From an uncultured Gammaproteobacteria bacterium (GTDB taxonomy: Bacteria > Patescibacteriota > Microgenomatia > UBA8517): a stretch of DNA of 64,000 nt. Shown in pieces: positions 1 to 64,000 of the stretch (within the stretch, counting starts at the first letter, position 1; each line of letters starts with the position of its first letter). Position numbers and translations under genes: made by a program. Under the pieces are notes generated by a model that ran no database searches, was not told the origin of the DNA, and worked only from the letters and a program-made list of their open reading frames with translations. The stretch is taken from assembly GCA_964502815.1 (NCBI GenBank), contig CAZCXV010000001.1:7907-71906 (forward strand). The letters run 5' to 3'.

Positions 1-94
1 TCACTCCCACAGAAGAAAGGACCAGGATACCTAAAAAAATTAGGTATACAAGGCCAATCTTACTTCTTCTTTTTTTTGGTTCAAGTATTTTCAT
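1..94 (-). CDS. 5' end (31 codons) of a small bitopic membrane protein, FtsL-like cell-division protein; truncated by window edge
   Basis: Not in the ORF track. Reverse complement of 1..94 reads ATG(94..92) MKILEPKKRRSKIGLVYLIFLGILVLSSVGV..., a basic N-terminus followed by a hydrophobic helix. It lies 8 bp downstream of rsmH in the mraZ-rsmH order, where ftsL normally sits. Confidence 0.4.
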   Translation of the reverse strand, partial: MKILEPKKRRSKIGLVYLIFLGILVLSSVGV

Positions 95-102
95 TTTTAT
101 TA

Positions 103-1008
103 TTAAATTTTTTCCACCACTCTTAAAATTGCACTTCTGGATCTTGGATTATCATTTATTTCTTCTTGGTTTGTTTTAACAGGATCTTTGGTAATTATTT
201 TTGCCAAATTCTTTTCACTCAAGTCTTTAAAGTAGGTTTTGACAATCCGGTCTTCACCTGAATGAAAGGAAATAATCACTAGTCTTCCTTGTGGCTTCAA
301 AAGCTCAAAGCTTTGTGCTAGTCCTTCTTTCAGGTTTTCAAGTTCTGTATTAACGGCAATCCGAAGAGCCATAAAGGCTTTAGTTGCAGGATTTGTTTTT
401 TGATTTTTATTTTTATGAAATTGACCGGCAAGTAAAATATCCGCAACAGAATTAATTTTTGTTTCTCTTCTAAAGTTAACAATTCTTCTAGCCAGTTTCT
501 TACCTTCAAAAGCAGTCATTCCAAGTTCAAAAAGATTAGTTAGTTGGTTTACGTCCAAACTATTAACCAAATCGGCTGCTGTCACTCCTTGGTGTTGAGG
601 ATCCAAACGCATATCTAACGGCGCATCTGGGTTTTTAAAGGAAAAACCCCTTTGACTGTCGTCAAAATGTATGCTTGAAACGCCTAAATCCATTAAAACC
701 CCATCTACTGGATAAAAAGCTTCTCTTTTGGCAATCTCAGCTATCTTTGCGAAATTTGCAGTGATGAGTTTGAATTTCGTCCGACTAAAGTCAGGCGTTG
801 GGCAAGTATTCAATAGTTTCTCTTCTGCAAATTTAAGCATTGTAGGATCCATATCTAAACCTAAAACATTTCCTCCAGCCTTAACAATCTCGGCCGAGTG
901 TCCCCCGGCTCCTACGGTTGCATCGATAAACAGTCCTTGACTTTCAATGTGCAAAAGTTCTATTACTTCTAGTAAAAGTACCGGTTTATGATAGTTGTCT
1001 TCAGTCAT
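103..1008 (-). CDS. rsmH: 16S rRNA (cytosine1402-N4)-methyltransferase RsmH (MraW)
   Basis: HKPVLLLEV...GAGGHSAEIV...GLDMDP motifs typical of RsmH. The track ORF extends to 1116, but the likely start is the Met of MTEDNYHKPVLL (ATG at 1008..1006), which gives about 301 aa. It lies immediately downstream of mraZ. Confidence 0.88.
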   Translation of the reverse strand: MTEDNYHKPVLLLEVIELLHIESQGLFIDATVGAGGHSAEIVKAGGNVLGLDMDPTMLKFAEEKLLNTCPTPDFSRTKFKLITANFAKIAEIAKREAFYPVDGVLMDLGVSSIHFDDSQRGFSFKNPDAPLDMRLDPQHQGVTAADLVNSLDVNQLTNLFELGMTAFEGKKLARRIVNFRRETKINSVADILLAGQFHKNKNQKTNPATKAFMALRIAVNTELENLKEGLAQSFELLKPQGRLVIISFHSGEDRIVKTYFKDLSEKNLAKIITKDPVKTNQEEINDNPRSRSAILRVVEKI

Positions 1009-1432
1009 TTTTCCCAATACTTTCAATGTATTCCTTAGTTGTCTTGGCCAATTCCTGCGATTTTTTATCCCAAATTTCTTTTGGCCAAATTTCAATTCTG
1101 TCCACCAATCCCACAAACATCAGTTCTTTTTGTATTCCCGCGTAGTCGGTTAAGACTTGCGGTATGACAATTCTGCCTTGGTTATCGGGCTCAGTTTCAA
1201 ATGCACTTCCCAAAATAAATCTTTCAATATCCCTAACTCCAAGACTCAAGCTTTTTACTCCTCCAGTAAGTCTTGTCAGCAGTTGATTCCAAAACTGGTT
1301 TGAAACCATTACTAAACAATCTTCATACCATTTTGCTATTACTGGACTCTCGCCAAGCTCACTCAAAAAAATTTTAGGTACAGCGACTCTTCTTTTGTCG
1401 CCTACTATGCCCAGATACGCTCCAATCAACAT
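1001..1432 (-). CDS. mraZ: Transcriptional regulator MraZ
   Basis: 143 aa with two tandem MraZ/SpoVT-AbrB-like halves. DNQGRIVIPQVLTDYAGIQKELMFVGLVDRIEIWPKEIW parallels the E. coli MraZ C-terminal half. It sits upstream of rsmH with an 8-bp overlap. Confidence 0.9.
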   Translation of the reverse strand: MLIGAYLGIVGDKRRVAVPKIFLSELGESPVIAKWYEDCLVMVSNQFWNQLLTRLTGGVKSLSLGVRDIERFILGSAFETEPDNQGRIVIPQVLTDYAGIQKELMFVGLVDRIEIWPKEIWDKKSQELAKTTKEYIESIGKND

Positions 1433-1481
1433 TTTATTTTAATTAATCCCTGGGCAGAATTATGTATGAGTAACAAGTAGT

Positions 1482-1511
1482 TTGTCACCACTTCTTACCA
1501 CTTGTCACCAT
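1482..1511 (-). promoter_or_regulatory. MraZ operator: three tandem 10-bp direct repeats (minus-strand reading ATGGTGACAA GTGGTAAGAA GTGGTGACAA) overlapping the putative mraZ promoter
   Basis: Plus strand reads TTGTCACCAC/TTCTTACCAC/TTGTCACCAT at 1482-1491, 1492-1501 and 1502-1511. Exact 10-bp periodicity with a GTGG core lies 50-80 bp upstream of the mraZ ATG (1432). The 3' box supplies a GTGACA -35-like hexamer about 18 bp from a CATAAT/ATAATT -10-like element (about 1458-1465). Confidence 0.6.
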
Positions 1512-1571
1512 TTTGATCTATTTTCACACAGCAGTCAACACCAAGTAAATCCGAAAAAAGTATGAGGTTAG

Positions 1572-1637
1572 ATAAAAAGAGAAGCTTTACTTATAAGCAA
1601 AGCTTGAGTAAAACTAAAGCAAAGCTTGGCCTTTTTT
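1572..1637 (-). terminator. Hairpin-forming cluster of three AAGCTT palindromes with flanking T-runs; putative intrinsic terminator for gene 1636..2331, insulating it from the mraZ promoter
   Basis: AAGCTTT (1582-1588) and AAAGCTT (1599-1605) form a 7-bp stem with a 10-nt loop, followed on the minus strand by CTCTTTTTATC. A third AAGCTT at 1622-1627 is followed on the plus strand by GGCCTTTTTT (1628-1637). Confidence 0.35.
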
Positions 1638-2331
1638 AACGGTAGTATATTCCCAAACTTGAAGCATTGGGGTTATCTACTTTTGTCCACTCACCTTTTG
1701 GAATACCAGTCAAACCTGTACTTTCTGTAAAGATACCGTATGGGCCTTCAGAGACTGCAGATACTTCTTTGGGTAGTCCAAAAGTATTCATGACTACAAA
1801 GAAAACTCCTTTAGGAGTTTTGTCTAAAGTGTACTTAAATTTACTATCGACAGAAGTTAATTCCTTGTCCCCTGATTGCAGATGAAAATCAGTTGCCAAT
1901 TTTCCAACCAGTTTTCCTTTTTCGTTTCTAAACCTCAAAGTGAGTGTTCCCTCTTCCACTCCCTCATCATATCTAAACTTACCTGAGGATTCTGACCCTA
2001 GTAAAAGTTCTCTTTCGATATTTGCTCCAGCTGTGTCAAGCTTAATTGTTCCAGGCACTCCTTGGGTTGACCCATCTTTGGTTTTGTAAAGAAGTTCATA
2101 ATCAAGAGATTGAGCTTTAACTTCAATGCCTGAGATATTAAGTTTCAGCCAGTGTCCGTCTTTAATTGGCGTTAAAGTTGTAACCGGTCTTTGACTCAAG
2201 GCAATTTCTGCGACAATATCTTCTTCCTCTTCAACAACTTTAGTTTTATTGCTCTTAATTACAAAAAAATAAACTCCCGAAAATACTGCTATTCCTAATA
2301 GAAAAAAAGCTATTGGCAAATATTTTTTCAT
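1636..2331 (-). CDS. Hypothetical membrane-anchored protein (N-terminal TM helix, ~200-aa extracytoplasmic domain)
   Basis: 231-aa ORF. The N-terminus YLPIAFFLLGIAVFSGVYFFVI is hydrophobic. No recognisable family. Confidence 0.55.
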   Translation of the reverse strand: MKKYLPIAFFLLGIAVFSGVYFFVIKSNKTKVVEEEEDIVAEIALSQRPVTTLTPIKDGHWLKLNISGIEVKAQSLDYELLYKTKDGSTQGVPGTIKLDTAGANIERELLLGSESSGKFRYDEGVEEGTLTLRFRNEKGKLVGKLATDFHLQSGDKELTSVDSKFKYTLDKTPKGVFFVVMNTFGLPKEVSAVSEGPYGIFTESTGLTGIPKGEWTKVDNPNASSLGIYYR

Positions 2332-2335
2332 CTAG

Positions 2336-3643
2336 TTAATTCTCTAAGTATTCACCAAGTTTGTCAACTGACACTCTTTCTTGTTTTCCAGTATCTCTAT
2401 CTCTTAGTGTCACAGTATTATCACCCAAGCTTTGATAATCAACAGTTATGCAAACAGGTGTTCCAATTTCATCTTGACTAGCATATCTTTTTCCAATATT
2501 ACCCCGGTCATCCCAAGCTACTGAAACGCCTTTTTGAAGAAGGTCTTCATAGATTTTTCTAGCTTTATCAACCAGTTCAGGTTTATTGCGCAGAAGTGGA
2601 AAAACAGCTGCTTTATAGGGAGCAAGCTTAGGGTGAAGCTTTAAATATATTCTGCCTTCCTCCTCTCTATAAGCATCCATTAAGAAAAATAAAGTTGCCC
2701 GGTCTACTCCGCCAGAAGTTTCAATTACCCAAGGAATATAGTTTTCATTAGTCTCAAGATCCATGTAAGACAGCTTATGCCTTGATAAATCCCAATCACC
2801 TCGGTGATGAATGCCTTCAAACTCTTTCCAGCCAAAAGGGGAGTTGTATTCTATATCCTCTGCAAATTTAGCATAGTGAGCTCTTTCTTTAGGTTCATGC
2901 TCTCTAAATCTTAAGTTTTCTTGTCTAATGCCCAAGCCGACATACCAGTTAAGTCTTAAATTTTTAAAATATTCAAAGGTTTCTTTAGATGCTTGGTCAT
3001 CGGGTTTGACAAAAAATTCCAACTCCATCTGCTCAAATTCTCTGCTTCTGAAAGTAAAGTTTCCCGGAGTGATTTCATTTCTGAAAGCCTTGCCAATTTG
3101 GGCAACACCAAATGGAATTTTTACTCTAGAAGAATCAACTATATTTCTAAAGTTAACAAAAACTCCTTGGGTAATTTCCCCCCTAAGGTAAGCCAGATGT
3201 TTGGGTTCAGTTACGCCAAGATATACCTCAGTCATTAAGTTAAAGGTTTTTGGCTCAGTCCAATCACTTTTCCCGTTGTGAGTTTGCTCGTGCTCTTTAA
3301 CTTTATCTTCCTGATCAGCCCTGACTCGTTGATGACAGATTTTGCATTCAATTAAGGGATCTGTAAAGGCATCCAAGTGGCCTGAAGCTTTCCAGACTTC
3401 ATTATTCATAACAATGGCAGCGTCTAAGCCTACAACATCATCACGGCCGTAAACCATAGTTTTCCACCATTCATTTTTAATATTTCTTTTTAATTCAGTT
3501 CCCAATGGACCGTAATCCCAAAAGCCTTGCAGTCCGCCATAAATTTCAGAGCCAGGAAAAATAAATCCCCTTCTTTTGGCTAAGCTGGTTATTTTACTCA
3601 TGACGTCGTCAGGCGCCAAGCTTTGCTTATCCATCAAATCCAT
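2336..3643 (-). CDS. glyQS: Glycine--tRNA ligase (alpha2 dimeric class II GlyRS)
   Basis: N-terminus ...LAKRRGFIFPGSEIYGGLQGFWDYGPLGTELKRNIKNEWW is the hallmark of glyQS-type GlyRS. The C-terminal anticodon-binding region KAAVFPL...VCITVD is present. The start may be the downstream Met of MSKITSLAK. Confidence 0.9.
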   Translation of the reverse strand: MDLMDKQSLAPDDVMSKITSLAKRRGFIFPGSEIYGGLQGFWDYGPLGTELKRNIKNEWWKTMVYGRDDVVGLDAAIVMNNEVWKASGHLDAFTDPLIECKICHQRVRADQEDKVKEHEQTHNGKSDWTEPKTFNLMTEVYLGVTEPKHLAYLRGEITQGVFVNFRNIVDSSRVKIPFGVAQIGKAFRNEITPGNFTFRSREFEQMELEFFVKPDDQASKETFEYFKNLRLNWYVGLGIRQENLRFREHEPKERAHYAKFAEDIEYNSPFGWKEFEGIHHRGDWDLSRHKLSYMDLETNENYIPWVIETSGGVDRATLFFLMDAYREEEGRIYLKLHPKLAPYKAAVFPLLRNKPELVDKARKIYEDLLQKGVSVAWDDRGNIGKRYASQDEIGTPVCITVDYQSLGDNTVTLRDRDTGKQERVSVDKLGEYLEN

Positions 3644-3661
3644 AATTAAACCAATTATACG

Positions 3662-4216
3662 CTAAAGAAGGAGTTTTTTGCCAATCCTAATCGAGGATAA
3701 ATCTCGTTCCAAAATACTTTCCAAAACTTGATCTGGATTTGGCATATCTTTTTCTTTATCCCAATAGCCCAAAGTCACTAATATTTCTCTAGTAAAGTTA
3801 TTTCTCAACTCTTTGACCTGGGTTTCTTTTTCTAGGCTTTTTAAATATTTCAACAATAAATCAAAGACTTCTTCGTGCGGCACTCCTTCATGGGTTATTT
3901 TATTTACGGTCTCCAAAAAAAAGTAAGCTACTGACAGTTTTTTAAGATTTGTTCGAAGTATCGTAAAGTTTTCTACAGTTTCAGTCTCCGTGATAACCGA
4001 CATACTTTTTCCAACAGAAGCTGAAAACCTAATATGGGAAAAGCTTTCGATGTGGCCCCTTTTTCTACTTGTTGGCTTTCTGACGCCTTTGGCAATACAG
4101 ACCACCTTGCCATGGCTTTTGGAATATAAGCTTAATATTCTGTCTGCTTCACCATACGTTTTTCGGGAAAGAATAATACCTTCGTCTTGATAACTACGCA
4201 GCTTCATGGCAAACAA
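3662..4216 (-). CDS. recO: DNA repair protein RecO (short form)
   Basis: N-terminal OB-fold region GIILSRKTYGEADRILSLYSKSHGKVVCIAKGVRKPTSRKRG matches the RecO N-terminal pattern. 184 aa. Confidence 0.7.
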   Translation of the reverse strand: MFAMKLRSYQDEGIILSRKTYGEADRILSLYSKSHGKVVCIAKGVRKPTSRKRGHIESFSHIRFSASVGKSMSVITETETVENFTILRTNLKKLSVAYFFLETVNKITHEGVPHEEVFDLLLKYLKSLEKETQVKELRNNFTREILVTLGYWDKEKDMPNPDQVLESILERDLSSIRIGKKLLL

Positions 4217-4233
4217 AGTGTAACACGAAGCAG

Positions 4234-6336
4234 TTAAATCTTAAGCTTTATTTCTTTGTCGGTATTTAGAAAGAACTCTTCTCTCTGTTTACTCAAGGTG
4301 AGAGTAGAAAGAGGCATGTCGGTTCCCGGCTGTTTTTGGATTAAGATTTTGTATTCACCTTTCATTTTTACTGGAACCATATAGGTCAGTTTTATCTTTA
4401 TAACGCCTTGGGGACGCAGGGTAAAGCCACCTGCAAAAACAGTTTTGCCCAATTCCTCATATGGTTCTACCTTTTCTTCAAAGCCTGAAATGTCAATTAG
4501 TTTTGAGCCTTTTGGCACATAAATTCTGGTCCATGTAGGAAGAGGTGAATTTAACCAACCGTCATAGCTTTGGGGGTTTTTATAGGTAATCTCAACAGTT
4601 TTTTGAACAGTACTGTCTTTTTTGATGCTTATTTCTTGGTGGATTTCAGAAGTTGCATATAGGTTCGATTTTCTACCACCAAGATTGGCGTCACTTACGT
4701 GCAGATAATCGCCATCATAATCTTTGAGTCTGCCTGCAATATTAAAGCTTTCCGCTCCTTTTTGAGCTTTCTCGTCAAACATATAAAGTAGGATATGTTT
4801 TTCAATTATTGATTTCCAACCTGCTTCAAACAAAGCCGGCAGCTTTTCTTTTGGTTGACCCAAGGCATTTGATAATACTGAATTCATCAAAGGCCCGACG
4901 ATTTTTTTTCTGTTCTCATAATTTGGCGGAGCAAAAACTATTTTAGTCGGATCATTTTCACTCCAAACAATTGCTCCTTCTTGATCGGCAAAATCCTCAA
5001 GTTCATAGACTACCTGCGGACAATTACATCTGGCGTCTGGCTCGGCGCTGAAGTTACCAAAACCAGGAACGCCAATTTGGCCGAGAACTTTTAAGATATT
5101 AACAACGACATGAGTATCGACGGCAATTATACCATCAATGTCTTTAATACCGACTGACTTTATTTCCTGCGAAAACATGTCCATACTTTCTTTAAAGTCT
5201 GGATTAAAGTTCATATCCCGAAGTCTTAAGTTGGGATTTAAGACATATGGGCCTTTGATGTAGGAGATTATTGGCTCAGGAGCTTTAATGTGTGGCTTAT
5301 AGAGCTTGTCTATATTATAAATATCATTTGAAGATGCTTGCTCAAACTTACCTTTATTAATAGAAACTAATGAATAGCCGGTCAAAAATCCACCAGTAGG
5401 CCTTAGTTCCTTGTCGTTTTGGAAAATCAGCATATATTTCCTGGGTTCATCAATGCCCAAAATATATGGTGCCGCCTCAAGTAAAGGCTTACTTGAAGAA
5501 GCCATTATTGAAGCTTGGGAAACCACGTCTTTTACTTTTTTGATATTTTCTCTAACCCTTTTACCTTTAAAAGTTTCCGGATATTTGGCAGAATCAATGT
5601 AGGATAGTTCATTATCTGCCGCTTTAGCTTTTTCAGCAATTTTGTCTATCTTTGGCGTAATGCCTTTAATAGTTTCAACAATAAATTCAATTCGGTCATT
5701 AGCTGTTTCTTGACCATCTTTAGCTTCTTCGGCTCCCTTTTTAAAACCTATAATGTCAGCATAGGGTTCGACTGCATCAACTGTAAGTTGGGCTCCCTCG
5801 ATGCCATATATACCCGCATTTATGGCGTGTGAGCCGTCAGAAATAAATGGACCTGCCCAAGGCAAAATTTTTGCCCAGGAAATTAATTTATAGGAAGATT
5901 TTAAAGAAATAAAGCTAGTCTTGGTATTGTCTAGTTCTTTTTTGACTTCGAGGATGTCCTCTTTGTCCATTGCCGTTTTCAAGACATTTACAGATTTATT
6001 TACTTTTTGAGCTTTGATGTAAACTGTATAGCCTGGAATGCCAAGGAAAATAATTAAAAGAGCTAAAATTACTCCCAAACCAATGGCAACAGGGCGTAAA
6101 ATCTTTTTTGCCTTGGTTGTAATTTGTTTTTTCTTTTCTTCAATCTGCATATCTTTTTGCACTATTACTTGATCAGTTGCCTTTTTGTCTTGAGCCGCTT
6201 GGGAATAGTTCTCCAAACCTTCTGGGTCAAGAATTGTTTTAGGTCCAGAGTCCTCCATTATAATGCTTTCACCAGTATGGGCCTGTGTATCTGGCTTTAT
6301 CTCTGGAATATCAATATTGTTGGAATCTTCAGGCAT
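4234..6336 (-). CDS. Large single-pass membrane protein with a DUF4012-like extracytoplasmic domain
   Basis: 700 aa. A cytoplasmic acidic N-terminus of about 90 aa precedes one TM helix (ILRPVAIGLGVILALLIIFLGIPGYTVYI) and a large outer domain containing the segment YMLIFQNDKELRPTGGFLTGYSL. That segment is reminiscent of the conserved core of DUF4012 envelope proteins. The family call is from memory. Confidence 0.6.
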   Translation of the reverse strand: MPEDSNNIDIPEIKPDTQAHTGESIIMEDSGPKTILDPEGLENYSQAAQDKKATDQVIVQKDMQIEEKKKQITTKAKKILRPVAIGLGVILALLIIFLGIPGYTVYIKAQKVNKSVNVLKTAMDKEDILEVKKELDNTKTSFISLKSSYKLISWAKILPWAGPFISDGSHAINAGIYGIEGAQLTVDAVEPYADIIGFKKGAEEAKDGQETANDRIEFIVETIKGITPKIDKIAEKAKAADNELSYIDSAKYPETFKGKRVRENIKKVKDVVSQASIMASSSKPLLEAAPYILGIDEPRKYMLIFQNDKELRPTGGFLTGYSLVSINKGKFEQASSNDIYNIDKLYKPHIKAPEPIISYIKGPYVLNPNLRLRDMNFNPDFKESMDMFSQEIKSVGIKDIDGIIAVDTHVVVNILKVLGQIGVPGFGNFSAEPDARCNCPQVVYELEDFADQEGAIVWSENDPTKIVFAPPNYENRKKIVGPLMNSVLSNALGQPKEKLPALFEAGWKSIIEKHILLYMFDEKAQKGAESFNIAGRLKDYDGDYLHVSDANLGGRKSNLYATSEIHQEISIKKDSTVQKTVEITYKNPQSYDGWLNSPLPTWTRIYVPKGSKLIDISGFEEKVEPYEELGKTVFAGGFTLRPQGVIKIKLTYMVPVKMKGEYKILIQKQPGTDMPLSTLTLSKQREEFFLNTDKEIKLKI

Positions 6337-6384
6337 TAGACTAATTGTAGAGGAAATTTAAAAAGAAAGAAACTTCATCTTGTT

Positions 6385-9228
6385 CTAATATAGAACCAAC
6401 TGGAGTAATATGTTGGAATTTCCATCCAGTTGATCTGCGTATTTAATTAATTGTTTCACTCCTTTATTAAACCCAGAAAGAGTATCAGGTTTTAATTCAT
6501 AAACTGCTTTTACTACGCCACTTAATGAATCTACTGCATCAGGTCTCATCTTCACACCATCAAGAGCTTTATCTGAAAGCATTGCCAAATCATTAGTGTC
6601 CAATTTAAAAATACCATGAATTTTCTGGCCTTTTTTTAGAGCAGCTTTAACTATTGGATTGTTTGCACCTTTACGAATTACATTCGCAGGAGGCGCAACT
6701 TTTAACACTTTCGCCAGGTCAACAACAGGTACAATCATAACCACTGACATCCCAGCATCTCCATATCTCCCTTCAACAGCGTAGAAAAAGGCATTTTCTA
6801 CATCGGCTAGAGGGTTAATTAAACCTACTACATCCAAAGTCCCATGCATTTGTTCCAGCTTTGCCTCCGCCTCTCTGAGTTGTTGCAACTGCTCCGGACT
6901 AAGCATTATCTCTTGACATGAAACTAATTTCGGATCGATCATTCCCTGACACACCAACTTTTTTCCATCTTCAAAAACCAAATCTGCCTCCTGACCAATC
7001 GCTAAATCCGATATAACTCTTAAATCACTCGCTTCTACCGGATCAAGGTTTGTCTCTTCAACAAAACCACCTCTACCATCAGAGGTTCCAATTGTCCACC
7101 AGATTGTATTATCCTCACAGCTGGGTCCAGAGACTACTGTAATTTGTTCGCCTGTGTTTAAGGTAAATAGATTGTTAGCTGAAAATCTGGGATTATCACG
7201 CACAACGGTACTGGTATTTAGAGTTATTATATTTCCAAGCGCAATTGTTGAATTACTGTAACAAGAAACGTTACTTGGGTCAGGATATGGATTAAACGGT
7301 TTGTTTCTGTCTGGAGCACTATAATTCACCCCCTGGTTTAAACAAGATCTACCACCGTAACCAACAGGAGCAATTCCCCTTGGTTCCTCTCCGAAAGTAT
7401 CATACAGCCACTGCCTTTCTTCCTGCGTAAGATCAATTGGATTATACGCTCCAGGAATCATACTATGGGGACCCAGAGCCCCACTTGCACAAGTTTTTGC
7501 AACGAAAAGATCATCAACTGTCATATTACTTGTCTGATTTGGGCACCTGTGGCCACCAAAACCAACCGGGGCAATACCGGTATTTCCAAAAATCTCAAAC
7601 AGCCACTGTCTCTGATCCTGAGTTAATTCCTCTGGGTTATATCCTCCTGGAATAATTCCTCCAGGGCCAGTTTGTCCACTGCTGCAAACACTTGCCACAA
7701 AGTTATCCATAGCATTGTCATATGAATTTCCACATCTTTCTCCGCCGTAGCCGACAGAAGCAGTTCCCGAATTGCCAAAAATCTCAAACAGCCACTGCCT
7801 TTGATCTTGAGTCAGTTTTTCAGGAGGATAATTAGCAGCCAATATTCCTCCAGGGCCAGTTCCTTGTGGACAAGCTTTTGGAGAAATAACAATTGGCTCC
7901 AAGACAACCAACATGACTTCATTTGGAGTTGGTGATGGAGATGGAGATGTTGTGGGAGTTGGCTGTGGTGTTGGAATAGCGGTTGGAGTGGAAGAAGGAG
8001 TTGGTGTTGGTAGTGTATAAGTTAGTGTAAGTTTACCTGCATCTACTGAGTCCCAATTTAATGACCAAACTCTTCTATAGCTTGTACCACTTTGCAACTT
8101 TGCAATAACTGCCACATTGTTTCCTGATTGCCAGTTATCTCTATTTATTACCTGTTGGATACTGCTTGCAAGATTTGGTGTTGTATATTTTTGGGCGTAT
8201 GACCAGGTTGATAAAGCCCAGGGAATAGACGACGTAAGTACGCGACTAGATGGTGGATTAGTACTACTAAAGGCAACACTGTCATCTACATCCTCTGCTG
8301 ATAAATTAAGGGTCACTGGGCTGGTGTAACTGGTTCTTGAAGTTACTGTCAAATCAGCCTGCTGAATAATTGCTTCTTTGGGAATGTTAAAGTTGCAAAA
8401 GCGCCAACCTGCTGTCCATTTTGCACTACTGGTGTATGGACCTAAATACAAAGTACTGCTGTCATAATAGTACCCAGGGCGGTCAGATGCATCATCACAA
8501 GTTGTAAATGTAAGCATTGTCGATCCTTCTGGAGTAGGGGTAGTTGTTGGAACAGGGGTAGATGTTGGTGTTGCTGTCGGGGTTAGGGTAGGTGTGGGAG
8601 AAGCAGTTGGCGCTGACGTTGGGGAAATAGTTGGCGATGGAAGAATAGTGGGCGCAGGAGTTGTACCTGAATAAACTCCAGTTAGAATTACTTTATCTAT
8701 TTCTTTTTCTTCGGAAAGGCTGTCACTTACACCTGTAAATCTGATGTTAAAATTGGAATTTAAATATTTTTCTGGTAATAAATATTGTTCCTGGTGCCAG
8801 ATGTCGTCATTTCCGGAGCCCGCCGTCCAATAATAAATCTGGTTCCAGAAAGAACCATCAAAAATTTCAACTTTTAAATACTCACCGGCATCAAGATCAT
8901 TATCTACATACCTCCAAAAATTTAGGGTTACGTCAGAATATTGGCCTAAGTCCAAAGGTGAAGTTAAAAGTATCTTGCAGCCATCAAGCCGACAATAATC
9001 ACCATTGGCTACATCATTAGAGGAGGCTTGGCCAGGAATTTGTAACTCATCCGGGGACTCAGATGTAAAAGAGTATCTACCGGTTTGCGTCCATTTATTT
9101 AAATTATCAAACTCCTCAGAAAAAATAGTTACACCTGTAGACTGTGCTAAAATGTTGTTTCCAGAAAAAAACAGGAGGACTAAAAATGTGAAGAGAGAAA
9201 AGAAGATTAACTTTCTGTTTAACTTCAT
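6385..9228 (-). CDS. Secreted multi-domain surface protein with Pro/Thr-rich linkers and three Cys-containing ~55-aa tandem repeats
   Basis: Signal peptide MKLNRKLIFFSLFTFLVLLFFSGNNILAQS. There are two PT linkers (TTPAPTILPSPTISPTSAPTASPTPTLTPTATPTSTPVPTTTPTPEGS and LPTPTPSSTPTAIPTPQPTPTTSPSPSPTPN). Three repeats carry the motif YNPxxLTQ(D/E)(Q/E)RQWL(F/Y)(E/D)(I/T)FG...GxAPVG(Y/F)GG(x)RC. No C-terminal TM or sortase signal. Confidence 0.8.
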   Translation of the reverse strand: MKLNRKLIFFSLFTFLVLLFFSGNNILAQSTGVTIFSEEFDNLNKWTQTGRYSFTSESPDELQIPGQASSNDVANGDYCRLDGCKILLTSPLDLGQYSDVTLNFWRYVDNDLDAGEYLKVEIFDGSFWNQIYYWTAGSGNDDIWHQEQYLLPEKYLNSNFNIRFTGVSDSLSEEKEIDKVILTGVYSGTTPAPTILPSPTISPTSAPTASPTPTLTPTATPTSTPVPTTTPTPEGSTMLTFTTCDDASDRPGYYYDSSTLYLGPYTSSAKWTAGWRFCNFNIPKEAIIQQADLTVTSRTSYTSPVTLNLSAEDVDDSVAFSSTNPPSSRVLTSSIPWALSTWSYAQKYTTPNLASSIQQVINRDNWQSGNNVAVIAKLQSGTSYRRVWSLNWDSVDAGKLTLTYTLPTPTPSSTPTAIPTPQPTPTTSPSPSPTPNEVMLVVLEPIVISPKACPQGTGPGGILAANYPPEKLTQDQRQWLFEIFGNSGTASVGYGGERCGNSYDNAMDNFVASVCSSGQTGPGGIIPGGYNPEELTQDQRQWLFEIFGNTGIAPVGFGGHRCPNQTSNMTVDDLFVAKTCASGALGPHSMIPGAYNPIDLTQEERQWLYDTFGEEPRGIAPVGYGGRSCLNQGVNYSAPDRNKPFNPYPDPSNVSCYSNSTIALGNIITLNTSTVVRDNPRFSANNLFTLNTGEQITVVSGPSCEDNTIWWTIGTSDGRGGFVEETNLDPVEASDLRVISDLAIGQEADLVFEDGKKLVCQGMIDPKLVSCQEIMLSPEQLQQLREAEAKLEQMHGTLDVVGLINPLADVENAFFYAVEGRYGDAGMSVVMIVPVVDLAKVLKVAPPANVIRKGANNPIVKAALKKGQKIHGIFKLDTNDLAMLSDKALDGVKMRPDAVDSLSGVVKAVYELKPDTLSGFNKGVKQLIKYADQLDGNSNILLQLVLY
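7320..7900 (-). repeat. In-frame coding tandem repeat (3 units, ~165-180 bp each) within the secreted-protein gene
   Basis: DNA units recur around 7385-7440, 7595-7640 and 7775-7830 (ccactgcctttcttcctg / ccactgtctctgatcctg / ccactgcctttgatcttg). They encode the three ...RQWLF/YE... repeats. Confidence 0.7.
7905..8015 (-). repeat. Low-complexity Pro/Thr/Ser linker-coding region 2 (GGTGTTGG/GGAGTTGG-type DNA periodicity)
   Basis: Encodes LPTPTPSSTPTAIPTPQPTPTTSPSPSPTPN. Confidence 0.7.
8521..8660 (-). repeat. Low-complexity Pro/Thr/Ser linker-coding region 1
   Basis: Encodes TTPAPTILPSPTISPTSAPTASPTPTLTPTATPTSTPVPTTTPTPEGS. Confidence 0.7.
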
Positions 9229-9326
9229 ACTTACCTAACTAGGTAATAGTAATAGTCATTGTCACTATTAGCAATTCATATCGAATGTGAATCAATCCTG
9301 ATCTGAGCACAATTTTTTATCTAAAT

Positions 9327-9950
9327 TTATTTTCTTTTTGTCTCACTTTTTCGATTTACATCTTTTTCAATTAGTTTTCTAATATATTCCGAACGGGAAG
9401 TTTCTGATTTGGCTATTAAGTCGAGTTGATTTCTAAGGTTACTTGGCAAAATCAAAGTAAATCTACTTTCAAGCCAAACCTGCACACTTTCAAACGCCCA
9501 TGAAAGTTGTTCTTTTAAATCCTCGTCAGTATAGTCAACAATTAATAGTTTTGATTCTACTTCTCCAGCTCCAACAAGAAAAATATTACTGGTTTGTTTT
9601 TGATACTTAAGTGCAATTACCGGTTTTTTCCAAATCAATGATTGTTGGATTAACTGACCTATACTGGTACTGGAAACAGAAATTTCCATCACAGCCACAT
9701 CGGATCTAAAAAGGCTGTTTATCATTTTTTTGTAGTGATTCTTCCATTTATCACGGGGAAGAGTAAAAAGTGGCCCGTTGAAATCAAGAATCCAGCGCGA
9801 AGTTAATTCGTGTCCCAAACCTTCGATAGTTTTGCCAATTAATTGATAGTTTTTTCCAAATTCATCTAACTGACTAGGAGTGGCATTAAAAAACACCTTC
9901 ATTTGGTGAACTATTTTACAACAATTGTCAAGCTGCGCCTTTGCCGGCAA
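9327..9950 (-). CDS. Two-domain protein: N-terminal nucleoside-2-deoxyribosyltransferase/SLOG-like Rossmann domain fused to a C-terminal ribbon-helix-helix (CopG/Arc-like) DNA-binding domain
   Basis: The N-terminus follows the NDT-like pattern. It reads VFFNATPS...SDVAVMEISVSSTSIGQLIQQSLIWKKPVIAL, against iYLAGPfFs...sDvviAnld..DsGTafEiGyAyAlgKPVial. Gln sits at the position of the catalytic Glu. The C-terminus RFTLILPSNLRNQLDLIAKSETSRSEYIRKLIEKD is a classic beta-alpha-alpha RHH. The start could be the downstream Met (MKVFF, 9902). Confidence 0.55.
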   Translation of the reverse strand: MPAKAQLDNCCKIVHQMKVFFNATPSQLDEFGKNYQLIGKTIEGLGHELTSRWILDFNGPLFTLPRDKWKNHYKKMINSLFRSDVAVMEISVSSTSIGQLIQQSLIWKKPVIALKYQKQTSNIFLVGAGEVESKLLIVDYTDEDLKEQLSWAFESVQVWLESRFTLILPSNLRNQLDLIAKSETSRSEYIRKLIEKDVNRKSETKRK

Positions 9951-10617
9951 CCATCACCCAGGGGGTTTTAAGTAAAACTAAGACATCTAGAAGTATTGAT
10001 CTTTTCCTGGCATAGTAGGCGTCCATTTCTATTCTTTTGTCAAAAGCCACTTCACTTCGGCCCGATACTTGCCAAAAGCCGGTAATTCCAGGTCTTACTG
10101 TCAAAACATCTTTTAGTAAGTGCTTTTTTTCTGGAAATTTGGCAAACTGTTTTTCCAACTCCTCATGGTAATATGGCCTGGGGCCTACAATGCTCATTTC
10201 TCCTTTTAAGACATTAATAAGTTGGGGAATTTCATCAATTGAGTGCCTCCTGATAAATTTTCCCACTGGGGTAACTCTGGGATCATTCATAATTTTATAG
10301 TTGCCTCCTTTTTGTTGTTCTTCGTAGGCTTTTTTGAATCTGGGGTCAGTTTGTAAAAGTTGATAGGCATTAACTATCATTGACCTAAATTTATAGGCAT
10401 AGAAAAGCTTGCCAAGTCTACCTACCCTTTTTGGCGTATCTGCAAAAACTGGGCCTTGGGAAGTAAATTTTATAGCAAGGGCTGTAATTATGAGGATGGG
10501 AGAAAAAAGAATCAATAAAAATATTGATCCAGCTAGATCCATTATCCTTTTTGTTACCTCAAAAAACATAATTTGGGCAGAGAAATTATACCACGGTCTG
10601 CTATTCAGTATACTCAT
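9928..10617 (-). CDS. Initiating phosphoglycosyl transferase (bacterial sugar transferase family; WbaP/PglC-like polyprenyl-phosphate hexose-1-phosphate transferase)
   Basis: The N-terminus is hydrophobic. The C-terminal catalytic region reads FRSMIVNAY...DEIPQLINVLKGEMSIVGPRPY...RPGITGFWQVSGRS, which matches Bac_transf. Confidence 0.85.
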   Translation of the reverse strand: MSILNSRPWYNFSAQIMFFEVTKRIMDLAGSIFLLILFSPILIITALAIKFTSQGPVFADTPKRVGRLGKLFYAYKFRSMIVNAYQLLQTDPRFKKAYEEQQKGGNYKIMNDPRVTPVGKFIRRHSIDEIPQLINVLKGEMSIVGPRPYYHEELEKQFAKFPEKKHLLKDVLTVRPGITGFWQVSGRSEVAFDKRIEMDAYYARKRSILLDVLVLLKTPWVMVAGKGAA

Positions 10618-11689
10618 CGTGATACTGTTCTAGTTTCTTATACAAATCCTTCACCTTGCTCGTTTCACTCAGTGGACAAACTAAAAGTCCATTATGGGTA
10701 TCAATTACAGCCATATTTGACAATCCAATCACAGTAATGATTTTGCCTTTAGGGCCATAAATCAAGTTTTCTTGGGAGTCAAGAAAGGCGGTATCAGCTC
10801 CTCCTTCTACAATGGTAGTTTTAGTGTCAGTAATTAAAGACCGATAAAACCACTCCCAGGAAATTCCGATGTCTTCCCAACCCATATCACAAGCAATCGT
10901 TGCTCTCACGTTTCCGGGAAGTTTCTCAAAAATTCCATATTCTATCGAATCAGAGGTAAATTTATGGTATTCGCTTTTTAATACTTTATGCTGATCTTTA
11001 CTACCCCAAGCTTTAACAATTTTTTGTAAGCCTTCATAAATCTTTGGCTGGAATTCTTTATAGTAACCAAGCATTATATCTGTTTTCCAAACCCTGTAGC
11101 CAGTATTTATTAACCACTGTCTAGATTTAAATAGTTCATTGGCCACTTTCTCGTCTGGCTTTTCGACATGTTTTTCAATTTGCTTTATCTGAAAGCCATT
11201 TATCTTTTCTATCGTTTTTCCCAGTTTTACCCAACCATTGTGGACACTAGGGTATGATGGCTTGGCATCAACTGATACAATCAGGCCAGTTTTTTCCGCC
11301 ACTTCTCCTGCTGCCACAACGGCATTTAAAAATACAGATTCTTTGGCAATTAAATGCTTTGCCCAAGAAATAAGTACAGTTTCTCCGGGAAAATATTTAT
11401 TAACAACTGCAGTTGCCAAACCACAAGCTGCTAAAATATCCTTTCTTTCTGGTTCTGCAATGATATTAGTTCTGGGAATTTCTGGAGCTTGCCTTCGAAC
11501 ATATGAAACATATCTGTCTTCAGTGGAGACAAATATTTCCTCTGGGTCAAACTCTTTTCGAAATCTTTGATAGGTCATTTGGAAAAAAGATTTACCATTA
11601 ACTAAAGGTACGAAGGGCTTTGGGGTCGACTTACGACTTACGGGCCATAGCCTTGTTCCATGACCCCCGGCAAATATTACAACTTTCAT
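10601..11689 (-). CDS. Mannose-1-phosphate guanylyltransferase (GDP-mannose pyrophosphorylase) family nucleotidyltransferase
   Basis: N-terminus KVVIFAGGHGTRLWPVSRKSTPKPFVPL matches the ManC/CpsB signature. Confidence 0.8.
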   Translation of the reverse strand: MKVVIFAGGHGTRLWPVSRKSTPKPFVPLVNGKSFFQMTYQRFRKEFDPEEIFVSTEDRYVSYVRRQAPEIPRTNIIAEPERKDILAACGLATAVVNKYFPGETVLISWAKHLIAKESVFLNAVVAAGEVAEKTGLIVSVDAKPSYPSVHNGWVKLGKTIEKINGFQIKQIEKHVEKPDEKVANELFKSRQWLINTGYRVWKTDIMLGYYKEFQPKIYEGLQKIVKAWGSKDQHKVLKSEYHKFTSDSIEYGIFEKLPGNVRATIACDMGWEDIGISWEWFYRSLITDTKTTIVEGGADTAFLDSQENLIYGPKGKIITVIGLSNMAVIDTHNGLLVCPLSETSKVKDLYKKLEQYHDEYTE

Positions 11690-12765
11690 ATGTTTTTAAT
11701 TGCCTTAAGAAATTCTTTTTTAAATCTTTCTTTAGAAAATCTCTTAGCGTTTTCTATTATAATCTTAACACTAAACTTATATTCGTGAAAAGAGTTTAGT
11801 GTTTTAATTAAAGCATTTTTTTCTTGTTTGTCAAAAAATAGTCCCGTTTTGCCTTCAATTATAGTGTCCAGTGCTCCCCCACTTTTGTAAGCAATAACTG
11901 GCTTGCCAAAAGTTTGGGCTTCCACTGCAGTTAAGCCAAAATCTTCATTTTGAGGAAAAATTAAGGCTTTACAGTTTTGATAATAGAAAGACAAATCCTC
12001 TTCTTCTACATAACCTGTAAAGTAAATATTGGATTTTGCCATATATTTTAGTCTCTCTTCTTGGCTTCCTGTACCAACAACCACTAGAGGCAGTTCTAAC
12101 TCATTAAATGCTTCAACTACTAAATCAACCTTTTTATAAGGGACAAGTCTGGAAACAACTAAAAAGTAGTCTTTTGGCACATCTGATGTTTTATTCTTTT
12201 CATCCGTTTTCAATCCTTCAACTGGAGGAAAAATTACTACCGAATCCCTGCCGTAATATTTTTTAGTTCTTTTCTGAACTTCTGTTGAAATTGCAATAAT
12301 TTTATCAGGTCTTGCAGCTGCAATTTTGTCCCATCTTTTTAGATAGTTAATTAACGGCCTGGTGACAACCTGCAGGGTCTCACCCTGCAGGTACTCATTG
12401 TAATGGCTCCACAAATATCTGGTTGGAGTAAGAAGATAGCATATATGCTTTGTTGGAGGTTTGGTGATTATACCTTTGGCAGCTTCTGAAGTAACCGAGA
12501 TTACTAAATCATATTGATCAAAATTGAACTGCTCAAAGGCAATTGGCATAAGCAGTGGATAAAACTCGTGCTTGTCTTTAGCGAAAGGAAAACGCTGTAA
12601 AAACGAAGTAAAGACTTTTGGAAATACTAAGGCCCATTTAGCCCTATCGGAATTATAAACAGAGGTGTAAAGAGGTGCGTCGGGAAACATATCATGCAAG
12701 GCAAGTAAAACTCTCTCCGCTCCACCCCATTTGTTTACCCGGTCATAGACTATTGATACCTTCAT
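11686..12765 (-). CDS. Glycosyltransferase family 4 (GT-B); carries one in-frame copy of the 23-bp palindrome
   Basis: C-terminal GT4 motif EDFGLTAVEAQTFGKPVIAYKSGGALDTI. The palindrome encodes YLQGETLQV. Confidence 0.85.
   Translation of the reverse strand: MKVSIVYDRVNKWGGAERVLLALHDMFPDAPLYTSVYNSDRAKWALVFPKVFTSFLQRFPFAKDKHEFYPLLMPIAFEQFNFDQYDLVISVTSEAAKGIITKPPTKHICYLLTPTRYLWSHYNEYLQGETLQVVTRPLINYLKRWDKIAAARPDKIIAISTEVQKRTKKYYGRDSVVIFPPVEGLKTDEKNKTSDVPKDYFLVVSRLVPYKKVDLVVEAFNELELPLVVVGTGSQEERLKYMAKSNIYFTGYVEEEDLSFYYQNCKALIFPQNEDFGLTAVEAQTFGKPVIAYKSGGALDTIIEGKTGLFFDKQEKNALIKTLNSFHEYKFSVKIIIENAKRFSKERFKKEFLKAIKNI
12369..12391. repeat. 23-bp perfect hairpin palindrome CCTGCAGGGT-CTC-ACCCTGCAGG, in frame inside GT4 gene 11686..12765 (copy 1 of 3)
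   Basis: Arms 10/10 complementary. GC-rich in an AT-rich background. Near-identical copies at 27870..27892 and 31526..31548. Confidence 0.85.
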
Positions 12766-13877
12766 GAAAGAACACTATTGTATACCTCCAAAGTTTCCTG
12801 AGCCATCTTTTTCCAGGAGTAATTACTTACAAACTTTTTGGCTTTTGCGATTATTTCTTTTCTTCTTGGCTCGCTCATTTCTTTGGCAATTTCCATTTTT
12901 CTGGCAATATCTGAAAAATCAAAAGGATTAAAGTAAATTGCATTGTCTTTATAAATTTCTTTGAAAACAGGAATTTCTGATGCTAAAAGTAAAGTTTCTG
13001 ATGTCATTGCTTCAAGTCCTTGGAGTCCAAAGCCTTCCATAATAGATGGATAAACAAAAGCAATCGAGTTTTTATAGAGCACTGCTATCTCTTCGTCTGG
13101 CACAAAACCAAGAAGCTTGACATTATCTTTGGCGTGCAAATCGCCTACTAATTTTTGCAGTCTTTCTAAAAAGACGTCTCTCGCGCCAGATATTGCCAAT
13201 GTACTTCGTGATTGGACAACTGCTTCAATTGCTCTTTTTAAGTTTTTGTGAGGATAGGCATTTCCGATATACAGGAAATATTTCCTTGGTTCAAGATTGT
13301 ACTTAGTCAGTATTTCCCTATCATTGTTTTTTTCTTTTATGCCAGGCAAATCAACGCCTTCGTAAGTAACAAACACTTTTTTGGGATCAAGTTTGTAAGT
13401 TTTTATGACATCTTCTTTTACAAAGTTTGAAGGAACAATAATTGCTGCAGCTTTTTTAACAGCTTCCAAAAATACTTTTTTGTAGCCAAGTCTTTTAAGA
13501 TAGTAAAATGCCGGGTTTAAAGTTGTCGCCTCAAGGCCTTTTTGCCGGTGCATGAGTAAATCATGAATTGTCACCACCAATTTCCCTTTAAACCTAATTG
13601 GGACATTGAAATGCAAAAAGTGGCTAAGATCTGGCTTTTCAGCCAAGATTATCTTTGGTAGTAACAGTTGTTCTCCCAATGAATAATGTTGAAAGTCAGC
13701 CAGTACTTTCTTAAAGTTTTTTGGTAAAACCAATTCTTCAAAGTATTTCTTCCTAAGAAGAAGTACATAGTCATTAGCTTTGTCTAATTTCGCAAGTTGG
13801 TCTATTAAGTTGACTGCATATCTACCAAGTCCAGCATTTTCAAGTCCATAGAGCCTGGCATCAATTAGGATCTTCAT
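12762..13877 (-). CDS. Glycosyltransferase family 4
   Basis: SIMEGFGLQGLEAM motif. 371 aa. Confidence 0.85.
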   Translation of the reverse strand: MKILIDARLYGLENAGLGRYAVNLIDQLAKLDKANDYVLLLRKKYFEELVLPKNFKKVLADFQHYSLGEQLLLPKIILAEKPDLSHFLHFNVPIRFKGKLVVTIHDLLMHRQKGLEATTLNPAFYYLKRLGYKKVFLEAVKKAAAIIVPSNFVKEDVIKTYKLDPKKVFVTYEGVDLPGIKEKNNDREILTKYNLEPRKYFLYIGNAYPHKNLKRAIEAVVQSRSTLAISGARDVFLERLQKLVGDLHAKDNVKLLGFVPDEEIAVLYKNSIAFVYPSIMEGFGLQGLEAMTSETLLLASEIPVFKEIYKDNAIYFNPFDFSDIARKMEIAKEMSEPRRKEIIAKAKKFVSNYSWKKMAQETLEVYNSVLS

Positions 13878-14767
13878 TTTACAATTATCCTCTTAATGTT
13901 TCTCACTATCTTCATTAGCCTTATTGCAAAAAACACCAAATAATTTAAAACTGCTGGATATTTGTCCCACAAAAACTTTCGGTAAAAAATAGCCATTGAT
14001 TCAACTCCTGTTCCGCTAAAAACATTCTTCACTTTCTTTTTGGTTTGTTTTTTAAGATGGATAATTGAAACTTTTGGAAAGTAAATTATTTTGTAGCCAG
14101 CTTGCTTTATTTTATATGAAAGGTCAATATCTTCCCCATCCAAGAAATATTCCTCACTAAACCAACCAACTTCATCAAGTACTTTTTTTGGCGCCATACA
14201 ATAAGCTCCCTGCAAAACATCTATCTCATGCGTGGTGTCAGCTGACAGATAGCCATACCAATATTTAGAGAAAGCTTTTGATTTTGGAAACAGTCTATCG
14301 AGTCCTGAAAAGTGAGTCAAGGCAACCCAAGGCGTAGGGAAAGATCTTCTAGCATCTTTATCTAAACTGCCATCGGGCAAGATTGTTTTACAGGTCAAGG
14401 CGCCAACATTCGGATGGTCTTCTAAATACTTAATGCTTTCTTTTAGGGTGTCTGGATTCATTAAGGTGTCGCTATTGAGAAACAAAATATATCTTCCAAT
14501 GCAGAAGTCTTTAGCAGCATTATTACCTTTGGCAAAACCCAGGTTTGCATTGTTTTTTACCAGCTTGATTTCTGGCTTGACAGTTTTTTCTATCAATTTT
14601 TCTACTTCTTCTATAGAGCCGTCTATCGAGCCATTGTCCACCAAAAGTACTTCAAAATTAAGCTCATCTTTGACTTTTATCAATGAATTCAGGCAGTTTA
14701 AAGTTACATCTTTAGTGTTGTAGTTTAAAACTATTACTGAAAGAGCTGGGTTGGATTTTTTTTCCAT
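13874..14767 (-). CDS. Glycosyltransferase family 2
   Basis: LSVIVLNYNTKDVTLNCLNSL...VDNGSIDGS and DxD-region motifs. Confidence 0.85.
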   Translation of the reverse strand: MEKKSNPALSVIVLNYNTKDVTLNCLNSLIKVKDELNFEVLLVDNGSIDGSIEEVEKLIEKTVKPEIKLVKNNANLGFAKGNNAAKDFCIGRYILFLNSDTLMNPDTLKESIKYLEDHPNVGALTCKTILPDGSLDKDARRSFPTPWVALTHFSGLDRLFPKSKAFSKYWYGYLSADTTHEIDVLQGAYCMAPKKVLDEVGWFSEEYFLDGEDIDLSYKIKQAGYKIIYFPKVSIIHLKKQTKKKVKNVFSGTGVESMAIFYRKFLWDKYPAVLNYLVFFAIRLMKIVRNIKRIIVK

Positions 14768-14781
14768 AAGCTTAAGGGTAA

Positions 14782-16002
14782 TTATTTCTTGTCTTTAGCT
14801 ATTTGTGCAATTTTTTTGACATCTTTATAAATGCTGTCATGCATCTCAACAATTGCCTTCCAATCAAATTTTTCTTTGACAAACTTTTGGCCTGCTTCCC
14901 CTATTTTTTTAGCTAGTTGTGGATTTTTAAGAAGAGAAATAGTTTTTCTTGCCAGTCCTTGCATACTATCTTCAATCAAAACATGTTTGCCATTTTCCAC
15001 TCCAAGGCCTGCAACCCCAGTAGAAGTTGAAACTGTGGGCAGTCCTGCAGCCATAGCCTCAAGAATCTTGAGTCTTGTTCCCCCTGAACCCCTAATTGGG
15101 GCAACCATGACATAGGCTCCTAAGTAAGCGTCTCTAGCCTCGGGGATATTTTCCGAAATTTCAATGTCACTTTCTCTATTGGCCATCTGCTTAATGCTTT
15201 CAGGAATCATTCTGCCAACAATCCACAATTTGGCGTGTTTGATTTCTTTGTGAACAACTGGCCAAACTTCACTAATAAGCAAATCTGCAGCCTCTCTATT
15301 TTGCATCCATTCAAAATTGGTTACCCCGTACATCACTCTTGGCGGATCGTATTTTTTCACTTCCTTTTCAGTGTAGTAAGCTGTATCTACCCCATTTGGA
15401 ATAACGCCAATTTCCTCTCCACCAACAAGTTCCTGCATAATAACTTTATCATCTGGTGAAACGGTAAAGAGTTTTGTCGCCTTTTTCCAAAAGTATATTT
15501 CCCAAAACTTGAGTTTTAAAACATCAATCATGAAAAAAGGCCTGAGGAAGGGGTTTACCTCATTTTTGACATGGTGTTCATAGACTTTATGCCAAATAGT
15601 TTGCTCTACTTGAATTGAAGGGACATCGGTCTTTGGAATATGGGGCATGACATAGAAAGCTTCGGCATGAATTAGATCATAATCCCCTTTTTCTAATTCT
15701 TTTTTAACAGCCCACCTTTCTTGAAAAGAAAAGTTGCGAATCAAAAGAAGAGGGAAGGGAGAAAAGACTGAAAGTAGGATATTCCTGGCTGTCCAAGGGG
15801 ATTTGGGACGCTTAAAAACCATTACTTTTTTACAGTATTTTTCGAGTTCTGGAATAAATCTTCTCTCAGATTCATCTTTAATAAGAGAAAAAAGGGTAAT
15901 TTTGTGCTCCTGGGAGAGAAACTTAACAATGTTGTACCACCTAGTTTGACCACCAGAGGTCTGGGTGTTAGGCAAGAATGGGACAAGCATCAGAATTTTC
16001 AT
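14782..16002 (-). CDS. Glycosyltransferase family 4
   Basis: GGTRLKILEAMAAGLPTVSTSTGVAGLGVENGKHVL. Confidence 0.85.
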   Translation of the reverse strand: MKILMLVPFLPNTQTSGGQTRWYNIVKFLSQEHKITLFSLIKDESERRFIPELEKYCKKVMVFKRPKSPWTARNILLSVFSPFPLLLIRNFSFQERWAVKKELEKGDYDLIHAEAFYVMPHIPKTDVPSIQVEQTIWHKVYEHHVKNEVNPFLRPFFMIDVLKLKFWEIYFWKKATKLFTVSPDDKVIMQELVGGEEIGVIPNGVDTAYYTEKEVKKYDPPRVMYGVTNFEWMQNREAADLLISEVWPVVHKEIKHAKLWIVGRMIPESIKQMANRESDIEISENIPEARDAYLGAYVMVAPIRGSGGTRLKILEAMAAGLPTVSTSTGVAGLGVENGKHVLIEDSMQGLARKTISLLKNPQLAKKIGEAGQKFVKEKFDWKAIVEMHDSIYKDVKKIAQIAKDKK

Positions 16003-16059
16003 GATTACCTTTAGTATAGCAAACAGAAGGCGATTTTCTGTGCTAAAATTTCAAACACT

Positions 16060-16341
16060 ATGTTATTTGAAAGACTGAAAGACCATATTGAAGAATTAAG
16101 ACAGATTAAGGAAAAATTGTATAAAAGCGGCAGAATTGATGTGAAACACCCTCTTTATGAAAAAAATTCCTACGTCTACATTAAATTGTTAAATGCCACA
16201 GATATGAGAGATGTCGTTGATGCCGGGATCTTAGAAGGGTTGGATCCTGATAAATTCATTACCGAGATTATAAAGAAAACCGGAAGATCAACCATAGAAT
16301 CCTTCGCCCAATACCCAGAGGAGTATGATTATGGCTACTAA
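16060..16341 (+). CDS. Hypothetical 93-aa soluble protein (plus-strand orphan inside minus-strand cluster)
   Basis: Intergenic ORF that does not overlap its neighbours. No recognisable domain. Confidence 0.4.
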   Translation: MLFERLKDHIEELRQIKEKLYKSGRIDVKHPLYEKNSYVYIKLLNATDMRDVVDAGILEGLDPDKFITEIIKKTGRSTIESFAQYPEEYDYGY

Positions 16342-16358
16342 AGTTCCTGCAAGGTAGC

Positions 16359-17900
16359 CTATTCTCGGGAAACTGGAAGATGTAAATCAATAACTATATA
16401 TTTATCGGTTTTTTCTATTGTTTTATATTTCTTCATTAAACTATTAGTGTCATTATCATAGTTTACCGACACATAGTAATCAGCTCCCCTGGCAATCATT
16501 TTTTCTACTGATTCATCAATCACTGGATAGCCATATCTATTTGTCTGGTAAAGAAAAGCTGTGTCCCCATTATAAGGTGCTATTATTACTGCATCCTTTG
16601 GAGTTAATCTCTGAGCTGCTTTACCTGCTTCGATTATTTCATAGTGATTTATTTTGTAATACTCTCTGGCTTGATAAAAACCCAAAAGAAGCATGAGAAA
16701 AATTACAAAGACAGATAGAAATCTAGAAATTGCCAGATTAAACTGCTTATTTGTCCAGAGTGATATCATGCCTTGAGCTAACAAGAGACATATTGAAGGG
16801 ACAATTAATATCTGGTAATAGTCATGCCTGACGCTGGCTGTTGCCACTATAGTGACATATAAAATGCTTCCAAAAAAGAAAATAATGTTAAAAAGATTAT
16901 TTTTCTTGGTCATTGCAAGACCAAGAGCAAAAGGAATAAGCCCCCAGATGCCAAGAATTAGTTTTCCAATTCTCTCGCCAAAAATCCAAAACCAAAAAGC
17001 TGGCCTGAACCTTATTTTGTCGCTATTGAAGGCCCAATCAAAATGCGGAATACCTTGGGGAAAATTATTAACCCAAATCCTCCAGGCAAAAAACGGCACA
17101 ATTGCCAAAAGGGCAAAGACAAAGATTTCAGTTTTTTTGTAAAGCCAAGCCAAACCATATTTATTTATTAGAAGATACAAAAACACAGGAGAGTAGAAAA
17201 AGACAAACGGTTTAATTAGAGTGGCCAAAGCAAAAAGAATCCCAGAAACAATTAAGGGTAGAATTTTTTCTTTGTCGATGTATCTTGAAAAGAAATACAA
17301 AGAAGACACCAAAAACATCACTCCAATTGGCTCGGGTAAAATTACCCTTGTAAAGTAAATGTTATAGGGAATAAAAAGATAGAAAAAAGAAGCCAGTATC
17401 CCTCCCCAATCATTAATGTATTTTTTACCAAGCAAATACAAAAAGAAAGCTGTGGTAAGCGCAGAAAAGATGGTCACCAATCTTCCCCAGACTGTAAAGG
17501 AATCTGCCTCAATAAAGACAACTGAAACTGGATTTTTCTTTTGTATTAGTAATAATTTGTTGAAAGAAAATTGTGGAAGTTTTTGAATATGGAAATTCTT
17601 TTCCAAAGCTGCATGAATGACATTATAAACAGGAAACTCAACCATCCTTAAACCGATCGGATTTAAAATTCCAGTTTGGATTCTTGAAACATCGTAATAT
17701 CTAGGAAGTAGGATATTTACTCCTTCATCCAGGTATATCCTTGAAACAGAGGCCGTGTCTGCTTGCCTCCAGGAGTGCCAATCGGCAATTGGGAAGTTTA
17801 TATGCCAAGTCCTTACTAAAAAACCAAATAGAAAAATAGTAATTAAGGTCGATGTCTGGAAAAACTTATTATTTATTATGTTTATCATTATTACTTCCAA
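16359..17900 (-). CDS. Polytopic membrane glycosyltransferase, GT-C fold (GT39/ArnT/PMT_2-like)
   Basis: About 12 predicted TM helices. N-terminal loop reads WHINFPIADWHSWRQADTASVSRIY, as in ArnT-like enzymes. Confidence 0.65.
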   Translation of the reverse strand: MEVIMINIINNKFFQTSTLITIFLFGFLVRTWHINFPIADWHSWRQADTASVSRIYLDEGVNILLPRYYDVSRIQTGILNPIGLRMVEFPVYNVIHAALEKNFHIQKLPQFSFNKLLLIQKKNPVSVVFIEADSFTVWGRLVTIFSALTTAFFLYLLGKKYINDWGGILASFFYLFIPYNIYFTRVILPEPIGVMFLVSSLYFFSRYIDKEKILPLIVSGILFALATLIKPFVFFYSPVFLYLLINKYGLAWLYKKTEIFVFALLAIVPFFAWRIWVNNFPQGIPHFDWAFNSDKIRFRPAFWFWIFGERIGKLILGIWGLIPFALGLAMTKKNNLFNIIFFFGSILYVTIVATASVRHDYYQILIVPSICLLLAQGMISLWTNKQFNLAISRFLSVFVIFLMLLLGFYQAREYYKINHYEIIEAGKAAQRLTPKDAVIIAPYNGDTAFLYQTNRYGYPVIDESVEKMIARGADYYVSVNYDNDTNSLMKKYKTIEKTDKYIVIDLHLPVSRE

Positions 17901-18904
17901 CCAAAAACCTCTCCCAAGTCAGCCTCCATATCCTTGACACTTGGATATCTATCGTGTGGACTAATTGCTAGAGCCTTATGTAATATATCAGAGAGTTTTT
18001 GCAGCTTTTCAGGATGAGAGTCAAAATAATTTCTGTAGTCTGAGCTTAAAGGAAATTGTCTGTCAATTCTTTCTTGAAAAATATCTCTGTGATCCTTTGC
18101 AGTTTGTCCTAACATACCAGAAAAAATATTAAATATCATAGTTCCGGTTGAATATACATCTGTTCTCGTAGAGAGATATCCATCGATTTGTTCAGGCGGA
18201 CAATACCATAAAGTAAACATCAAGCCTTCTTTTTTGATAGCATCTTCGTTACCTGGACTTGCCACCCCGAAATCTATTATCTTAACAACACCATATTTAT
18301 CAATCATTACATTTTGAGGTTTTAAATCTCCATGAATCACATTCTTTGAATTTATATAGGCAATTCCTGCCAATGCTTGTTTCAAGACGTTTCCTACTTC
18401 TTCAAAAGATCTGTTAAATACCATCCAATCAGCTAGAGTTTCTCCTTCAATCCATTCTGTAATCATGCATAATTTACCTTTACCTGTGATTGCAATATCA
18501 AAAACTTTGGCCACATTCGGGTGATTGAATCGTGCCATTATCCTAGCTTCAGCAACACTATCAATGGTCTTGTGTTGAACATACTTAGCAGCAATTCTAG
18601 TACCTGTTTTATTATCAAACATTTCCATAACACGACCTATTCCAGCTTTTGGTTCAATGCTTCCTGGAATTTGTGTATATCTTGGTTCATCGCCCAAACG
18701 AACCATTTTTACGAAGTTTTCTCTCTGTCTGTAAACGCGAGAGCCATCCGTCATATCAGTTAAAATCGTATATTTGTCAGTTGATCCATCGTTATATTTG
18801 GTTTCTGCTGTTTTCTCGGTGATATTCGAAAAATCTACAGGTTCGAGTTTAATATCATATAATCGAACTAAAGGCTTGCTAAGTATTTCTTGGTTATCAC
18901 TCAT
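17891..18904 (-). CDS. Hanks-type Ser/Thr protein kinase, soluble, non-RD (HGD catalytic loop)
   Basis: Motifs: lysine in RIAAKYV, catalytic loop VIHGDLKPQNV, DFG in IIDFGVA, CPPE (APE-like). No TM or PASTA domains. An N-terminal extension of about 80 aa. Confidence 0.85.
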   Translation of the reverse strand: MSDNQEILSKPLVRLYDIKLEPVDFSNITEKTAETKYNDGSTDKYTILTDMTDGSRVYRQRENFVKMVRLGDEPRYTQIPGSIEPKAGIGRVMEMFDNKTGTRIAAKYVQHKTIDSVAEARIMARFNHPNVAKVFDIAITGKGKLCMITEWIEGETLADWMVFNRSFEEVGNVLKQALAGIAYINSKNVIHGDLKPQNVMIDKYGVVKIIDFGVASPGNEDAIKKEGLMFTLWYCPPEQIDGYLSTRTDVYSTGTMIFNIFSGMLGQTAKDHRDIFQERIDRQFPLSSDYRNYFDSHPEKLQKLSDILHKALAISPHDRYPSVKDMEADLGEVFGWK

Positions 18905-20312
18905 TTACTATCTTCCTCCTTACAATGCTTATAACAAAACCAAGCAACAGCCAAAAGCTAATTGCAAATTTGCTGGCTTCAAAAATATCAATAAACACTG
19001 CATTGACAAGTGTTCCTGCAATTGCTCCAATCATCCCCAAAATAAAGATGGTTTCCAAAGTTAAAGTATCTAGTTTTTGTTTGAAATTTAATAGCCCTTT
19101 TTGTCTTATAAATCCAAACAGTTCAATAAATAACCTTACAAATATTAGTGAAAAGGCCAACAATCCAAATATCCCCAATTCCCCCATCAGTCTTAAATAG
19201 TCATTGTCGGTAGCTAGGGTTATGGAAGAATAGCCGGTTCCAAGAATTGGGTTTTTAGTAAAAGCCCTAATTGCCCTTGGCCACTCAACATTAAATCTAA
19301 TTGATGAAGATCTGTCCTCTGCAGCTAAAACTTTTCCTAAAGGACTGGCTGCATAGACTACAAAAGCATTTTCCATTTCGTAGCTAATCTTTTCCTTAAC
19401 CACTTGAAAAATCATTTGGTATCTGGAAAGCAAATTTCCGGAAAAGATACTAAAGACAAAAACTACTAGAACCAAAACTGGGATTACCCAGTATTTACGC
19501 ATTAACAATAAAGAGGTTGTAATAGCCATGACAAAAGAAACAATTGAGATTCTGGATGCTGTATAAACAAGAAGCCAAAAGCATTGGAAGAGGATCAGCA
19601 AAAAAATTGCCCTAGCAGTTTTTCTGCTTGACACAATATTAATTTCATCCAAAGCCTTGTTCGACAAAACCAGACCTACAAATATTGGGGCGACTAGAAT
19701 TAAAAATGACGCTAAATCATAGTGACCTGCAAAAGTAGACACCAAATGACCAGAAACAGTGTAGTATAGCGCTCTGCCTTTGGCATATTCTTCATTTTGG
19801 GTAGTCACAATCGGAAGAGAGAAATACTTTTGGCCTATGCCATATAAAAAGACAAAGAAGATGACTACCATTATTATTTTCAAGAAAAAGCTCAAGTTTT
19901 CTTTTTTCTTAACGGCTGCAAGGCCAATGAAAAAGGGAATCATATATTGAATTCTTCTAGCCCAATGCAGGAAACCAATATGCCAATCAACTGTGGCAGT
20001 CAAAAAAACTGCCGAAACAGTTGACACTAACCCAACCAACCAAAAAAGGGAAATAGTTGTAAAAAACTTGTCCTTAAAAAGCTTTCTAATATTTGGCAGG
20101 ATATATATTAGCCAGACAAACAAGGAGATAAGCAAAACAAAATCCTCAAGCCTAATAGATACATAAGTGCCAGGAATTCTGATAAATGGGAATTTGGGAT
20201 ATAAAGGCACCGCCAGAAGTATGGTTGCGGCAAAATACTTGAGCAGTCCTTCTGCTTTGTCAGACAATTTTTTTGGAACTAGTTTTTCAAGCCTCACGAA
20301 AAGCTTTTGCAT
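18897..20312 (-). CDS. O-antigen ligase / Wzy-like polymerase family membrane protein
   Basis: About 10-12 TM helices. Wzy_C-like periplasmic loop WPRAIRAFTKNPILGTGYSSITLATDNDYLRLMGELGIFG. Confidence 0.8.
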   Translation of the reverse strand: MQKLFVRLEKLVPKKLSDKAEGLLKYFAATILLAVPLYPKFPFIRIPGTYVSIRLEDFVLLISLFVWLIYILPNIRKLFKDKFFTTISLFWLVGLVSTVSAVFLTATVDWHIGFLHWARRIQYMIPFFIGLAAVKKKENLSFFLKIIMVVIFFVFLYGIGQKYFSLPIVTTQNEEYAKGRALYYTVSGHLVSTFAGHYDLASFLILVAPIFVGLVLSNKALDEINIVSSRKTARAIFLLILFQCFWLLVYTASRISIVSFVMAITTSLLLMRKYWVIPVLVLVVFVFSIFSGNLLSRYQMIFQVVKEKISYEMENAFVVYAASPLGKVLAAEDRSSSIRFNVEWPRAIRAFTKNPILGTGYSSITLATDNDYLRLMGELGIFGLLAFSLIFVRLFIELFGFIRQKGLLNFKQKLDTLTLETIFILGMIGAIAGTLVNAVFIDIFEASKFAISFWLLLGFVISIVRRKIVNE

Positions 20313-21219
20313 AGATATTAAAAGCCTCCTTTCCTTCTAGTATACCCAAGACCAGCATTCTGCCCAAGGCGCCAAGCTTCAAAAAAAATCTCAAGACAGG
20401 AAATTGCCAACCAGGGTAGTGTTTTTTGTAAAAGAGCTTAATGCTTTGATATTCTGAAAGAAGCGGAAACTCCCGAGATTTACTTGAGGCTCCCCCAAGG
20501 TGAGTAATTTGCCAATTTGGTAGATATACTATTATGTAGCCTTTTTCGCGAATTTTAAAGCATAAATCCACGTCTTCAGTGTACATGAAGTAATCTTCAC
20601 TCCAACCACCAACTTCGTCGATGATTTCTTTTCTGACAAAAATGAAGGCGCCGATTAGCCAGTCAAGATATTGAGTGTGTGTGAAAAAGTTTTCATTGTT
20701 AGCTAATGACTTTCTTTTTAGAGGGTGAAAAGGCTTTATTAGAGTGTCCACAAAAGGTAAATCTTGAATAGTCATCCAAGAAAACACTCTTGGAAGGGTA
20801 GGAAAATATCCCCCTGTTTCCTGCACTTGGCCATCTTTGCCAATAATCTTAACTGAACTAGCTCCGATATCTTTATTGTCATCCATCCAGTTGGTCAGCT
20901 CGCCAATGACATTTGAACTAACAACAGTATCGCTATTCAAAAAAAGCACATATCTGCCTTTGGAAACCTTTGTCCCTTGGTTATTGCCAGCTGCAAAACC
21001 AGGATTTGTTTTATTTTCTATTATTCTTAAGCCGGGAAATTTGGCATTGATTTTTTTGATTGCCTCAACCGAGCCATCTTGTGAGTTGTTGTCTACTACT
21101 ACTATTTCACAGTTAATGCCCTCAGTATTTTTAATTACTGAAGTCAAGCAATCAATAGTAATGTCTTTTGTGTTAAAGCTGATAATTACAATAGAAACAT
21201 CCACTAGTTTGTTTTCCAT
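20287..21219 (-). CDS. Glycosyltransferase family 2
   Basis: VSIVIISFNTKDITIDCLTSV...VVVDNNSQDGS. Confidence 0.85.
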   Translation of the reverse strand: MENKLVDVSIVIISFNTKDITIDCLTSVIKNTEGINCEIVVVDNNSQDGSVEAIKKINAKFPGLRIIENKTNPGFAAGNNQGTKVSKGRYVLFLNSDTVVSSNVIGELTNWMDDNKDIGASSVKIIGKDGQVQETGGYFPTLPRVFSWMTIQDLPFVDTLIKPFHPLKRKSLANNENFFTHTQYLDWLIGAFIFVRKEIIDEVGGWSEDYFMYTEDVDLCFKIREKGYIIVYLPNWQITHLGGASSKSREFPLLSEYQSIKLFYKKHYPGWQFPVLRFFLKLGALGRMLVLGILEGKEAFNIYAKAFREA

Positions 21220-21746
21220 TTAAAGGCCCTTCCTAGATCTGGGAGCACTAAAAACCAGGCTTCAATTAGCTTCCAGCCAACAATTAAAGTTAAAATTCCA
21301 ACTGTTAGCCTAACTGGTAGACTTGAAGGAATATATTTAATAGTAATCTTTTCTTCGTAGTGGACTCCCTTGTACCAAATATCATCTTTGGGAACCATTG
21401 GAATAAAACCGTTTATAAAGAGAGATTCACGGAAGGGATGGACTAATTCTTGCAGGTACCTGCTTCTGGTTTGATCGCGAATTAGAGTTTGGGCATCTTC
21501 TGGGGGATAATTTAGAACCAATGACTTTCTACTAAATTGATTTAAGTAGTGGTCAATTACCTGTTCTCTAGTGTAATTAGTAAAATAGGCTCTTTTTAAG
21601 GGTGTTTCAATGTCTGCATCTTCCATAGATTGAAATGCATCAGGGGGTGGAACTGGAAACTTAGGAGAATGAAGGCAAAGATAGATCAAGAAAAATATTG
21701 AGCCGATTAGATACAAAACAAGAAATATTTTCTTCCCCAAAGTCAT
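21204..21746 (-). CDS. Hypothetical membrane protein (N- and C-terminal TM helices)
   Basis: 180 aa. Hydrophobic termini, no family recognised. Overlaps the upstream GT2 by 16 bp, which implies an operon. Confidence 0.5.
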   Translation of the reverse strand: MTLGKKIFLVLYLIGSIFFLIYLCLHSPKFPVPPPDAFQSMEDADIETPLKRAYFTNYTREQVIDHYLNQFSRKSLVLNYPPEDAQTLIRDQTRSRYLQELVHPFRESLFINGFIPMVPKDDIWYKGVHYEEKITIKYIPSSLPVRLTVGILTLIVGWKLIEAWFLVLPDLGRAFKWKTN

Positions 21747-21810
21747 AGCTAAATTATACTACAACTTCTGAATTTAACTTTTTGATTATTTTAGAATATA
21801 ATAGCTTTCC

Positions 21811-22905
21811 ATGAGTAGAGAAATTGACCGAGCCATCGAAGAAAGTGGTCAACCACTAAACTATATTGAATATGAAGCTGGCGGGTTTAAACATCAGACT
21901 TTTTATATAAAGGGGGGATTGCCAAAAGAAGTTTATAACGAGCTTATTGCAAAACTAACTACACCTTCAAAACAACAAATCGATAAATACAAAAAAATAG
22001 GTACTGAGTTCGACTTCTTTGACGACAATCCTCCTGTTGCTGACAGAATGGCATATGAAGCATCAGGGACAATAGAGATTCATTATCATCTTGATGACGG
22101 CACAGTATATACAATTGACACAAGAAACAATTTAATCTCCATAAAGATATCAGACTCTGGATTTGTCACTACACACTTAGCGAGATTAACTTATGAACCC
22201 AGAACCGGATTTCTTCTATATGTGACATTAGGTCAAGATGAAGACCTAGATATTGATGCGATACTAGATGAAGAGTTTGAGATGGAAAAGGAATACATAA
22301 TCACAAACCCTCAAGCATTACAAAGTGCATTAGATGCAGCCATAGAGCTTGGTATTACAACTCCAGATGAAGTCAATAGGATTCAAAATTTGATTACTAC
22401 AGAAAGAGTATTTCTGTTAAACGATATTTTAGATATAGTTTTGAAAGAATATGAAGCAGAAAGATTTCTTGGGGAGGATTTATCTTCTGAAGCCCAGGAA
22501 GTAGGAGCAGAAAGAGCAGACAAATACAGAGTTGGCCAAAACCATATGGCTACTTTAACGATAAATCTCACTGGTGGTGGATTGACCCTAGAGTTCTATC
22601 AAGATTACAACAGCTATCTTGGTGATCCAAGAGATGAGATGGTAAGCAAACCAGACAAAATAGAAAACATAGACCTAACAGGTGGTGAATATAATTATTT
22701 CGGAGATAAATACACAGTTTACCTAAATCCAAATAAAACCATATCGTTTGGCGTTGAAAGAGAAAACGGAAACAAAAAGACTTTAACTTTCCCAATAGAA
22801 ATTCCTAAAGATCAACATAGAAAACTAAAAGACCTAAATTCTTTTGACTGGCTAAATTTAAAGTGGCCACATAAAATTAACTTAAGCAAAAATTTTAGTT
22901 CTTAA
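21811..22905 (+). CDS. Hypothetical acidic soluble protein, 364 aa (plus-strand orphan)
   Basis: Long ORF divergent from the flanking minus-strand genes. No TM or signal peptide, and no motif I recognise. Confidence 0.55.
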   Translation: MSREIDRAIEESGQPLNYIEYEAGGFKHQTFYIKGGLPKEVYNELIAKLTTPSKQQIDKYKKIGTEFDFFDDNPPVADRMAYEASGTIEIHYHLDDGTVYTIDTRNNLISIKISDSGFVTTHLARLTYEPRTGFLLYVTLGQDEDLDIDAILDEEFEMEKEYIITNPQALQSALDAAIELGITTPDEVNRIQNLITTERVFLLNDILDIVLKEYEAERFLGEDLSSEAQEVGAERADKYRVGQNHMATLTINLTGGGLTLEFYQDYNSYLGDPRDEMVSKPDKIENIDLTGGEYNYFGDKYTVYLNPNKTISFGVERENGNKKTLTFPIEIPKDQHRKLKDLNSFDWLNLKWPHKINLSKNFSS

Positions 22906-22917
22906 GCCAATTTTGAC

Positions 22918-23559
22918 TTATTGGAATAATCTTGCTCTTCCAAGTTTGTAGTGAAGGTCATTTAATTTTCTTTCCCCAATTTCTTTTGCTGGAACCCCGC
23001 CAACCATTTTAAAGTCTGGTACATTTTTTGTTACCACTGCCCCTGCTGCAACTATTGCCCCTTTGCCAATTCTTACTCCTGGAAGGATAATGCTTCTTGG
23101 CCCAAGAAACACATAGTCGCCAATTTCAACTGCTGCAGTTATTGCTTTAAAGGCTGCATCGTTCATGTCGTGTTCGGAGTTATAGATTAAAACCTGGGAG
23201 GCAATATCTACATGACTTCCTATAATTAGGTTGTCCCGGCCATCCAAAAAGACATTGTCGCCTACCATTGTATCTTGTCCAATTATTACTCCACTTGGGT
23301 CAAAGAATTTCGTCCCCATATGAATGGTTGTTCCTTTACCTATCTTTACTCCCGCCATTTGAAACACAATTTTTCGAAGTGGCCAGATGGCAACAGTATT
23401 ACTTACTAGGTGAATTACAAAAAGCTTAAAGTCTAAGTACCAATTATAAAATCTGACAAAGGCTTTCTTGAAGGCCACGGACAAAGAAAGCTCCCCGCCA
23501 TGTTTATCAGTAAAGACTATTCCCTTTTTGGTGAGATGAATATTTTCGGCGTATAACAT
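22918..23559 (-). CDS. Hexapeptide-repeat (LbH) sugar O-acetyltransferase, WcaF/WbbJ-like
   Basis: GDNVFLDGRDNLIIGSHVDIASQVLIYNSEHDMND...IGDYVFLGPRSIILPGVRIGKGAIVAAGAVV hexapeptide repeats. Confidence 0.8.
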   Translation of the reverse strand: MLYAENIHLTKKGIVFTDKHGGELSLSVAFKKAFVRFYNWYLDFKLFVIHLVSNTVAIWPLRKIVFQMAGVKIGKGTTIHMGTKFFDPSGVIIGQDTMVGDNVFLDGRDNLIIGSHVDIASQVLIYNSEHDMNDAAFKAITAAVEIGDYVFLGPRSIILPGVRIGKGAIVAAGAVVTKNVPDFKMVGGVPAKEIGERKLNDLHYKLGRARLFQ

Positions 23560-23563
23560 TTTT

Positions 23564-24697
23564 TTACTTAACAGCTTTCTCTAATACTTCCAAAGTTCTC
23601 TTGGCTGTTTCCTGCCAAGAGAATTTACTTGCTTGCTGCAGTCCTTTTTTGACTAACTCATTATAGTCTTTTTCACTTAAAGACAAAACTTTTTCGATGC
23701 CAGCAGCTATAGATTTTGTCTGGTAGGGATCCACTAAAATTCCTGCTTTACCTACAACTTCTGGCAAACTTCCTTGATCTGAAACCACTACTGGAACACC
23801 TACTGCCATTGCGTTTAATGCATCAATACCAAAGCCTTCCCAGAAAGATGGGAGGACAAAAAGCTTTGAGCCTGCAATCAAGTATGGCTTATCTTTTTCC
23901 GCAACGTAGTCCGTAAAAATAATACTCTCTTCCAGTGAAAAGTCCCGAACTTTGCGGAAAATCTCCTCATACAGCCAACCCTTCTTCCCTGCAATGACCA
24001 GCTTTAAGTCTGGATGACCTTTTACCGCCTCTTTCCAAGCACTTACTAGTCCTTCAACATTCTTACTTGGTTTTAAAGTACTAAGGAAAAGGATGTATTC
24101 ACCTGTTATGCCATACTTCTTGACTACCTGTCTTATGATGTCTTTGGACAGATGATGATTGAACAACTTGGGGTCATATGCCAAGGGTGTCACTACAACT
24201 TTATCTTTAGTAAAAGGGTAGTGAGTGATAATTTCTTGTTTTGTGCTTTGCGAGATGGCAAAAATATATTTTGCGACCAACATCGAGTAAGCACTCCAAA
24301 GAGTTAACTGCCAAAAGTCATATTTTTTCAGATGTTCCGAAAACTTGAGGTAACCAAGATCCATGATTGCGCATACCCGAGGCTGTGGAGCCAATAGGGG
24401 AACATAATGGCTGGGTTCAAAAAATACATCCGGCTTGTCGTTCTCAAAAAAGAGAGTTGGCATGAGTTTGGTGATAATCCAAAGACCACCACCACCGAGG
24501 ACTTTATAGTGCCAGTTGGTTTTTTCTTGCGGCAAGTCTTTATTGGGTGCATTTTTTAGGTAGATGACGTACTTTTTACTGTCATCTTCCAATTCATACA
24601 AACCCCACAACAGTTCTAAGGCATAAGTATTCACCCCTACCCTATTTTCCGCATTTGCTTCATTGCCATCTATCCCTATAGTTATGTTTTTAGTCAT
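23564..24697 (-). CDS. Glycosyltransferase family 4
   Basis: FWEGFGIDALNAMAVGVPVVVSDQGSLPEVVGKAGILVDP. Confidence 0.85.
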   Translation of the reverse strand: MTKNITIGIDGNEANAENRVGVNTYALELLWGLYELEDDSKKYVIYLKNAPNKDLPQEKTNWHYKVLGGGGLWIITKLMPTLFFENDKPDVFFEPSHYVPLLAPQPRVCAIMDLGYLKFSEHLKKYDFWQLTLWSAYSMLVAKYIFAISQSTKQEIITHYPFTKDKVVVTPLAYDPKLFNHHLSKDIIRQVVKKYGITGEYILFLSTLKPSKNVEGLVSAWKEAVKGHPDLKLVIAGKKGWLYEEIFRKVRDFSLEESIIFTDYVAEKDKPYLIAGSKLFVLPSFWEGFGIDALNAMAVGVPVVVSDQGSLPEVVGKAGILVDPYQTKSIAAGIEKVLSLSEKDYNELVKKGLQQASKFSWQETAKRTLEVLEKAVK

Positions 24698-24741
24698 TTT
24701 TGAATTTTACCTTAGAAAACTTATGTACCCAAAACAAATAT

Positions 24742-25821
24742 TTAACGCCTACTTTCGAGATATACGGTTAATGTCATTTCCGCAGCCTTTTTCCAGCTAA
24801 AACGACTTGCTCTGGCCGTTGCTTTATCTATTAGACTCTTTCGCCTTCTTAACCCAGTCTTAATACCTTCGGAAATTGATTCTATTTCATATGGGTCAAC
24901 TAAGATTGCAGCATCCCCTGCTACCTCCGGCATACCAGAAGTATTTGAAGTAACAACTGGCACTCCAGCATTAAAAGCTTCAAGTATAGGAAGGCCAAAA
25001 CCTTCATATAAAGATGGGTAAACCATAAGTGTTGCGCCAGTTACTAGCGACCTGAATTCTTCATCTGTTACCCGTCCAGTAAAACGAATATTTCTTAAAT
25101 CCTTAAATTTTTCAACTGACCTACCGATCAGGACGAGTTTCAAGTCTTGACCTGCTGCCGCTTTTTCAAAAGCTTCAATAAGTCTGGTGGTATTTTTTCG
25201 CTGACCAACTCCTACTGTAACCAGATAATCGCCGTCAATGTTGTATTTTTTCTTTACTTGCCTAATTTCTTCCATCCCCGCTTTTTTAGTTATAATACTG
25301 GCCGCTTCTGGAATAACCCTAATTTTTTCTTCCTTGATGCCAAAGTCAATCAAGTCTTCCTGAGTTGCAAGTGAAGGAACAATTACCCTATCGACTTCTT
25401 TTTTCACCCAAGTAAGTCTTGCCTTGTGAGCCGAAACAATTCTTGGGTGAGTAAGTCTAGGAAATCTGAGTGGAGCCAAATCATGCACTGTAGTTACTTT
25501 AAAAGCTTTAGAAGGTGGTTGGGTCCAATCTGAAGAATGGAGAACGTCAACCTTGCCAATTAAGCGTTCAATCGGAAGTGTGTGTAGTCTATTCCACAAG
25601 AAATCTGCCAGGGTTGGGGCAATGGGGAAAACTTTAGTTTGACATTTTCCTTGAAATTGACCCAGCAAATTTTTTAATTCTCTTCCTCTTCTCAAAGATC
25701 CACCAAAAAGCAGATAATCGTTTTGTTGGTCAATTTCCAGCAATGCCTTAATTAGGTCTCTGGTGTAGACGGAAACGCCAGTGCCATACAGTAAGGCCGA
25801 GGTATCAATTGCGATTTTCAT
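24742..25821 (-). CDS. Glycosyltransferase family 4
   Basis: YEGFGLPILEAFNAGVPVVTSNTSGMPEVAGDAAILVDP. Confidence 0.85.
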   Translation of the reverse strand: MKIAIDTSALLYGTGVSVYTRDLIKALLEIDQQNDYLLFGGSLRRGRELKNLLGQFQGKCQTKVFPIAPTLADFLWNRLHTLPIERLIGKVDVLHSSDWTQPPSKAFKVTTVHDLAPLRFPRLTHPRIVSAHKARLTWVKKEVDRVIVPSLATQEDLIDFGIKEEKIRVIPEAASIITKKAGMEEIRQVKKKYNIDGDYLVTVGVGQRKNTTRLIEAFEKAAAGQDLKLVLIGRSVEKFKDLRNIRFTGRVTDEEFRSLVTGATLMVYPSLYEGFGLPILEAFNAGVPVVTSNTSGMPEVAGDAAILVDPYEIESISEGIKTGLRRRKSLIDKATARASRFSWKKAAEMTLTVYLESRR

Positions 25822-27193
25822 ATTGCCAAATAATTACTCCTTTAAAATCCTTTTCAAGGATCTTATTATACCCCTTCTCTTCAAGCTTTTTCCTGGCCAA
25901 ATCTGCAGGATCTGAAATATCCTGAACATATCTAACTAAGTAAACTATTTCATGGTCTTCTATCTCTTCTGACCTAATTACTTGCAAACCATCTTTGGCA
26001 TAATATTTAAAAGCTTCCTGCTGGGAATCTGCCGGAAAGACAACTGCAGTTTTTTTGTCTCTGGAAGCATCCAGAATAAAGTCTACTGCACTTCTCCAGT
26101 CCTCCCGGTGATATCTGTCATTTAAGAGGTATGTTAATGAAAATGTAATGTTTAAGGCGATTAGAATGAGAAACAGTATTGGAAAAACCGCCTCCTTCAC
26201 TTTCGTTAGTCCAATGGCTATTAGAAGATAGAAAGCAGGTAGGACAAAAATTAACCTAAAATAACTAAAGACTGAAACTTTAAAACCTAAAAGAAATGCT
26301 AAAGTTATTGGCACTAAAAGCCACAACCAGAAAAGCAGGTCTTTTTTGACAGCTTTAACACTCTTGGCATTTTGCAGAATTGCATAGCCAAAAGAAGCGG
26401 CTGCAAAAACTACAACCAAGGCATAGGAAAATTTGTTTGTAAAACTAAGTCTACCTATCAAAAACTTAGTTGGCACAAGTAGGAGTTCTTTCAAATTGGA
26501 TTTACCAAGAACTTGCCACCAAGCTTGAGAACTTGCTTGAACACTCAAGCCAGCACTAAGCTGGTGGGCAAAAGTTGGCGCCCAGACCGCAAAACCTATA
26601 GCCAAGGGAAAGTGGCTTAAAATTAGCTTGCCAAACCAAGGCAATTTTTTCTGATTAAATATCCCATACAACCAGAAAACAGGAATAATTAGTAGGGGTA
26701 AATAGTCGGTCGCGCCAACGAGCAAAAGTGCCAGGCTAAATAAGAGCCAATGAACAAATTTTTCTTTTTGGATGTTTTTTGCGAACAAAAAAACCGCCAA
26801 GGTTACCAAAAAAGTTTGCATCGAGTACATCCTGGCTTCCTGGGCGTAATAGATTAGAAGAGGCGCTGTAGCAGTAAGCAAAGCCGCTGCAATAGCCACA
26901 GTTTTGTCTTTATATAGTTTGCTTATCTGGTAAACCAATAGTATTGTTGCCAGCGAGAAAACAATTGACAGTGACCTGGCAGAAATTTCAGTTACACCGA
27001 AAGGAAGTGTCCAAACCTTTAAAGCTAAATAGTAAAGTGGCGGGTGAAAATCCCCTGGAGAAAATTTTGTTAGAATATCCAAAAAAGAAAAGTTCTTGGC
27101 AACTGTTGCCGAGGTTGCTTCATCCAACCAAAAAGATTGGTTTAGAGAAATTACTCTTAAGATAAGTCCGAGAAATAAAATTAGGTAAATCAT
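25805..27193 (-). CDS. Polytopic membrane glycosyltransferase, GT39/GT83 ArnT/PMT_2-like
   Basis: N-terminal signature LNQSFWLDEATSA...GDFHPPLYYLALKVW (DE..a and hPPLyy motifs). Many TM helices follow. Confidence 0.8.
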   Translation of the reverse strand: MIYLILFLGLILRVISLNQSFWLDEATSATVAKNFSFLDILTKFSPGDFHPPLYYLALKVWTLPFGVTEISARSLSIVFSLATILLVYQISKLYKDKTVAIAAALLTATAPLLIYYAQEARMYSMQTFLVTLAVFLFAKNIQKEKFVHWLLFSLALLLVGATDYLPLLIIPVFWLYGIFNQKKLPWFGKLILSHFPLAIGFAVWAPTFAHQLSAGLSVQASSQAWWQVLGKSNLKELLLVPTKFLIGRLSFTNKFSYALVVVFAAASFGYAILQNAKSVKAVKKDLLFWLWLLVPITLAFLLGFKVSVFSYFRLIFVLPAFYLLIAIGLTKVKEAVFPILFLILIALNITFSLTYLLNDRYHREDWRSAVDFILDASRDKKTAVVFPADSQQEAFKYYAKDGLQVIRSEEIEDHEIVYLVRYVQDISDPADLARKKLEEKGYNKILEKDFKGVIIWQYENRN

Positions 27194-28032
27194 TTGGAAA
27201 CTTTTGCCTGTAGGCTATATTCCATTATACCCAAAAAGCTGCCCATGTCTGAGATAATTTTGAAGGGCAGAAATGCAGGGAGGCTATAACTAAGTGCCAA
27301 TAAGATTCCCAAGACAAGAGAAGCAGGCAAACTTACCCTCACTAAAGCAATGAATGTTCCCAAAATACCCAGCTTATATTTTCTTTTAGCCATCCATTTA
27401 GATTGCGCAAAAACTTCCCTATAGGTGTCTGGGTTTTTGTGATAAAAAATGGCCCCTGGAGCATTAATTGCCATAACATTAAGTTTGTCAAAAAGAGAAT
27501 AATCGTCGGTGTAGCCCGCTTTCTCGTCAAAGCCACCTACTTTATCGAATTCCTTTGTTAAAATTGCCCGATATACTTTTTGTTGGTCTGGATAATTACT
27601 TGGATGCATTCTATCTTTCGGCAGTCTCCTATTTAAATTCCAGGCTACTGCTAGAGGATTGTCTTTATTTTCCAAATACTCTTCTTTGGAAAAAGTGCCA
27701 ATTATTTTCCCCTTTGTTATTGGTTCAATTAATTTTTTCAAAAAACCTTTGTCAAGAGTCATATCTGCATCTACAAAAACCAATATATCTCCCCGTGCTT
27801 GACTTGCTCCCAGGTTTCTAGCAGCTCCCGCTCCTTTATGACTTTGTTTAAAAATTATTAATTTCTTTCCCTGCAGGGTCTGACCCTGCAGGATAGATAA
27901 AGTGGAGTCTGTTGAACCATCATCAACAAAGATTATTTCAAAATCTGCAAGCGTTTGCTTACTCAAAGACTTCAAACAATTAAGGATTACTTTTTCTTCA
28001 TTGTAGATAGGAATAATAACTGAGACTTTCAT
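27190..28032 (-). CDS. Glycosyltransferase family 2 with C-terminal TM segments; carries one in-frame copy of the 23-bp palindrome
   Basis: MKVSVIIPIYNEEKVILNCLKSLSKQT...FEIIFVDDGSTDST. The palindrome encodes ILQGQTLQG. Confidence 0.85.
   Translation of the reverse strand: MKVSVIIPIYNEEKVILNCLKSLSKQTLADFEIIFVDDGSTDSTLSILQGQTLQGKKLIIFKQSHKGAGAARNLGASQARGDILVFVDADMTLDKGFLKKLIEPITKGKIIGTFSKEEYLENKDNPLAVAWNLNRRLPKDRMHPSNYPDQQKVYRAILTKEFDKVGGFDEKAGYTDDYSLFDKLNVMAINAPGAIFYHKNPDTYREVFAQSKWMAKRKYKLGILGTFIALVRVSLPASLVLGILLALSYSLPAFLPFKIISDMGSFLGIMEYSLQAKVSK
27870..27892. repeat. 23-bp perfect hairpin palindrome CCTGCAGGGT-CTG-ACCCTGCAGG in frame inside GT2 gene 27190..28032 (copy 2 of 3)
   Basis: Arms 10/10 complementary. 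The loop differs from copy 1 by one base. Confidence 0.85.
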
Positions 28033-29063
28033 AGCATTAAGTTTCTAAACAACTCTTCATACTGTCTTGCAATTTTTTCCCAGTCAAACTTTTCAGCTTG
28101 TCTTCTGGGTTTTTCTGCCCATTTAATACTCAAGGCCTTTTTTAAAGCTTCAGCCAGTTCTTGAGAATTCTCTGGATTCTTGGTCAAGACGCCAGCGTCT
28201 CCGACAATCTCTCTCCTTTGTTCATCGTCTCTGGCTACAACTGGAAGTCCTGAGGCCATAGCTTCGGCGTAAACAATGCCAAAAGCTTCGCTTTCATCAG
28301 AAGTCAGGACAAAAACATCGGCACAGCCATACACTCCAGGCATTTGCTCGTGAGGAAAAGTTTTGAGATCGAATCTATCTTTCAATAAGCTTCTTCCAAG
28401 AAAATTTATCTCCTCTCTCAAATAACCATCTCCTATTACCAATAAACTAGCATTTTCCATTTCTTTAACCGCCTTAATTACCAAATCAATATTCTTACTT
28501 TTAGTCAAAGCCGAGACACACAAGACTATAGGTTTAGGTAAACTTAAACTATGGGCTGTACATTGGGGGTTAAACTTTTTTAGGTCCACTCCGTTCGGAA
28601 TATACATTGACTTGACCAAAGGGTTGACCTTCCTGGCCCAAGCTGAGGCTTTAGAAGAAATACCTACAAATACGTTTGGAAAAGTAAGAATATTAAATCG
28701 GTCATCCCAGCCAATACCTGATTGGCCTGAGATTATCACTTTTCCTCCATAGACCCAAGTTATAAGTCTCACAATAACAGACTGCCAACCTCCATTTAGA
28801 GGAATGAGAATATCGTATTTCTTTCGCCAAATAATAGGTATTTGTCTAAGAGTAAAAAGAAAAATTGCCAAACCAGTTGGATCCAAAAAAAATCTCCACA
28901 AAATTGGCCATCTGGCAAAAGCCGATTTACCCCCTGCAATTACTTCAACATCGTATTTTTGGGAAAGCCTCACTGAAAGTTCCTCTATAAAAGTCTCTGC
29001 ACCCCTACCCACTCTCCCTTGATAAATATTCAAGAAGGCTATTTTTAGTCTTTTTTGATCCAT
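28029..29063 (-). CDS. Glycosyltransferase family 4
   Basis: GT-B architecture. SDESEAFGIVYAEAMASGLPVVARDDEQRREIVGDAGVL. Confidence 0.8.
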   Translation of the reverse strand: MDQKRLKIAFLNIYQGRVGRGAETFIEELSVRLSQKYDVEVIAGGKSAFARWPILWRFFLDPTGLAIFLFTLRQIPIIWRKKYDILIPLNGGWQSVIVRLITWVYGGKVIISGQSGIGWDDRFNILTFPNVFVGISSKASAWARKVNPLVKSMYIPNGVDLKKFNPQCTAHSLSLPKPIVLCVSALTKSKNIDLVIKAVKEMENASLLVIGDGYLREEINFLGRSLLKDRFDLKTFPHEQMPGVYGCADVFVLTSDESEAFGIVYAEAMASGLPVVARDDEQRREIVGDAGVLTKNPENSQELAEALKKALSIKWAEKPRRQAEKFDWEKIARQYEELFRNLML

Positions 29064-30412
29064 TCACTAACATTATCGCTTACTTTCTCATTAAAAGTAT
29101 AGTTTTCAACTATCCAATCGATTATCTCTTTTGGTTGATAACTAGCAAGATTATACCAATTGCCCTGTTGGGGAGTTTGCCAGTAAATATAGTCTGGTGG
29201 ATTTTCTCCCCACTTTGAAATTATTTTCTCCTGCATGCCTGGAATTTCTAAGTACCAGCCAAAATTATCAGTCCAAGGCTTGGAAGGAAGGGAATTTGAA
29301 TAGGCATACAGTCCTGAGTGCGGGCCAAGCAAATACAAGCTTTTGCCTTTAAGTTTCTGTGCCAAATTAATATCGGTCTTACCCCAAAATCTGGCTTCTT
29401 TTTGCCAATTTACTGAAACTATTGGTCTGACAATAACAATGCCTACAGCCAAACCCACAAATAGAAAAATTCTAAGCTGGCTAAGTTTTTTATTATAAAA
29501 ACTCAGTAGGTAGCCAAAAATAATTGCAATTAAAGCTATTGCCAGTTGGAAATGAAAAAAAGAGAATCTAGGATAGACCATAATGAAAGAAACCAACAAA
29601 AAGCTAAATAATAATGCAAACTTGGTATCTTTCAATATACTGATTTTCCTTAATGTCAATAATAGTATTGGGCCAAGAAGAGTCATGAGAATTCTCCTTT
29701 GACCAGTGTCTAGATTCATTTGTACATAATCTGGATATTTACTCCAGAAAGTAAAAGGGTAAACCAAATTCCAATTAAGAAAATCTAAAAACTGATTTGT
29801 GGTAAAAAGCCAAGCCAAAAAACCCAAACCCAAAATTAATCCTGGAGCTAAAAAGTGAGCTAGGCTTTTAAGTTTTCTGTCTCGATATATTATATATAGT
29901 ATTGCTACTATCACACAAAGGACAGTTGTTTGTTTGATAAATACAGCTAAAGTGAAAAACAGGCCAGCTAAGATGGTGTTTTTAATAGTTTTATCTGCTA
30001 ACAAAAAATAAATTCCTGCAAGTATTGGTGTAACAATAGCCAGATCAAACCACAACATGTTGCCCTCCAAGAACGGCTGGACTAAGACATATAAAACAAC
30101 CGAGGCTAAGGCTGCACTGTTATTCCTGGTAAGTTTATTTAAAATTAAGTAAATGAGTATGTCGTTTAAAACAAGAAGCAGCCAAGTAAATATTTTTAGA
30201 ACAATTAGCTTAGCGCCAAAAACTTTAAACACCAAAGCCAAAGTTGCAGTTAAAAGCGGTGGATATGGATGAATAAAATCTGAGTAAAGCTTAAAACCAT
30301 TATTGACTAGATATGGGTAACTGATCATTTCTGGCCAAACAGTGAATTGGAGGTTAATCAAAAAGAATAAATGCAAGCCAACGAGTAAAAATAGTAATAC
30401 AGACTTCTTCAT
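29045..30412 (-). CDS. Polytopic membrane protein, probable GT-C glycosyltransferase (PMT_2/GT39-like)
   Basis: About 12 TM helices. N-terminal LYSDFIHPYPPLLTATLALVFKVFG resembles the hPPL loop of GT39/83 enzymes. Confidence 0.55.
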   Translation of the reverse strand: MKKSVLLFLLVGLHLFFLINLQFTVWPEMISYPYLVNNGFKLYSDFIHPYPPLLTATLALVFKVFGAKLIVLKIFTWLLLVLNDILIYLILNKLTRNNSAALASVVLYVLVQPFLEGNMLWFDLAIVTPILAGIYFLLADKTIKNTILAGLFFTLAVFIKQTTVLCVIVAILYIIYRDRKLKSLAHFLAPGLILGLGFLAWLFTTNQFLDFLNWNLVYPFTFWSKYPDYVQMNLDTGQRRILMTLLGPILLLTLRKISILKDTKFALLFSFLLVSFIMVYPRFSFFHFQLAIALIAIIFGYLLSFYNKKLSQLRIFLFVGLAVGIVIVRPIVSVNWQKEARFWGKTDINLAQKLKGKSLYLLGPHSGLYAYSNSLPSKPWTDNFGWYLEIPGMQEKIISKWGENPPDYIYWQTPQQGNWYNLASYQPKEIIDWIVENYTFNEKVSDNVSEWIKKD

Positions 30413-31224
30413 TTTCTTCCAATCATGCTCATACTATCTCCCCTATTTAGGAGTGTTGCAATTAAATCATATGGAAAATCAAAAACTGTGGTCACAAATC
30501 TTTTCTTTAATCCAGTTAAGGATTCATGCAATTCTTCAAGTGGATTTGCAAATTCAAACATTCCCGATCTGGATTCAAAGTGCACTACTTCAAAACCGGC
30601 TTTGACAAACATTTTTGTTAGCGACTGCTTGGTAAACTGGAAATTGTGTTCAAGTGGCAAAAGGTATTGCCAATATTTTCCCAAGATTCGTGAAGCCAAA
30701 CTGTCAAAGTTTGGCACATCAATCAACAGTAGTCCACCTTTTTCGAGCAAGCTGTGGGCTTTCTTTAACACCAAAAGGGGGTTTTCTAAATGCTCTAGCG
30801 TGTGATTCATGACAATAAGATCAAATTTGGTTCGGAAGTTGACCTTTTCAAATACCGTCTGAAAAACTTTGTGACCTTTGTCTATTGCAAACTCGGCATT
30901 TTCAGAAGGTTCAACTCCCCAAGTTTCGAAGCCTTCACTTTTGAAAATATCAAGCATTACTCCATTTGAACAACCAATTTCTAAAACCTTGCCTGCCCTC
31001 TCGATATATTTTTTTATGATATTTACTCTTTTTTGGAAAATATTTTTGAAATGTTGCTCCAATTTTTTATAATCTTCATCCCGGTGGTAAAAATCATAAC
31101 TCACGTTTTCTACTTCTCTGTCTATTTTTACCAAGCCACATTTTTTGCATTTCAAGGCTTTCCAATTCTTGCCTTGAAACAATTCCTGAAAGTTACTACT
31201 GTTACACAAAATACATTTTGTCAT
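30409..31224 (-). CDS. Class I SAM-dependent methyltransferase with N-terminal CxxC...CxxC zinc ribbon
   Basis: CILCNSSNF...CKKCGL zinc ribbon, then VLEIGCSNGVMLD (motif I) and LIVMNHTLEHL. Confidence 0.8.
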   Translation of the reverse strand: MTKCILCNSSNFQELFQGKNWKALKCKKCGLVKIDREVENVSYDFYHRDEDYKKLEQHFKNIFQKRVNIIKKYIERAGKVLEIGCSNGVMLDIFKSEGFETWGVEPSENAEFAIDKGHKVFQTVFEKVNFRTKFDLIVMNHTLEHLENPLLVLKKAHSLLEKGGLLLIDVPNFDSLASRILGKYWQYLLPLEHNFQFTKQSLTKMFVKAGFEVVHFESRSGMFEFANPLEELHESLTGLKKRFVTTVFDFPYDLIATLLNRGDSMSMIGRK

Positions 31225-31991
31225 ATAATCCTTCTTTTCATTTTCTTAATTGGTGTCTGCAAAAATGCCTGTAATTTATACTGCCAGATCATTGGTTTCC
31301 AAGGATTTAATATTAATTCTGGCTTATCAACAAAAAATACTTCTGGATAGAAATAATCCAGGGGCAACTGGTTTCCAATTTCATACTTAATCTTTCGTTC
31401 GACTTTGACTGATCTTTGTAAAAAGCTTGCATGTAGGTAAAAATTGTCACTAAATGAAATTCTTTCCCTGGGAAATTCCTGTACTTTTATCCCATTTAAG
31501 ACATAAGCCTCGGTTGGATACACTCCCTGTAGGGTAAGACCCTGCAGGTTTTTAATGAAGCGGATGTTATAGTGGCCAATTCGATCATGAATTCTATACT
31601 TTCCAGACGACTTAGGCAAAATATGGTACATATCCCCAATAAGAACAGTGTTTGGGTTAATTACCAAATCAAATTTGTCACCCTCGCTTCTTATTTTTTC
31701 TGTCTGGGATTTAATTTGGTCTCGGTGCCAAATTTCATCCCCATCGTGGATAAAGATCCAGTCAGCTTCAGTTTGATCAAGCATCTTTTGTCTAACAACT
31801 GCCACATCCCCTTGCGCTCCTTTTGTCAATTTTATTTTTGGACTGTTAATCGATTCAATAATTTTCACAGTGTTATCGATGCTTTGATTATCCCAAACCA
31901 GAATTTCATCAACATAGTCAATTATCGAGTTTAGTGAGAACCAAATAAAATTCTCTTCATTTTTAACTAACATATGACAAGTTATTTTCAT
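31221..31991 (-). CDS. GT2-like nucleotide-diphospho-sugar transferase (Glyco_tranf_2_4-like); carries one in-frame degenerate copy of the palindrome
   Basis: HMLVKNEENFIWFSLNSIIDYVDEILVWDNQSIDNT...DWIFIHDGDE. The palindrome encodes NLQGLTLQG. Confidence 0.6.
   Translation of the reverse strand: MKITCHMLVKNEENFIWFSLNSIIDYVDEILVWDNQSIDNTVKIIESINSPKIKLTKGAQGDVAVVRQKMLDQTEADWIFIHDGDEIWHRDQIKSQTEKIRSEGDKFDLVINPNTVLIGDMYHILPKSSGKYRIHDRIGHYNIRFIKNLQGLTLQGVYPTEAYVLNGIKVQEFPRERISFSDNFYLHASFLQRSVKVERKIKYEIGNQLPLDYFYPEVFFVDKPELILNPWKPMIWQYKLQAFLQTPIKKMKRRII
31526..31548. repeat. 23-bp hairpin palindrome CCTGTAGGGT-AAG-ACCCTGCAGG (one arm mismatch) in frame inside gene 31221..31991 (copy 3 of 3)
   Basis: 9 of 10 arm positions complementary. 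Divergent loop. Confidence 0.8.
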
Positions 31992-33262
31992 TGTTTTATC
32001 TTCTTAAATCTACTTAATACCCAAATTGCTGGAATTACAAAGTTTGAGAGGTTTCCAACTAATACTGTCACACTTGCCCCCATATAACCAAACCTAGAAA
32101 TAAGTATCCACCCAAGACCACCAATTATTAGCAAATGCACTAGACTTATCCAAATGAAAAGAGATGGTTTGGAAAAATAGTAAAAAACTGCAGTGTGAGC
32201 AGGGATAGAGATTAAAAATACTGCTTGAGCAATAAGTAAAACAATAAAAGGCTTGACTGCTTGCGCAAATTCACTTCCAAAAAAGTTGGGTATCACCAGA
32301 TAGGCCAAAGGAATTCCGATTACAATTTCAACAAGCCCTAAAATTACTACAAAGACCTGGAGCTTATTTAAATATTTGATTACCTTCTTTTTAGAATCAA
32401 AAGCCGCAAGTTTTGGAGCAACAACCGTTGCAATCCCCGCGACAATTTGTGAGCCAACAGCCGCCAAAGACACAGCTGCCGAATAAATGCCAACTTCACG
32501 AAGAGTCAATATTTTAGCGGAAAGATAAGTATCAAGTCGTCCAGAAATCGCAGCTATTAAAATAAATAGCGCTACCCATTTATTATAGTGCATAAATTCC
32601 TTTGCAACTTCGTGGCTTCTTTCTACTTTAAGATAATTTGGCAGGAAAAATGATCCAACTATAAAACCAATAAATGGAAAAAGAACATATATCTGGAGCG
32701 AACTCTCAGTATTAAGGTTGCCTAGAAAAAACAAAATTACTATACCAATAAGCCGTATGGCATTTAAACAGATGTTTAAAACTCCCCAAACTGCAAATTT
32801 TTCAAAGGCCTGAATGGCATTGGTTGTTAAGCTAAAAAGAAGTATTCCCAGTGTTCCTAAAAATGCGTATCTTAACGGATAAGCCAGTTCTGGTTTTTCC
32901 AACAGATAAGAAATCGAGGGACTTAAAAGCCAACCAAAGGCAAAAACCATTAGTCCTGCCAAAACCTTAATCTCTAATCCCAACTTAATAAACCTAAGGG
33001 CTTTATTTAGATTTTTCGCCCGATATTTGCCGACAAACTTAATTATGCCAGTATCTGTTCCGACATTTGCAATATCAGCTAAAAGCGTCATCGTAACAAC
33101 TACGACTGAAAAGATGCCAAACTTTTCAGAGCCCAAAAATCTTCCAAGAAGAATGTAAAAAGCCACACCCAAAAGCCCATTTGTTACAGTTGAAGTTGAA
33201 GTAAGTATAGATTGCCTGACAGTCCTCGCCGAGAGAATATTTTTTAAAACCTCAATTTTCAT
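31988..33262 (-). CDS. Polysaccharide/oligosaccharide flippase, Wzx-like (MOP superfamily)
   Basis: 12-14 TM helices. The N-terminus TVRQSILTSTSTVTNGLLGVAFYILLGRFLGSEKFGIFSVV is typical of Polysacc_synt. Confidence 0.8.
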   Translation of the reverse strand: MKIEVLKNILSARTVRQSILTSTSTVTNGLLGVAFYILLGRFLGSEKFGIFSVVVVTMTLLADIANVGTDTGIIKFVGKYRAKNLNKALRFIKLGLEIKVLAGLMVFAFGWLLSPSISYLLEKPELAYPLRYAFLGTLGILLFSLTTNAIQAFEKFAVWGVLNICLNAIRLIGIVILFFLGNLNTESSLQIYVLFPFIGFIVGSFFLPNYLKVERSHEVAKEFMHYNKWVALFILIAAISGRLDTYLSAKILTLREVGIYSAAVSLAAVGSQIVAGIATVVAPKLAAFDSKKKVIKYLNKLQVFVVILGLVEIVIGIPLAYLVIPNFFGSEFAQAVKPFIVLLIAQAVFLISIPAHTAVFYYFSKPSLFIWISLVHLLIIGGLGWILISRFGYMGASVTVLVGNLSNFVIPAIWVLSRFKKIKQ

Positions 33263-35855
33263 AGTTTGATTTTTTCAAAAGATAATAAATTGTGAGAACA
33301 AGTCCAAAAACAACTGTCAAATACATCCCCCATCTAACGTTTTTCTGACCTATAAATTCTATTCCAGTGTTACCCCAAGTGCTCTCGACGTAGAAAGCAT
33401 TAACCATGGAATAAAGAGGAATAGAATCAAAATATTCTATTCCCCTTCTTAGTTGCCAAAATGGATGATAGTTTTCATTCATAATTAGCCAGTGATTTTC
33501 TTCCAAAGTCGTAAACTTATAGTTAAGTGTTCCAAACTTCTCCATAACTGCCGGGATGATTTTATTTGTTTCATTTTCAAGCTGTTTTGTATTTACTACC
33601 CCAAAATGGGTTAAAAATGTCTCTGAAAGTGTTTGAGCTTTAGCAAACTCGGCTTTTGGAATCAAAGCAAGAGTATTTAGAACAGTTAATCCGCCTCTAT
33701 TTTTAATAGTTACTTTTTGCTGCCCTCTCTTCAAATCTTTTAGTTCTTCAGATAGCCAAACAAAGTTATCCCTCTTAACAGTCCCAGTGTCGAAAATATT
33801 TTGAGTATTTGCATTCTCAAGTCCTTGTGAATCTTTGTTTGTCATCATGCGGACTAGAAGTAAATAATTTCCCTCTTCTGGAATATTCAGTTCAAACTTT
33901 ATTTCTTCTCCATCTTTGGTAGAAAAAGCAATGCCTTTTTGATAATCAAAATCTTTATATGTGACTCCTCTAATTAAAAGCTCATACTTGGCCTTCAAAT
34001 ATTGATTAGTAGGAAAAACAGACCACTGCGTAGAAGTATTTTGTCCTGGAGATACAAAATACTTCTGCAAAAAGCTCATTGTCAAATCTATTTTATCTAA
34101 ACTATTAAAGTAAATTTTTAGCGAATCTGGTTTTTTGCCTTCAAGAAGCCTTGGATCCCACTTTCCGTCCTCAAAATAAACGGTTGGAAGTGTGGTAGAC
34201 AACGGTTGACCAACAACCGCAAAGATTTTATCGACAAAGTAGTAGTTGGGATAAATTGGTTTACTATTAGAAACTTCATAGACTGGAATCTCGGTTCCCC
34301 AATCTACTTTTCTAAGGTCTTTATTTGCAGCAAGTAAGTTATCTATCGTTTGCCAATTCTCCTGCTCTTTCTGATCTTTTTTAATAGTTCTAGGATCGTC
34401 AGACAATATTAAATACTTGATTCCAAGCGTTCTAAACCAATCAACAAAATCAGGATGATGCAAAAAATTAAACCAGTCTTCACTAGTGTTCATTTTAGCG
34501 AAAGGATAGGAGTTAACTAAAGTAAAGGCATCGAGTGCTGGTTGGTCGTTTGTTTCAAAAGTCAAAGGATGTCTTTCTGGAAACCAAACGGCTCTAAAGG
34601 TATCGATTTGTTGATCTAGGTTTTTTGAAATAGTCAAATAGTCACTGCTCTGATTCCTATCAGAAAGTATAAAGTTCAATTTACCAAGAAGTGCTGGATA
34701 AATTAGAAATAAAATATACACATAAACAACAACAGAGGGGATAAAAGAGAAATTTCTGATTTTAAACATCCTAGTCAGTTTTTCAACTGTATGTCCAATT
34801 AGTAGTCCTGCAAACAAAATCACAGGAAGGAAAAACTTTGATGAATCTCTAAAAGCAAAACCAAAAGGAAGGTTAACAACTAGGTCATACCAATCACCAA
34901 GGGGAGGCGTGTTGCCTTTGGCAAAAAATGAAAATAATAAAAATAAAAATGCGATTAGGAAATATTTTTTCTTCTTAGTAAAAATTAAGCCTGTAAAAAT
35001 AAGTATTTGCAAGAAAGCAAAATACCAGAAGGGCTGCTGAACTTTGCCAAACAGATTTCCTGGCCAGTGGGGCGAGAAAAGAAACAAAGGATGTAGGATC
35101 GACGTCAACTGCAAATTAGAAACACCCAAAGAAACATTTCCGGTTGTGTTTTTAAGAAGTGGAAACAGCCAATACAAATTAAGAGCTATAAACGCAACTA
35201 ACAACAGTCCTAAGCTTTTGAGTTTTTTAAACTCTCCTGCAATCAAGATCCAAGCAAAGATTGTTAGAAAGGCAATAGTCGCAACTCTAGGGTCAGCGAT
35301 TGAATTGAAAGTCAATAGGGTTAAGGCCAAATAAAAACTATGTAGATTTGGCTTAACTGTCAATCTTTTAGTTGCCAAAATACTAAATGGAAAAATACCA
35401 TAGGCCAAAACAACACCAACCTGCCCGCCGTCTATCAGAAGCAAAAAGTAGGTGTTGAATAGATACACAAGGCAAGTAAAAAAAGAACCTAATTTTGAAA
35501 GTTTCAGACTTCTAGCAAGAAAGTACGAGCCAAAAACAGCAAAAAGAATACCAGGAAGGTAAAAAACTATCAGTGAGGTTAGATCTGAAGACAATGAAAA
35601 AAACTTGGCCAAAAGGCCATACAAAATCGTCAGTGGAGAAAGCCATAACAGCAAGTTTACTCCACCGAAATTTATCCCTCTTTGTGTCCAGGCTAGTGGT
35701 TCAAAAACAAGTTCGTTAACTTCTGAAGGCAGAAAATGCGGAGCATCACCCCAATTCATTGAGCCATGCCAGTAAATATTTCTGATAAGAAAAACAATTG
35801 GCACAAGAATGAGAAAAGAGAAAAATACATTAAGAAGTAGAGTTTTAGTTTTCAT
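33252..35855 (-). CDS. Large polytopic membrane protein (867 aa) with C-terminal extracytoplasmic domain and terminal TM; probable GT-C-like glycosyltransferase
   Basis: About 14 N-terminal TM helices, a soluble domain of about 450 aa, then a C-terminal TM (MYLTVVFGLVLTIYYLL). Confidence 0.55.
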   Translation of the reverse strand: MKTKTLLLNVFFSFLILVPIVFLIRNIYWHGSMNWGDAPHFLPSEVNELVFEPLAWTQRGINFGGVNLLLWLSPLTILYGLLAKFFSLSSDLTSLIVFYLPGILFAVFGSYFLARSLKLSKLGSFFTCLVYLFNTYFLLLIDGGQVGVVLAYGIFPFSILATKRLTVKPNLHSFYLALTLLTFNSIADPRVATIAFLTIFAWILIAGEFKKLKSLGLLLVAFIALNLYWLFPLLKNTTGNVSLGVSNLQLTSILHPLFLFSPHWPGNLFGKVQQPFWYFAFLQILIFTGLIFTKKKKYFLIAFLFLLFSFFAKGNTPPLGDWYDLVVNLPFGFAFRDSSKFFLPVILFAGLLIGHTVEKLTRMFKIRNFSFIPSVVVYVYILFLIYPALLGKLNFILSDRNQSSDYLTISKNLDQQIDTFRAVWFPERHPLTFETNDQPALDAFTLVNSYPFAKMNTSEDWFNFLHHPDFVDWFRTLGIKYLILSDDPRTIKKDQKEQENWQTIDNLLAANKDLRKVDWGTEIPVYEVSNSKPIYPNYYFVDKIFAVVGQPLSTTLPTVYFEDGKWDPRLLEGKKPDSLKIYFNSLDKIDLTMSFLQKYFVSPGQNTSTQWSVFPTNQYLKAKYELLIRGVTYKDFDYQKGIAFSTKDGEEIKFELNIPEEGNYLLLVRMMTNKDSQGLENANTQNIFDTGTVKRDNFVWLSEELKDLKRGQQKVTIKNRGGLTVLNTLALIPKAEFAKAQTLSETFLTHFGVVNTKQLENETNKIIPAVMEKFGTLNYKFTTLEENHWLIMNENYHPFWQLRRGIEYFDSIPLYSMVNAFYVESTWGNTGIEFIGQKNVRWGMYLTVVFGLVLTIYYLLKKSNYEN

Positions 35856-36004
35856 GCGTAAAAATTCCTATAACTACCGGAATAAACAACAGAAAGAAAA
35901 AGTAGTTTGCAACTCTAAGAGCAAAGCCAGCGTGATTTGTAAACAAAAGTCCCCCGATTAAGATTATTTCTATCAATGCTATACTAAGAGCCAATTTAAG
36001 GATC

Positions 36005-37789
36005 ATGTCCAAGTCAATTATACTAAAAATCCTTGCCCCAATACTAATGGTAACTTTTTTCCTTTACTTACCTTTCTTAGCTAACAAAAAGCTGCTTCTG
36101 GAAAGATCAAATGACTTAGAAGGATTTTTTTGGCCAATAATTTATTACATCAAAGAAAGCATCCTCATTCATAAACAAATCCCTTTATGGAACAATCTCT
36201 TTTTCATGGGCACTCCGTTAGTTTCAGACCCGCAAAACCTATACTGGTATTTGCCAAATATTATCTTTTTAATTTTTCCAATTGATACAGGAATTATTTT
36301 AACTTACTTTATACATTCTCTTTTTGGTGGCTTCGGCATGTATTTGGCAGCCAGGCAATTCAAGTTTTCCCAAAACGCCTCCGTTATCACGGCTTGTTTA
36401 TTTATTATTACACCCAAGCTCGCAAGTTATTTGGAGGCCGGACATTTTGGCTTAGTGTTGTCTTTCACATATTTACCTTGGGTAATTTACACTTTAAAAA
36501 AACTAGTTAACGAACCAAAACCAATCTGGTCCGTTATTCTTGCTTTTTGCCTGTCGGCAATCTATGTCAACCACATTCTAACTGCTTTTCTAACTTTGTC
36601 TGTCTCTTTATTTTTTGCCCTAATTCTTTTTCTGCAAAGACCAAAAACAAAAACCATCTGGTATGGTCTTTTGGCAGGGATTTTGTTTGCAGCAATTATT
36701 TCTCCCATCGTCTATGTTCAACAACAGTGGTTTGGACAAACAACAAGAGATATGCTACTTAACTATCCAGACGTTTACCCCAAATGGGACACCGAATTGG
36801 AGTTTTTGCAAAACCTGATTATTTTAAAGCGAATTGAAACTGAAAAAATACTCCTTCTTGGAACAATTCCAACTCTGCTGGCAATTATCGGTTTTTTTAA
36901 ACTCAAACTGAAAGTTAAGATTGCCTTAGTATCTACTGGCCTAGCTATTTTTCTAATTGCCCTAAACAATCTCTCACCAATTTATAACTTGCTGATTAGT
37001 TGGGATTGGTATGTACTTTTAAGAGTATCGACCAGGCCTTGGTTTATTCTTACCTTGATTGCAATTTTCTTGATGGGTTATGGCTTTGAAGTTTTAGAGA
37101 AAAAAAATAAAGCTTTTGCCTATACCTTTGTCATAATTGCAATTGGCCAATCGCTTTTCATTTGCTACAAGATATTTTCTAAGCCAATTATCGTCTCTCA
37201 ACAAGTTCCAACAGAAATATATGAGTATTTAAATGCAGACAAAGATCACTTTAGGGTTTTTTGCACTACCAGATGTTTGGCTCAGAAACAGTCTGCTATC
37301 TACGGCTTAAAACTTGCCGAGGGCTATGGAACTTTGCAACAGAAAAATTACTATCAAGCAGCTCTGGCTATTGGTCAGTATTATTCTGACAAGTATTCTC
37401 TTTCCATTCCCCCTTTTGACGTTTATCTCTATCAAGATTTGCAACCTAAGTCAGAAATACTTGCCAGATACGGCATTAAGTATGTCGTTTCACCCCACAA
37501 ATTAACTGACAGCAACCTATTGGCAGTTAAAGAAAGTTCTGGCTATATGGTCTATCAAAACAAATTTTTTAGACCCATAACCTACCTTTATTATTCGCCA
37601 AATATTATTGAAATAGAAAATAATGAGTTTAAAGACAACTTAATTATTCCCGAAATATATAATTCCAACTGGAAAGCGTTTAATGAATTTAGCTTGCCAC
37701 TTAGCGTTAGCCAATCAGATGACCACTTACTCAAGATCTCAACCCAAAAATCAAGAGTTGTTGTGCTTAAATTTATCCCTTTTAGATAA
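36005..37789 (+). CDS. YfhO-family polytopic membrane glycosyltransferase-like protein
   Basis: N-terminal region IHKQIPLWNNLFFMGTPLVSDPQNLYWYLPN mirrors the conserved YfhO loop (iPlWnpy.fsG.Pf.adpqsa.fYP). Confidence 0.65.
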   Translation: MSKSIILKILAPILMVTFFLYLPFLANKKLLLERSNDLEGFFWPIIYYIKESILIHKQIPLWNNLFFMGTPLVSDPQNLYWYLPNIIFLIFPIDTGIILTYFIHSLFGGFGMYLAARQFKFSQNASVITACLFIITPKLASYLEAGHFGLVLSFTYLPWVIYTLKKLVNEPKPIWSVILAFCLSAIYVNHILTAFLTLSVSLFFALILFLQRPKTKTIWYGLLAGILFAAIISPIVYVQQQWFGQTTRDMLLNYPDVYPKWDTELEFLQNLIILKRIETEKILLLGTIPTLLAIIGFFKLKLKVKIALVSTGLAIFLIALNNLSPIYNLLISWDWYVLLRVSTRPWFILTLIAIFLMGYGFEVLEKKNKAFAYTFVIIAIGQSLFICYKIFSKPIIVSQQVPTEIYEYLNADKDHFRVFCTTRCLAQKQSAIYGLKLAEGYGTLQQKNYYQAALAIGQYYSDKYSLSIPPFDVYLYQDLQPKSEILARYGIKYVVSPHKLTDSNLLAVKESSGYMVYQNKFFRPITYLYYSPNIIEIENNEFKDNLIIPEIYNSNWKAFNEFSLPLSVSQSDDHLLKISTQKSRVVVLKFIPFR

Positions 37790-39068
37790 CTCTAATGTAG
37801 AGAATGAAGGAGTAGATTGTTAGAAAATATGACATTATTAATATTTTTTTATCCTTTGTCAAGCCAAAGTAAACTGCCAATAAAGAAAGAAGCGATAAAG
37901 TATACCAAGGCAAAATTAAGTTCAAATAGACAAGAGTGAATAAAGCAAAAACAATAACTAGCGTTCTAACAAAGACTTTGTTGTCTGTAAACTTAGTTTG
38001 TAAAATGGCTTTCACTAAAAGTGAAAGATAACCTATCTTGAATATCCACTGGGCAACCGTTTGCGCCACTTTTATGTTGACCCTAAATACCTCAAATAGC
38101 TTAATTAAAATTAGCATTGCCAAGCTTGGGGTTATAAAAGTTCCATTTGCAAGCCGAAGAAAGCTGCCAAGCCCTAAGTTGTCCATGAAAGGCAAATAGG
38201 CGAAAAAGACAATTCCCAGCTGGATTAGTCCGGCAAAAAATAAAAACAGCAGCTTCTCTTTTAGAGTTTTAAGCTTTTTAATTGCATATAAAACAAAAAA
38301 TGGATAAATAATTAAGCTAAAAAACTTTGTTAAGGTTCCAAGCGTTAAAACACTTAAGCCTAGTATAAATCTTTTCCAGCTGATTTTTGAAACAAAGAGA
38401 TAAAGAGCAAAAATCATCGGAAAAACGGTCAAAACTTCGAAATGATTGTTCATTTGAATCTCAAAAATAACCAAAGGATTCCAAGCGTAGATTAGTGATG
38501 CAGCTGCACTTTTAGTGATTTTGTAAATAAAATAGCCAACTAAAACATTGAAGACAGAGTAAAGTAGCTTATAAATGATAATGTGGTTTAAAAGGCTGTC
38601 ACTTGCAAGCTTTGAAATGAATGCACCAAATAGGGTAAATGCTGGACCATAGATTGATAGCTGACCAGACCAAACTGTTCGAGTTTCCTGGTAAAATTCG
38701 TCGTAATTGAATTGATCGTAGGTAGAAGAATACGGGCTGGCTCCGTATTTGGTTAGCATTCTCCCTCTTTGAATATGGGTGTACAAATCGTTTGAGGCAA
38801 AGTTCCAGATGAAAAGCAATGAGAGATTAAAGACAACCGAAAACCAAAAAACATACTTATAACTGATTTTATATTTTGCAACCGTTTGGCCAGCAAAGTA
38901 CTGAACTATTAAAGCAATAGCCAAAAGAACAAAAGTAGGAATAAAAACTCGGTTGTCTTCCAGAAAAAGTTTATCAACTCCCCAACTGGCTCTTAGATAA
39001 TTCAAAAAGTAAAACGACAGAAAGATGGTTTCCAAAAAAACGCCAAGTGCCAAAAATGATTTTTTCAT
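37782..39068 (-). CDS. Polytopic membrane protein (428 aa), possible GT-C (GT87/DUF2029-like)
   Basis: Hydrophobic throughout, with one large loop. No confident family. Confidence 0.5.
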   Translation of the reverse strand: MKKSFLALGVFLETIFLSFYFLNYLRASWGVDKLFLEDNRVFIPTFVLLAIALIVQYFAGQTVAKYKISYKYVFWFSVVFNLSLLFIWNFASNDLYTHIQRGRMLTKYGASPYSSTYDQFNYDEFYQETRTVWSGQLSIYGPAFTLFGAFISKLASDSLLNHIIIYKLLYSVFNVLVGYFIYKITKSAAASLIYAWNPLVIFEIQMNNHFEVLTVFPMIFALYLFVSKISWKRFILGLSVLTLGTLTKFFSLIIYPFFVLYAIKKLKTLKEKLLFLFFAGLIQLGIVFFAYLPFMDNLGLGSFLRLANGTFITPSLAMLILIKLFEVFRVNIKVAQTVAQWIFKIGYLSLLVKAILQTKFTDNKVFVRTLVIVFALFTLVYLNLILPWYTLSLLSLLAVYFGLTKDKKILIMSYFLTIYSFILYIRVI

Positions 39069-39099
39069 ATATGATATGTCTTGTATTAGTGTTTAAATT

Positions 39100-39738
39100 A
39101 TGTTGAACCAAAAACAGCTTACTAAAATTTGGAACCAAGTGCCAGCCGATTATTATGAAACTGAAATCGCCAAAAGTTTTCTAAAGAGACATTGGCACAC
39201 TCTTAAGGTTAATACTTTCAAAGAACTAACTATAGATTTAAAACCCAAAACAATTCTTGATGACGGCTGCGCCAGCGGACGAATGGCAAACGAAGTTTCA
39301 AAAATTTTTCCTAAAGCCAAAGTATCTGCTGTTGATGTTTACCAAAAGGCCTTGGACTTTGGCAAAAAAAACTATAAGCATATAAAGCTTAGAAAAGCAG
39401 ATGCTCACAAATTGCCTTTTAGAGCCAATACCTTTGATCTGGTTATAAATTACGAAGTAATTGAACACCTTGTTAATCCAGAAAAAGCTTTGCAGGAAAT
39501 GAAGCGAGTGGTAAAAAAGAATGGTCGAGTAATTGTTGCTATGGACTCCGGCAATTGGCTTTTCCGAATAGTTTGGTGGATATCAGAAAAAACCATCTCC
39601 AAAGTATGGCAAGGAGCACATTTGCACCCTTTTAAGCACCAAGAGCTTGAGACACTTATTAAAAAGGTTGGCTTTAAGATTTTGGAAAAAAGGTTTTCGC
39701 ACTACGGAATGGAAGTGTCGTTCCTTTTGGAAAAATAG
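39100..39738 (+). CDS. Class I SAM-dependent methyltransferase (Methyltransf_11-like)
   Basis: ILDDGCASGRMANEV (motif I) and LVINYEVIEHLVNP. Confidence 0.8.
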   Translation: MLNQKQLTKIWNQVPADYYETEIAKSFLKRHWHTLKVNTFKELTIDLKPKTILDDGCASGRMANEVSKIFPKAKVSAVDVYQKALDFGKKNYKHIKLRKADAHKLPFRANTFDLVINYEVIEHLVNPEKALQEMKRVVKKNGRVIVAMDSGNWLFRIVWWISEKTISKVWQGAHLHPFKHQELETLIKKVGFKILEKRFSHYGMEVSFLLEK

Positions 39739-39805
39739 CTCGCTAACTCATTTAATTTGAATCTGGTTCTGGAATTTGAGTTGAAAATTAATTACAATTG
39801 ACGTC

Positions 39806-41434
39806 ATGATAGAAAGTCTACTACAAAAGAGAAACATAAATATTATCGAGACACTAAGTCTAATTTTTGTGCTTGCTTTTGCCTTTATTTACAGAATTTA
39901 TTTGCTAATTCACACTTCAGTAACTTTATACTCAGATGATGCTATCTATGCCGAACTCGCAAGATTTGCCACTCAAGGCCAATGGTATCGAACTTTTCAT
40001 CCGACGTGGTCACCACTATTCCCAACCGTCTCTTCTTTAATCTATCCATTTTTTGAAAGCTGGGAAACGACATTAAGGTTTATTTCAATCCTGTCGGGAA
40101 TAGCAACATTGATACCGTTGTACTTTCTTGCCAAGAGTTTATTGTCTAGACCTCAAGCTGTAGTGTTTATTTTAATAACTAGTTTTCTTATTCCCCTTCT
40201 TGATTTATCTATTTTTCCTTTGTCTGATACACTCTCAACCTTTTTTGCAATAACCGGGATTACTTTTATTTTTTTTGGCCTCAAAAGAAATATTGAAAAG
40301 TACTATTATTTTGGCTCTTTTTTCTTTGGCTTGACTTACCTAACTAGATCAGAAGGAACAGTTTATTTTTTCTTCACCCTATTATTTTTGTCAATCTATT
40401 TTTCCTTCCTATGTTTTATTAGACATGATAAAAAGACTCCATACTTCAGAAGCCTACTTTTATTCGTAATTATATTTCTCATAACTGTCAGTCCTTACTT
40501 AATTGCTACCAAAAATCAACTTGGGAAATGGACACTATCTCACAAGGTGTCTGCTCAATTCAAACAAGGCCACGCATTCCAGGTTAGAGAAAATACGGGA
40601 TTAACCTGGATTCAAGAGGTAGTCTCAGTGAAAACTCCGAATTACAAATCTGAATACTTTACCGGTGGAATTAGTTATATCATCGATAACCTTGATTGGT
40701 ATATGTTTTGGTTTGGTGAGAAATCAGCAACTTGGTCAAAAGTGTTTAAAGAGAATTTTCCACTTTGGTCAACTCCTATAATATTGATCGGTAGTTTGAA
40801 ATTTCTTCAAAAGAAGAATTTCTGGAGTTTTGGTTATTTGGTTGCTATTTTGTCATTTGCAATACCACTAACTATTTTTGCCACTCCTTTGGCACAAATG
40901 CGTTATCTTTTTTGGACTATTCCATTTTTAATGCTTCTTGTCTTTTTGGGAATCGATTTGCTAATACACCTAATTTTACCAAAACCAAAAGGAATTACTA
41001 TTTTACTTGCAACAGTTGCGGCTGTTTTAATGGTCACAAAATTTCCATCTTTTGACAAAGCACTTATTTTTCAGCCAAAAGCATATATTCAAGCTTTTAC
41101 CAACATTCACAAAAGAGAAGAAATTTATGATTCAGGTGTATGGCTAAAAGAAAATAGTAAAAGCACAAATCCAAAAATTATGATGTTGCATGAAGGAATT
41201 GAATTCTATGCAGACGGAGAGACTATCTACATTCCCCAAAATCATACAATTGATGAAGTAATAATTTATGGAAAGAAATTGAAAGCGCAATATATAATTG
41301 CTTGGACTGAAGAGCTTTCTCACGACAAAAATCTTTCTGTTTTGCTCACTGAAAATTACACCCACCCTAATTTGAAAAGGATTTATAAAACTGAATCAAA
41401 TGGCCGAAAAGTCATTATTTATGAGATTTACTAA
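39806..41434 (+). CDS. Polytopic membrane glycosyltransferase GT39/ArnT/PMT_2-like
   Basis: N-terminal loop LYSDDAIYAELARFATQGQWYRTFHPTWSPLFP (DD..Y and hP..PL motifs). About 13 TM helices. Confidence 0.75.
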   Translation: MIESLLQKRNINIIETLSLIFVLAFAFIYRIYLLIHTSVTLYSDDAIYAELARFATQGQWYRTFHPTWSPLFPTVSSLIYPFFESWETTLRFISILSGIATLIPLYFLAKSLLSRPQAVVFILITSFLIPLLDLSIFPLSDTLSTFFAITGITFIFFGLKRNIEKYYYFGSFFFGLTYLTRSEGTVYFFFTLLFLSIYFSFLCFIRHDKKTPYFRSLLLFVIIFLITVSPYLIATKNQLGKWTLSHKVSAQFKQGHAFQVRENTGLTWIQEVVSVKTPNYKSEYFTGGISYIIDNLDWYMFWFGEKSATWSKVFKENFPLWSTPIILIGSLKFLQKKNFWSFGYLVAILSFAIPLTIFATPLAQMRYLFWTIPFLMLLVFLGIDLLIHLILPKPKGITILLATVAAVLMVTKFPSFDKALIFQPKAYIQAFTNIHKREEIYDSGVWLKENSKSTNPKIMMLHEGIEFYADGETIYIPQNHTIDEVIIYGKKLKAQYIIAWTEELSHDKNLSVLLTENYTHPNLKRIYKTESNGRKVIIYEIY

Positions 41435-41777
41435 CAACTTTTTTAATCTTCCTTTCATCGTCTAACGCTAAATTTCGTACTAATTTAGTTATTTTTCGAT
41501 CAACCTCGTTTAATGCAACTAAAAGTCTATACAATAGATAAAAAATAACTATCAAAGAAATGTATATTACCAAGTCAACCCCTCTACTAATTTTCAAGTA
41601 GTGAGCAATATTGGAAACAAGTTGTTGCTGAAAAATAAGAAATAACACCGACAGCCAAAATAGTATCCAAATTAAAGCAAAACTCACAGAGAGGTTTTTA
41701 TCGCGAAACGCGATCAACGTCCTCGTTATGATGAAGACAACAACTATTGAAAGTAATATCTGTGACGGCATAATCAT
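41415..41777 (-). CDS. Small 4-TM membrane protein (DUF2304/GtrA-like accessory of polyprenyl-phosphate glycosyltransferases)
   Basis: 120 aa with 3-4 hydrophobic helices. Overlaps the upstream GtrB-like GT2 by 4 bp (ATGA). Confidence 0.55.
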   Translation of the reverse strand: MIMPSQILLSIVVVFIITRTLIAFRDKNLSVSFALIWILFWLSVLFLIFQQQLVSNIAHYLKISRGVDLVIYISLIVIFYLLYRLLVALNEVDRKITKLVRNLALDDERKIKKVVSKSHK

Positions 41778-42508
41778 TTGCTAAGTAATGCTTTTGATAT
41801 CAACTCAAACGGGATCTTTAGCGCTTCTGAGTTTTTCTGGCCTTTTCTGATTGAATAGTTAGTATACTTTACAGTTACTGGAACTTCCTTAATTCTCAGT
41901 TTGTTTTTACTGATTTGATAGATAATATCTGAAGGATGTGCCCAGCGATTGTGTTTAATATCCAGAGTGGCAAGCGCCTTTCCACTAAATGCTCTAAAGC
42001 CGTTGTGGGTGTCTGTTAATTTTAAGCCAGAATACAATCTTGTAAAAATTAAGCCCAGACGAAGAACAATAAATCTCACTAACGGAATATTTATTGTTTT
42101 TCCCAAAAACCTAGAGCCAAGGACAACATCAGCTTGCCCAAGTATTACTGGTTCTATTAAGCGACTGATCTCACTTGCTGTTTGTTGCCCATCAGCATCG
42201 AAAGTTACTACAACACTCGTCTTAATTTTTCGAGCAAAATCAAAACCTGTTTGAAGTGCTGCTCCTTGACCAAGATTGATTACGTGTCTTAAAACTGTAA
42301 TTTTATTGCTTCTTATCATCTTTACTTTTTCAAATGTATCATCAGTTGAACCATCATCAATCAAGATTAACCGATCGCAAAAACGTAAAACTCTTTGCAT
42401 AACCCCAGTAATAGTTTTTTCTTCATTGTATGCAGGCATAACTACAACTCTATCTCCAGTAAGGCTTTGTTTGTTTCTCTTCATATATACAGAGTTTACT
42501 GCGGACAC
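41774..42508 (-). CDS. Polyprenyl-phosphate sugar synthase, GT2 DPM1/GtrB/ArnC-like
   Basis: VVVMPAYNEEKTITGVMQRVLRFCDRLILIDDGSTDDT...VVVTFDADGQQ. Short (244 aa), lacking the C-terminal TMs. Confidence 0.85.
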   Translation of the reverse strand: MSAVNSVYMKRNKQSLTGDRVVVMPAYNEEKTITGVMQRVLRFCDRLILIDDGSTDDTFEKVKMIRSNKITVLRHVINLGQGAALQTGFDFARKIKTSVVVTFDADGQQTASEISRLIEPVILGQADVVLGSRFLGKTINIPLVRFIVLRLGLIFTRLYSGLKLTDTHNGFRAFSGKALATLDIKHNRWAHPSDIIYQISKNKLRIKEVPVTVKYTNYSIRKGQKNSEALKIPFELISKALLSK

Positions 42509-42526
42509 TACATGAAAGCAAAGAAG

Positions 42527-44278
42527 TTATTTTTTAACTATCAAATAATTTTCCACTACTAAGGCATCAATTCCACTTTTCATAAATGTGTTATAAGCGT
42601 CTTGAATAGTATTTACTATTGGCTCTCCTTTTAAATTGAATGATGTGTTCATAAGAACGTTCACACCAGTTTTCTTACCAAAAGCACGGATAACATCATA
42701 GTAAGCCTTATTGTCTTGTCTTTTTATGAATTGTGGTCTTGCCGTACCATCCACATGGGTTATCGCTCCCAAACTCTTCTGCCATTTTGGTTTCACTGGT
42801 ACAACCGCTATCATATATTGAAGTGGTTGCTGGTCTGCTCCCTTGCCAACTCCACCACTAACATCAAAATATTTATCACCATATTCGTACAAGCAAACTG
42901 GGGCAAATGGTCTAAAAGCTTCCCTGAATTTTATTTTTGCATTAACCAAATCGCGCATTTTTCTATCTCTTGGATCAGCAAGTATACTTCTTGACCCCAA
43001 AGCTCTTGGCCCCCATTCAAAACCACCTTTTACCCAACCAATCACCCTCTTGTTTGTTAACATAGAGGAAACTATTTGTGTAATTTGATTGTCACTTAGT
43101 TTATTAAATTTAATATTGTTTTCCTTTAGGAATACCTCAATATCACTATCTTTGTTACCAGCTCCTAAATATGGGGTTGTAAATTCACTTTTCACAGGCT
43201 TTGGATTACCCAATACATGATGATAAAGATAAAGGGCTGCTCCCAATGCTCCTCCGGAATCTCCAGCCGCCGGATGGATAAAAATATTTTTAAAACCTGC
43301 CTCTCGGAAAATTTTCCAGTTAGTAACACCATTTAGAGCTACTCCTCCGGCATAACAAAGATTTTCCTCCCCAGTTTTAGCTATTACGTTTTTTGCAATT
43401 ACCAATAGTTTGTCGTCCAATACTTTTTGAGCAGATGCTGCTATATCAGCATATACTTTTTCAACATTGTCGCTTTTTTTGGGATCCATCGGGCTGATAC
43501 CAAATAAATCTATAAATTTTTGAGAATACGAAACCTGATCATTCAAATGAAAAGTAAAATATTCAAGGTTCAAACTAAACGCTCCGTCAGCAGATTGATT
43601 TATAAGTTTTTCGACCTTATCCTCATATTTCGGCTCTCCATACGGGGCGAGTCCCATCACTTTGAATTCACCTTCATTTACCTGAAAACCTAAGAACTGT
43701 GTAAAAGTAGAATATAAAAGTCCAAGTGAGTGAGGGAACTTTAGTTCATGAGACAAAGTAACTTTGTTTTCCTGCGCGGTTCCCCAAGCGGTCGTAGTCC
43801 ATTCACCAACACCATCACATGTCAGAACGGCTGCTGACTTAAATGGAGAGGTGTAATAGGCTGCTGCTGCATGAGAAATATGGTGACCAGTAAACAATAT
43901 TTTTTTTGAGTCAACTCCTACTTCTTTAGCAAGAGTCGACTTGATCCAAAGCTTATCCTTCAACCAAGTCCTATACGCGTTTACAAATTGACTCCGAGCA
44001 TGTGGAACTGTAGCAAAGGAAGAAAGAGTAATTCTTTCAAATTTTGTGAACGGCTTCTCATAAAAAACAACATAGTTTAAATCCTTTGCGGTTATTTGTG
44101 CTGTTTCCAAACAATAGTCGATGGCCTTTCTGGGAAAACCAGAATCATGTTTTTTACGACTAAACCTTTCTTCTTCGGCAGCAGCAACTATTTTGCCATC
44201 AATAATAAGTGCGGCGGCAGCGTCATGATAGTAACAAGACACTCCCAATATTCTGGTAATTTTGTTTTTATTTTTCAT
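42527..44278 (-). CDS. NodU/CmcH-family O-carbamoyltransferase
   Basis: N-terminus ILGVSCYYHDAAAALIIDGKIVAAAEEERFSRKKHDSGFP and the downstream HHISHAAAAYYTSPF are hallmark carbamoyltransferase motifs. 583 aa. Confidence 0.9.
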   Translation of the reverse strand: MKNKNKITRILGVSCYYHDAAAALIIDGKIVAAAEEERFSRKKHDSGFPRKAIDYCLETAQITAKDLNYVVFYEKPFTKFERITLSSFATVPHARSQFVNAYRTWLKDKLWIKSTLAKEVGVDSKKILFTGHHISHAAAAYYTSPFKSAAVLTCDGVGEWTTTAWGTAQENKVTLSHELKFPHSLGLLYSTFTQFLGFQVNEGEFKVMGLAPYGEPKYEDKVEKLINQSADGAFSLNLEYFTFHLNDQVSYSQKFIDLFGISPMDPKKSDNVEKVYADIAASAQKVLDDKLLVIAKNVIAKTGEENLCYAGGVALNGVTNWKIFREAGFKNIFIHPAAGDSGGALGAALYLYHHVLGNPKPVKSEFTTPYLGAGNKDSDIEVFLKENNIKFNKLSDNQITQIVSSMLTNKRVIGWVKGGFEWGPRALGSRSILADPRDRKMRDLVNAKIKFREAFRPFAPVCLYEYGDKYFDVSGGVGKGADQQPLQYMIAVVPVKPKWQKSLGAITHVDGTARPQFIKRQDNKAYYDVIRAFGKKTGVNVLMNTSFNLKGEPIVNTIQDAYNTFMKSGIDALVVENYLIVKK

Positions 44279-44496
44279 TGCTCTTTGAGTTTAGACAGAG
44301 TCGACGAATTGTCTTCGACCTTTTCCCAGGCTGGAAAGGATTTAATTCTAAAATAATCATTCACCAAGTTGGCAATCAAGCCAGTTGGAACAATAATCAA
44401 GAAATACAATATGGAAAAAATAACGCCCGCCTGAAAATTTCCAATTTTTTCGGCAACTTCCTTCCACTTATTCCATAGACCTTTAACGGTTTTCAT
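44275..44496 (-). CDS. 73-aa single-TM membrane protein translationally coupled to both OTC (upstream) and carbamoyltransferase (downstream)
   Basis: ATGA overlaps at both ends: its stop overlaps the carbamoyltransferase ATG at 44276-44278, and its start overlaps the OTC stop. It has a hydrophobic core AGVIFSILYFLIIVPTGLIANLV. Small proteins of this kind commonly accompany NodU-like genes. Confidence 0.6.
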   Translation of the reverse strand: MKTVKGLWNKWKEVAEKIGNFQAGVIFSILYFLIIVPTGLIANLVNDYFRIKSFPAWEKVEDNSSTLSKLKEQ

Positions 44497-45413
44497 TTTG
44501 TTTTTCTCGCCTTCGACATTAAATAGATTAGCAGTGCCTTTTGAACATGAAGTCGATTTTCGGCTTCATCATAGACTACAGAACTACTTGAATCAATTAC
44601 ATCTGTAGTCACTTCATAACCACGATACGCAGGTAAACAATGCATAAAGATAGCTTTTTTGTCTGCCAAGTCAAACAGTTTCCTATTAACTTGGTAGTTT
44701 TTAAACTTTCTTAGTCTTTCCTCTTTCTCTCCTTCACTGCCCATTGATACCCAAGTGTCAGTAACTACAACGTCTGCGCCAATTACGGCTTCAGCGGGAT
44801 CTTCAATTTGAATTAAATTTTTTCCCAACTTTTCGACAATTGATTTAGCCATTTTGTACCCTTTAGGGCTTGCGCAAGAAAATTTCATACCCATTTTACT
44901 TGCAAGCAGTGCCAAAGAATGAGTAACATTATTGTTGCCATCTCCGACGAAAACGACTTTCAATCCTTCAAGTTTTTTCTTGTGCTCCAAAATAGTAAAT
45001 ACATCCGCCAGCGCTTGGCAAGGATGTTCAAAATCAGATAAAGCATTAATTACAGGAATCTTTGTATTCTCCGCTATATCAATTAGTTTTTGATGTTCAA
45101 AAACTCTCGCCATAACAATATCAACCATCCGTTCCAGGTTTCTAGCAATGTCTTGAGGTGTTTCCCTTTTCCCCATTTGAATATCATTTGGCCCCAAGTA
45201 AATCGCATGTCCACCAAGCTGGGTCATCCCTACTTCAAAAGACACTCTTGTCCTCAGGGAGGGTTTTTCAAATATCATTGCCAAAGTCTTCCCTTCCAAA
45301 GTTTTTCGAATATAACCTCTTTTGATCTCGGCTTTTAGTTTTTTTGTTAAGTCAAAAATCTTCCATACCTCTGATAGTGTTAGATCATCGATTCCAAGAA
45401 AATGCTTAATCAT
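44493..45413 (-). CDS. Ornithine carbamoyltransferase family (ArgF/ArcB-like transcarbamylase)
   Basis: Carbamoyl-phosphate site PSLRTRVSFE, ornithine-site DTWVSMG, and HCLPAYRGYEVT. 306 aa. Confidence 0.88.
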   Translation of the reverse strand: MIKHFLGIDDLTLSEVWKIFDLTKKLKAEIKRGYIRKTLEGKTLAMIFEKPSLRTRVSFEVGMTQLGGHAIYLGPNDIQMGKRETPQDIARNLERMVDIVMARVFEHQKLIDIAENTKIPVINALSDFEHPCQALADVFTILEHKKKLEGLKVVFVGDGNNNVTHSLALLASKMGMKFSCASPKGYKMAKSIVEKLGKNLIQIEDPAEAVIGADVVVTDTWVSMGSEGEKEERLRKFKNYQVNRKLFDLADKKAIFMHCLPAYRGYEVTTDVIDSSSSVVYDEAENRLHVQKALLIYLMSKARKTK

Positions 45414-45578
45414 AAATTTAAAAAAGTGGATAAATTATTGGAGCCAATGGACTGGAACCAATAAAAAGGATAAGCACCGCAAAAACTAGAAATATGATCA
45501 ACATTGGCATAAGCCACCAAAGTTTTCTTTTCCAAAGAAAAGAAAACAGTTCCTTTAATATCGAAAATTTTTCTAGCA

Positions 45579-45974
45579 TTAATTATCCTTCGTTTTTCTC
45601 TTTGTAATAATGCCACTAGTTTCAATAAAAAGCAATAGTGTACCAAGCAAGAAAGCTTGGAAAGCATATACCGAAGTTCTTTCGGACCAAATATCCACTC
45701 CAACAATTCTTAATACCCCTGCAAACAACCAAAACAAAAGTGCTATCAAATAAAACGCAACACTACGAGCATCCAATAAGAAAATTGCAAAAATAAGTGC
45801 TAAAACTACAACAATATTCACACTAATTGGCAAATATGGATGGAAATAACCAGCAGAACGCAATAAAACTAACAACATAACAAGGCCGTTAAAAATACCA
45901 ATTCTCAAATAATGAGTTTTAATCCAATGAAAAACATCGTCATTAAACATCTCAATAAATTTTGTTAATTTCAT
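45579..45974 (-). CDS. Small polytopic membrane protein (131 aa), coupled (ATGA) to the upstream 1032-aa membrane protein
   Basis: 3-4 hydrophobic helices. The start overlaps the stop of 45971..49069. Confidence 0.5.
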   Translation of the reverse strand: MKLTKFIEMFNDDVFHWIKTHYLRIGIFNGLVMLLVLLRSAGYFHPYLPISVNIVVVLALIFAIFLLDARSVAFYLIALLFWLFAGVLRIVGVDIWSERTSVYAFQAFLLGTLLLFIETSGIITKRKTKDN

Positions 45975-48900
45975 TTTCTGTCCTTTAAATAGACCGTTAA
46001 GACAATCATCGCACTTAGCGTTGCAAGTAAAACTCCCAAATAAAAATATTTCTGGTTTTCAAAGTATATCTCTAGATCGTATTCTGAAGGAGTGTCTTTT
46101 AGATACCAAGCGTTGGCATATAAATTGGCCGAAAAATGAAGTGGTGTCCCCAAGATAGCTCCACCATTTGAATAACTCAATTTAGTTTTCCAAGCTGGAT
46201 GATAATTCTCAGCAAAAATTATCACATGGGGACCAAGGACATTTTTAACTTTAGCTTTATACTTTACAGGCGAAATTTTCTCAAAAGTTATGTTTGGTGT
46301 CGCCAGAATAGGAGTATCTTTTTCCATAAACAATAATTTGTTGGTAAATACTTTTCTTACTGTAATATTATCGTAATTTATTTTTGTTCCGAGCGGGTCA
46401 TTAGTATATGGGGCGGATAAAATTACCTTCATTTCAGAATTTGTCTTAACTGGTTCATAGTAATAACTGAAATGGTTCCACTCGGGATAGTTTGGTAAAC
46501 GTTCCGTTTGAGTTTTGACTAAAGATGTCTTTGTACTTTGCCCTGCATATGAAACGCCGTTGTTTCCATAGATCTGCCGATAATCAAATTCAACCAAATA
46601 AGGAGAGAAAAAGTCAAAATTCTGCACATCAAAATCTGCTGATACGTCTGCCTTACCAATATTATATATTTCTAAATATTTCCTGCCATCTGTGTCAACT
46701 ACTCTATATCTGGCTTCACCAACGGTACCGTAACCTCCCTCGTTGAATTTTTGATTGTCAAGTACATCTACACCGACCAGATTATTGTTAACGAGGTATA
46801 TTTCGGTTTTATGATTACCCTTGGTTAAAAATATTTCCTCATATAAGATAACAGAACTATTTATGTCACTAATTTTAAATTTTTCTTTTTTTCCATCTAG
46901 TACAACTTCCAAGTCATTTGTGGGATCTATTCCAAAATCATCTAATTTATACCGCTCCAATTGAGGTCTGTAATTACCGTCCTTAGGTATATAAAAAGTG
47001 AAAAGCACTTTTGATAAATCTCTTTGAGTTAAACGATTGGCTAGTTTAGACTGTGAATAATTAAACTCCCTATATTCTCTTTCTTGAGTGTTTTCCGATA
47101 ACACTATTCTCCCCACCATCGTGTCTAGATCACTAATCTGGGCAGCTACCTTGTCGTCAGGATTCAAAAGAGTTTGTTTAGCCAAAGGTAGAGCCAAGAA
47201 CCCCTTCGCACCCGCATTATAAGGGTAATAGTAAAAAAAATTATTTGTACTATAAATCTTACCTTCAATTTCAGAGCCTATCGGAAACTTAATAAACTTC
47301 CATGGTCCATACTCTACTTTTTCAGTTAAAACTAATTCATTAGCTAACTTCGGTGCAAGACTTGGTTGATCTCCTTTCAAGAAGATATAACCTATGTTTA
47401 GCCTATCAGCCAACCCACTTGCATATTCTAATTGCCCCATCTTCATGCCAAGGTATAAGTCCTTTATTGTTTCAGATATTGCAGTGCTAGTTGCATTAAG
47501 CGCAGAGAAAACTGTCTCAACATTTGATCCCAAAGAAAGAATAGACTCAATTCCTCTATACCCCCAAGCATAGTTCTCTATCTCATCGTCTGGATAGCTA
47601 ATCACTCTTTCAGATATGTTTTTGTTTGACCAATTATTTGCATCAAAGACATATTGTGGAAATTTGACAAAAAAACCATCACTTCTACCAATCCTAAAAA
47701 TTTTTCCAGTGACTAACGGATAACAATACACTAGATTTGCTAAAACCAAAACAAGAAAAAATATATTGTTAAAAAGTACAAAGGGTTTATTAGCATCATC
47801 CTTAAAAAATTTATCTACTTTTTGATACAAAAGTCCAAATAAGGCAGCATATGAAAAAATAAGCAATGGTGTGAATATATACCAAGGACTACGGAAAAGT
47901 GAGAAAAATGGTACATGCTCACTCAACCAAACAAATACAACTCCAGTTGGATGGTGAGAACCCGCTCCCAAAAAGGTTCCCAGTAGCATCATTACAGCAA
48001 AAGACAAATAATAGTTGGTATTGGCAAATTTACCGCCTATCTTTGTTCTAATTGTTCCAACAATAAGCGACAACAGCGCCAAAGTGGGAAGTAAAATACT
48101 AAAAGCTACAAATGGAAATTTCCTAAAATAGTTGAGTGCATAAGGAATATATAATGGAAGCTTTGTAATTTGATCAAAAGCATACCAGTCCCAAGCACCT
48201 TGAAGCCGAAGGACATTTACCAAATTGGTATTTTCTGACAAACTATTAAGCCAATTAGTAAAACCAATGGCACCAATACTTGCAGATGGGGAAATACTCC
48301 CCAAAATGAATACAAGCGTAGGAATTATCCAAAATAAGTTAAATAAGAAGACTGCCAAATATATAATTAAGAGATTTCTTATTAAGAAAATAAGTTCATT
48401 TTTTCCTCTCGTAAGTATATATCCAAATTGGAAAACAAATATGATCAAATAAAGGGTTATAAAATAAGCTGGGTTTATTCCTGTTCCTGAAATCAATATC
48501 GCCAATGGGATCGAAAGAAAAGCTGCCTTTTTCCAGCTAATTTCTCTATTATTCAACCTATTTATAATTCCTAAAGCTAGAGGAATTCCAATAACCAAAG
48601 AGAGGTTGGCAACTTTAACATTCTCCCAAGTGTTGAAAAGGTACGTATTGAATGAATAGAAGACGACAAAAATAAGGTTGGCAATGCTTTTTTTACCAAA
48701 AATTGAACTTGAAAAATAATATGCTAAGTAAACAATGCCCAAAAACCAAAAAAGTAAACTAATTATTTGAACGAACTGTAAAGAGAACCCAAGTGCATAT
48801 GGCAATGCCTGGATAAAATGAAAAAGTATCCCGGCAGTTGAGCTTGAAAAATCATTACCAGCGTTGGCAATCCCATTCCAAACAAAAAACCTTCTTAGAA

Positions 48901-49069
48901 ACCAGACTAAAGGATTTAAAGGAAAGTTGGTATCAACGCCATTAATTAATGTTCCATTGACCAAGGCATTACTTTTCCCTAGAAACCAAATCAGTGGTGT
49001 AAAGCCAAGCAACAAAATCAAAGGTAAAATCGTTTTTTTCAACACACTGCTATTGATCTTTAACTTCAT
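45971..49069 (-). CDS. Very large polytopic membrane protein (1032 aa), N-terminal ~12-TM domain + ~550-aa extracytoplasmic domain + C-terminal TM; probable GT-C glycosyltransferase (AftD/DUF3367-like architecture)
   Basis: The hydrophobic N-terminal half holds multiple helices. The C-terminal anchor reads YFYLGVLLATLSAMIVLTVYL. The family assignment is tentative. Confidence 0.6.
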   Translation of the reverse strand: MKLKINSSVLKKTILPLILLLGFTPLIWFLGKSNALVNGTLINGVDTNFPLNPLVWFLRRFFVWNGIANAGNDFSSSTAGILFHFIQALPYALGFSLQFVQIISLLFWFLGIVYLAYYFSSSIFGKKSIANLIFVVFYSFNTYLFNTWENVKVANLSLVIGIPLALGIINRLNNREISWKKAAFLSIPLAILISGTGINPAYFITLYLIIFVFQFGYILTRGKNELIFLIRNLLIIYLAVFLFNLFWIIPTLVFILGSISPSASIGAIGFTNWLNSLSENTNLVNVLRLQGAWDWYAFDQITKLPLYIPYALNYFRKFPFVAFSILLPTLALLSLIVGTIRTKIGGKFANTNYYLSFAVMMLLGTFLGAGSHHPTGVVFVWLSEHVPFFSLFRSPWYIFTPLLIFSYAALFGLLYQKVDKFFKDDANKPFVLFNNIFFLVLVLANLVYCYPLVTGKIFRIGRSDGFFVKFPQYVFDANNWSNKNISERVISYPDDEIENYAWGYRGIESILSLGSNVETVFSALNATSTAISETIKDLYLGMKMGQLEYASGLADRLNIGYIFLKGDQPSLAPKLANELVLTEKVEYGPWKFIKFPIGSEIEGKIYSTNNFFYYYPYNAGAKGFLALPLAKQTLLNPDDKVAAQISDLDTMVGRIVLSENTQEREYREFNYSQSKLANRLTQRDLSKVLFTFYIPKDGNYRPQLERYKLDDFGIDPTNDLEVVLDGKKEKFKISDINSSVILYEEIFLTKGNHKTEIYLVNNNLVGVDVLDNQKFNEGGYGTVGEARYRVVDTDGRKYLEIYNIGKADVSADFDVQNFDFFSPYLVEFDYRQIYGNNGVSYAGQSTKTSLVKTQTERLPNYPEWNHFSYYYEPVKTNSEMKVILSAPYTNDPLGTKINYDNITVRKVFTNKLLFMEKDTPILATPNITFEKISPVKYKAKVKNVLGPHVIIFAENYHPAWKTKLSYSNGGAILGTPLHFSANLYANAWYLKDTPSEYDLEIYFENQKYFYLGVLLATLSAMIVLTVYLKDRK

Positions 49070-51080
49070 ATATTTGTAATTCGTTTATTACCCAAGGCGC
49101 AAATTGATGATAACCGATTTGATGTATTGTAACAAAACGTACCGGTTTTGGTAGTACATATATTTCCGTTATCCCCTTTTCGTTGGGTAGGCGTCTTTCG
49201 ACTTTATATAACTCTTGCCAAATAATTTTGTCTTGTGACCCTTCAACTAAAAATCCAACTTCATTTTGATCCTTACTGGCACTCGAGTCTATTCTAATAA
49301 GTGAAATGTTTTTACTTTTTCCAAAATCAATTGTAATACTTTGAGGATAATAATAGGCAAGAAGTGAGCTCCAATAACTATTTTTGTTTGAATCAATCAA
49401 TTTTTTGATATCATTCTGGTTATTGGTTGAGGTAATTTGATTTTCCTGTAAAAATATTTGCCTCTGATTTAATTTTTTAGATAAATATTCATTTCGAACT
49501 CTTAGCGAGATATCGCTCAAACTCCTATTATTACTATTAAAAGAAAAAGCATAGACTGATTCCACAGGAATCTTTTCTTTTTCTATTATATTTTCCATCT
49601 GTGTTTGATCATAGAAAAAGCCAAAACCAAAATCATCAGCTTCTTTGTATCCTTGATCTTGTATTCCCCAAAGAAATTCATCTCTAAAAAAGTAAACCGG
49701 TATCTTTTGCTTCTGTTCATAATTTACAAGCAGTAATTGCCCAAACCCAGATTGAAAAGGTAAGATTTTTTTATTTATTCCATAATGTGCTCTATCCGAT
49801 TCTACGTACACCAAAGATTTTTGAGGGAGAATAGGTAAATACGAGTTAACTGCATAAACAATATCTTTTCTTATTTTGGCCTGCGAAAGTAAATGCTCAA
49901 ATGTTTTCTGAAGATAATAAACATTAGTGACAACAAGCAGTGCGAAAAATAACACAACAATGGTCTTATAGAAAAACTTCTTTGGGTTGTCGAATTTACT
50001 AAATAAATAACCAATATAGATACTCGCGGCAATGCTTGCTGTATAAAAATATCTTGAGTCGGGATAGATCAAATATTTGTTAGTTATCACCAAAGGAAGA
50101 CTACTAAATAGGTTGAAAGTGAAATACAAGAAAAGTATTTTTGTATTTTTTCTAGTTGTCAAAAAGACTAGCAAAGTTACAATAGCTCCAAGCAATAAAG
50201 CTATTAACTCGAAAGAATAATCATTACTGACAACCCAGATTTTATTTGGGTCTGGCAAAAACTCAATTAGCCTCGGGGTAAGCCAATTGGCTGCATTTAT
50301 CAAAACATCCTGAGGAACAAATATTTGACTTATAAATTTTAGCGGTAGTGTCGCTAGATTATATACAATATTATTTAGATAGTCAGTAGGTTGACTAGTT
50401 AAATTGGTAGTCGCACTCGCTTGGCCAAAGAAAATATAAGAAAATTTCAGAAACAAATACATAAATGCTACTGAGAGTAATTTTAGAAACCTATTTAAGT
50501 TTTTTTCGATGAAGATTGAGCTCACTATTAATATACCATAGAAGGTTAAAGCATTTTCCCTATAAAGAAGTGAAACAAAGATAAAAACGAGTGAAAGCCA
50601 GAATCTTCGTTTGTAGGTCAAAAGAGATAATATTCCAAATAATGTTGACCCCAAAATACCTTCAAATGTGCCAATCCAAGTGATTGCTTGGTGATTGCTT
50701 GCGCTCAATGCAAAAAAAAGTGCTCCTAAAAAGGCTGATTTTTTCTTTTTTAGTAAATCGAGTAGAAAAAAATATAGAGAAACTACCACAGTAGAATGAA
50801 GCAAAATACTCACAACAAAATATGGTTTTTCGTCAAGTCCAAAAAGATTGAATATAGTCGATTTTGTAAGAAGCGATAATGGCGTAAAGTGTGCCAAAAG
50901 CCCTCCTTTTAATATTATGGCAAGCGCATCAGATAGGGAATTTGAAAACACATAAATATAGTGTCCAAAACTATGCCATTCGTCTTGTTCGAAGTAACTA
51001 TTGATTATTTGGCTATAGAAGACTATTACTATCACCAGCAATATTGAAACAGGTAGAATATGTTTTACAAGATTTTTCAT
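49050..51080 (-). CDS. Polytopic membrane protein with C-terminal F5/8 type C (discoidin) carbohydrate-binding domain
   Basis: About 11 N-terminal TM helices. The C-terminus NSYWSSLLAYYYPQSITIDFGKSKNISLIRIDSSASKDQNEVGFLVEGSQDKIIWQELY fits the discoidin pattern (W.s...pqw..iDlg....i..i.i......y.ve.S.dg..W). Confidence 0.7.
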   Translation of the reverse strand: MKNLVKHILPVSILLVIVIVFYSQIINSYFEQDEWHSFGHYIYVFSNSLSDALAIILKGGLLAHFTPLSLLTKSTIFNLFGLDEKPYFVVSILLHSTVVVSLYFFLLDLLKKKKSAFLGALFFALSASNHQAITWIGTFEGILGSTLFGILSLLTYKRRFWLSLVFIFVSLLYRENALTFYGILIVSSIFIEKNLNRFLKLLSVAFMYLFLKFSYIFFGQASATTNLTSQPTDYLNNIVYNLATLPLKFISQIFVPQDVLINAANWLTPRLIEFLPDPNKIWVVSNDYSFELIALLLGAIVTLLVFLTTRKNTKILFLYFTFNLFSSLPLVITNKYLIYPDSRYFYTASIAASIYIGYLFSKFDNPKKFFYKTIVVLFFALLVVTNVYYLQKTFEHLLSQAKIRKDIVYAVNSYLPILPQKSLVYVESDRAHYGINKKILPFQSGFGQLLLVNYEQKQKIPVYFFRDEFLWGIQDQGYKEADDFGFGFFYDQTQMENIIEKEKIPVESVYAFSFNSNNRSLSDISLRVRNEYLSKKLNQRQIFLQENQITSTNNQNDIKKLIDSNKNSYWSSLLAYYYPQSITIDFGKSKNISLIRIDSSASKDQNEVGFLVEGSQDKIIWQELYKVERRLPNEKGITEIYVLPKPVRFVTIHQIGYHQFAPWVINELQIYEVKDQ

Positions 51081-51784
51081 TTCTCAGCCACAACCACACA
51101 ATATGAAGAGTGATTTGTATCTATTTTGGTAACAATATTTGCTAAGAAAATTGGTAAAGGATAGAAACCTACTCCAATAATTTTATTAATTTTAAATTTA
51201 TACGCCTTTAGAAGTTGAACCAATGCTTTAGTAGTCATAACATTCAGATGTGGATACATATTTTCCCCCATATCACTTGTGTAATATTCAGCATTAGGTC
51301 TATGACCAATTGGGTAGATGCGTGAGATATATGGCCCCGTATATGGTTGATTTCCAAGTACTAGAGCGAAAATATTATGGTACGCTGCCAAATTTTCTGT
51401 AGAAATTATAAATTTTCCACCTTTTCTTAATGTTCTTGCCGCTTCGGCAACAAATTTATCAACATTAACAAGATGCTCAATAACTTCAGTTGCTGTAAGG
51501 CAGTCAATACTTGCAGAATCAATTGGCCAAGACTTATTAAGATCTGCTGTTTTTATCTGAATTTTATTATTTCTTGCTGCTTTGACATATTTTGCACTAA
51601 TCTCAATCCCAAATATTTTCGTCGTACCTATTTGTTGTGCACGCTTCAAGGTTTTGGCTCCATCATAGCAACCCAAATCTAAATACTTTACATTAATTCC
51701 TCTAGGTAAGGCCTTAATAACCTCCTCTTCAATTTTTACTTCGTAACTCGCGCCTAGCTTTTTTATATATTTTCCTAATTTCAT
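51077..51784 (-). CDS. Class I SAM-dependent methyltransferase
   Basis: VKYLDLGCYDGAKTL (motif I) and CLTATEVIEHLVN. Confidence 0.8.
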   Translation of the reverse strand: MKLGKYIKKLGASYEVKIEEEVIKALPRGINVKYLDLGCYDGAKTLKRAQQIGTTKIFGIEISAKYVKAARNNKIQIKTADLNKSWPIDSASIDCLTATEVIEHLVNVDKFVAEAARTLRKGGKFIISTENLAAYHNIFALVLGNQPYTGPYISRIYPIGHRPNAEYYTSDMGENMYPHLNVMTTKALVQLLKAYKFKINKIIGVGFYPLPIFLANIVTKIDTNHSSYCVVVAEK

Positions 51785-51788
51785 ATAG

Positions 51789-52751
51789 TCATATCAAAAA
51801 TCTTCTTTTGATAAACACCACCAAATAACTTACAACAGAAACAAAACACATAAGTGGATGGAGCAACCAAGCTTTCTGGCGCTCTTTAATACAATTAAAC
51901 ACGCCTTCAATAAACGGACCAATTATCGAAGCGCAATAGACAGCACTCATGACAAAACGTAATTTTGGTATACCCTCAACCCAAGTTCTTTTCTTTTCAT
52001 CTTTTCTATTTAGATACTTATTGCCAATCTTAAGGCGTTTGTTGATAAAATCCCTCAACGAGTTAACATGGTAATGGTAAATACCAACACCAGGGATCCT
52101 AGCAAATTTTCTAAAACCTGCCTCTTTAGCAAAGAAGGAGAAATTTGACTCTTCAAATTTTTGCGAGTACTGGCCAACTTTTTTAATAACTCTCTTGTTC
52201 CATAAAAACCCATTTGCACCTAAGGGATAACTGGAATTCTTTGGAATTGTAAGCTCGATATAGCCTGATTTTTGTTTTTGCTCCAATTTTCCAGCAATAC
52301 TTCGAGAAAATGGGTCTGCAATATGCGCAACCATGCAATAGGTGTTGTAAATACTCTCACCTTTTTTTGGAAAATAATAAGATTCGACACCAAATAGATT
52401 CGGGTCGTCAAGTAATGGTTTTACCATTTTAGCTAACCAATACTTACTTATTATCTCATTATCAGAATCAAGTAGGGCAACTATTTCCCCTTTTGAATGC
52501 TTTATACCAATTGATTTTGCTGATTCCGGATCTACTTTAGGGTTATCAATCACTTTTGCTCCATGTTTATGGGCAATTGTACGTGTAGCATCTTTTGATC
52601 CTCCATCAATAACAAAAATTTCATACTTATTTTTAGGGTAGATTTGTTTTTTAACACTTTTCAAGCATTTTTCCAGATATATTTGAGAATTGTATGTAGG
52701 TACAATAAAGGTGACAAATGGATGTTGCATCTCGTGCTTATTGTACCTCAA
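51789..52751 (-). CDS. Glycosyltransferase family 2
   Basis: FVTFIVPTYNSQIYLEKCLKSVKKQIYPKNKYEIFVIDGGSKDAT...LLDSDN. A C-terminal TM is present. Confidence 0.8.
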   Translation of the reverse strand: MRYNKHEMQHPFVTFIVPTYNSQIYLEKCLKSVKKQIYPKNKYEIFVIDGGSKDATRTIAHKHGAKVIDNPKVDPESAKSIGIKHSKGEIVALLDSDNEIISKYWLAKMVKPLLDDPNLFGVESYYFPKKGESIYNTYCMVAHIADPFSRSIAGKLEQKQKSGYIELTIPKNSSYPLGANGFLWNKRVIKKVGQYSQKFEESNFSFFAKEAGFRKFARIPGVGIYHYHVNSLRDFINKRLKIGNKYLNRKDEKKRTWVEGIPKLRFVMSAVYCASIIGPFIEGVFNCIKERQKAWLLHPLMCFVSVVSYLVVFIKRRFLI

Positions 52752-55449
52752 CTTTTGGAATTTGGATAATCATCTCCTCAAGAACTACTTGACCTGGAAT
52801 CTTAAAGTTAGATAATCTAATTTTATCTATCTTAGTTCCACCTGCAGGGAGGATGAAACTATAGTAATGTAGCTTTCCATCATAGATGATTTTAATTTCA
52901 GATTTAGTTTGTGTTAGCCATTTTTCACCCCCGTCTCCCCACCAATATGGTTGGAGTGTACCGGTGTAGTTAATAGCAGATAATCGGTCAATAAAACCTT
53001 TTTTATTATTAACAAAGATAAAAGGGTTATTGATAAAGTCTTGAATCTCTGTAACATTGGCGGAGGAAAATTCTTCTGGGATAACAATGAATTCTGAAAT
53101 CATTGGTGAATCCTGCCCTAAGGTATCAAAAATAGTCATTTTTACATATCTTGCTAAAGAAGGTTTAAGTTTGACTTCTTGAGGAATTTGAATATCAATA
53201 GAGAAGTCCTCCACTTTTGCAACCTCTTGCCAAGATTTTCCATCAAGCGAGGTTTCAATTACATAGCTTATTGGAAAGTTATTTCTAGATCCACCTTGCC
53301 AATTTACTTTTCCTAGTTTTGTCAACTGGGGTAACTCAACTTGCAAAAACGTCTGTTCGGTAGTCCAAGCAGTTCTATCAGATTGCCAAACTGTTGACTC
53401 ATCCATATCAGCAAGATGTTTTTCGATTCTTGCTTGCCATTGACTACTGGTCTTTATTTTAATTTTTTGATAATACATTTCGATATACTTTTTGTATCCA
53501 ATGGCCATCTCTTCTAATTTAGGTTCTTTCCAAGGTGTACCACTGAAATCTCTGGTCGCTGATTTCAAATTGACAAAAGGATAAACAGTTGCAGTACTGT
53601 TGAGAGGAATTGCCTTCAAAGCAAGTATAACTTCTAATGGATGAATACTTGATATCGGCTCTTTAAAACTAATCTCAAGATCAGATGCTGACCACGTAGG
53701 TAATCCTTTATTTTCAGATACTTGTGTTTCAGAGACAGTAGGAAGATTAAAAGCTGGCTCAAAGGATTTTAAACTGCCTTCAAAGTAAGCCCTTATACTA
53801 TTTGATGTGTCAACAAGTCCAGCTTGTGAATACCAAAAGGAATGTATTTTACCTGGATCAACTTTTTCTTTTGCAAGTGTTTTGACTAAACTGTCAAAAT
53901 CTGTAATTAAAAAAAAGTCATAGCGATCTACCCCATATCTCCAAGCAAATGATCCACTGTCTGGAACCATGGCGGCAGAAATAGCATCTCTAAAATTCCT
54001 TTGTCTGCCTGGAGCAACATCAAAATACAACACATCACCCTTGTTAAGGGTCGGGAGTAGCACCTTAAGGTCCTGATAGAAACTCTTAACTGGAAAGCTT
54101 CTAGTTTCAAGAATTTTTCTTTGATACAAAAAGGCATTAACAAGATTACCCACAGTCACAAGAACAATCAAAGCAGCTGCAATGTTGCTTATTTTGTTTT
54201 TTGATTCTCTCAAATTTACAAACAGAAAGCCCAATATTCCCGCGTAAATAAAGAATGAATGCGCAATGTATCTGTTTACTGTATCGTAGGCAACAGTTGG
54301 ATAATAGGAGGAATATGCCAAAATGTTTGCAACCATCCAGAAAAACAGAAATAGAAAGATTCGATTACCTTTTTTCAATGAAACGAAGATACAAAGAGCA
54401 AAGATCAGCACCAAACCCCCCACAAAAGCAGTTAACTGATATATTTGGCCAACTCCGAGAAGAAGGTTGGTAAAAATCGACCTAGACCAAAGAGACCATA
54501 ATATCAACAGAAAGACAAAAATAGGAATCAAGATTTTTCTTTTTTTATGATTTCTCAATAATAATATTATGATTACAAACGAAATCATAAATAGAATTAT
54601 TCTTTCAACTGTTAAATTTTTTGAAATATTTAGTACAGGGTTAAATAGCCAATCTGGAAAGATTAAATTAGCCAAAGAAGACAAATATCCATATGCTAGA
54701 TACAGCTTTCCACTCAATATTCCCAAAACGTAGTCTTTTGCAACTGAAGACCTACTGTCACCAGCAAAAAGAATTTTGTTGAAAATAACAAAAAAAGGTA
54801 AAATTCTAAATATTGGAAATACAATAGTCTTAATTGATTTAAAAGAAAAAAAGAAAATTAATTCAAAAGCTAGGACAACCAAAAATAAATAGTGAGTTCT
54901 ACTGATAGCAATATGCATAGAGAAAAAAAATGTGGCTAAAGCGATAAGATACCAATAAATTTTCTGTTGTTTAAAATATTTCCAATAAAACAAGAAAAAC
55001 AATCCTACTAAGATAATCGTTATGCTTGTAGTTGCACTATTTGCCATTCGCCAAAATCCGTCCGAGGTTGTGTAACCTGCTCCGAAAACGAGTCCGGCAA
55101 CTTTCCCCTCCCTCTCACCCAAAACGGCGGTAAATACCTTATATACTGAAATAGTTGCTAAACAATAAAGAATAATCAACAAAGCAAAATAGAACACTGG
55201 ATTGTGGCCAAAAAAACTGTAAATTGGGATAAATGGAATGGCTGCATACTTATATACTCCCTCACCTAAGGGCCCTTTCCCAAAAAAACCTACTGATTCT
55301 TGTAAGTTGGCTAATTTAATAAACAAAGCATTGTCGTCTTCCCAAGGTTGCATCCAAAGCATCTGTCCGTAAGAGACAAATACTAGCAAAATCAAAACTA
55401 ACCAAAAGTTTGTCAACAGTTTTTTCACAATACCACAATGATACACCAT
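52738..55449 (-). CDS. Large polytopic membrane protein (903 aa) with C-terminal F5/8 type C (discoidin) domain
   Basis: About 13 N-terminal TM helices. The C-terminus VWQSDRTAWTTEQTFLQVELPQLTKLGKVNWQGGSRNNFPISYVIETSLDGKSWQEVAKV fits the discoidin pattern. Confidence 0.7.
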   Translation of the reverse strand: MVYHCGIVKKLLTNFWLVLILLVFVSYGQMLWMQPWEDDNALFIKLANLQESVGFFGKGPLGEGVYKYAAIPFIPIYSFFGHNPVFYFALLIILYCLATISVYKVFTAVLGEREGKVAGLVFGAGYTTSDGFWRMANSATTSITIILVGLFFLFYWKYFKQQKIYWYLIALATFFFSMHIAISRTHYLFLVVLAFELIFFFSFKSIKTIVFPIFRILPFFVIFNKILFAGDSRSSVAKDYVLGILSGKLYLAYGYLSSLANLIFPDWLFNPVLNISKNLTVERIILFMISFVIIILLLRNHKKRKILIPIFVFLLILWSLWSRSIFTNLLLGVGQIYQLTAFVGGLVLIFALCIFVSLKKGNRIFLFLFFWMVANILAYSSYYPTVAYDTVNRYIAHSFFIYAGILGFLFVNLRESKNKISNIAAALIVLVTVGNLVNAFLYQRKILETRSFPVKSFYQDLKVLLPTLNKGDVLYFDVAPGRQRNFRDAISAAMVPDSGSFAWRYGVDRYDFFLITDFDSLVKTLAKEKVDPGKIHSFWYSQAGLVDTSNSIRAYFEGSLKSFEPAFNLPTVSETQVSENKGLPTWSASDLEISFKEPISSIHPLEVILALKAIPLNSTATVYPFVNLKSATRDFSGTPWKEPKLEEMAIGYKKYIEMYYQKIKIKTSSQWQARIEKHLADMDESTVWQSDRTAWTTEQTFLQVELPQLTKLGKVNWQGGSRNNFPISYVIETSLDGKSWQEVAKVEDFSIDIQIPQEVKLKPSLARYVKMTIFDTLGQDSPMISEFIVIPEEFSSANVTEIQDFINNPFIFVNNKKGFIDRLSAINYTGTLQPYWWGDGGEKWLTQTKSEIKIIYDGKLHYYSFILPAGGTKIDKIRLSNFKIPGQVVLEEMIIQIPKVEVQ

Positions 55450-55503
55450 CTTTGATTTGACTCAATAGTAGATAAATTTGCTGATCAATAGAAAATATCG
55501 AAG

Positions 55504-56646
55504 CTACTTTTTCTTAAAGCGAAGTAAAAACCAAAGGCTAGATATCCCCAAAAGTGTTTTTATTATTACAAAAGGATTTGCTCCTTTTGATTTTCCACCT
55601 GCCCTGTCGTGCCAGTAAATTGGTACTTCTGTAAACTTATATTTTTTTTGCAGAGCTTTAACAAAAAATTCTGGTAAAAACATCGCACTTCTATCTTCAG
55701 AGTTTATTTCAATCGATTCAATAACTCTTCTTCTCCACAAAAATACTGATGAAATTTGTCTAAATGGAATGCCCAGTAAATTCTTAATTAACAAATGGAA
55801 TGCCCAAGAGTTAAAATCACGAATTATACCTTCATCCCTGTAGACCCTATACCCAATTGCTCCATCATATCCGCGAACAGCTTCTGTAAATTTGTTAAAT
55901 TCCTTAAAGTCAAACTGACCATCAGCAGGTGCCAAAAAAACAAGGTGCTTTTTTGCAGAATAGAGTGCAGTTTTCATAGCTCCGGTAAAACCTTTGTTTT
56001 TTTGATGATGGATAGCTCGTATTTTTTTGTTTCTCTTGGCAAGTCTATCTATTATCCTTCCTGTATTATCAGTAGAGCCGTCGTTAACTAATACTATTTC
56101 AAAATCTTTAGATTCTTTACCTACATTTTCCAAAATATCAGAAACAACTTTTTCAATTGTTTTTTCTTCATTAAATGCTGGAATGACAATAGAAACCGAT
56201 TCTTTCTCGATATCTTTTAAGAATTTTTTACTTGAGCCAATTATTTTAGCCGGCACACCAACAACTAAAGAGTATGGTGGAACAACCATTCTCTCAGAAA
56301 CAACAGCTCCTGCCCCGATAACAGAATGGTGACCAATTTTTGCACCTCGCAAAATAACAGCGTTGGTACCAATAAAACAAAATTCACCAATTTCAGTTGG
56401 TAGTGCATCCACATCCGGGTGTCGCCTTTCAGAAATACACCTTCTTACTGTTGAATGTGTAAGTATTTGTGCACCACTTGAAATGTCTGTGCCACGTCCC
56501 ACTTTTAGCGGCGCATAAAGTGCATCAATTAAACAAAACGATCCTACCCAAACCCTCGGGCCTATTTCAGGATTTCCTAAAATCCAAGCATGCTTATTGT
56601 ATGGATTGTCTGGTAGCCCGTGATCGAAGCTGTCTACACTCATCAT
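55504..56646 (-). CDS. Bifunctional fusion: N-terminal hexapeptide-repeat (LbH) acyl/acetyltransferase + C-terminal GT2 polyprenyl-phosphate sugar synthase (DPM1/ArnC-like) with C-terminal membrane anchor
   Basis: The N-terminus carries hexapeptide repeats ...EIGEFCFIGTNAVILRGAKIGHHSVIGAGAVVSERMVVPPYSLVVGVPAKIIG. The C-terminus reads VSIVIPAFNEEKTIEKVVSDILENV...FEIVLVNDGSTDNTGRII...FLAPADGQ. The terminal hydrophobic segment is LLGISSLWFLLRF. Confidence 0.75.
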   Translation of the reverse strand: MMSVDSFDHGLPDNPYNKHAWILGNPEIGPRVWVGSFCLIDALYAPLKVGRGTDISSGAQILTHSTVRRCISERRHPDVDALPTEIGEFCFIGTNAVILRGAKIGHHSVIGAGAVVSERMVVPPYSLVVGVPAKIIGSSKKFLKDIEKESVSIVIPAFNEEKTIEKVVSDILENVGKESKDFEIVLVNDGSTDNTGRIIDRLAKRNKKIRAIHHQKNKGFTGAMKTALYSAKKHLVFLAPADGQFDFKEFNKFTEAVRGYDGAIGYRVYRDEGIIRDFNSWAFHLLIKNLLGIPFRQISSVFLWRRRVIESIEINSEDRSAMFLPEFFVKALQKKYKFTEVPIYWHDRAGGKSKGANPFVIIKTLLGISSLWFLLRFKKK

Positions 56647-57770
56647 TTTGTAAGCTTAATAATGCTGTCAATAACTAGGTCTTGCTCTGCCAATGTCATT
56701 GTAGGATACAAAGGAAGTGCAATGGTTTGGAGAGTTGCCTTTTCTGTTTCTGGAAGGCTAATTTTTCCAAACATATTTTGATATGGTTTTTCCAAGTGAC
56801 TTGCCATTACTCCACGTCGTGTCGATATCCCACTATCAGCAAGTTTTTGCATCAATTCATCTCTTGAGATAGTTGAATTTTCCTTCAATCTAATAACATA
56901 GGTTTGCCAATTGTGTTTGTAGCTTTCTGGAACAAAAGGTGGAACGATTAAATTGCTTCCCCAAAAAGCCTTAGTGTATCTTGCTACCAACTTCTCTCTT
57001 TTCACTAAAATTTCCGGAAGCTTTTTCATTTGTTCTATGCCAATTGCGGCCTGAATATCAGTCATTCTAAAATTATAACCAATTGTTGTGTATTCTTCAT
57101 GAATTACCTTTTTAGCATCATGGCGGGCCACATCTGAAATATTCATACCATGATGCCTCAAAGCCCTAGCTTTGTCTGCAAGTTCTTTGTCGTTTGTAGT
57201 GATCATTCCCCCTTCACCTGTAGTAATTACTTTTCTAGGGTGAAAGCTAAAACAAGCAATGGGTGCCTTTGCGCCAACTTTTTCTCCATTATATTCACTA
57301 CCTATTGCAGGGGCAGCGTCCTCAACCACGATAAGTTTGTGCTCTTTGGCAATCTCATTAATTTGATCCATATCACAAGGCATTCCAATCTGGTCAACCG
57401 GCATAATTACTTTTGTTTTTTTAGTAATTTTCCTTTCTATTTCTTTTGGATCGAGGTTGTAGGTTAATGGGTCAATATCAACAAATATGGGTGTTGCTCC
57501 AGCATGGACAATCACGTTTACAGTTGCTATAAACGTAAATGAAGGAACAATGACTTCATCTCCAGGACCTACATCAAAAAGTTTAAGAGCCATAAAAAGA
57601 GCAGTGGTTGCCGAGGTTGTTGCAATTGCGTATTTTGTACCGATGTAGCTTGCAACCACTTCTTCAAACTCAGCTACTTTCGGTCCCTGGGTTACCCAAC
57701 CACTAGCCAATACCTCATTAACTGCTTTTTTCTCTTCATCATCAAATAGTGGTTTTTGAATGGGAATCAT
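56643..57770 (-). CDS. DegT/DnrJ/EryC1/StrS-family PLP-dependent sugar aminotransferase
   Basis: KAVNEVLASGWVTQGPKVAEFEEVVASYIGTKYAIATTSATTALFMAL. The PLP-lysine region is ...FSFHPRKVITTGEGG. Confidence 0.9.
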   Translation of the reverse strand: MIPIQKPLFDDEEKKAVNEVLASGWVTQGPKVAEFEEVVASYIGTKYAIATTSATTALFMALKLFDVGPGDEVIVPSFTFIATVNVIVHAGATPIFVDIDPLTYNLDPKEIERKITKKTKVIMPVDQIGMPCDMDQINEIAKEHKLIVVEDAAPAIGSEYNGEKVGAKAPIACFSFHPRKVITTGEGGMITTNDKELADKARALRHHGMNISDVARHDAKKVIHEEYTTIGYNFRMTDIQAAIGIEQMKKLPEILVKREKLVARYTKAFWGSNLIVPPFVPESYKHNWQTYVIRLKENSTISRDELMQKLADSGISTRRGVMASHLEKPYQNMFGKISLPETEKATLQTIALPLYPTMTLAEQDLVIDSIIKLTK

Positions 57771-58723
57771 TTTCGGTTATACCAGGTAACTAGCTTCTTC
57801 ATTCCTTCTTCCAAGGTTACTTCGGGTTTAAATCCAAGATCGTTTTTAACTTTTGTCAAATCAGCTTGTCTTCTAGATACATAGCCAATTTGGCCATTTC
57901 CTGGACGATGCTCAATCTTCAGTTTACTACCAGTCGCTTTTAAAAGAGCAGAGGCTAAATCGTTCAAACTAACTTGCTTTCCAAATCCTAAGTTATAAAA
58001 ACCCTCTATAACTTTACTTTTTAAAGCTTTAACGACTATTTTTGCAACGTCCTCAACATAGACAAAATCAAAAGTTTGTTTACCATCCCCAGAAATTACT
58101 GGCGACTCGTTAGAATTTATTCTTTCAAGCCATTTAATAAGTACTTCGGTATAAATTCCTGAAGCATCCATTCTTGGACCATATACATTAAAGGGTCTGA
58201 AACAAACATAACTTAATCCGAATTGTCTATGAAAGGCCTTAATAAACTGCTCATTTGCAATTTTAGCTGCGCCATACATGGCATCATTCCTGTATGGGTC
58301 TGTTTCTTTCATTGGAAGCTTCAGAGGATCACCATACACAGAAGCCGAAGAGTTGAAAACCATTTTTTTAACTTTGTGTTTTGCACAGGATTCAAAAACA
58401 TTAAATGTTCCATCCACAAGTATTTCATTACAAAGGCGTGGATCGTCATCACAGTTTCTATTTTTAATGACTGCCATATGTACAACCCAGTCTGCTCTTT
58501 TAATGTATTTATTTGTTACTTTGGGGTCTCTAATGTCTGCTTTAACAAATTGTACCCTTTTATCTTTTAAAAGGTGTGTAACATTTTCTTTTGTCCCTCT
58601 TATAAGATTGTCAATAATAATTATTTTGGAAACCTTTGCAGTCTTATCTTTTAAGAGGTAGTCAACAATCCACGAACCGATAAAGCCTGCTCCTCCTGTG
58701 ATAACCACCTTTCTTGAGGTCAT
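57767..58723 (-). CDS. NAD-dependent sugar epimerase/dehydratase (extended SDR)
   Basis: VVITGGAGFIGSWIVDYLL Rossmann motif and YGAAK (YxxxK) catalytic motif. Confidence 0.85.
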   Translation of the reverse strand: MTSRKVVITGGAGFIGSWIVDYLLKDKTAKVSKIIIIDNLIRGTKENVTHLLKDKRVQFVKADIRDPKVTNKYIKRADWVVHMAVIKNRNCDDDPRLCNEILVDGTFNVFESCAKHKVKKMVFNSSASVYGDPLKLPMKETDPYRNDAMYGAAKIANEQFIKAFHRQFGLSYVCFRPFNVYGPRMDASGIYTEVLIKWLERINSNESPVISGDGKQTFDFVYVEDVAKIVVKALKSKVIEGFYNLGFGKQVSLNDLASALLKATGSKLKIEHRPGNGQIGYVSRRQADLTKVKNDLGFKPEVTLEEGMKKLVTWYNRK

Positions 58724-59826
58724 CTTTCAAAAAATTCTCCTATTTTGTCGCAGACATACTTAACTTCTTCAGGAGTTAAATATGGATGCATAGGCAGAGA
58801 AAGTATGTCCTTTGCATATTTTTCTGTGATTGGAAAATCACCTTTTTTATATCCCAAAAATGCGGTTGATTTATTTAGGTGGACCGGAATCGGATAATGG
58901 ATGCCCGTTCCTACTCCATTTTGTTTAAGAAATTCAATTAATTTATCTCTTTTAGGAGTGCGAATAACATATAAATGAAAATTGCTTTTATTAGGTTTTT
59001 CCCAAATCTTTGGTGTGACTACTGGAATACTGGAGAGTAGTTTATTGTAAAGCTTTGCAGATTCTATTCTTTTAGAATTTCTTACGTTTAATCTTTTTAA
59101 GTTGTGGAGCAGAAAAGCTGCATGAATTGTTGCTAATCTACTGTTGTAGCCATAAACATCATGGTGATACTTTTTAGTTTGGCCAACATCTCTCATGGCC
59201 TTAATCTTCTTATATAGTTTCAGGCTATTTGTTGTAATCGCCCCACCATCACCAGATGCACCAAGATTTTTGGCGGGATAGAAAGAAAAAGCTGCAATTG
59301 TCCCAAGAGAGCCACACCTTTTGCCATTAAACTCTGCACCGTGCGCCTGACAAGCATCTTCAATTACAAAAAGTTTATGCTTCTTTGCAATTTTATTAAT
59401 TTCTTTCATATCACAAGGCTGACCGTACAAGTGAACCGGAATAATTGCTTTCGTTTTTTTAGTAACTGCTTTTTCAATTCTTTCTGGGTCAATTAGATAA
59501 GTCTCTGAATCAACATCTACAAGGATCGGTTTTGCCCCTAAATCAATGATTGGCATAACAGTGGCAATAAAGGTATTAGCTGGAACAATTACTTCATCCC
59601 CTGATCCAATACCTAAACTTCGAAGCGAGAGAAGGAGAGCGTCTCTTCCAGACGCTAATCCAAGAGCGTATTTAGTTCCTGTATATTTTGCAAATGCTTG
59701 CTCAAATTCACCAACTTCTTGCCCTAAAATAAATCTCCCGTTTGTCAAAATATCCAGAACTGATTCATCGATCTCTTTCTTTACCTCTTTGTATTGTGAT
59801 TTTAAATCAATAAAGGAAACGTTCAT
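58720..59826 (-). CDS. DegT/DnrJ/EryC1/StrS-family PLP-dependent sugar aminotransferase (second copy)
   Basis: GQEVGEFEQAFAKYTGTKYALGLASGRDALLLSL...FSFYPAKNLGASGDGG. Confidence 0.9.
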   Translation of the reverse strand: MNVSFIDLKSQYKEVKKEIDESVLDILTNGRFILGQEVGEFEQAFAKYTGTKYALGLASGRDALLLSLRSLGIGSGDEVIVPANTFIATVMPIIDLGAKPILVDVDSETYLIDPERIEKAVTKKTKAIIPVHLYGQPCDMKEINKIAKKHKLFVIEDACQAHGAEFNGKRCGSLGTIAAFSFYPAKNLGASGDGGAITTNSLKLYKKIKAMRDVGQTKKYHHDVYGYNSRLATIHAAFLLHNLKRLNVRNSKRIESAKLYNKLLSSIPVVTPKIWEKPNKSNFHLYVIRTPKRDKLIEFLKQNGVGTGIHYPIPVHLNKSTAFLGYKKGDFPITEKYAKDILSLPMHPYLTPEEVKYVCDKIGEFFER

Positions 59827-59831
59827 TTTGT

Positions 59832-60275
59832 TTATTTTTTCTTAATAATTCTTGCCGGGTTACCAACAACCACTACTCCTTCCGGAACATCTTTGACCAC
59901 TACTGCTCCCGCTCCAATAATAACATTATTTCCAATGTTTACTGGAAGTATTGTGGCATTTGAGCCAATACTCACCCTATCACCAACAATTGTTTTTCTC
60001 ATAGTCCATTTTGTTTTATCTCCATCAGGCCAATCAAACAAATCGTTTATAAACATTACCCCATGGGCAACAAAACAGTCCTTTCCAATTACCACTCCTT
60101 CACACACAAAGGTATGACTACTGATTCTTGATCTATCACCAATACTTACACCTTTTTGAATTTCAACAAAAGGTCCTATGAATACCCCATCTCCCAAAGT
60201 GCACCCATACATATTTACCATCTCAGGGAGAGGTACTTTTACATCTTTTCCTTTAGTTACGTCTCTTTCAGCCAT
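59832..60275 (-). CDS. Hexapeptide-repeat N-acetyltransferase (WbpD/PglD-like amino-sugar N-acetyltransferase)
   Basis: 147 aa. LGDGVFIGPFVEIQKGVSIGDRSRISSHTFVCEGVVIGKDCFVAHGVMFIND...IGAGAVVVKDVPEGVVVVGNPAR. Confidence 0.8.
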   Translation of the reverse strand: MAERDVTKGKDVKVPLPEMVNMYGCTLGDGVFIGPFVEIQKGVSIGDRSRISSHTFVCEGVVIGKDCFVAHGVMFINDLFDWPDGDKTKWTMRKTIVGDRVSIGSNATILPVNIGNNVIIGAGAVVVKDVPEGVVVVGNPARIIKKK

Positions 60276-60277
60276 AT

Positions 60278-61294
60278 TTAAATTAAACTTACTTTTACAC
60301 TTTTTCTTGACGATTCATTTGCTTTTTCCAAAATATTTACAACACTCATCCCAAATTCCCCACTACTCATGGTGGTTTTTCTTTCAGAAATAGCCGTAAG
60401 GAATTCTTGACTAAGAGTTTTAAGTCCTTCAACTATGTCTATCCTAGGGGCCCAAACATCTCCTGATCTGTAACCAATCTTTGTCTGTAACACTTTACTT
60501 GTAGAATTTTTATGTTTATTCACAGTCACTCCTTTATCGTAAATTTTAACTTTTTCTGATGGCTCAACATCATTATAGACAATCATTTTCTTTGTGCCAA
60601 CAATCATCATTTGTCTTATCTTTAGTGGGGACAGCCAACTAACATGGATATGACAGGTAGTCTTTCCTGGATAATCCAAATGCAAGTGGCATACCTCTTC
60701 TTGCTTATCGTAATAAGATGCACCAACGGAGGTTAGAGATTTTGGAAACTTACCCAATAAATATTGAATAATTGAAATATCGTGGGTAGCAAGATCAAAA
60801 ACAACATTTGAGTCTGGTTGAAAAAGGCCGAGATTGGCTCTAGTGGAATCAATATGCAATACTTCTCCAATTTCGCCACTGTCGATAATTTCTTTTAGTT
60901 TTCTAACTTCTTGCGTAAATAAAAACGTGTGATCAACCATAAGTATTTTATTATTCTTTTGCGCAATCTCGACTAATTCTTTTGCTTCTTTAGTGTCAAG
61001 CGTCATTGGCTTTTCAATTAAAACATCTTTACCAGATTCGAGTGCTGCCTTAGCAAGTGGATGGTGAAATTTGGTGGGAGTTGCAATCACTACCGCATCT
61101 ACCTCACTATCATTTAGAATATCCTCGTAATTTTTAGTTAACATTATAGAAGGATAGGCTTTTCTTACCTTTTTAAGCTTTACAATATCTAAGTCACAAC
61201 AGTACAAAACCTCACAATCAAGATTGTTAGAAAAATTTCTAAGAAGATTAGGTCCCCAATAACCATACCCAACAATTGCGATCTTTTTTAACAT
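60278..61294 (-). CDS. Gfo/Idh/MocA-family NAD-dependent sugar oxidoreductase (WbpB-like UDP-sugar dehydrogenase)
   Basis: The Rossmann N-terminus MLKKIAIVGYGYWGPNLLRNF starts at ATG 61294..61292. The track ORF extends 19 codons further 5', which is probably not translated. Confidence 0.85.
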   Translation of the reverse strand: MLKKIAIVGYGYWGPNLLRNFSNNLDCEVLYCCDLDIVKLKKVRKAYPSIMLTKNYEDILNDSEVDAVVIATPTKFHHPLAKAALESGKDVLIEKPMTLDTKEAKELVEIAQKNNKILMVDHTFLFTQEVRKLKEIIDSGEIGEVLHIDSTRANLGLFQPDSNVVFDLATHDISIIQYLLGKFPKSLTSVGASYYDKQEEVCHLHLDYPGKTTCHIHVSWLSPLKIRQMMIVGTKKMIVYNDVEPSEKVKIYDKGVTVNKHKNSTSKVLQTKIGYRSGDVWAPRIDIVEGLKTLSQEFLTAISERKTTMSSGEFGMSVVNILEKANESSRKSVKVSLI

Positions 61295-61347
61295 ATAGAG
61301 ATTTAATATAGGATCCAAAATATATATACTACCAAAACCAAAGATAA

Positions 61348-63663
61348 TCAATATCCAACTTCATCAAAAGACAAATCATCAACCGCCAAATTTAAATCAT
61401 CATTTGAGAAACTGGAAACTGAAAGGATCGCATATTTTACATTCTCAGGTGCTTGAGATTTTACGTTCACTTGCTGCCAATTGTCTTTAACTTTCGTTCG
61501 TGGTGATAAAGCAATTACTTTCCCTGGCAAATGTTTATTGTTGTATTCTCCATCAAGAAGTCTGATTTGCTCACTGGCCATAGGTGTTAAGCCGTAGTAG
61601 AAGTTAATCCAAAGTTTACTTAATTGATGGCTGATTTTCCTAAACATAGACTTATTGACTTTAGTATAGTAATCAATTCGCAAATAAATTGTCTGTTCTT
61701 TTTTCATCTGCCTTTGACTTCCCTTAATCCAACCTGAAAATTCATACATTTTCCCAGAAGTGACTTCGATTTCTTTTGACATTAATCTTGGTGGGGTAAA
61801 ACCTAAGTTTTTCTGATTGAACTCTAGAGAATCCTTTTTCGTTTTGCCTTCGAGTTCATTGTATTTTATTTCCACAGTATCTTCTGGAGAATAACTATCT
61901 ATTTCCCAATAACTCAAATCTTGCTTATAACTAAAATCAAAGGATCTAACATTAGTTTTTTTACCCGACTCTTTTTGAGGAGGAAGCTTAAAAAAATAAA
62001 TCCTAGAATTGTCACACATGGGTGATTTTGCAATATTTGATTTTAAATCTGCTCTTGAAAAATACTCTGAAAGTGCAAGGGGAACATATGAATTTTCATA
62101 GGCCTCGGTTGGAGGTGGAAAAAAATGGAGAAAATACATATAGGTAAAGTAATCAAGTTTGCCACCATTCATAAAAACATAGTCCACTCCCTCGCGTCTT
62201 ACTTCTTCTAAAGAGAAAATATTAACATACTCAAGTCTTAAAAGTTTTGCTAACTCAATTGAAGGAAATGTTACTTCAGGTTGATAGGCTACAGTTGATC
62301 CTGGCGGAATATTATTTTCGATCCACTTCTTTCCTTGTTTCTCAATTTGCTCCTGAGAACAAGAAATACTTGCGCTTCCAGCCAAAATTAAAGGTTGAAA
62401 AATTGTGATGCCAATAATCAAGGTAACTAATAAGTTCAGTCGATATTTAGGTTGGTTTCGTAGATATTTAATCAACTCAAAAATAAAATAGGCAGCAAAG
62501 AATACCAAAAAACTAACTGTCGGAAGAACAAGCCGCTCATAATAAACAGGGACATAGGAAGTGATATAGACAAGGTTAATTAGGGGAATAATTGCCAATA
62601 GTAAAAATTTTCTTTTATCCTTGATAAACAGCAGTATTAGCCCAAGAATCGATACTAGAGTGGGAATTAAACCATATGCCTGTGTTAATAAAAAATTCAC
62701 AAAAAACGGCTGAAATTTAATAGGTAGGAGTGTAGTTATTGGCGGAAGATTAGTTCTTCCAAGAGTCAGTACATATTTAGGAAGTGCAAAGATAAATGTA
62801 GTTACTGAAGTTCCATACCAAGGAAGAGCATATTTGCCCAAATCAACCATAAAGTTAGTCAAACCGTTGGGATCTAAAAACAAAAACGGTAAACCAATGA
62901 ATATTCCCACAAAAATTGCCATTAAGCTAAGCACTATTTTGACTAACGCTTTATTATTTTTATTCAAACTTAAGACAATAGCTACCGGATACGCAAGAAA
63001 AGCAATTGGGAAAAACTTGGTAGTCGCCGAAATACCTATAAATATCCCAGCAAGTATGTACCACTTAACTCTCTTGTCTTCAATCAATCTAACTAAAAAA
63101 TAGAACGACATGAGAATGAAAAGAACCATCGGAATATCGGTTGTTACGTAATGAGAATCTTTAACATGGGTCGGAGTAATCGAAATTAGTAATGCAGCTA
63201 TTAGCCCAACTTGTTTACTGAAAAGTCTTTTTCCAATAAGGTAAGTCACTAAAACTGTAGCAGTCCCAAGTACAGCAGTTAAACTTCTACCGACAATAAA
63301 AAGTATTTCGTCAATATCACTGATTGCCAGTGTATGGATTTGTGAGAAAGAAAGTATTGGACTCTGAGAAAAGACTGGTTCAATAATCTTTAAAAGGTAG
63401 TATGCTAAAAAAACTGGTAGTGAGACCAAAGCATGCAGGTAGAAATTTAGTGTTCCATATTTATAAATGTGCGGATTGAAATCAAATTTTGATATGACAG
63501 AATCAACCAACTTCCAAGAATAAACTTGTAAAACTCCTTCATCAGGGTGGCCAATGTTTGGCCAAATGCCAACCAATCGAATTATTAAAGCAAAAAAAAG
63601 AATGAATGATAATAACTTATTCCTCTTTAACATCTTTACAATGTAAAATATCACTTTCTTCAT
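61348..63663 (-). CDS. Polytopic membrane glycosyltransferase, GT-C (ArnT/GT39-like) with large C-terminal extracytoplasmic domain (771 aa)
   Basis: About 13 TM helices in the first 480 aa. N-terminal loop reads VGIWPNIGHPDEGVLQVYSW. It lies immediately upstream of the Arn-like amino-sugar genes. Confidence 0.7.
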   Translation of the reverse strand: MKKVIFYIVKMLKRNKLLSFILFFALIIRLVGIWPNIGHPDEGVLQVYSWKLVDSVISKFDFNPHIYKYGTLNFYLHALVSLPVFLAYYLLKIIEPVFSQSPILSFSQIHTLAISDIDEILFIVGRSLTAVLGTATVLVTYLIGKRLFSKQVGLIAALLISITPTHVKDSHYVTTDIPMVLFILMSFYFLVRLIEDKRVKWYILAGIFIGISATTKFFPIAFLAYPVAIVLSLNKNNKALVKIVLSLMAIFVGIFIGLPFLFLDPNGLTNFMVDLGKYALPWYGTSVTTFIFALPKYVLTLGRTNLPPITTLLPIKFQPFFVNFLLTQAYGLIPTLVSILGLILLFIKDKRKFLLLAIIPLINLVYITSYVPVYYERLVLPTVSFLVFFAAYFIFELIKYLRNQPKYRLNLLVTLIIGITIFQPLILAGSASISCSQEQIEKQGKKWIENNIPPGSTVAYQPEVTFPSIELAKLLRLEYVNIFSLEEVRREGVDYVFMNGGKLDYFTYMYFLHFFPPPTEAYENSYVPLALSEYFSRADLKSNIAKSPMCDNSRIYFFKLPPQKESGKKTNVRSFDFSYKQDLSYWEIDSYSPEDTVEIKYNELEGKTKKDSLEFNQKNLGFTPPRLMSKEIEVTSGKMYEFSGWIKGSQRQMKKEQTIYLRIDYYTKVNKSMFRKISHQLSKLWINFYYGLTPMASEQIRLLDGEYNNKHLPGKVIALSPRTKVKDNWQQVNVKSQAPENVKYAILSVSSFSNDDLNLAVDDLSFDEVGY

Positions 63664-63764
63664 TTAATATAGATTTCTCATTAATGTTTGCATTAGCAAA
63701 CACTTAGTAGTATATATCAATCACAACTTAGTGTAGTAAACTAAAATATTGCCTATTAAGTTAA

Positions 63765-64000
63765 ATGCAAAAAGACTACATAGTATCACTTATAATTCTT
63801 ACTCGTAATGATGCTGACATTATCTTAAGTCGCTTACTAAAAATTAAAAGGGCTTTATTACAACTAGATTGTCATTTCGAAATTGTGATAATTGACAATA
63901 ACTCAGCTGATGAAACAATTGAGGAGATAACAAGTTTAAAAACAGTTATACGTCATACCAGAATACTTAGACTTTCAAAAACATATGATGACGAAGTGGC
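63765..64000 (+). CDS. 5' part of a GT2 glycosyltransferase (DPM1-like), truncated by window end
   Basis: Not in the ORF track. ATG at 63765 reads MQKDYIVSLIILTRNDADIILSRLLKIKRALLQLDCHFEIVIIDNNSADETIEEI..., a GT2 N-terminal signature. It is divergent from 61348..63663. Confidence 0.6.
   Translation, partial: MQKDYIVSLIILTRNDADIILSRLLKIKRALLQLDCHFEIVIIDNNSADETIEEITSLKTVIRHTRILRLSKTYDDEV

Follow-up and report, generated by a model that had tools for sequence, protein, structure and literature searches.

What is the function of a protein that joins a domain resembling a nucleotide hydrolase to a DNA-binding tail, and whose gene lies directly behind a cluster of glycan genes? The question is raised by a minus-strand gene in the 64-kb stretch of DNA analysed here (the window). 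An earlier note had read its product as an NDT/SLOG-like Rossmann domain fused to a ribbon-helix-helix (RHH) domain, and had proposed a nucleotide-responsive transcription factor acting on the glycan locus. Such a factor would be of interest in Patescibacteria (CPR), whose genomes are tiny and hold few recognisable regulators, and which depend on scavenged nucleotides. No publication on the fusion or its family was found in the literature searched.

The gene starts at an internal ATG and is conserved

In the ORF list of the window, the minus-strand reading frame spans 9327-9950, and the protein had at first been started at its 5' end, overlapping the stop codon of the preceding sugar-transferase gene. 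The homologues place the start further downstream. All 22 homologues of the fusion protein that we found (E down to 4e-117) are 183-191 aa long and begin with MKV[FY]F, as the window protein does from its internal ATG (MKVFF); none carries the 16 residues encoded by the extension. The JGI gene call on contig L010, which is 98% identical, also gives 191 aa. Because of these lengths, the shared N-terminus and the L010 call, we place the start at the ATG at 9902. The upstream extension runs into the 3' end of the transferase (Bac_transf) gene, whose stop codon (9928-9930) is separated from the ATG by 25 nt, so that the two genes do not overlap.

9327..9902, minus strand: coding sequence of the DNPH1-like/RHH fusion protein, 191 aa; ATG at 9902-9900, stop codon TAA at 9329-9327
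9903..9950, minus strand: 5' extension in the same frame, beginning with the TTG at 9950; probably untranslated, absent from homologues

Orthologues at 45-64% identity retain the motif SVSSTSxGQ(L/V)IQ together with Tyr57, Asp68, Ser78 and Glu116-Ser117-Lys118. Selection thus acts on this orthogroup. We accept the gene as real and uphold its reading as a two-domain protein. Base composition around it does not point to inserted foreign DNA, it has no defence-system gene neighbourhood, and a PADLOC scan of the window protein returned no match.

The N-terminal domain is of the DNPH1/Rcl type

9468..9902, minus strand: residues 1-145, alpha/beta domain of the NDT superfamily, DNPH1/Rcl type, predicted to lack catalysis (AF2, Foldseek, profiles)

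The window protein passed none of the curated Pfam/NCBIfam thresholds on its own, and as a single sequence it matched DNPH1/Rcl only marginally (E 0.12); the domain assignments given here rest on family profiles and predicted structure, not on its own Pfam matches. A profile of the paralogues matched Rcl in the PDB with E 8.8e-20 and human DNPH1 with ∼1e-15, but a classical NDT (7m5h) with only 0.29, while an orthologue profile aligned with human DNPH1 in hhalign at 95% probability (E 3e-8). The full-length AF2 model (pLDDT 85.2) led to the same family: the top 50 Foldseek hits were all DNPH1/Rcl, with E 6.6e-8 to 6e-6 and target TM scores of 0.75-0.88. The E of 6.6e-8 goes with target TM scores of 0.84-0.87. 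PF05014 was matched by 18 of the 33 paralogues. The architecture of an NDT-superfamily, Rossmann-like domain followed by a C-terminal RHH is supported. The SLOG-like label proved too loose. No SLOG profile matched the window protein, and LDcluster4 was marginal in 3 of the 33 paralogues (best E 0.0016); ThsB_TIR and TIR_2 likewise gave marginal matches in a few paralogues (E about 0.005). On profile evidence DNPH1/Rcl is by far the best family assignment, and SLOG a far weaker one.

The catalytic triad is replaced and the phosphate clamp is retained

9651..9659, minus strand: codons GGT CAG TTA, encoding Gly82-Gln83-Leu84 (sequence and alignments)

DNPH1 works by a covalent glycosyl-enzyme mechanism with the triad Y24/D80/E104; Glu104 forms the covalent intermediate, and the enzyme is inactive without it (PMC10603095). 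The 5'-phosphate of the substrate is held by S98 and by S128' of the adjacent subunit of the homodimer (PMC10603095). In the window protein, the nucleophilic Glu (E104 in human DNPH1, E93 in rat Rcl) aligns with Leu84. This register was the same in three external alignments and in the internal alignment of the paralogues, where G-[HFY]-E in the paralogues stands against G-Q-L and no gap occurs near the invariant Gly82. Gln83 takes the place of the aromatic residue that precedes the nucleophile (Tyr103 of DNPH1). The earlier note was therefore right that the catalytic Glu is absent, but the Gln that it had put in its place lies one residue earlier.

The loss extends to the whole triad: Tyr24 is replaced by Phe4, Asp80 by Met60 and Glu104 by Leu84, which makes the window protein a homologue of DNPH1 but not a functional DNPH1. 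Both serines of the phosphate clamp are retained, as Ser78 (for Ser98), which does not vary within the orthogroup and is conserved to about 94% across the family, and as Ser117 (for Ser128'), which lies within the conserved E-S-K motif of the orthogroup. Conservation also extends to a polar set of the protein's own around the base pocket (Trp53, His56, Tyr57, Gln83 and Gln86) and to the Asp in line with D88 of DNPH1. Since the entire Tyr/Asp/Glu triad is gone and both clamp serines are kept, the proposal of a non-catalytic N-terminal domain now has a firmer footing than the single substitution had given it, and the domain is most likely a non-catalytic nucleotide binder.

Could the protein still be an enzyme, i.e. 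an N-glycosidase or transferase that uses another nucleophile or base, such as Asp68, Glu116 or His56, and that is guided to DNA or DNA ends by its RHH? These three residues and Tyr57 are invariant or nearly so in the orthogroup, and the replication and repair genes dnaX-ybaB-recR adjoin family genes in several loci. Nevertheless, DNPH1 loses its activity without Glu104 (PMC10603095), all three triad residues have given way to hydrophobic ones, and the closed 5'-phosphate pocket of DNPH1 would be ill suited to a polymer. We consider residual catalysis of this kind quite unlikely.

The C-terminal tail has the features of a ribbon-helix-helix domain

9360..9467, minus strand: ribbon-helix-helix domain, residues 146-181 (Pfam, PDB profile, hhalign, AF2)
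9330..9359, minus strand: basic tail at the C-terminus (VNRKSETKRK), which differs among family members (alignment)

The RHH segment consists of the strand RFTLILP, helix A (NLRNQLDLIAK), the turn SETS and helix B (RSEYIRKLIEKD). Pfam RHH_5 matched the window protein with E 0.14, and paralogues matched RHH_1 (E 2.9e-5) and RHH_3 (E 0.0044). Against the PDB, a profile of the tail found 3h87_C, presumably a VapB antitoxin chain, with E 0.0032, followed by a CopG-family regulator (0.57) and NikR (0.62). With hhalign the tail aligned in register with CopG (E 2.9e-5), so that Arg147 and Thr149 fall on Arg4 and Thr6 of CopG, which we take to be its base-contacting residues. R-F-[TN] is invariant among 272 family members, and the R-[SA] that opens helix B is nearly so. 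In the full-length AF2 monomer, helices at 154-164 and 170-190 follow an extended segment; the tail modelled alone without an alignment gave one long helix, a result that is uninformative on the ribbon. The profiles and the CopG alignment confirm the strand and helices that had been named from the letters. The evidence for the strand/helix/turn/helix signature of the RHH superfamily, with its G-x-S/T turn, is moderately strong, a common situation for domains of 40 residues. One family variant appears to carry an HTH-like segment in place of the RHH, and this apparent exchange lends weak support to DNA binding as the point of the fusion.

The fusion gene is the last of a glycan cluster and precedes a toxin gene

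9928..10617, minus strand: Bac_transf, initiating sugar-phosphate transferase, upstream neighbour (Pfam PF02397, E 1.8e-59)
6385..9228, minus strand: 947-aa signal-peptide protein with C-terminal Tox-REase-9, downstream neighbour (PF15650, E 6e-8)
9231..9270, no strand assigned: cluster of 7-bp inverted repeats, candidate operator, in the 98-bp spacer before the ATG (9228) of the next gene

Bac_transf is the final glycan gene of a co-directional cluster that runs from 16002 to 9928. As all genes from 16002 to 9327 lie on the minus strand, the fusion gene is the last in the cluster and does not stand at the start of the glycan operon, where it had been placed before. A scan of 9000-10800 showed no terminator between Bac_transf and the fusion gene; given this and the gap of 25 nt, the gene is probably co-transcribed with the six glycan genes. 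Nor does a convincing promoter stand between it and them. Promoter candidates in the same interval were at or below chance level, including a match that overlaps the repeats. The Tox-REase-9 nuclease-toxin domain of the downstream neighbour covers residues 860-935 and scored above its curated cut-off.

The inverted repeats that the earlier note had suggested as an operator exist, one base away from where it had put them. The spacer holds TTACCTAACTAGGTAA and TAATAGT...ACTATTA as candidate operator motifs: the pair TTACCTA-2-TAGGTAA occupies 9231-9237/9240-9246, TAATAGT occurs at 9244-9250 and 9250-9256, and ACTATTA at 9264-9270. The cluster lies downstream of the fusion gene, in the upstream region of the Tox-REase-9 gene. 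Three 7-bp pairs occurred in ∼1.1% of shuffles or of 98-bp windows, which makes the arrangement mildly non-random. Comparison gave the proposed operator role no backing. Further copies of both motifs in the window (≤ 3 mismatches) were at chance level, and half-sites were not enriched in the loci of eight relatives. The comparison with L010 is uninformative, as the two sequences differ at just four positions in about 780 nt. A weak motif pair near 40.3 kb was rejected as a further operator, for it lies inside a coding region and is arranged differently. An Rfam search of 8800-10400 at a permissive E found no known RNA element, only a chance snoRNA match.

Does the protein then serve as a dedicated regulator of the adjacent glycan operon, or as a repressor of the toxin gene through the repeats at 9231-9270? 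Its probable place on one transcript with the glycan genes, and the low chance (∼1%) of three repeat pairs just before the toxin ATG, speak for such a role. However, the gene closes the operon at its 3' side, away from its promoter, the half-sites are enriched neither in relatives' loci nor elsewhere in the window, and the promoter-like match on the repeats is no better than chance. Moreover, the glycan/toxin context is shared only with the near-identical strain of contig L010, and glycan genes adjoin the family array (see below) in none of 10 independent contexts. A dedicated role at this locus is thus improbable.

Relatives encode the protein within tandem arrays of paralogues

The family comprises at least 833 cluster representatives at E<1e-10 and occurs chiefly in Patescibacteria (Microgenomates-type). 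Of the 150 representatives listed, almost every one is a full-length, two-domain match of ∼185 aa. In all 10 independent relatives examined, the orthologue is one of 3-6 paralogues arranged in tandem, most of them joined by 4-bp start/stop overlaps, and none of the arrays adjoins glycan genes. The idea of a glycan-locus regulator, which the earlier note had drawn from the gene's position, gains no support from this comparison. In 7 of the 10 arrays, recR and/or a SAM methyltransferase or radical-SAM gene lies just upstream; recR and the SAM methyltransferase before so many arrays point to nucleotide or DNA metabolism rather than to glycan synthesis. Some arrays are flanked by thyA, folA, dcd, or genes for dCMP deaminase, guaA, dNK or PfkB. 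At one locus (L001), an RHS-repeat protein is encoded after the array. In front of the orthologue lies a GC hairpin plus T-run, a candidate attenuator. A further search for related loci, which used one narrow N-terminal pattern, returned only 10 loci.

The arrays mix paralogues that keep the nucleophilic Glu with others that lack it. Alignment and clustering of the members of six arrays placed exactly one representative of the window protein's orthogroup in each, behind the Glu-bearing 'RFNFF' genes and in a conserved order. Across the 272 family members, 56% keep the Glu, most of these together with the Tyr, but the equivalent of Asp80 is hydrophobic in every member; the Glu-bearing paralogues are therefore not canonical DNPH1 enzymes either. 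Some sources annotate family members as nucleoside 2-deoxyribosyltransferase, a name that is unsuitable, for the nucleophile is missing from many of them and the catalytic Asp from every member sampled.

In the window, the fusion gene stands alone. A six-frame hmmsearch of the 64 kb with filters off found no paralogue, and dnaX, ybaB, recR and the array-linked methyltransferase are absent from it, one weak and unrelated methyltransferase match apart.

These arrays suggest another reading, in which the protein is the non-catalytic subunit of a hetero-oligomeric nucleotide-processing complex. It would pair with Glu-bearing paralogues through the DNPH1-type interface and/or RHH heterodimers. The RHH would chiefly hold the assembly together or tether it to DNA, and base cleavage or exchange by the complex on (modified) nucleotides would serve salvage or pool sanitation. 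The constant company of 3-6 paralogues in all 10 relatives, mostly with 4-bp overlaps, the single orthogroup member per array at a conserved position, the Glu kept by over half of the family, mostly with Tyr, and the nucleotide-metabolism genes around some arrays all agree with such a complex. So does DNPH1 itself, whose active site takes a Ser from the neighbouring subunit (PMC10603095). Against it, the fusion gene is alone within the 64-kb window, yet intact and well conserved, so that the protein may act without partners unless these are encoded elsewhere in the genome. In addition, the hydrophobic residue at the Asp80 position sets even the Glu-bearing paralogues apart from canonical DNPH1, and the strict conservation of the DNA-contact positions of the ribbon argues for real DNA binding. 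We hold this complex to be possible, if somewhat doubtful.

The adjacent Tox-REase-9 gene also raises the question whether the protein confers immunity to that toxin or acts on it like an antitoxin, be it through an antitoxin-like RHH module or as an immunity paralogue of the array kind. RHH domains are common in antitoxins, the best PDB match of the tail was 3h87_C, and the RHS-repeat protein after the L001 array would be in keeping with a toxin link. But immunity genes normally come after the toxin gene, and the fusion gene precedes it; the arrays are syntenic, housekeeping-like loci in all 10 relatives, often by recR and mostly free of toxins, and PADLOC gave no match. On gene order and on this conserved synteny we rejected the immunity reading, which is very improbable. 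Membership in a type II toxin-antitoxin system was likewise discarded, as the neighbouring toxin is of the secreted polymorphic type and lies downstream, and is not a type II partner.

Discussion

The reading that we prefer, though the case for it is evenly poised, is that a pseudo-DNPH1 domain makes the fusion a one-component DNA-binding protein that responds to nucleotides. We infer that the protein would dimerise through a DNPH1-like interface and through its ribbon-helix-helix tail; since one clamp serine of DNPH1 acts in trans, a dimer is likely. A ligand resembling a nucleoside 5'-monophosphate would be bound, uncleaved, at the dimer interface, and its presence would alter DNA binding by the RHH ribbon, which carries the invariant Arg147-Phe-Thr149 as putative DNA contacts. 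The sole candidate target in the window genome would be the repeat cluster before the secreted nuclease-toxin gene.

The combination of a predicted sensor and a DNA-binding domain in one polypeptide fits the architecture of a one-component regulator. Three observations weigh on the other side. First, the conserved context is a paralogue array, often by recR and a methyltransferase, rather than a regulated target operon, and no operator motif recurs, be it in relatives or within the window. Second, the base-contact residues of the ribbon are identical in all paralogues, which one would not expect of regulators that each have their own operator; non-specific DNA binding or a part in assembly would explain it just as well. 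Third, 3-6 paralogues in translationally coupled arrays resemble subunits or isozymes more than regulators that act independently.

A broader model can be drawn. One to six DNPH1-like/RHH paralogues could form a module specific to Microgenomates-type Patescibacteria, placed beside recR and/or a SAM methyltransferase in many sampled loci, in which catalytic (Glu-bearing) and sensor (Glu-less) members assemble into mixed oligomers on DNA for nucleotide-pool surveillance and salvage. Every paralogue would recognise its own nucleotide, modified in some cases perhaps, among those that the cells scavenge from hosts. In the window genome, a sensor would have escaped from its array and become a stand-alone, nucleotide-responsive repressor of the secreted nuclease toxin and/or the surface-glycan operon. 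The model is a speculation and, taken as a whole, unlikely to be correct; if true, the escaped sensor would tie nucleotide availability to the attack on neighbouring cells.

A family of at least 833 representatives, present in 3-6 tandem copies in genomes of < 1000 genes, must matter to the biology of Patescibacteria. It unites a nucleotide-pocket domain, catalytically disabled in half of the members, with a DNA-binding tail. Should the Glu-less members be nucleotide sensors, they would constitute a new class of one-component regulator on a pseudo-DNPH1 domain and offer a handle on how Patescibacteria sense nucleotide supply; should the arrays form mixed enzyme/sensor complexes on DNA, they would represent a new type of nucleotide-sanitation machinery.

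Comparison with known systems

The closest relatives are DNPH1/Rcl, including the bacterial MilB/BlsM-type proteins, with which the window protein shares fold, sequence homology, both clamp serines and the Asp aligned with D88. DNPH1/Rcl is a 2'-deoxynucleoside 5'-phosphate N-hydrolase, whereas the window protein is a predicted pseudoenzyme with Phe/Met/Leu for the triad, and its C-terminal RHH is present in no solved DNPH1 or NDT among the PDB profile matches. Classical NDTs (PF05014) belong to the same superfamily, but the window protein falls below the PF05014 threshold and lacks the nucleophile. The SLOG/LOG-like and TIR-like sensors of conflict systems are distant Rossmann-like folds that often bind nucleotides.

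The tail resembles the CopG/Arc/MetJ repressors and the VapB/ParD antitoxins in its strand-helix-turn-helix register and its G-x-S-R-S turn. Those RHH proteins stand alone with 45-90 residues or form N-terminal modules, whereas the window protein has its RHH behind a 145-aa domain and no cognate toxin partner. In overall design, the window protein resembles NikR, whose RHH was among the weak matches of the tail, and to enterobacterial PutA, in both of which an RHH is fused to a ligand-binding or enzyme domain. Both have their RHH at the N-terminus and couple its DNA binding to a sensor that is ACT-like in NikR and a proline dehydrogenase in PutA; the window protein instead carries its RHH at the C-terminus, behind a DNPH1-like predicted sensor that is unrelated to theirs.

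Gene boundaries and predicted domains

The earlier note had placed the gene at 9327-9950, with its start overlapping the sugar-transferase gene (Bac_transf); the minus-strand ORF at these coordinates opens with TTG. A homology search with the window protein retrieved 22 relatives (E 4e-117 to 1e-17). Full-length homologues are 183-191 aa long and all start MKV[FY]F, in line with the ATG at 9902, and the gene call on L010, a 98%-identical metagenomic contig, is 191 aa long and lies 25 nt past Bac_transf. Based on these starts, we take the coding sequence to be 9327-9902 (-); the 16-codon TTG extension is a longest-ORF artefact, as is the sugar-transferase overlap.

The window protein alone passed no Pfam or NCBIfam threshold. 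Its best sub-threshold matches were RHH_5 (Pfam, E 0.14), aCcr1 (NCBIfam, 0.0042) and NikR (NCBIfam, 0.04), and the top match among PDB sequences, rat Rcl/DNPH1, was marginal (E 0.12). At the family level the evidence for a DNPH1/Rcl-type N-terminal domain is strong. A profile of 33 paralogues matched Rcl with E 8.8e-20 and human DNPH1 with ~1e-15, as opposed to only 0.29 for a classical NDT (7m5h). When the AlphaFold2 model built from the orthologue alignment (mean pLDDT 85) was compared with the PDB by Foldseek, the best 50 matches were all DNPH1/Rcl chains (E down to 6.6e-8; target-normalised TM 0.75-0.88; ~140 aligned columns). Alignment of the orthologue profile with human DNPH1 by hhalign gave 95% probability, consistent with the PDB-derived alignments. 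PF05014 was found in 18 of the 33 paralogues; SLOG (LDcluster4) and TIR-like matches were rare and marginal. Collectively, the profile, Foldseek and hhalign results point to a DNPH1/Rcl-type member of the NDT superfamily; the NDT half of the proposed NDT/SLOG-like assignment is thus borne out and the SLOG label is not.

Profile comparisons support the proposed C-terminal ribbon-helix-helix (RHH). Residues 146-181 carry the signature RFTLILP / NLRNQLDLIAK / SETS / RSEYIRKLIEKD, and Pfam detected RHH_1 (E down to 2.9e-5) and RHH_3 (down to 0.0044) in paralogues. A profile of 34 tails matched PDB chain 3h87_C (E 0.0032), which we take to be a VapB antitoxin chain, and, more weakly, a CopG-family regulator and NikR. 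By hhalign the tail was in register with CopG (E 2.9e-5; the alignment with Arc was weaker), with Arg147/Thr149 on CopG Arg4/Thr6, presumably base contacts. R-F-[TN] is invariant in 272 family members. The full-length model predicts an extended segment followed by helices at 154-164 and 170-190; the tail alone, predicted without an alignment, an uninformative setting, gave one helix.

Loss of the catalytic triad

Human DNPH1 is a homodimer with the catalytic triad Tyr24, Asp80 and Glu104, the last of which forms the covalent glycosyl-enzyme intermediate; Ser98 and Ser128' of the adjacent subunit hold the 5'-phosphate, and His56, Glu55 and Arg30 assist (PMC10603095). Gly82, which is invariant, anchors the register of our alignments, as do paralogues with G-[HFY]-E in the same ungapped columns.

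Residues of human DNPH1 and their aligned counterparts in the window protein
Tyr24: Phe4
Ser28: Thr8
Arg30: Ser10
Glu55 / His56: Ser35 / Arg36
Asp80: Met60
Asp88: Asp68
Ser98: Ser78
Tyr103: Gln83
Glu104: Leu84
Ser128: Ser117

The Gln that the earlier note had put at the nucleophile position is therefore off by one; Leu84 stands there. Its view of the domain as non-catalytic is strengthened, because the entire triad is missing and both phosphate-clamp serines are retained. Polar residues near the base pocket are conserved within the orthogroup (Trp53, His56, Tyr57, Gln83, Gln86 and Glu116-Ser117-Lys118). The residue pattern fits a pseudoenzyme for which we infer ligand binding; residual catalysis would have to run through other residues, which strikes us as quite improbable.

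A large family of fusion proteins

When 1.84 billion cluster representatives were searched exhaustively with a profile, 1739 proteins reached E<=1e-3, 833 of them <=1e-10 and 117 <=1e-30. Nearly all of the 150 matches listed were full-length (~185 aa); the DNPH1-like/RHH fusion is therefore a stable and abundant architecture. Named members come almost exclusively from Patescibacteria MAGs, including Beckwithbacteria, Chisholmbacteria, Shapirobacteria and Pacebacteria. Among 272 full-length members, the Glu104 equivalent was kept in 56% and lost in 44%, the Asp80 equivalent was hydrophobic in every one, and the Ser98 equivalent was Ser in ~94%. Given the hydrophobic Asp80 equivalent, even Glu-bearing members are not canonical DNPH1 enzymes. 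Source names, where given, are "hypothetical", "ribbon-helix-helix domain-containing", "nucleoside 2-deoxyribosyltransferase" and "2'-deoxynucleoside 5'-phosphate N-hydrolase"; the last two are probably wrong for many members, since the Asp80 equivalent is absent from all those sampled and the nucleophile from 44%.

The 401-aa protein P0030, from the representative search, has two DNPH1-like domains on either side of a weak HTH_31 match (XRE-like, E 0.03), with no RHH visible up to the sequence end; it could be a true fusion or else an error of gene calling. We found no literature description of the DNPH1-like/RHH fusion, and the PDB search with the 33-paralogue profile returned no solved structure spanning both domains.

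Orthologues lie in tandem paralogue arrays

The main new finding is the context of the orthologues. All ten independent contexts retrieved (L001, L003, L004, L006, L008, L011, L023, L025, L026 and L027; 45-64% identity to the window protein) are tandem arrays in which 3-6 family genes share a strand and most neighbours overlap by 4 bp. Clustering of 33 array members from six loci gave recurrent orthogroups, and the window protein falls into OG2. Each of these six arrays has one OG2 copy. It never carries the Glu (the motif reads G-Q-L or G-Q-V), one or two Glu-bearing "RFNFF"-type genes come before it in every case, and other types, Glu-less as well as Glu-bearing, usually come after it. Glu-less members could be non-catalytic subunits in mixed complexes with their Glu-bearing neighbours, our main rival explanation: the arrays are translationally coupled, the six clustered ones hold a single OG2 member each, and each DNPH1 active site is completed by the adjacent subunit. 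We regard this as possible, if somewhat doubtful.

In seven of ten contexts, recR and/or a class-I SAM methyltransferase gene precedes the array (a radical-SAM or unknown gene in two), immediately so in L001, L004, L006, L008 and L026; the complete dnaX-ybaB-recR context occurs at two loci. The linkage of recR, methyltransferase and DNPH1-RHH genes recurs beside distant solitary members (27-37% identity), with a Methyltransf_11/25-type class-I SAM methyltransferase and/or recR immediately upstream:

L014:7213-7983
L015:7377-7985
L016:7163-7993
L020:7156-7977

Genes of nucleotide metabolism (thyA, folA, dcd, dCMP deaminase, guaA, dNK, PfkB) lie beside some arrays.

A GC-rich, terminator-like hairpin with a T-run lies directly 5' of the orthologue ATG in seven of eight relatives examined, where it separates the Glu-bearing "RFNFF" genes from the Glu-less orthologue:

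L001:7980-8000
L003:5975-6000
L004:5925-5950
L006:3910-3934
L008:7178-7203
L011:1056-1079
L023:58-82

The T-run reaches right up to the ATG in L008 and L011, with no space left for a promoter or free ribosome-binding site. The element could be an attenuator or a translational control element; the window lacks it.

At L001:11614-16564, genes for a small secreted protein and for an RHS/YD-repeat protein of polymorphic-toxin type (>2000 aa) come after a six-gene array; besides the window, this is a second instance of family genes with a toxin gene downstream. No toxin-type Pfam domain was found in the other nine contexts except a faint MafB19-deaminase match in L004, which sits under a strong dCMP-deaminase match.

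The window locus and its inverted repeats

Searched in all six frames without speed filters, the 64-kb window yielded no further family member; dnaX, ybaB, recR and the array-type methyltransferase are likewise absent from it. The window gene closes a co-directional minus-strand cluster (GT4, GT2, GT4, GT4, ManC-like nucleotidyltransferase, Bac_transf), an arrangement shared only with L010, and the base composition around it is unremarkable.

16359-17900 (-), PMT_2-type glycosyltransferase preceding the glycan cluster
9928-16002 (-), glycan cluster with overlapping start/stop codons
6385-9228 (-), toxin gene, 947 aa with signal peptide; C-terminal Tox-REase-9 (PF15650, E 6e-8, above the Pfam cut-off, residues 860-935)
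3662-4216, RecO

Between glycan cluster and window gene we detected no terminator-like site, and promoter-like sites did not exceed chance. Downstream, a 98-bp spacer leads to the toxin gene, whose product has Pro/Thr-rich linkers and three ~55-aa repeats (GPGG..YNPE.LTQ[DE]QRQWL..FG) and is a secreted polymorphic-toxin-like nuclease. After it come a 700-aa DUF4012 protein and RecO, with no small immunity-type ORF following the toxin gene. We consider an immunity or antitoxin role of the window protein very unlikely indeed.

The inverted repeats that the earlier note had proposed as operator are real and lie in the spacer, directly 5' of the toxin ATG; the fusion gene lies upstream of them, and the glycan promoter is far off. 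Their three 7-bp pairs form a mildly unusual cluster (seen in ~1.1% of shuffles or 98-bp windows), with no counterparts above chance elsewhere in the window and none in relatives' loci, and they are at most a candidate operator. The suggested control of the glycan locus finds no support: none of the ten orthologue contexts has glycan genes beside the array. A glycan-operon regulator, including its variant as repressor of the neighbouring toxin gene, is improbable.

Discussion

The best-supported reading, held with moderate confidence, is that the window protein is a dimeric DNA-binder in which a nucleoside monophosphate would be bound uncleaved at the dimer interface, its occupancy there being coupled to the RHH. 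This retains the one-component idea of the earlier note, with its active-site description corrected and DNPH1 in place of SLOG. The putative base-contact residues of the ribbon are invariant across paralogues. Regulators that act independently, each with its own specificity, would hardly be expected to share them; the pattern is compatible with either rival, or with general DNA tethering.

In principle such a protein is no surprise; the family is a large, conspicuous unknown among genome-reduced bacteria dependent on scavenged nucleotides, and its function is directly testable by simple biochemistry. The component folds are already known. This architecture, the arrays of pseudoenzyme and enzyme paralogues and the recurring recR/methyltransferase linkage appear undescribed. 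NikR and PutA are precedents for the logic of an RHH joined to a small-molecule domain.

Follow-up and report, generated by a model that had tools for sequence, protein, structure and literature searches.

REP-RAYT systems, or REPtrons, such as the E. coli TnpA-REP with its REP/BIME repeats and the Pseudomonas REPINs, combine many dispersed copies of a short GC-rich hairpin with a gene for an IS200-like Y1/HUH transposase that is bracketed by its own repeats. Their repeats form sub-families with alternative complementary stem residues, can be intragenic and can land in pre-existing palindromes (PMC3733652), and the E. coli TnpA-REP needs single-stranded DNA, cuts at nothing more than a CT dinucleotide on either side of the REP and carries out strand transfer (PMC3333891). 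Intragenic REPs, such as the GTAG REPs of Opitutus terrae, and the Rickettsia palindromic elements RPE-1 and RPE-4/6 are in-frame palindromic repeats in unrelated functional genes whose peptide is apparently tolerated; they are insertions that add 10-80 residues, and RPE-1 measures about 100-150 bp (PMC3733652). Our literature search found no report of a REP-RAYT system in CPR/Patescibacteria. We describe here three palindromes in a 64-kb stretch of DNA, referred to as the window. They probably belong to a REP-type hairpin family, whose partner is a RAYT-like Y1/HUH single-stranded DNA transposase in related Patescibacteria and whose copies are renewed and spread by length-neutral overwriting. 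We base the family link on computed results, while the overwriting mechanism is one that we infer. The best reading is a CPR REP-RAYT system in which the REPs are largely intragenic. The features in the window are the following:

12368 to 12392, no strand: REP-type palindrome copy 1, A-CCTGCAGGGT-CTC-ACCCTGCAGG-T, 11-bp perfect stem with a 3-nt loop; translated as Y-LQGETLQ-V, residues 124-132 of the GT4 protein
27870 to 27892, no strand: REP-type palindrome copy 2, CCTGCAGGGT-CTG-ACCCTGCAGG, 10-bp perfect stem; translated as LQGQTLQ, residues 49-55 of the GT2 protein, in a length-variable linker from DDGSTD to KQxHKGAGAARN
31526 to 31548, no strand: REP-type palindrome copy 3, CCTGTAGGGT-AAG-ACCCTGCAGG, showing slight decay (a single mismatch); translated as LQGLTLQ, residues 149-155 of the GT2-like protein
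52841 to 52849, no strand: solitary half-site CCTGCAGGG, a possible remnant of uncertain family membership
11686 to 12765, minus strand: host gene 1, GT4-family glycosyltransferase of 359 aa (Pfam Glycos_transf_1, 1.7e-32)
27190 to 28032, minus strand: host gene 2, GT2-family glycosyltransferase of 280 aa (Pfam Glycos_transf_2, 1.7e-35)
31221 to 31991, minus strand: host gene 3, GT2-like glycosyltransferase of 256 aa (Pfam Glycos_transf_2, 1.2e-13)

An initial annotation had reported GC-rich palindromes with conserved stems and a varying loop at 12369, 27870 and 31526, and the sequences are as it claimed: the pattern CCTG[C/T]AGGGT-N3-ACCCTGCAGG occurs three times in the window, starting at these positions. 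It had called all three perfect, which is true for copies 1 and 2, while copy 3 has one mismatch (T.G on the plus strand, C.A in the mRNA sense), and the stem of copy 1 is longer than first described (11 bp, 12368-12392 instead of 12369-12391). When up to three mismatches were tolerated, there were still three palindrome matches, compared to 0.00 expected from 100 dinucleotide-preserving shuffles. Stem G+C is 70%, that of the window 36%. The half-site CCTGCAGGG has no partner arm, and by our estimate about 0.1 such 9-mers are expected from composition. All three palindromes lie in minus-strand glycosyltransferase ORFs, and Pfam and the ORF frames agree with the reported in-frame translation as LQGxTLQ, the frame being identical in all three. 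The sense-strand RNA of copies 1, 2 and 3 folds with -23.3, -20.6 and -13.9 kcal/mol (z-scores -3.9, -4.4 and -2.0), and in the GT4 gene the palindrome is the most stable 31-nt window (-20.2 kcal/mol, gene mean -2.3 kcal/mol). Independent assemblies of sister strains match at the GT2 site (contig L050, where the palindrome is identical to that of the window) and at the GT2-like site (L133), hence the palindromes are not assembly artefacts.

The palindromes had been proposed to be insertions of 8-9 residues with a target-site duplication, tolerated as extra surface loops. The alignments do not agree with this, since no direct repeats flank the three palindromes and none of the host proteins exceeds its orthologues in length. 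The GT4 protein, encoded in a conserved Microgenomates envelope-glycan cluster with synteny to L129-L135, has no indel at the palindrome among 120 orthologues of 59-67% identity, and the GT2-like protein has no gap there relative to 120 orthologues. For the GT2 protein, with orthologues from Woesebacteria/Microgenomates MAGs, the copy in the length-variable linker brings no net gain against orthologues of equal length. In the GT2-like gene, the palindrome takes the place of the conserved segment TEGLHVEG codon for codon, and this segment forms a turn and a beta-strand in a high-confidence AF2 model (pLDDT 94.7; 93 for the GT4 protein), not an extra surface loop. The sister strain L133 has a perfect CCTGCAGGGT-CTC-ACCCTGCAGG at the same codon positions of this site; in L134, the next relative, the site is of equal length and lacks a hairpin, and the palindrome borders show few-base microhomology (AACCT...GGGA). 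New copies are single-step patches of about 10 substitutions, and length neutrality, with resident codons replaced, was found at all five tested sites (GT4, GT2-like, GT2 and sites I and II of the RAYT gene). We infer that the palindromes overwrote coding stretches without lengthening the proteins.

Pattern scans recovered the palindrome on many metagenome contigs and in multi-copy genomes (Beckwithbacteria PCSQ01 with 8 copies, JBBTRT01 with 5, CAXBYZ01 with 3); all census loci were retrieved by the palindrome itself, which biases copy numbers and proportions. The same 20 stem bases are found at about 54 distinct perfect sites on low-GC CPR-type contigs, 12 of which lie inside or within 200 bp of a RAYT homologue, where we estimate about 0.5 to be expected, given that these genes take up roughly 1% of the sequence. 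Intragenic copies are about as frequent as intergenic ones, the LQG frame is more common than the PAG frame and the Cys/Arg frame is almost never used. Besides intergenic DNA, the hosts in other genomes are a methyltransferase, further unrelated genes and the transposase itself. As proposed before, this is a DNA-level repeat family of a mobile-element type and not a protein motif.

At eight of eight distinct loci in related Patescibacteria, a gene for a RAYT-type Y1/HUH transposase of 215-229 aa has on both its upstream and its downstream side the palindrome or a variant in which 1-3 bases are changed. As judged from the sequence, this corresponds to a REPtron, the defining arrangement of REP-RAYT systems, and the evidence thereby points essentially to the target hairpin for a site-specific nuclease or recombinase that the initial annotation had listed as an alternative. 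The ORF at 2250-2900 of L031 is preceded by a palindrome at a distance of 21 nt, is followed by another directly after its stop and contains two internal in-frame copies; tblastn homologues with 46-61% identity are encoded on L004, L006/72/79/91, L066, L038/111/124, L088, L008 and L108. All eight genes contain internal copies at two recurrent sites. The proteins carry the HUH motif NHFHLL and a catalytic Tyr in YIHRNP, of the YxHxNP type throughout (YIHRQA in L108), and reach 32-44 bits with Pfam Y1_Tnp (cut-off 23); their sole NCBIfam match, REP_Tyr_transpos, stays below its cut-off (32-40 bits versus 80), and solved structures gave no sequence match. Paralogues in L072 and L131 have their own palindromes each, indicating more than one RAYT-palindrome pair per genome. 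In the 64-kb window, tblastn found no RAYT homologue.

Stem variants are for the most part compensated: of nine distinct two-change variants, five are fully compensated, with about 2% expected by our estimate. GT4 orthologues contain hairpins with compensated changes (CCTTCAGGGT/ACCCTGAAGG, which costs a Q>K exchange, and CTTGCAGGGT/ACCCTGCAAG), and the orthologous GT2 site in L134 (15835-15857) has the variant CCTTCAGGGT-CTC-ACCCTGAAGG. Thus, the L129/L134 genome has CCTTCAGGGT/ACCCTGAAGG and the window CCTGCAGGGT/ACCCTGCAGG at both the GT4 and the GT2 site, and the sharing of one compensated variant by two sites of the relative's genome argues that the copies evolve in concert. Methyltransferase orthologues have 20 identical stem bases, a loop of CCA versus TGG and differences at 8 of 24 downstream bases. 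Both loop orientations therefore occur, and either one gives the same peptide, as the initial annotation had stated.

A REP-RAYT system could account for these observations as follows. The hairpin would extrude in single-stranded DNA, on the lagging-strand template or in a transcription bubble, and the RAYT, presumably encoded elsewhere in the genome, would bind it in trans, cut on both sides and transfer strands. The donor hairpin would then overwrite a hairpin already in place, or a stretch of weak similarity to it, with a few bases of border microhomology, and selection would retain just those in-frame, length-neutral events whose peptide, LQGxTLQ or PAGxxPAG, is tolerated. If copies were overwritten again and again, this would explain why they persist at orthologous sites, why their loops are flipped and why they evolve in concert. 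Classical insertion of the IS200/IS605 type would add length, and we know of no demonstration of length-neutral overwriting for any RAYT. The copies in the window are most likely passengers, although an mRNA hairpin of about -20 kcal/mol may have side effects on expression.

With REP-RAYT systems the CPR palindromes share the dispersed GC-rich hairpins, the bracketed transposase gene, the sub-families with compensated stem residues and the multiple RAYT-palindrome pairs per genome. However, about half of the copies are intragenic and translated, some are found close to the catalytic motif within the transposase gene, resident sequence is replaced with no gain in length, doublets as in REPINs/BIMEs were not seen, and lineages with RAYTs of only 46-61% identity have one and the same stem. 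Perfect stems and a master palindrome with GCAG weaken our reading, because the E. coli TnpA-REP requires a stem mismatch and a GTAG/GATG tag. Compared to the Rickettsia elements, which are likewise translated in frame, the unit is small (23-25 bp) and without net gain at the five tested sites, one copy replacing part of a conserved beta-hairpin. IS200/IS605 elements (TnpA Y1 transposase, subterminal hairpins) belong to the same Pfam Y1_Tnp superfamily and share single-stranded hairpin recognition and the lack of target-site duplication; the CPR repeat, in contrast, is not the end of a gene-carrying transposon but a solo hairpin dispersed alone, and the flanking hairpins are identical perfect palindromes and not distinct left and right ends. 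In Neisseria, the NTS/dRS3 hairpin repeat is also dispersed, also flanks the gene of its single-strand-specific enzyme, the nuclease SsnA, and similarly clusters around surface-structure genes, but SsnA has a GIY-YIG and not a HUH fold, and NTS have an oriented non-palindromic flank and are essentially intergenic (PMC11893778).

Other explanations have to be weighed against a REP-RAYT origin. We consider it rather unlikely that the palindrome is a host cis-regulatory RNA hairpin, read in polycistronic mRNA by an RNA-binding protein or RNase that co-regulates the three glycosyltransferases, with pairing kept by selection and all sites of one genome co-varying with the factor. Such a role would fit three copies in same-strand glycosyltransferase genes of one cluster, a hairpin that is by far the top local structure of the GT4 mRNA in three lineages, compensated changes (one at the cost of an amino-acid change), the genome-specific variant common to the GT4 and GT2 sites and a G.U pair in sense orientation in one orthologue (L135). 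Yet other genomes have the palindrome in unrelated genes, where it is read in two frames, and between genes, and it brackets RAYT genes; copy 3 has decayed to C.A in the mRNA sense, while that of the sister strain is still perfect; patches of about 10 substitutions are beyond the reach of stepwise selection; no Rfam family matches the hairpin; and in a window of mostly glycosyltransferase genes, three matches in such genes are unsurprising. REPs can be co-opted, and a regulatory role and a REP origin are compatible.

Improbable as a sole cause are self-maintaining quasi-palindromes without a transposase, in which intramolecular template switching during replication copies one arm from the other and rare ectopic switches seed new copies. 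Template switching is known to create and repair hairpins, and perfect stems, compensated changes, a flipped loop at an orthologous site and length-neutral patches with border microhomology would all follow from it. It leaves unexplained why lineages with RAYTs of 46-61% identity have one 20-base stem in common, why the RAYT gene is bracketed in eight of eight cases and why two loci of one genome carry the same variant; it may well act alongside the transposase. It seems highly improbable that the palindrome is a double-stranded site bound by a dimeric DNA-binding protein or by a site-specific recombinase, which might, for instance, invert or delete DNA between intragenic sites and so make the glycan cluster phase-variable. 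Two inverted 8-10-bp arms with a short variable spacer suit such a site, and altered dimer specificity would also change half-sites symmetrically. However, no inversion alleles were found, as five independent assemblies of a two-copy locus and the sister-strain contigs of the window are collinear, 20 of 20 specified bases at more than 50 sites do not resemble operators, in-frame products would not be expected if genes on one strand recombined, and the associated gene encodes a single-stranded DNA HUH enzyme, neither a recombinase nor a helix-turn-helix protein.

A conserved protein motif, a restriction-site cluster or an uptake sequence has next to no chance of being correct and is already contradicted: LQGxTLQ or FKGxTFKG does recur at the same position in GT4 orthologues, but with identical or compensated codons and not the unrelated ones that the initial annotation had taken as the mark of a protein motif, the three host proteins are non-homologous at the palindrome positions and the element is elsewhere PAGxxPAG or intergenic; the two SbfI/PstI sites of the master palindrome are abolished in CCTTCAGG/CCTGAAGG, which retains pairing, and absent from the functional-looking CCTTCAGGGT/ACCCTGAAGG; and, although uptake sequences, too, build up in preferred frames without a change of length, the window has no solo, unpaired 10-mer arms. 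USS/DUS and the cyanobacterial HIP1 resemble the CPR palindrome as short over-represented words that accumulate intragenically without length change and with a peptide-set frame bias. They act as single short words of conserved sequence, whereas the CPR unit is a paired hairpin with pairing kept by compensated changes and an associated transposase gene. A further point against our REP-RAYT reading comes from the other GT4 orthologues: one of them (L135) has no significant hairpin, and the AT-rich FKGxTFKG hairpins are weak (-8 to -9 kcal/mol), are not the best window of the gene and may in part simply reflect TTT/AAA codons.

We conclude that the three palindromes of the window belong to a REP family whose transposase is RAYT-like (REP-associated tyrosine transposase, Y1/HUH type), the partner gene being seen in related loci. 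Allowing up to three mismatches, CCTGCAGGGT-N3-ACCCTGCAGG matches exactly three sites in the window and none in 100 shuffles, and inspection of the sequence bore out the positions and the reading given in the initial annotation.

Palindromes in the window, with host gene (all minus strand), stem, encoded peptide and folding energy of the sense RNA
12369, in the GT4 gene 11686-12765: copy 1, stem of 11 bp (12368-12392), LQGETLQ, -23.3 kcal/mol
27870, in the GT2 gene 27190-28032: copy 2, stem of 10 bp, LQGQTLQ, -20.6 kcal/mol
31526, in the GT2-like gene 31221-31991: copy 3, stem with one mismatch, LQGLTLQ, -13.9 kcal/mol

All three host ORFs carry Pfam glycosyltransferase domains, and the G+C content of the window is 36%. 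Chance or artefact is ruled out by the shuffles and by the independent assemblies of the sister strains L050 and L133. No tRNA or tmRNA genes were found in the window, and an Rfam 15 scan at the gathering threshold matched no family there. The homologues of the window point to Microgenomates/Woesebacteria-like CPR bacteria, and the neighbouring genes (MraW, RecO, DUF4012, Bac_transf, ManC, GT4, GT2, PMT_2, Wzy) form a conserved envelope-glycan cluster that is syntenic with loci L126-L135. At window positions 6385-9950 a 947-aa ORF (SH3 domain and C-terminal Tox-REase-9 nuclease-toxin domain) and a 207-aa ORF without Pfam match separate DUF4012 from Bac_transf; DUF4012 and Bac_transf are direct neighbours in the syntenic L129-L135, and the two ORFs have the look of a polymorphic-toxin cassette that has entered the glycan cluster.

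The palindrome is not confined to the window. Scans for the exact pattern gave 40 stretches from genomes and 85 from metagenomes, of which one conserved high-GC betaproteobacterial gene (NYLQGDTLQD) and high-GC singletons were set aside; singletons in large high-GC genomes occur at about chance level for a 20-mer in 596 Gb and were not accepted as family members. This leaves 54 distinct sites on contigs of 30-52% G+C. One Beckwithbacteria MAG holds eight perfect copies on six contigs, a Patescibacteria MAG five and another MAG three, MAGs labelled 'uncultured Pseudomonadales' hold several, and contig L008 has at least five within 7.2 kb, one perfect and four with one mismatch. In the contigs scanned the copies, 23-25 bp long, thus fit the description of a REP as a palindrome of 20-40 bp dispersed in many copies per genome. 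About 24 of the 54 sites, the three of the window included, lie inside long ORFs, where the reading is LQGxTLQ for at least 15 and PAGxxPAG for eight, the Cys/Arg frame being essentially unused. The remaining sites are intergenic, often straight behind a stop codon. In two genomes a methyltransferase (proteins about 45% identical) has the palindrome at equivalent codons immediately ahead of motif I; the two copies agree in all 20 stem bases, the loop reads CCA in one and, flipped, TGG in the other, and eight of the 24 following bases differ. A conserved protein motif does not explain such sites, since the three host positions in the window are not homologous, the codons of orthologues are identical or compensated, and elsewhere the palindrome is read in another frame or left untranslated. 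A restriction-site, uptake-sequence or parS-like word is likewise dismissed, as solo 10-mer half-sites are absent from the window and a compensated variant destroys the sites; an inversion switch is dismissed because independent contigs show no alternative arrangement. Literature searches on the palindrome sequence matched only primers and cloning sites.

Some minor observations concern these contigs. Just upstream of the methyltransferase palindrome, L004 (5430-5456) encodes seven extra residues, LPAGKAD, by CTGCCTGCCGGCAAGGCAGAC, which includes the small hairpin CTGCC-GGCAA-GGCAG and may be a decayed neighbouring palindrome copy. The six palindrome-carrying MAG contigs titled 'uncultured Pseudomonadales bacterium' (L001, L008, L010, L012, L033, L034) have 38-48% G+C, and L033 matches the groundwater contigs L078 and L101 ('01um' sample names) across the flanks compared; L008 also has a RAYT homologue. 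The taxonomic label of these contigs looks doubtful. More hairpin families with the same outer bases, CCTGCGAGGA-GTA-TCCTCGCAGG and CTGCGAAGA-CAG-TCTTCGCAG, are present at L001 4014-4036, L010 4030-4050 and L069 4719-4739 and 4802-4822, on the same contigs as the master palindrome (identical 20 stem bases and a 3-nt loop).

The partner gene was recognized in locus L031, where four palindrome copies within 700 bp frame and invade one 216-aa ORF.

Palindrome copies around the ORF of L031
21 nt before the start codon: one copy
Straight after the stop codon: one copy
Inside the ORF, in frame: two copies

A CRISPR or TIGR-like array does not fit this arrangement, as the spacing is irregular (193-289 bp) and the intervals make up one gene. 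The protein carries YHLYNRG, NHFHLL and YIHRNP, hallmarks of a RAYT-kind Y1/HUH transposase, and scores 41 bits against Pfam Y1_Tnp (cut-off 23); eight homologues score 32-44 bits against the same cut-off, and in the alignment all eight retain the HUH and catalytic Tyr motifs, PNHFH(L/I)L and YIHRNP/YIHRQA. The sole NCBIfam match is NF047646 REP_Tyr_transpos at 32-40 bits, below its curated cut-off of 80, and solved structures gave no match by sequence. By tblastn, homologues of 46-61% identity occur in eight distinct palindrome-bearing loci, including the Beckwithbacteria MAG and a 'Pseudomonadales'-labelled MAG, while none was found in the 64-kb window. The palindrome, as master or as a variant with one to three differing bases, brackets the RAYT-like gene in all eight loci, with one copy 3-95 nt ahead of the start codon and another either 0-10 nt behind the stop codon or on the final codons. 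Being bracketed by its own palindrome, the gene is in the REPtron arrangement, the defining feature of REP-RAYT systems (PMC3333891; PMC3733652). Altogether 12 of the 54 distinct sites lie inside a RAYT-like gene or within 200 bp of one. Two positions are used repeatedly by internal copies, one following YLKxYL and the other directly behind the catalytic YIHRNP, and the proteins that carry such copies are no longer than paralogues without them. Internal copies are found at L031 2399-2421 and 2688-2710, with equivalents in L004, L006, L008, L038, L088 and L108; in the copy after YIHRNP the first CCT of the palindrome is also the conserved Pro codon. Copies inside RAYT-like genes may serve autoregulation, or these genes may simply be the nearest target.

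Paralogous Y1 genes of the same genomes have palindromes of their own on both sides, different in sequence (L072 6547-7131; L131 8699-9406). The Beckwithbacteria paralogue (L072 6547-7131; L079 3385-3969) has AATATTCCACCCCGGGGTGGAATATT on both sides, with a related copy at L066 12325-12348, so that this genome holds several REP-RAYT pairs. In L131, a locus syntenic with the glycan cluster, the paralogous Y1_Tnp gene (8699-9406, minus strand) lies within 8611-9480, flanked by CACCC-TCA-GGGTG and CACCC-TAA-GGGTG hairpins, directly after a short GT4 N-terminus remnant (MKIAIVYDRVNKWGGAERVLLALHEMF, 8611-8690); it looks as if a glycosyltransferase paralogue lying immediately upstream of the GT4 orthologue had been interrupted by an IS200-like element. 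With its own hairpins (CACCC-TNA-GGGTG), this Y1 gene was rejected as the cognate enzyme of the palindrome.

The copies in the window had been proposed to be in-frame insertions that add residues, with a target-site duplication and an extra surface loop. The comparisons speak against all three points: GT4 and GT2-like align without gaps to 120 orthologues, GT2 shows no net gain, and no flanking direct repeat exists at any of the three sites. The GT4 site has the same length in all 120 orthologues (59-67% identity), the window reading YL-QGETL-QV and orthologues YF-KGSTF-KG, YF-KNPLL-K and similar. In GT2-like, NLQGLTLQGV aligns gap-free to the widely conserved K-TEGLHVEG-I / TPGLHVEG. The GT2 copy lies in a length-variable linker from DDGSTD to KQxHKGAGAARN, and many orthologues match or exceed this protein in length. 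In high-confidence AlphaFold2 models the GT4 peptide (residues 124-132) covers the end of a short helix, a turn of three residues and the beginning of a long helix (local pLDDT about 80, overall 93), and the GT2-like peptide (148-157) lies in a turn and beta-strand (pLDDT 93-98); the latter therefore replaces structured residues and adds no loop. No length gain was seen at any of the five sites tested. At the GT2-like site the sister strain L133 (94% identity) has a perfect palindrome with the loop CTC, so that copy 3 of the window has since gained two substitutions. The more distant L134 (56% identity) reads AAC CTT CCA GAA CTA CAC ATA CGG GGA at the same codons, has no hairpin and differs at ten of 27 bases, with AACCT and GGGA common to the borders. 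Since length and borders are shared, the GT2-like copy arose as a same-length patch. A Rickettsia palindromic element or Correia-type MITE is rejected on the same grounds, the unit being only 23-25 bp, without flanking duplication and without length gain. Those elements measure about 100-155 bp; Rickettsia elements add residues, and Correia elements have terminal inverted repeats and a TA duplication.

Orthologues of the GT4 gene carry differing hairpins at the site of copy 1.

Stem at the GT4 site, by locus
Window: ACCTGCAGGGT-gag-ACCCTGCAGGT
L129: TACCTTCAGGGT-gag-ACCCTGAAGGTA, G>T compensated by C>A, with the residue change Q>K as the price
L130: CTTGCAGGGT-ggc-ACCCTGCAAG
L131: TTTAAAGGT-tca-ACCTTTAAA, AT-rich
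L132: CTTTAAAGG-aacaa-CCTTTAAAG

In the GT4 genes of the window, L129 and L130 the hairpin is by far the most stable 31-nt window (-17 to -20 kcal/mol, the gene means lying near -2), while the AT-rich hairpins at this site are weak (-8 to -9 kcal/mol) and the L135 site has no significant hairpin. Universal conservation of a structure thus holds only in part, LQG types having a strong hairpin and FKG types a weak one. In a neighbour-joining tree of GT4 orthologues with the motif masked, LQG types are interspersed with FKG types, a pattern suggestive of repeated acquisition and not of a single ancient event. The mRNA hairpins may conceivably have a host regulatory role, but nothing we observed requires one.

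How copies change can be read from all sequences with up to four stem differences from the master, collected irrespective of pairing. Full compensation is seen in five of nine distinct two-change variants, versus about 2% by chance on our estimate; in one four-change variant both pairs of changes are compensated, and a single mismatch is present in 16 copies. L129 and L134, overlapping loci of one genome, have the compensated variant CCTTCAGGGT/ACCCTGAAGG at both the GT4 and the GT2 site, the latter at the codon position of copy 2, while the window has the master at both. One genome-specific variant at two sites indicates that copies evolve in concert within a genome. Alternative complementary stem residues that mark sub-families are a known trait of REP families (PMC3733652).

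In the mechanism we favour, a RAYT-like enzyme would bind the hairpin in single-stranded DNA, cleave on both sides of it and exchange strands, so that a donor hairpin would overwrite either a resident one or a target of weak similarity; selection would then retain only in-frame, length-neutral products with a tolerated peptide. We infer binding, cleavage and overwriting from the activities of E. coli TnpA-REP, which needs ssDNA, requires no more than a CT dinucleotide to cut a REP on both sides and carries out strand transfer (PMC3333891), and from one REP family reported to land inside pre-existing small palindromes (PMC3733652). Binding and cleavage of a single-stranded repeat are known only for the E. 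coli enzyme (PMC3333891). Overwriting would explain why protein length stays unchanged, why copies recur at orthologous sites, why loops are flipped and why copies evolve in concert, and intramolecular template switching may contribute to arm-to-arm correction. We put forward only tentatively, as a possibility rather than an expectation, that RAYT-catalysed length-neutral overwriting (hairpin cassette exchange or use of weakly similar targets), and not insertion, propagates and renews the REPs. Few mobile-DNA families are regarded as persisting by vertical descent over very long times, and REP-RAYT systems count among them.

Several features set the family apart from described REP-RAYT systems. 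These have GTAG/GATG at the repeat end, whereas the master lacks it and has GCAG inside the stem; GTAG occurs only in variants (window copy 3; L053, L057, L089) and, in L008, at one place on the 5' side of a copy. Their repeats are extragenic, whereas here about half are intragenic under a frame filter. Intragenic REPs are on record in other bacteria but, like Rickettsia elements, are described as insertions adding residues (PMC3733652), while here no length is gained. Further differences are the perfect stems, the copies inside the transposase gene itself and a stem that is identical across lineages whose RAYTs are only about half identical. A literature search for RAYTs in CPR lineages returned no report, the single co-mention being an archaeal locus; our data extend the system to CPR/Patescibacteria. 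Where intergenic space is scarce, the REP family moves into coding sequence under a visible peptide filter (LQG and PAG used, Cys/Arg not). L134 versus the window and L133 is a natural before/after pair in which the copy is a same-length patch of about ten substitutions, and compensated variants are genome-specific and common to different loci. For annotation, a short GC-rich 'motif' in a CPR protein may reflect repeat DNA and not residues with a function. If overwriting is true, a selfish hairpin family could live inside essential genes of ultra-compact CPR genomes, rewriting 7-8 codons per event at the same orthologous sites, with flipped loops and concerted evolution per genome. This mode of transposase-driven gene conversion is not described for any REP/RAYT or IS200/IS605 element, and would be a new route for a transposase to edit protein sequences without disruption.

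Other hairpins and repeats occur in the window and in related loci. Perfect hairpins with stems of 9-11 bp at window positions 45522-45547, 33418-33443 and 45085-45105 are unrelated in sequence to the palindrome family; GTTTTCTTTTC-CAAA-GAAAAGAAAAC is terminator-like, in the gap between ORFs 44493-45413 and 45579-45974, and GGAATAGAAT-CAAAAT-ATTCTATTCC lies within ORF 33252-35855. Coding genes of the glycan cluster contain long perfect hairpins of other sequences (10-13 bp stems) at L127 3595-3623, L132 10564-10591 and L129 12249-12272, and perfect hairpins with stems of at least 9 bp are 2-9 times commoner than in shuffles in most related glycan-cluster loci, with none in two loci. At the position of the GT2 palindrome, orthologues carry in-frame tandem heptanucleotide repeats (L126 10148-10179; L128 2623-2655), of the types (AATTTCC)x4.6 at 100% match and (CAAATTA)x4.7, and many of 120 orthologues show a 7-residue peptide periodicity (ISNFQFP-ISNFQLL, EIRSK-KSEIRKL and others). 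The heptamer differs from lineage to lineage, and the site may be a hypervariable or contingency-type hotspot in the glycosyltransferase. In the GT2 orthologue of L127 (gene 660-1538, about codons 55-70) an imperfect GC-rich hairpin of 36 nt, GCGCCGTCGCCAAAGCGGCTATGGCGCGTCGGCGAC, interrupts a heptamer tract (AATTTTC), adds 12 residues and is a true insertion; thus, a different GC-rich hairpin landed at the same GT2 hotspot.

Follow-up and report, generated by a model that had tools for sequence, protein, structure and literature searches.

An ornithine carbamoyltransferase (OTC) gene interrupts a conserved, membrane-associated glycan-tailoring cassette in a surface-glycan locus of an uncultured Microgenomates bacterium. 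It lies between the genes of an SxtK-like and an SxtJ-like small membrane protein, the second of which directly precedes the gene of a predicted O-carbamoyltransferase (CT). By its motifs, the OTC is a canonical and catalytically intact ArgF-type enzyme. That it was recruited as a local generator of carbamoyl phosphate (CP) for the O-carbamoylation of glycans is a plausible, unproven reading, to which a probability of about 0.4 is given.

Organization of the locus

The window, i.e. the whole 64-kb stretch of DNA that was analysed, is a glycan locus, as an earlier note based on the letters of the sequence had proposed for the surroundings of the OTC and CT genes. The genes considered here are the following:

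41415-41777, minus strand: DUF2304 protein, 120-aa membrane protein, partner of GT2
41774-42508, minus strand: GT2, 244 aa, resembles PpgS-type polyprenyl-phosphate sugar synthases
42527-44278, minus strand: CT, 583 aa, predicted ATP- and CP-dependent O-carbamoyltransferase of the SxtI/TobZ/NodU family
44275-44496, minus strand: p73, 73-aa protein with a single transmembrane (TM) segment, predicted short and remote SxtJ relative (C-terminal half)
44493-45413, minus strand: OTC, 306 aa, ArgF-type enzyme by its motifs, encoded between DUF5989 and p73
45418-45579, minus strand: DUF5989 protein (PF19451), 53 aa, single TM segment, SxtK-like by size and position
45579-45974, minus strand: m131, 131-aa membrane protein that always follows big1032
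45971-49069, minus strand: big1032, 1032-aa polytopic membrane protein, conserved upstream partner of the cassette

The OTC, p73 and CT genes belong to an uninterrupted array of co-directional glycan genes on the minus strand (about 63663 to 41415, i.e. about 22 kb). The earlier note gave their coordinates exactly, together with the two ATGA start/stop overlaps that join them (44493-44496 between OTC and p73, 44275-44278 between p73 and CT). They are three separate ORFs, not the OTC-CT "fusion" of which it also spoke, and it overlooked the 53-aa DUF5989 gene directly upstream of OTC. The translational coupling that it deduced from the overlaps holds in part: the overlaps are real, but 4-nt overlaps occur at 17 of the 47 same-strand junctions of the window (30 of 47 for overlaps of any length), so that coupling is not particular to these three genes. 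The overlaps show that the trio is tightly packed and probably co-transcribed. The neighbouring genes are packed in the same manner: OTC starts 4 nt past the end of the DUF5989 gene, m131 overlaps big1032 by 4 nt and the DUF5989 gene by 1 nt (TAATG), and GT2 and DUF2304 share 4 nt. The GC and GC3 contents of the OTC gene are typical of the window.

The O-carbamoyltransferase and its membrane partners

The CT harbors the two domains Carbam_trans_N (PF02543, 288.1 bits, cut-off 24) and Carbam_trans_C (PF16861, 221.8 bits, cut-off 27), and its best matches among solved structures are GdmN (295 bits), NovN and TobZ. Its alignment with GdmN retains HHxxHA, GGVAxN, HPAxxDxG, GPRALGxRS, FRPFAPV, THVDGTAR and NTSFN, and the YYHDAAAA and HHxSHAAxAYY motifs reported initially are both found (CYYHDAAAA and HHISHAAAAYY). 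The assignment to the O-carbamoyltransferases, also made from the outset, is upheld by these domains and structural relatives. A tRNA-modifying or HypF-like enzyme, envisaged as the alternative, is rejected, the scores being 18–21 bits for cut-offs of 296–466 (HypF, 20.6 bits for a cut-off of 466; TsaD, 18.2 bits for a cut-off of 296; PF00814, 19.4 bits for a cut-off of 24.8). On its sequence, the CT is thus a member of the NodU/CmcH/TobZ/SxtI family; its score with the NodU equivalog model NF041651 (138.1 bits) lies below the cut-off of 1000. Like TobZ, GdmN and NovN, it combines a Kae1-like N-terminal with a YrdC-like C-terminal domain, and its metal- and nucleotide-binding motifs can be aligned with theirs. 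By homology, it would convert CP and ATP to carbamoyl-AMP and then to an O-carbamoylated product. The identity with these three enzymes is about 30–35%, and their substrates are secondary metabolites, whereas the CT of the window has membrane-protein partners and a glycan context.

The small protein p73 had been proposed to tether an OTC-CT pair to the membrane. An HMM search, also suggested at that time, yields no direct Pfam or NCBIfam match (for SxtJ, PF19588, none at E ≤ 0.01; gathering score 24.4) but reveals homology to SxtJ at the profile level. The p73 family aligns with Pfam-verified SxtJ proteins (31.7–62.5 bits on PF19588) in hhalign with 97.4% probability (E 1.2e-11) over 70 columns of their C-terminal half. 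A p73 profile finds 506 representatives, some of which have sub-threshold matches to PF19588 (17–24 bits on positions 50–98). Furthermore, the p73 gene lies directly upstream of the CT gene in each of the 23 informative cassettes of close relatives, which all lack the OTC gene. Instead of a tether, p73 is therefore, as judged from these comparisons, a short and remote SxtJ relative and a partner of CT. The DUF5989 protein (59 bits on PF19451, cut-off 27) may be called SxtK-like by size and position only; its gene adjoins CT in all 22 informative close relatives, and in more distant ones it follows CT/SxtJ.

Two uncharacterised ORFs, sxtJ and sxtK, adjoin sxtI in the saxitoxin cluster of cyanobacteria (PMC2885083), where a PF02543/PF16861 CT is likewise flanked by two small membrane proteins. 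CT-SxtJ-DUF5989 triads are widespread, a PF19588 protein and a DUF5989 protein of about 53 aa accompanying CT in distant relatives. The window differs from these triads by the gene order (DUF5989, SxtJ-like, CT) and by its SxtJ-like protein, which is half the length of SxtJ (73 aa, one TM) and itself below the Pfam threshold. It differs from the saxitoxin cluster by its context, which is surface-glycan synthesis and not an alkaloid pathway, and by the OTC gene that interrupts the module.

Upstream of the cassette, big1032 has no Pfam or NCBIfam match. Full-length homologues (36–50% identity) are encoded in front of the cassette in 11 or more related loci and also occur in L181, one of the OTC loci described below, and the protein is weakly similar (E 1e-12) to a protein of another such locus, L177, annotated as GT-C_AftD. 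We infer that big1032 is probably a GT-C-type glycosyltransferase. The protein m131 does not match any family, and its homologues (40–51% identity) are encoded between big1032 and the DUF5989 protein in related loci. The conserved unit is a membrane-associated glycan-tailoring module made up of big1032 as a large GT-C-like protein, the small membrane protein m131, the SxtK-like DUF5989 protein, the short SxtJ-like p73 and a soluble TobZ/SxtI-type CT. Its probable function is to carbamoylate surface sugars. Downstream of CT, the GT2 protein (PF00535, 79 bits) scores 173.5 bits over its full length with NF058614 (cut-off 370), the model of the polyprenyl-phospho-N-acetylgalactosaminyl synthase PpgS, and is a GT2 homologue only. 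The adjacent gene encodes a DUF2304 protein (PF10066, 71.6 bits), a family that pairs with PpgS in mycobacteria. The GT2 gene was not found downstream of CT in close relatives, and the GT2/DUF2304 pair is a lineage-specific addition.

WapO and NodU are, like the CT of the window, PF02543-family enzymes encoded among glycosyltransferases and are held to O-carbamoylate a sugar. For WapO (PA5005), encoded in the LPS core cluster of Pseudomonas, the residue in question is heptose II of the LPS core (PMC8005017). As its score given above shows, the CT of the window does not qualify as a NodU equivalog. Pseudomonas and rhizobia, the hosts of WapO and NodU, have carAB, and we know of no description of a dedicated CP-supply gene associated with either enzyme.

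The inserted OTC

The OTC exceeds the cut-offs of both OTC models (424.6 bits on NF001986, cut-off 306; 392.2 bits on TIGR00658, cut-off 280.85) and contains both Pfam domains. The CP-site motifs SLRTR (residue 52) and HPCQ (130) and the ornithine-site motifs GDGNNNV, DTWVSMG (219) and HCLPAYRG (258) are present, including the SMG motif pointed out in the earlier note, whose identification of the enzyme as an OTC is borne out. The comparison with putrescine carbamoyltransferases (PTC) that it recommended leads to the same assignment: the score on the PTC model TIGR04384 (354.4 bits) lies below the cut-off of 500, and the PTC candidate is rejected. Its view of the protein as an arginine deiminase pathway enzyme does not stand. 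The closest solved structures are anabolic OTCs (Arabidopsis thaliana, 321 bits; Pyrococcus furiosus, 312 bits), whereas the catabolic ones (1dxh/1ort, 2w37, 4amu) give only 156–192 bits, and an ArcB-type enzyme is rejected. A comparison of eight clade members shows the motifs to be invariant. The substitutions specific to the clade number only four and leave the known substrate-binding motifs untouched, and the R-V residues at positions 103-104 recur in OTCs of plants and Pyrococcus.

The cassette is present in each of the 23 informative close relatives, always without the OTC gene. The DUF5989, p73 and CT genes directly follow one another in 21 of the 22 informative relatives, and the window has OTC between the first two. 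As p73 is related to SxtJ and the DUF5989 protein resembles SxtK in size and position, the unit is an SxtK-like/SxtJ-like/O-carbamoyltransferase cassette that an OTC gene has split. Only this lineage places OTC next to CT, and CT does not generally need a dedicated OTC. In another lineage, L109, an unrelated 492-aa membrane protein is encoded at the very junction occupied by OTC in the window, which suggests an insertion hotspot, and L104 has a 3-kb insert at the junction between m131 and DUF5989.

Orthologues of the OTC in related Microgenomates, which are tiny groundwater bacteria, share 65–70% identity and form a derived clade (neighbour-joining bootstrap 73%, 60% with L017). Seven of the nine sampled loci (clade and L017) are glycan loci, i.e. 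the window, L012, L014, L015, L177, L181 and L017, and the immediate neighbours of OTC differ among them; the two other clade members lie in unrelated thioredoxin/metal-resistance contexts. This recurrence is in agreement with the link between OTC and glycans made in the earlier note. Within the fetched flanks, a CT gene is present in only three of the seven glycan loci, within 6 kb of OTC. In L012 and L014, it belongs to another subfamily (32–34% identity with the CT of the window) and follows OTC at a distance of 6 kb within the same co-directional array, so that OTC is associated with two CT types. By comparison, none of 75 generic bacterial and archaeal OTC loci (L022-L096) has a CT gene within 10 kb.

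Among basal orthologues from the Candidate Phyla Radiation (CPR), OTC is directly followed by the aspartate carbamoyltransferase (ATCase) gene pyrB in L018, L019 and L180 and adjoins argG in L020, L021 and L179; LysX is also found beside OTC. These neighbours indicate that the ancestral role of the family was anabolic, and those with argG and LysX point to arginine biosynthesis, presumably with another CP source in at least some Microgenomates. The 15 OTC loci examined, a small sample with moderate neighbour-joining support, have no CP-producing gene nearby. No arcA, arcC, carAB, argG or argH was found in the 64-kb window, where the OTC is thus an orphan, nor in the flanks of L012, L014, L015, L017, L177, L178, L181 and L182. 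Likewise, AA_kinase and Amidinotransf families are absent from the window and from the flanks of the orthologues.

A possible local supply of carbamoyl phosphate

TobZ-type enzymes consume CP together with ATP. The proposed role of the OTC can be summarized as follows. The OTC gene, inserted between the DUF5989 and SxtJ-like genes, would be expressed from the same polycistronic array. The enzyme would work in the phosphorolytic direction, producing ornithine and CP from citrulline and Pi. The adjacent CT, in the place held by carbamate kinase in the arginine deiminase pathway, would pull this unfavourable reaction by irreversibly converting CP and ATP to carbamoyl-AMP, and would pass the carbamoyl moiety on to a glycan hydroxyl, the acceptor being a lipid-linked or nascent surface glycan. 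The identities of the genes, the insertion, their tight packing and the repeated occurrence of OTC orthologues in glycan loci are shown; we infer the reaction direction, the origin of the citrulline, the acceptor and any physical coupling of the two enzymes. The chemistry would be that of ArcB, catabolic transcarbamylases being able to yield CP from citrulline and Pi when a downstream enzyme that consumes it pulls the reaction (PMC6022934), and the catabolic use of OTC has a precedent among CPR bacteria in the arcABCD operon of Saccharibacteria (PMC8764695). Unlike ArcB, the OTC of the window is ArgF-like and has no arcA, arcC or arcD nearby; the proposed pulling enzyme is an ATP-dependent O-carbamoyltransferase instead of carbamate kinase, and the purpose would be glycan decoration instead of ATP generation.

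The supply role is favoured by the exact insertion of OTC in the cassette, by its intact and clade-invariant catalytic motifs, and by the occurrence of its clade in glycan loci with two CT types nearby, compared with none of the 75 background loci. The basal OTCs, found beside users of CP or citrulline (ATCase, argG) and never beside a CP producer, and the lack of arcA, arcC, carAB, argG and argH in the window and in the eight other clade and L017 loci point in the same direction. Other data weaken it, and most of them would fit a housekeeping argF, i.e. an ordinary anabolic OTC (ornithine and CP to citrulline, for arginine synthesis or salvage) shuffled by chance into the cassette within a hypervariable, recombination-prone glycan array, without functional tie to CT. 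These are the anabolic-like OTC that passes the equivalog cut-offs, the argG and LysX neighbours of basal orthologues, the 23 relatives whose cassette lacks OTC, the inserts of L109 and L104, the ubiquity of gene overlaps in the window and the two clade members outside glycan loci. The supply role is further weakened by the presence of CT in the fetched flanks of only three of the seven glycan-locus OTCs, by the sample of 15 loci and by the moderate neighbour-joining support. A chance insertion nevertheless appears somewhat unlikely, as the other arginine genes are absent from the 64 kb and from these eight other loci, and as OTC has been kept in glycan loci through at least five neighbour arrangements, which would be surprising if it were a neutral passenger, unless it had moved only locally. 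In addition, the 4-nt spacer upstream and the overlap downstream leave no room for its own promoter, which ties the expression of OTC to that of the glycan genes.

The OTC might also act in its usual direction and be encoded near CT because both use CP made elsewhere by carbamate kinase or CP synthetase (CPS), the labile pool being co-regulated or balanced. ATCase directly after OTC in L018, L019 and L180 reveals a tendency to cluster CP users in the phylum, the OTC of P. furiosus is among the best structural relatives, and CP synthesis by carbamate kinase with channelling to OTC and ATCase has been reviewed (PMC6022934); the arrangement would resemble such channelling, which is reported for Pyrococcus, and the OTC-ATCase adjacency of the basal CPR relatives. 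Such co-localisation is nonetheless improbable, since no CP-producing gene lies near any of the 15 loci, the citrulline produced would have no visible use in glycan loci where argG and argH are not nearby, and the OTC-CT adjacency is not conserved among cassette relatives. Very improbable is an altered substrate, by which the OTC-like enzyme would carbamoylate or decarbamoylate an amino sugar, putrescine or an ornithine-containing glycoconjugate during glycan tailoring. Its location inside glycan operons, the fairly high score on the PTC model and the PTC structures among its PDB matches (261 bits) would agree with this. However, the PTC score is far under the cut-off while both OTC models are exceeded, GDGNNNV, DxWxSMG and HCLPAxRG are intact and identical in the argG-linked orthologues, and the few clade-specific substitutions spare the known substrate-binding motifs.

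Extended to the clade, the supply reading becomes a tentative and rather doubtful proposal: an anabolic-type OTC of Microgenomates may have been repurposed as a citrulline phosphorylase and the cell's CP source, serving glycan O-carbamoylation (and, in basal relatives, ATCase and pyrimidine synthesis) and pulled by a carbamoyl-adenylate-forming transferase, not by carbamate kinase. Organisms without CPS or carbamate kinase could then live on scavenged citrulline or arginine, and the window would be the most explicit form of the arrangement, with OTC wired into an SxtK/SxtJ/SxtI-type cassette.

Significance

If the OTC is a mere passenger, the locus is ordinary. If it feeds CT, it would represent a fourth physiological way to CP for biosynthesis, in which a transcarbamylase is reversed and pulled by a carbamoyl-adenylate-forming enzyme. 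It would also illustrate how genome-reduced CPR bacteria put remaining enzymes of amino-acid metabolism to new use at the cell surface. Microgenomates would then be expected to carry O-carbamoylated glycans on their surface and to depend on citrulline or arginine from a host. Regardless of this role, the OTC of CPR bacteria is repeatedly found beside CP consumers (ATCase or O-carbamoyltransferase) and not beside CP producers. Also regardless of this role, triads of the SxtI/SxtJ/SxtK type form a module of glycan loci in Microgenomates, where they are tied to a large GT-C-like protein; SxtJ and SxtK, both uncharacterised, can thereby be studied in a second setting that is unrelated to toxins.

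Organization of the locus

The earlier note had described an ornithine carbamoyltransferase (OTC) gene, a gene for a 73-aa protein and an O-carbamoyltransferase (CT) gene as a translationally coupled trio. The three minus-strand ORFs are indeed found where it placed them, their ATGA overlaps (44493–44496 and 44275–44278) are confirmed and all the motifs that it quoted are present. These ORFs and their neighbours are:

45971–49069, minus strand: 1032-aa polytopic membrane protein, without family match
45579–45974, minus strand: 131-aa membrane protein, recurring in related loci
45418–45579, minus strand: 53-aa DUF5989 protein (PF19451, 59 bits for a cut-off of 27)
44493–45413, minus strand: OTC, 306 aa (NF001986, TIGR00658 and both Pfam domains)
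44275–44496, minus strand: 73-aa protein, SxtJ-like by profile comparison
42527–44278, minus strand: CT, 583 aa (Carbam_trans_N and Carbam_trans_C)
41415–42508, minus strand: GT2/DUF2304 pair downstream of the CT gene, whose GT2 is PpgS-like (173.5 bits for a cut-off of 370)

The tight polycistronic packing of the trio stands, but its overlaps are not specific, as a 4-nt overlap occurs at 17 of the 47 same-strand junctions of the window and an overlap of any length at 30 of them. The trio is part of an unbroken minus-strand array (about 63663 to 41415) and the DUF5989 ORF, which the earlier note overlooked, ends only 4 nt before the OTC start. Scans for promoters (44 sites, 41±6 expected) and terminators (10 sites, 6±3 expected) gave numbers that do not stand out from chance and are uninformative.

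From 30 to 64 kb, the window carries genes for GT2 and GT-C (PMT_2) glycosyltransferases, DegT aminotransferases, an epimerase/dehydratase, hexapeptide acyltransferases, methyltransferases, a flippase and proteins with F5/8 type C domains. The 1–30 kb part encodes GT1/GT4/GT2 enzymes, a Bac_transf initiating transferase, Wzy_C, a nucleotidyltransferase and a few housekeeping proteins (MraZ/MraW, RecO, a kinase and a tRNA synthetase). A family scan of the whole 64 kb detected nothing that belongs to the arginine deiminase pathway, to arginine biosynthesis or to carbamoyl phosphate synthesis, and the OTC is an orphan within this glycan supercluster. The GT2/DUF2304 pairing matches the arrangement of Rv3631/Rv3632, PpgS being the mycobacterial polyprenyl-phospho-GalNAc synthase; a lipid-linked amino sugar donor may accordingly be made beside the CT. 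The pair was not found downstream of the CT gene in close relatives.

The glycan array also encodes very large membrane or secreted proteins (45971–49069, 33252–35855, 49050–51080 and 52738–55449, all on the minus strand). Pfam matches are lacking for the 1032-aa and 867-aa proteins and are limited, in the 676-aa and 903-aa proteins, to a C-terminal F5/8 type C (discoidin) domain. A single 380-aa protein (55504–56646, minus strand) combines a hexapeptide-repeat acyltransferase segment (residues ~83–117) with a GT2 domain (152–283).

Judging by the names of its homologues, the organism belongs to the Microgenomates (CPR/Patescibacteria). It is encountered repeatedly in the environment, since fragments of the locus (L001–L006; 99.7–100% nucleotide identity) turn up in six ENA/JGI metagenome assemblies that are independent of one another, including at least one from groundwater. 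A 180,619-bp NCBI contig encodes a near-identical 306-aa OTC and a protein identical to the 73-aa one; an exact sequence look-up of the window OTC gave no match.

A cassette related to sxtI-sxtJ-sxtK

Direct comparison with Pfam and NCBIfam does not place the 73-aa protein in any family, and a PnuC assignment was rejected as a chance-level NCBIfam match (E 0.009). Its relationship to SxtJ emerges at profile level: the profile of its family aligns with SxtJ proteins over 70 columns (97.4% probability, E 1.2e-11). An exhaustive search with this profile gave 506 representatives, mostly of 67–80 aa, several of which have sub-threshold matches to PF19588 (profile positions 50–98). Each of the 23 informative close relatives (CT identity 67–75%) has a homologue directly upstream of the CT gene, and a DUF5989 gene lies upstream of this homologue in 22/22. 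In distant relatives (CT 43–52% identical), the order is either CT, a 134–162-aa protein and DUF5989, or a short protein, CT and DUF5989. The 134–162-aa proteins match SxtJ (PF19588, 46–62 bits) and 108-aa forms match its C-terminal half (31.7 bits).

Since SxtJ-like and DUF5989 proteins accompany the CT, the cassette is the counterpart of sxtI-sxtJ-sxtK, in which two small ORFs without known function lie beside an O-carbamoyltransferase gene (PMC2885083; PMC2684587); the DUF5989 protein is equivalent to SxtK by size and position only. In two distant relatives, proteins with GDS(L)-type motifs (L156:12630–13799, …VGDSFTEGYG…; L164:11715–12794, …IGDSLTEAFQ…) are encoded between the CT/SxtJ genes and DUF5989, an order that recalls, by motif only, the sxtI-J-K-L neighbourhood with its GDSL lipase. 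The Microgenomates cassette is preceded by genes for a ~1000-aa polytopic protein and a ~130-aa membrane protein, both found in at least 11 related loci; the 1032-aa protein of the window is weakly similar to a protein annotated GT-C_AftD.

Enzyme classes of the two carbamoyltransferases

The CT belongs, as proposed by the earlier note, to the O-carbamoyltransferase family. Carbam_trans_N and Carbam_trans_C are both present, and among solved structures the CT comes closest to GdmN (295 bits), the carbamoyltransferase 7xb6, NovN and TobZ, with which its catalytic motifs align. The CT is not a HypF-like or tRNA-modifying protein, since the HypF and TsaD models score only ~20 bits; nor is it a NodU equivalog (138 bits for a cut-off of 1000).

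Classification of the transcarbamylase by HMMs, motifs and solved relatives likewise upholds its identity as an OTC (NF001986, 424.6 bits versus 306; TIGR00658, 392.2 versus 280.85; both Pfam domains). An N-acetylornithine transcarbamylase is ruled out by HMM cut-offs and motifs, and a putrescine carbamoyltransferase by its score (354 bits versus a cut-off of 500) and also by motifs. The attribution of this OTC to the arginine deiminase pathway does not hold: the enzyme is a canonical ArgF type whose best solved relatives are anabolic (Arabidopsis chloroplast 8qeu, 321 bits; Pyrococcus furiosus 1a1s, 312 bits), whereas catabolic ArcB structures reach only 156–192 bits. This class is assigned from solved homologues at about 50% identity and from sequence models.

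The OTC gene as an insertion

The DUF5989, SxtJ-like and CT genes are contiguous in relatives, whereas the 921-bp OTC gene of the window is placed exactly between the first two. None of the 80 CT loci examined, with flanks of up to 10 kb, carries an OTC gene, and the relatives from Hainich groundwater (L007–L011) likewise lack it. Composition gives no sign of a foreign origin, GC (0.376) and GC3 (0.319) being typical of the window (0.362±0.023 and 0.313±0.038).

Other inserts are found in relatives. An unrelated 492-aa polytopic membrane protein is encoded exactly between the DUF5989 and SxtJ-like genes of one locus (L109:8258–9736). Another harbours a 3-kb insert one junction further upstream, between the genes for the 131-aa membrane protein and DUF5989 (L104:6559–9598), with ORFs of 243 and 304 aa and a reverse-strand membrane ORF of 464 aa. 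These two loci indicate that the junctions of the cassette tolerate insertions.

Contexts of related OTC genes

Fifteen distinct OTC loci, including the window, were compared: seven are glycan loci, two are unrelated thioredoxin/metal loci and six are arginine/pyrimidine loci.

Contexts of OTC orthologues in related genomes (L-numbers, loci)
L012, L014: glycan; OTC flanked by an F5/8-type-C protein and a GT2
L015: glycan; OTC among GT4, GT2 and PMT_2 genes
L177: glycan; OTC with an AftD-like GT-C, a flippase and GT2s
L181: glycan; homologues of the 1032-aa and 131-aa proteins, then OTC, with an ATGA overlap into a membrane protein; contig end
L017: glycan
L178, L182: thioredoxin/metal
L018:9992–11927, L019:9992–11876, L180:8001–9953: OTC directly followed by aspartate carbamoyltransferase (ATCase; TIGR00670, 312–314 bits)
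L179, L021: argG, then OTC
L020: argG fragment two genes upstream of OTC

L012 and L014 encode, 6 kb downstream and in a co-directional array shared with the OTC, a 596–600-aa PF02543 carbamoyltransferase. As this CT is only 32–34% identical to that of the window, CTs of two subfamilies occur with the OTC. The F5/8-type-C proteins that flank the OTC in these two loci resemble those of the window. The OTC orthologue P0138 (from L014) and the 569-aa P0077, 68% identical to the window CT, are probably encoded by one 44,522-bp contig, in which case another genus would also have a window-type CT no more than ~35 kb from an OTC. By comparison, no CT was found within 10 kb in any of 75 generic bacterial and archaeal OTC loci (L022–L096), mostly from Firmicutes and Proteobacteria and matched by universal motifs only.

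Neither arcA, arcC nor carAB was found in any flank of the OTC orthologue loci, including those of the OTC-ATCase loci (L018, L019 and L180) for carAB; judging from gene order, the OTC could supply ATCase with carbamoyl phosphate from citrulline in these Patescibacteria. A pyrimidine operon begins with the OTC-ATCase pair in L180. L179 encodes, directly upstream of OTC and pyrC-pyrD-pyrF-pyrE, an argininosuccinate synthase (6391–8001; TIGR00032, 428 bits) whose C-terminus is extended by ~130 aa that are homologous to the allosteric (MGS-like) domain of the large subunit of carbamoyl phosphate synthase (CarB ~920–1046). In L021 (8630–13991), argG and OTC are followed by an EamA transporter gene, a second transcarbamylase gene and LysX (302 bits versus 276); this transcarbamylase scores below every NCBIfam cut-off (AOTC, 244<288; OTC, 238<281; YgeW, 235<453), and the locus possibly encodes an arginine pathway of the LysW type that uses an unusual transcarbamylase.

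In a neighbour-joining tree, the arginine/pyrimidine-linked OTCs are basal, and those from glycan loci form a derived clade together with the two from thioredoxin contexts (bootstrap 73% without L017, 60% with it). The window OTC is sister to that of L181 (bootstrap 90%).

Possible role of the OTC

The best-supported mechanism, with a probability of about 0.4, is that the OTC would be a local source of carbamoyl phosphate for glycan carbamoylation. It would have been recruited to convert citrulline and Pi into ornithine and carbamoyl phosphate; the CT would pull this reaction by ATP-dependent conversion of carbamoyl phosphate into carbamoyl-AMP, and would then transfer the carbamoyl group to a glycan hydroxyl. 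Several observations agree with this scheme: the insertion is precise, the OTC clade has persisted in glycan loci through several neighbour arrangements, it co-localises with two CT types, the OTC is an orphan and OTCs from Patescibacteria tend to adjoin consumers of carbamoyl phosphate. The scheme also fits the established principle that catabolic transcarbamylases need a downstream partner consuming carbamoyl phosphate (PMC6022934).

The probability is kept at this level for several reasons: every sampled relative has a cassette that works without OTC, the OTC looks anabolic, the junction is insertion-prone, the sample of loci is small (n=15) and the evidence about carAB, arcC and argGH is that of the 64-kb window. 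A housekeeping argF carried as a passenger is the closest rival and only somewhat less probable. The basal OTCs found beside argG and LysX imply arginine synthesis, hence another source of carbamoyl phosphate in at least part of the phylum, which lowers the figure for a supply role. That the OTC and the CT lie together as two consumers of carbamoyl phosphate is improbable. An altered substrate is very improbable: SLRTR, HPCQ, GDGNNNV, DTWVSMG and HCLPAYRG are retained, invariant within the clade and identical in the argG-linked orthologues, and the search for clade-specific active-site changes marking a catabolic or altered-substrate OTC found four substitutions only, none diagnostic.

The individual parts are all of known kinds: an ArgF-type OTC, a TobZ/SxtI-type O-carbamoyltransferase and SxtJ-like and DUF5989 partners. 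A glycan-locus carbamoyltransferase is known (WapO/PA5005; PMC8005017), as is catabolic use of an OTC in Patescibacteria, in the arcABCD operon of Saccharibacteria (PMC8764695). Full-text literature searches found no published description of an OTC within a CT cassette in Patescibacteria or Microgenomates. The novelty lies in the arrangement: an OTC is embedded in a CT cassette and, more broadly, a clade of Microgenomates OTCs resides in glycan loci without a neighbouring carbamate kinase.
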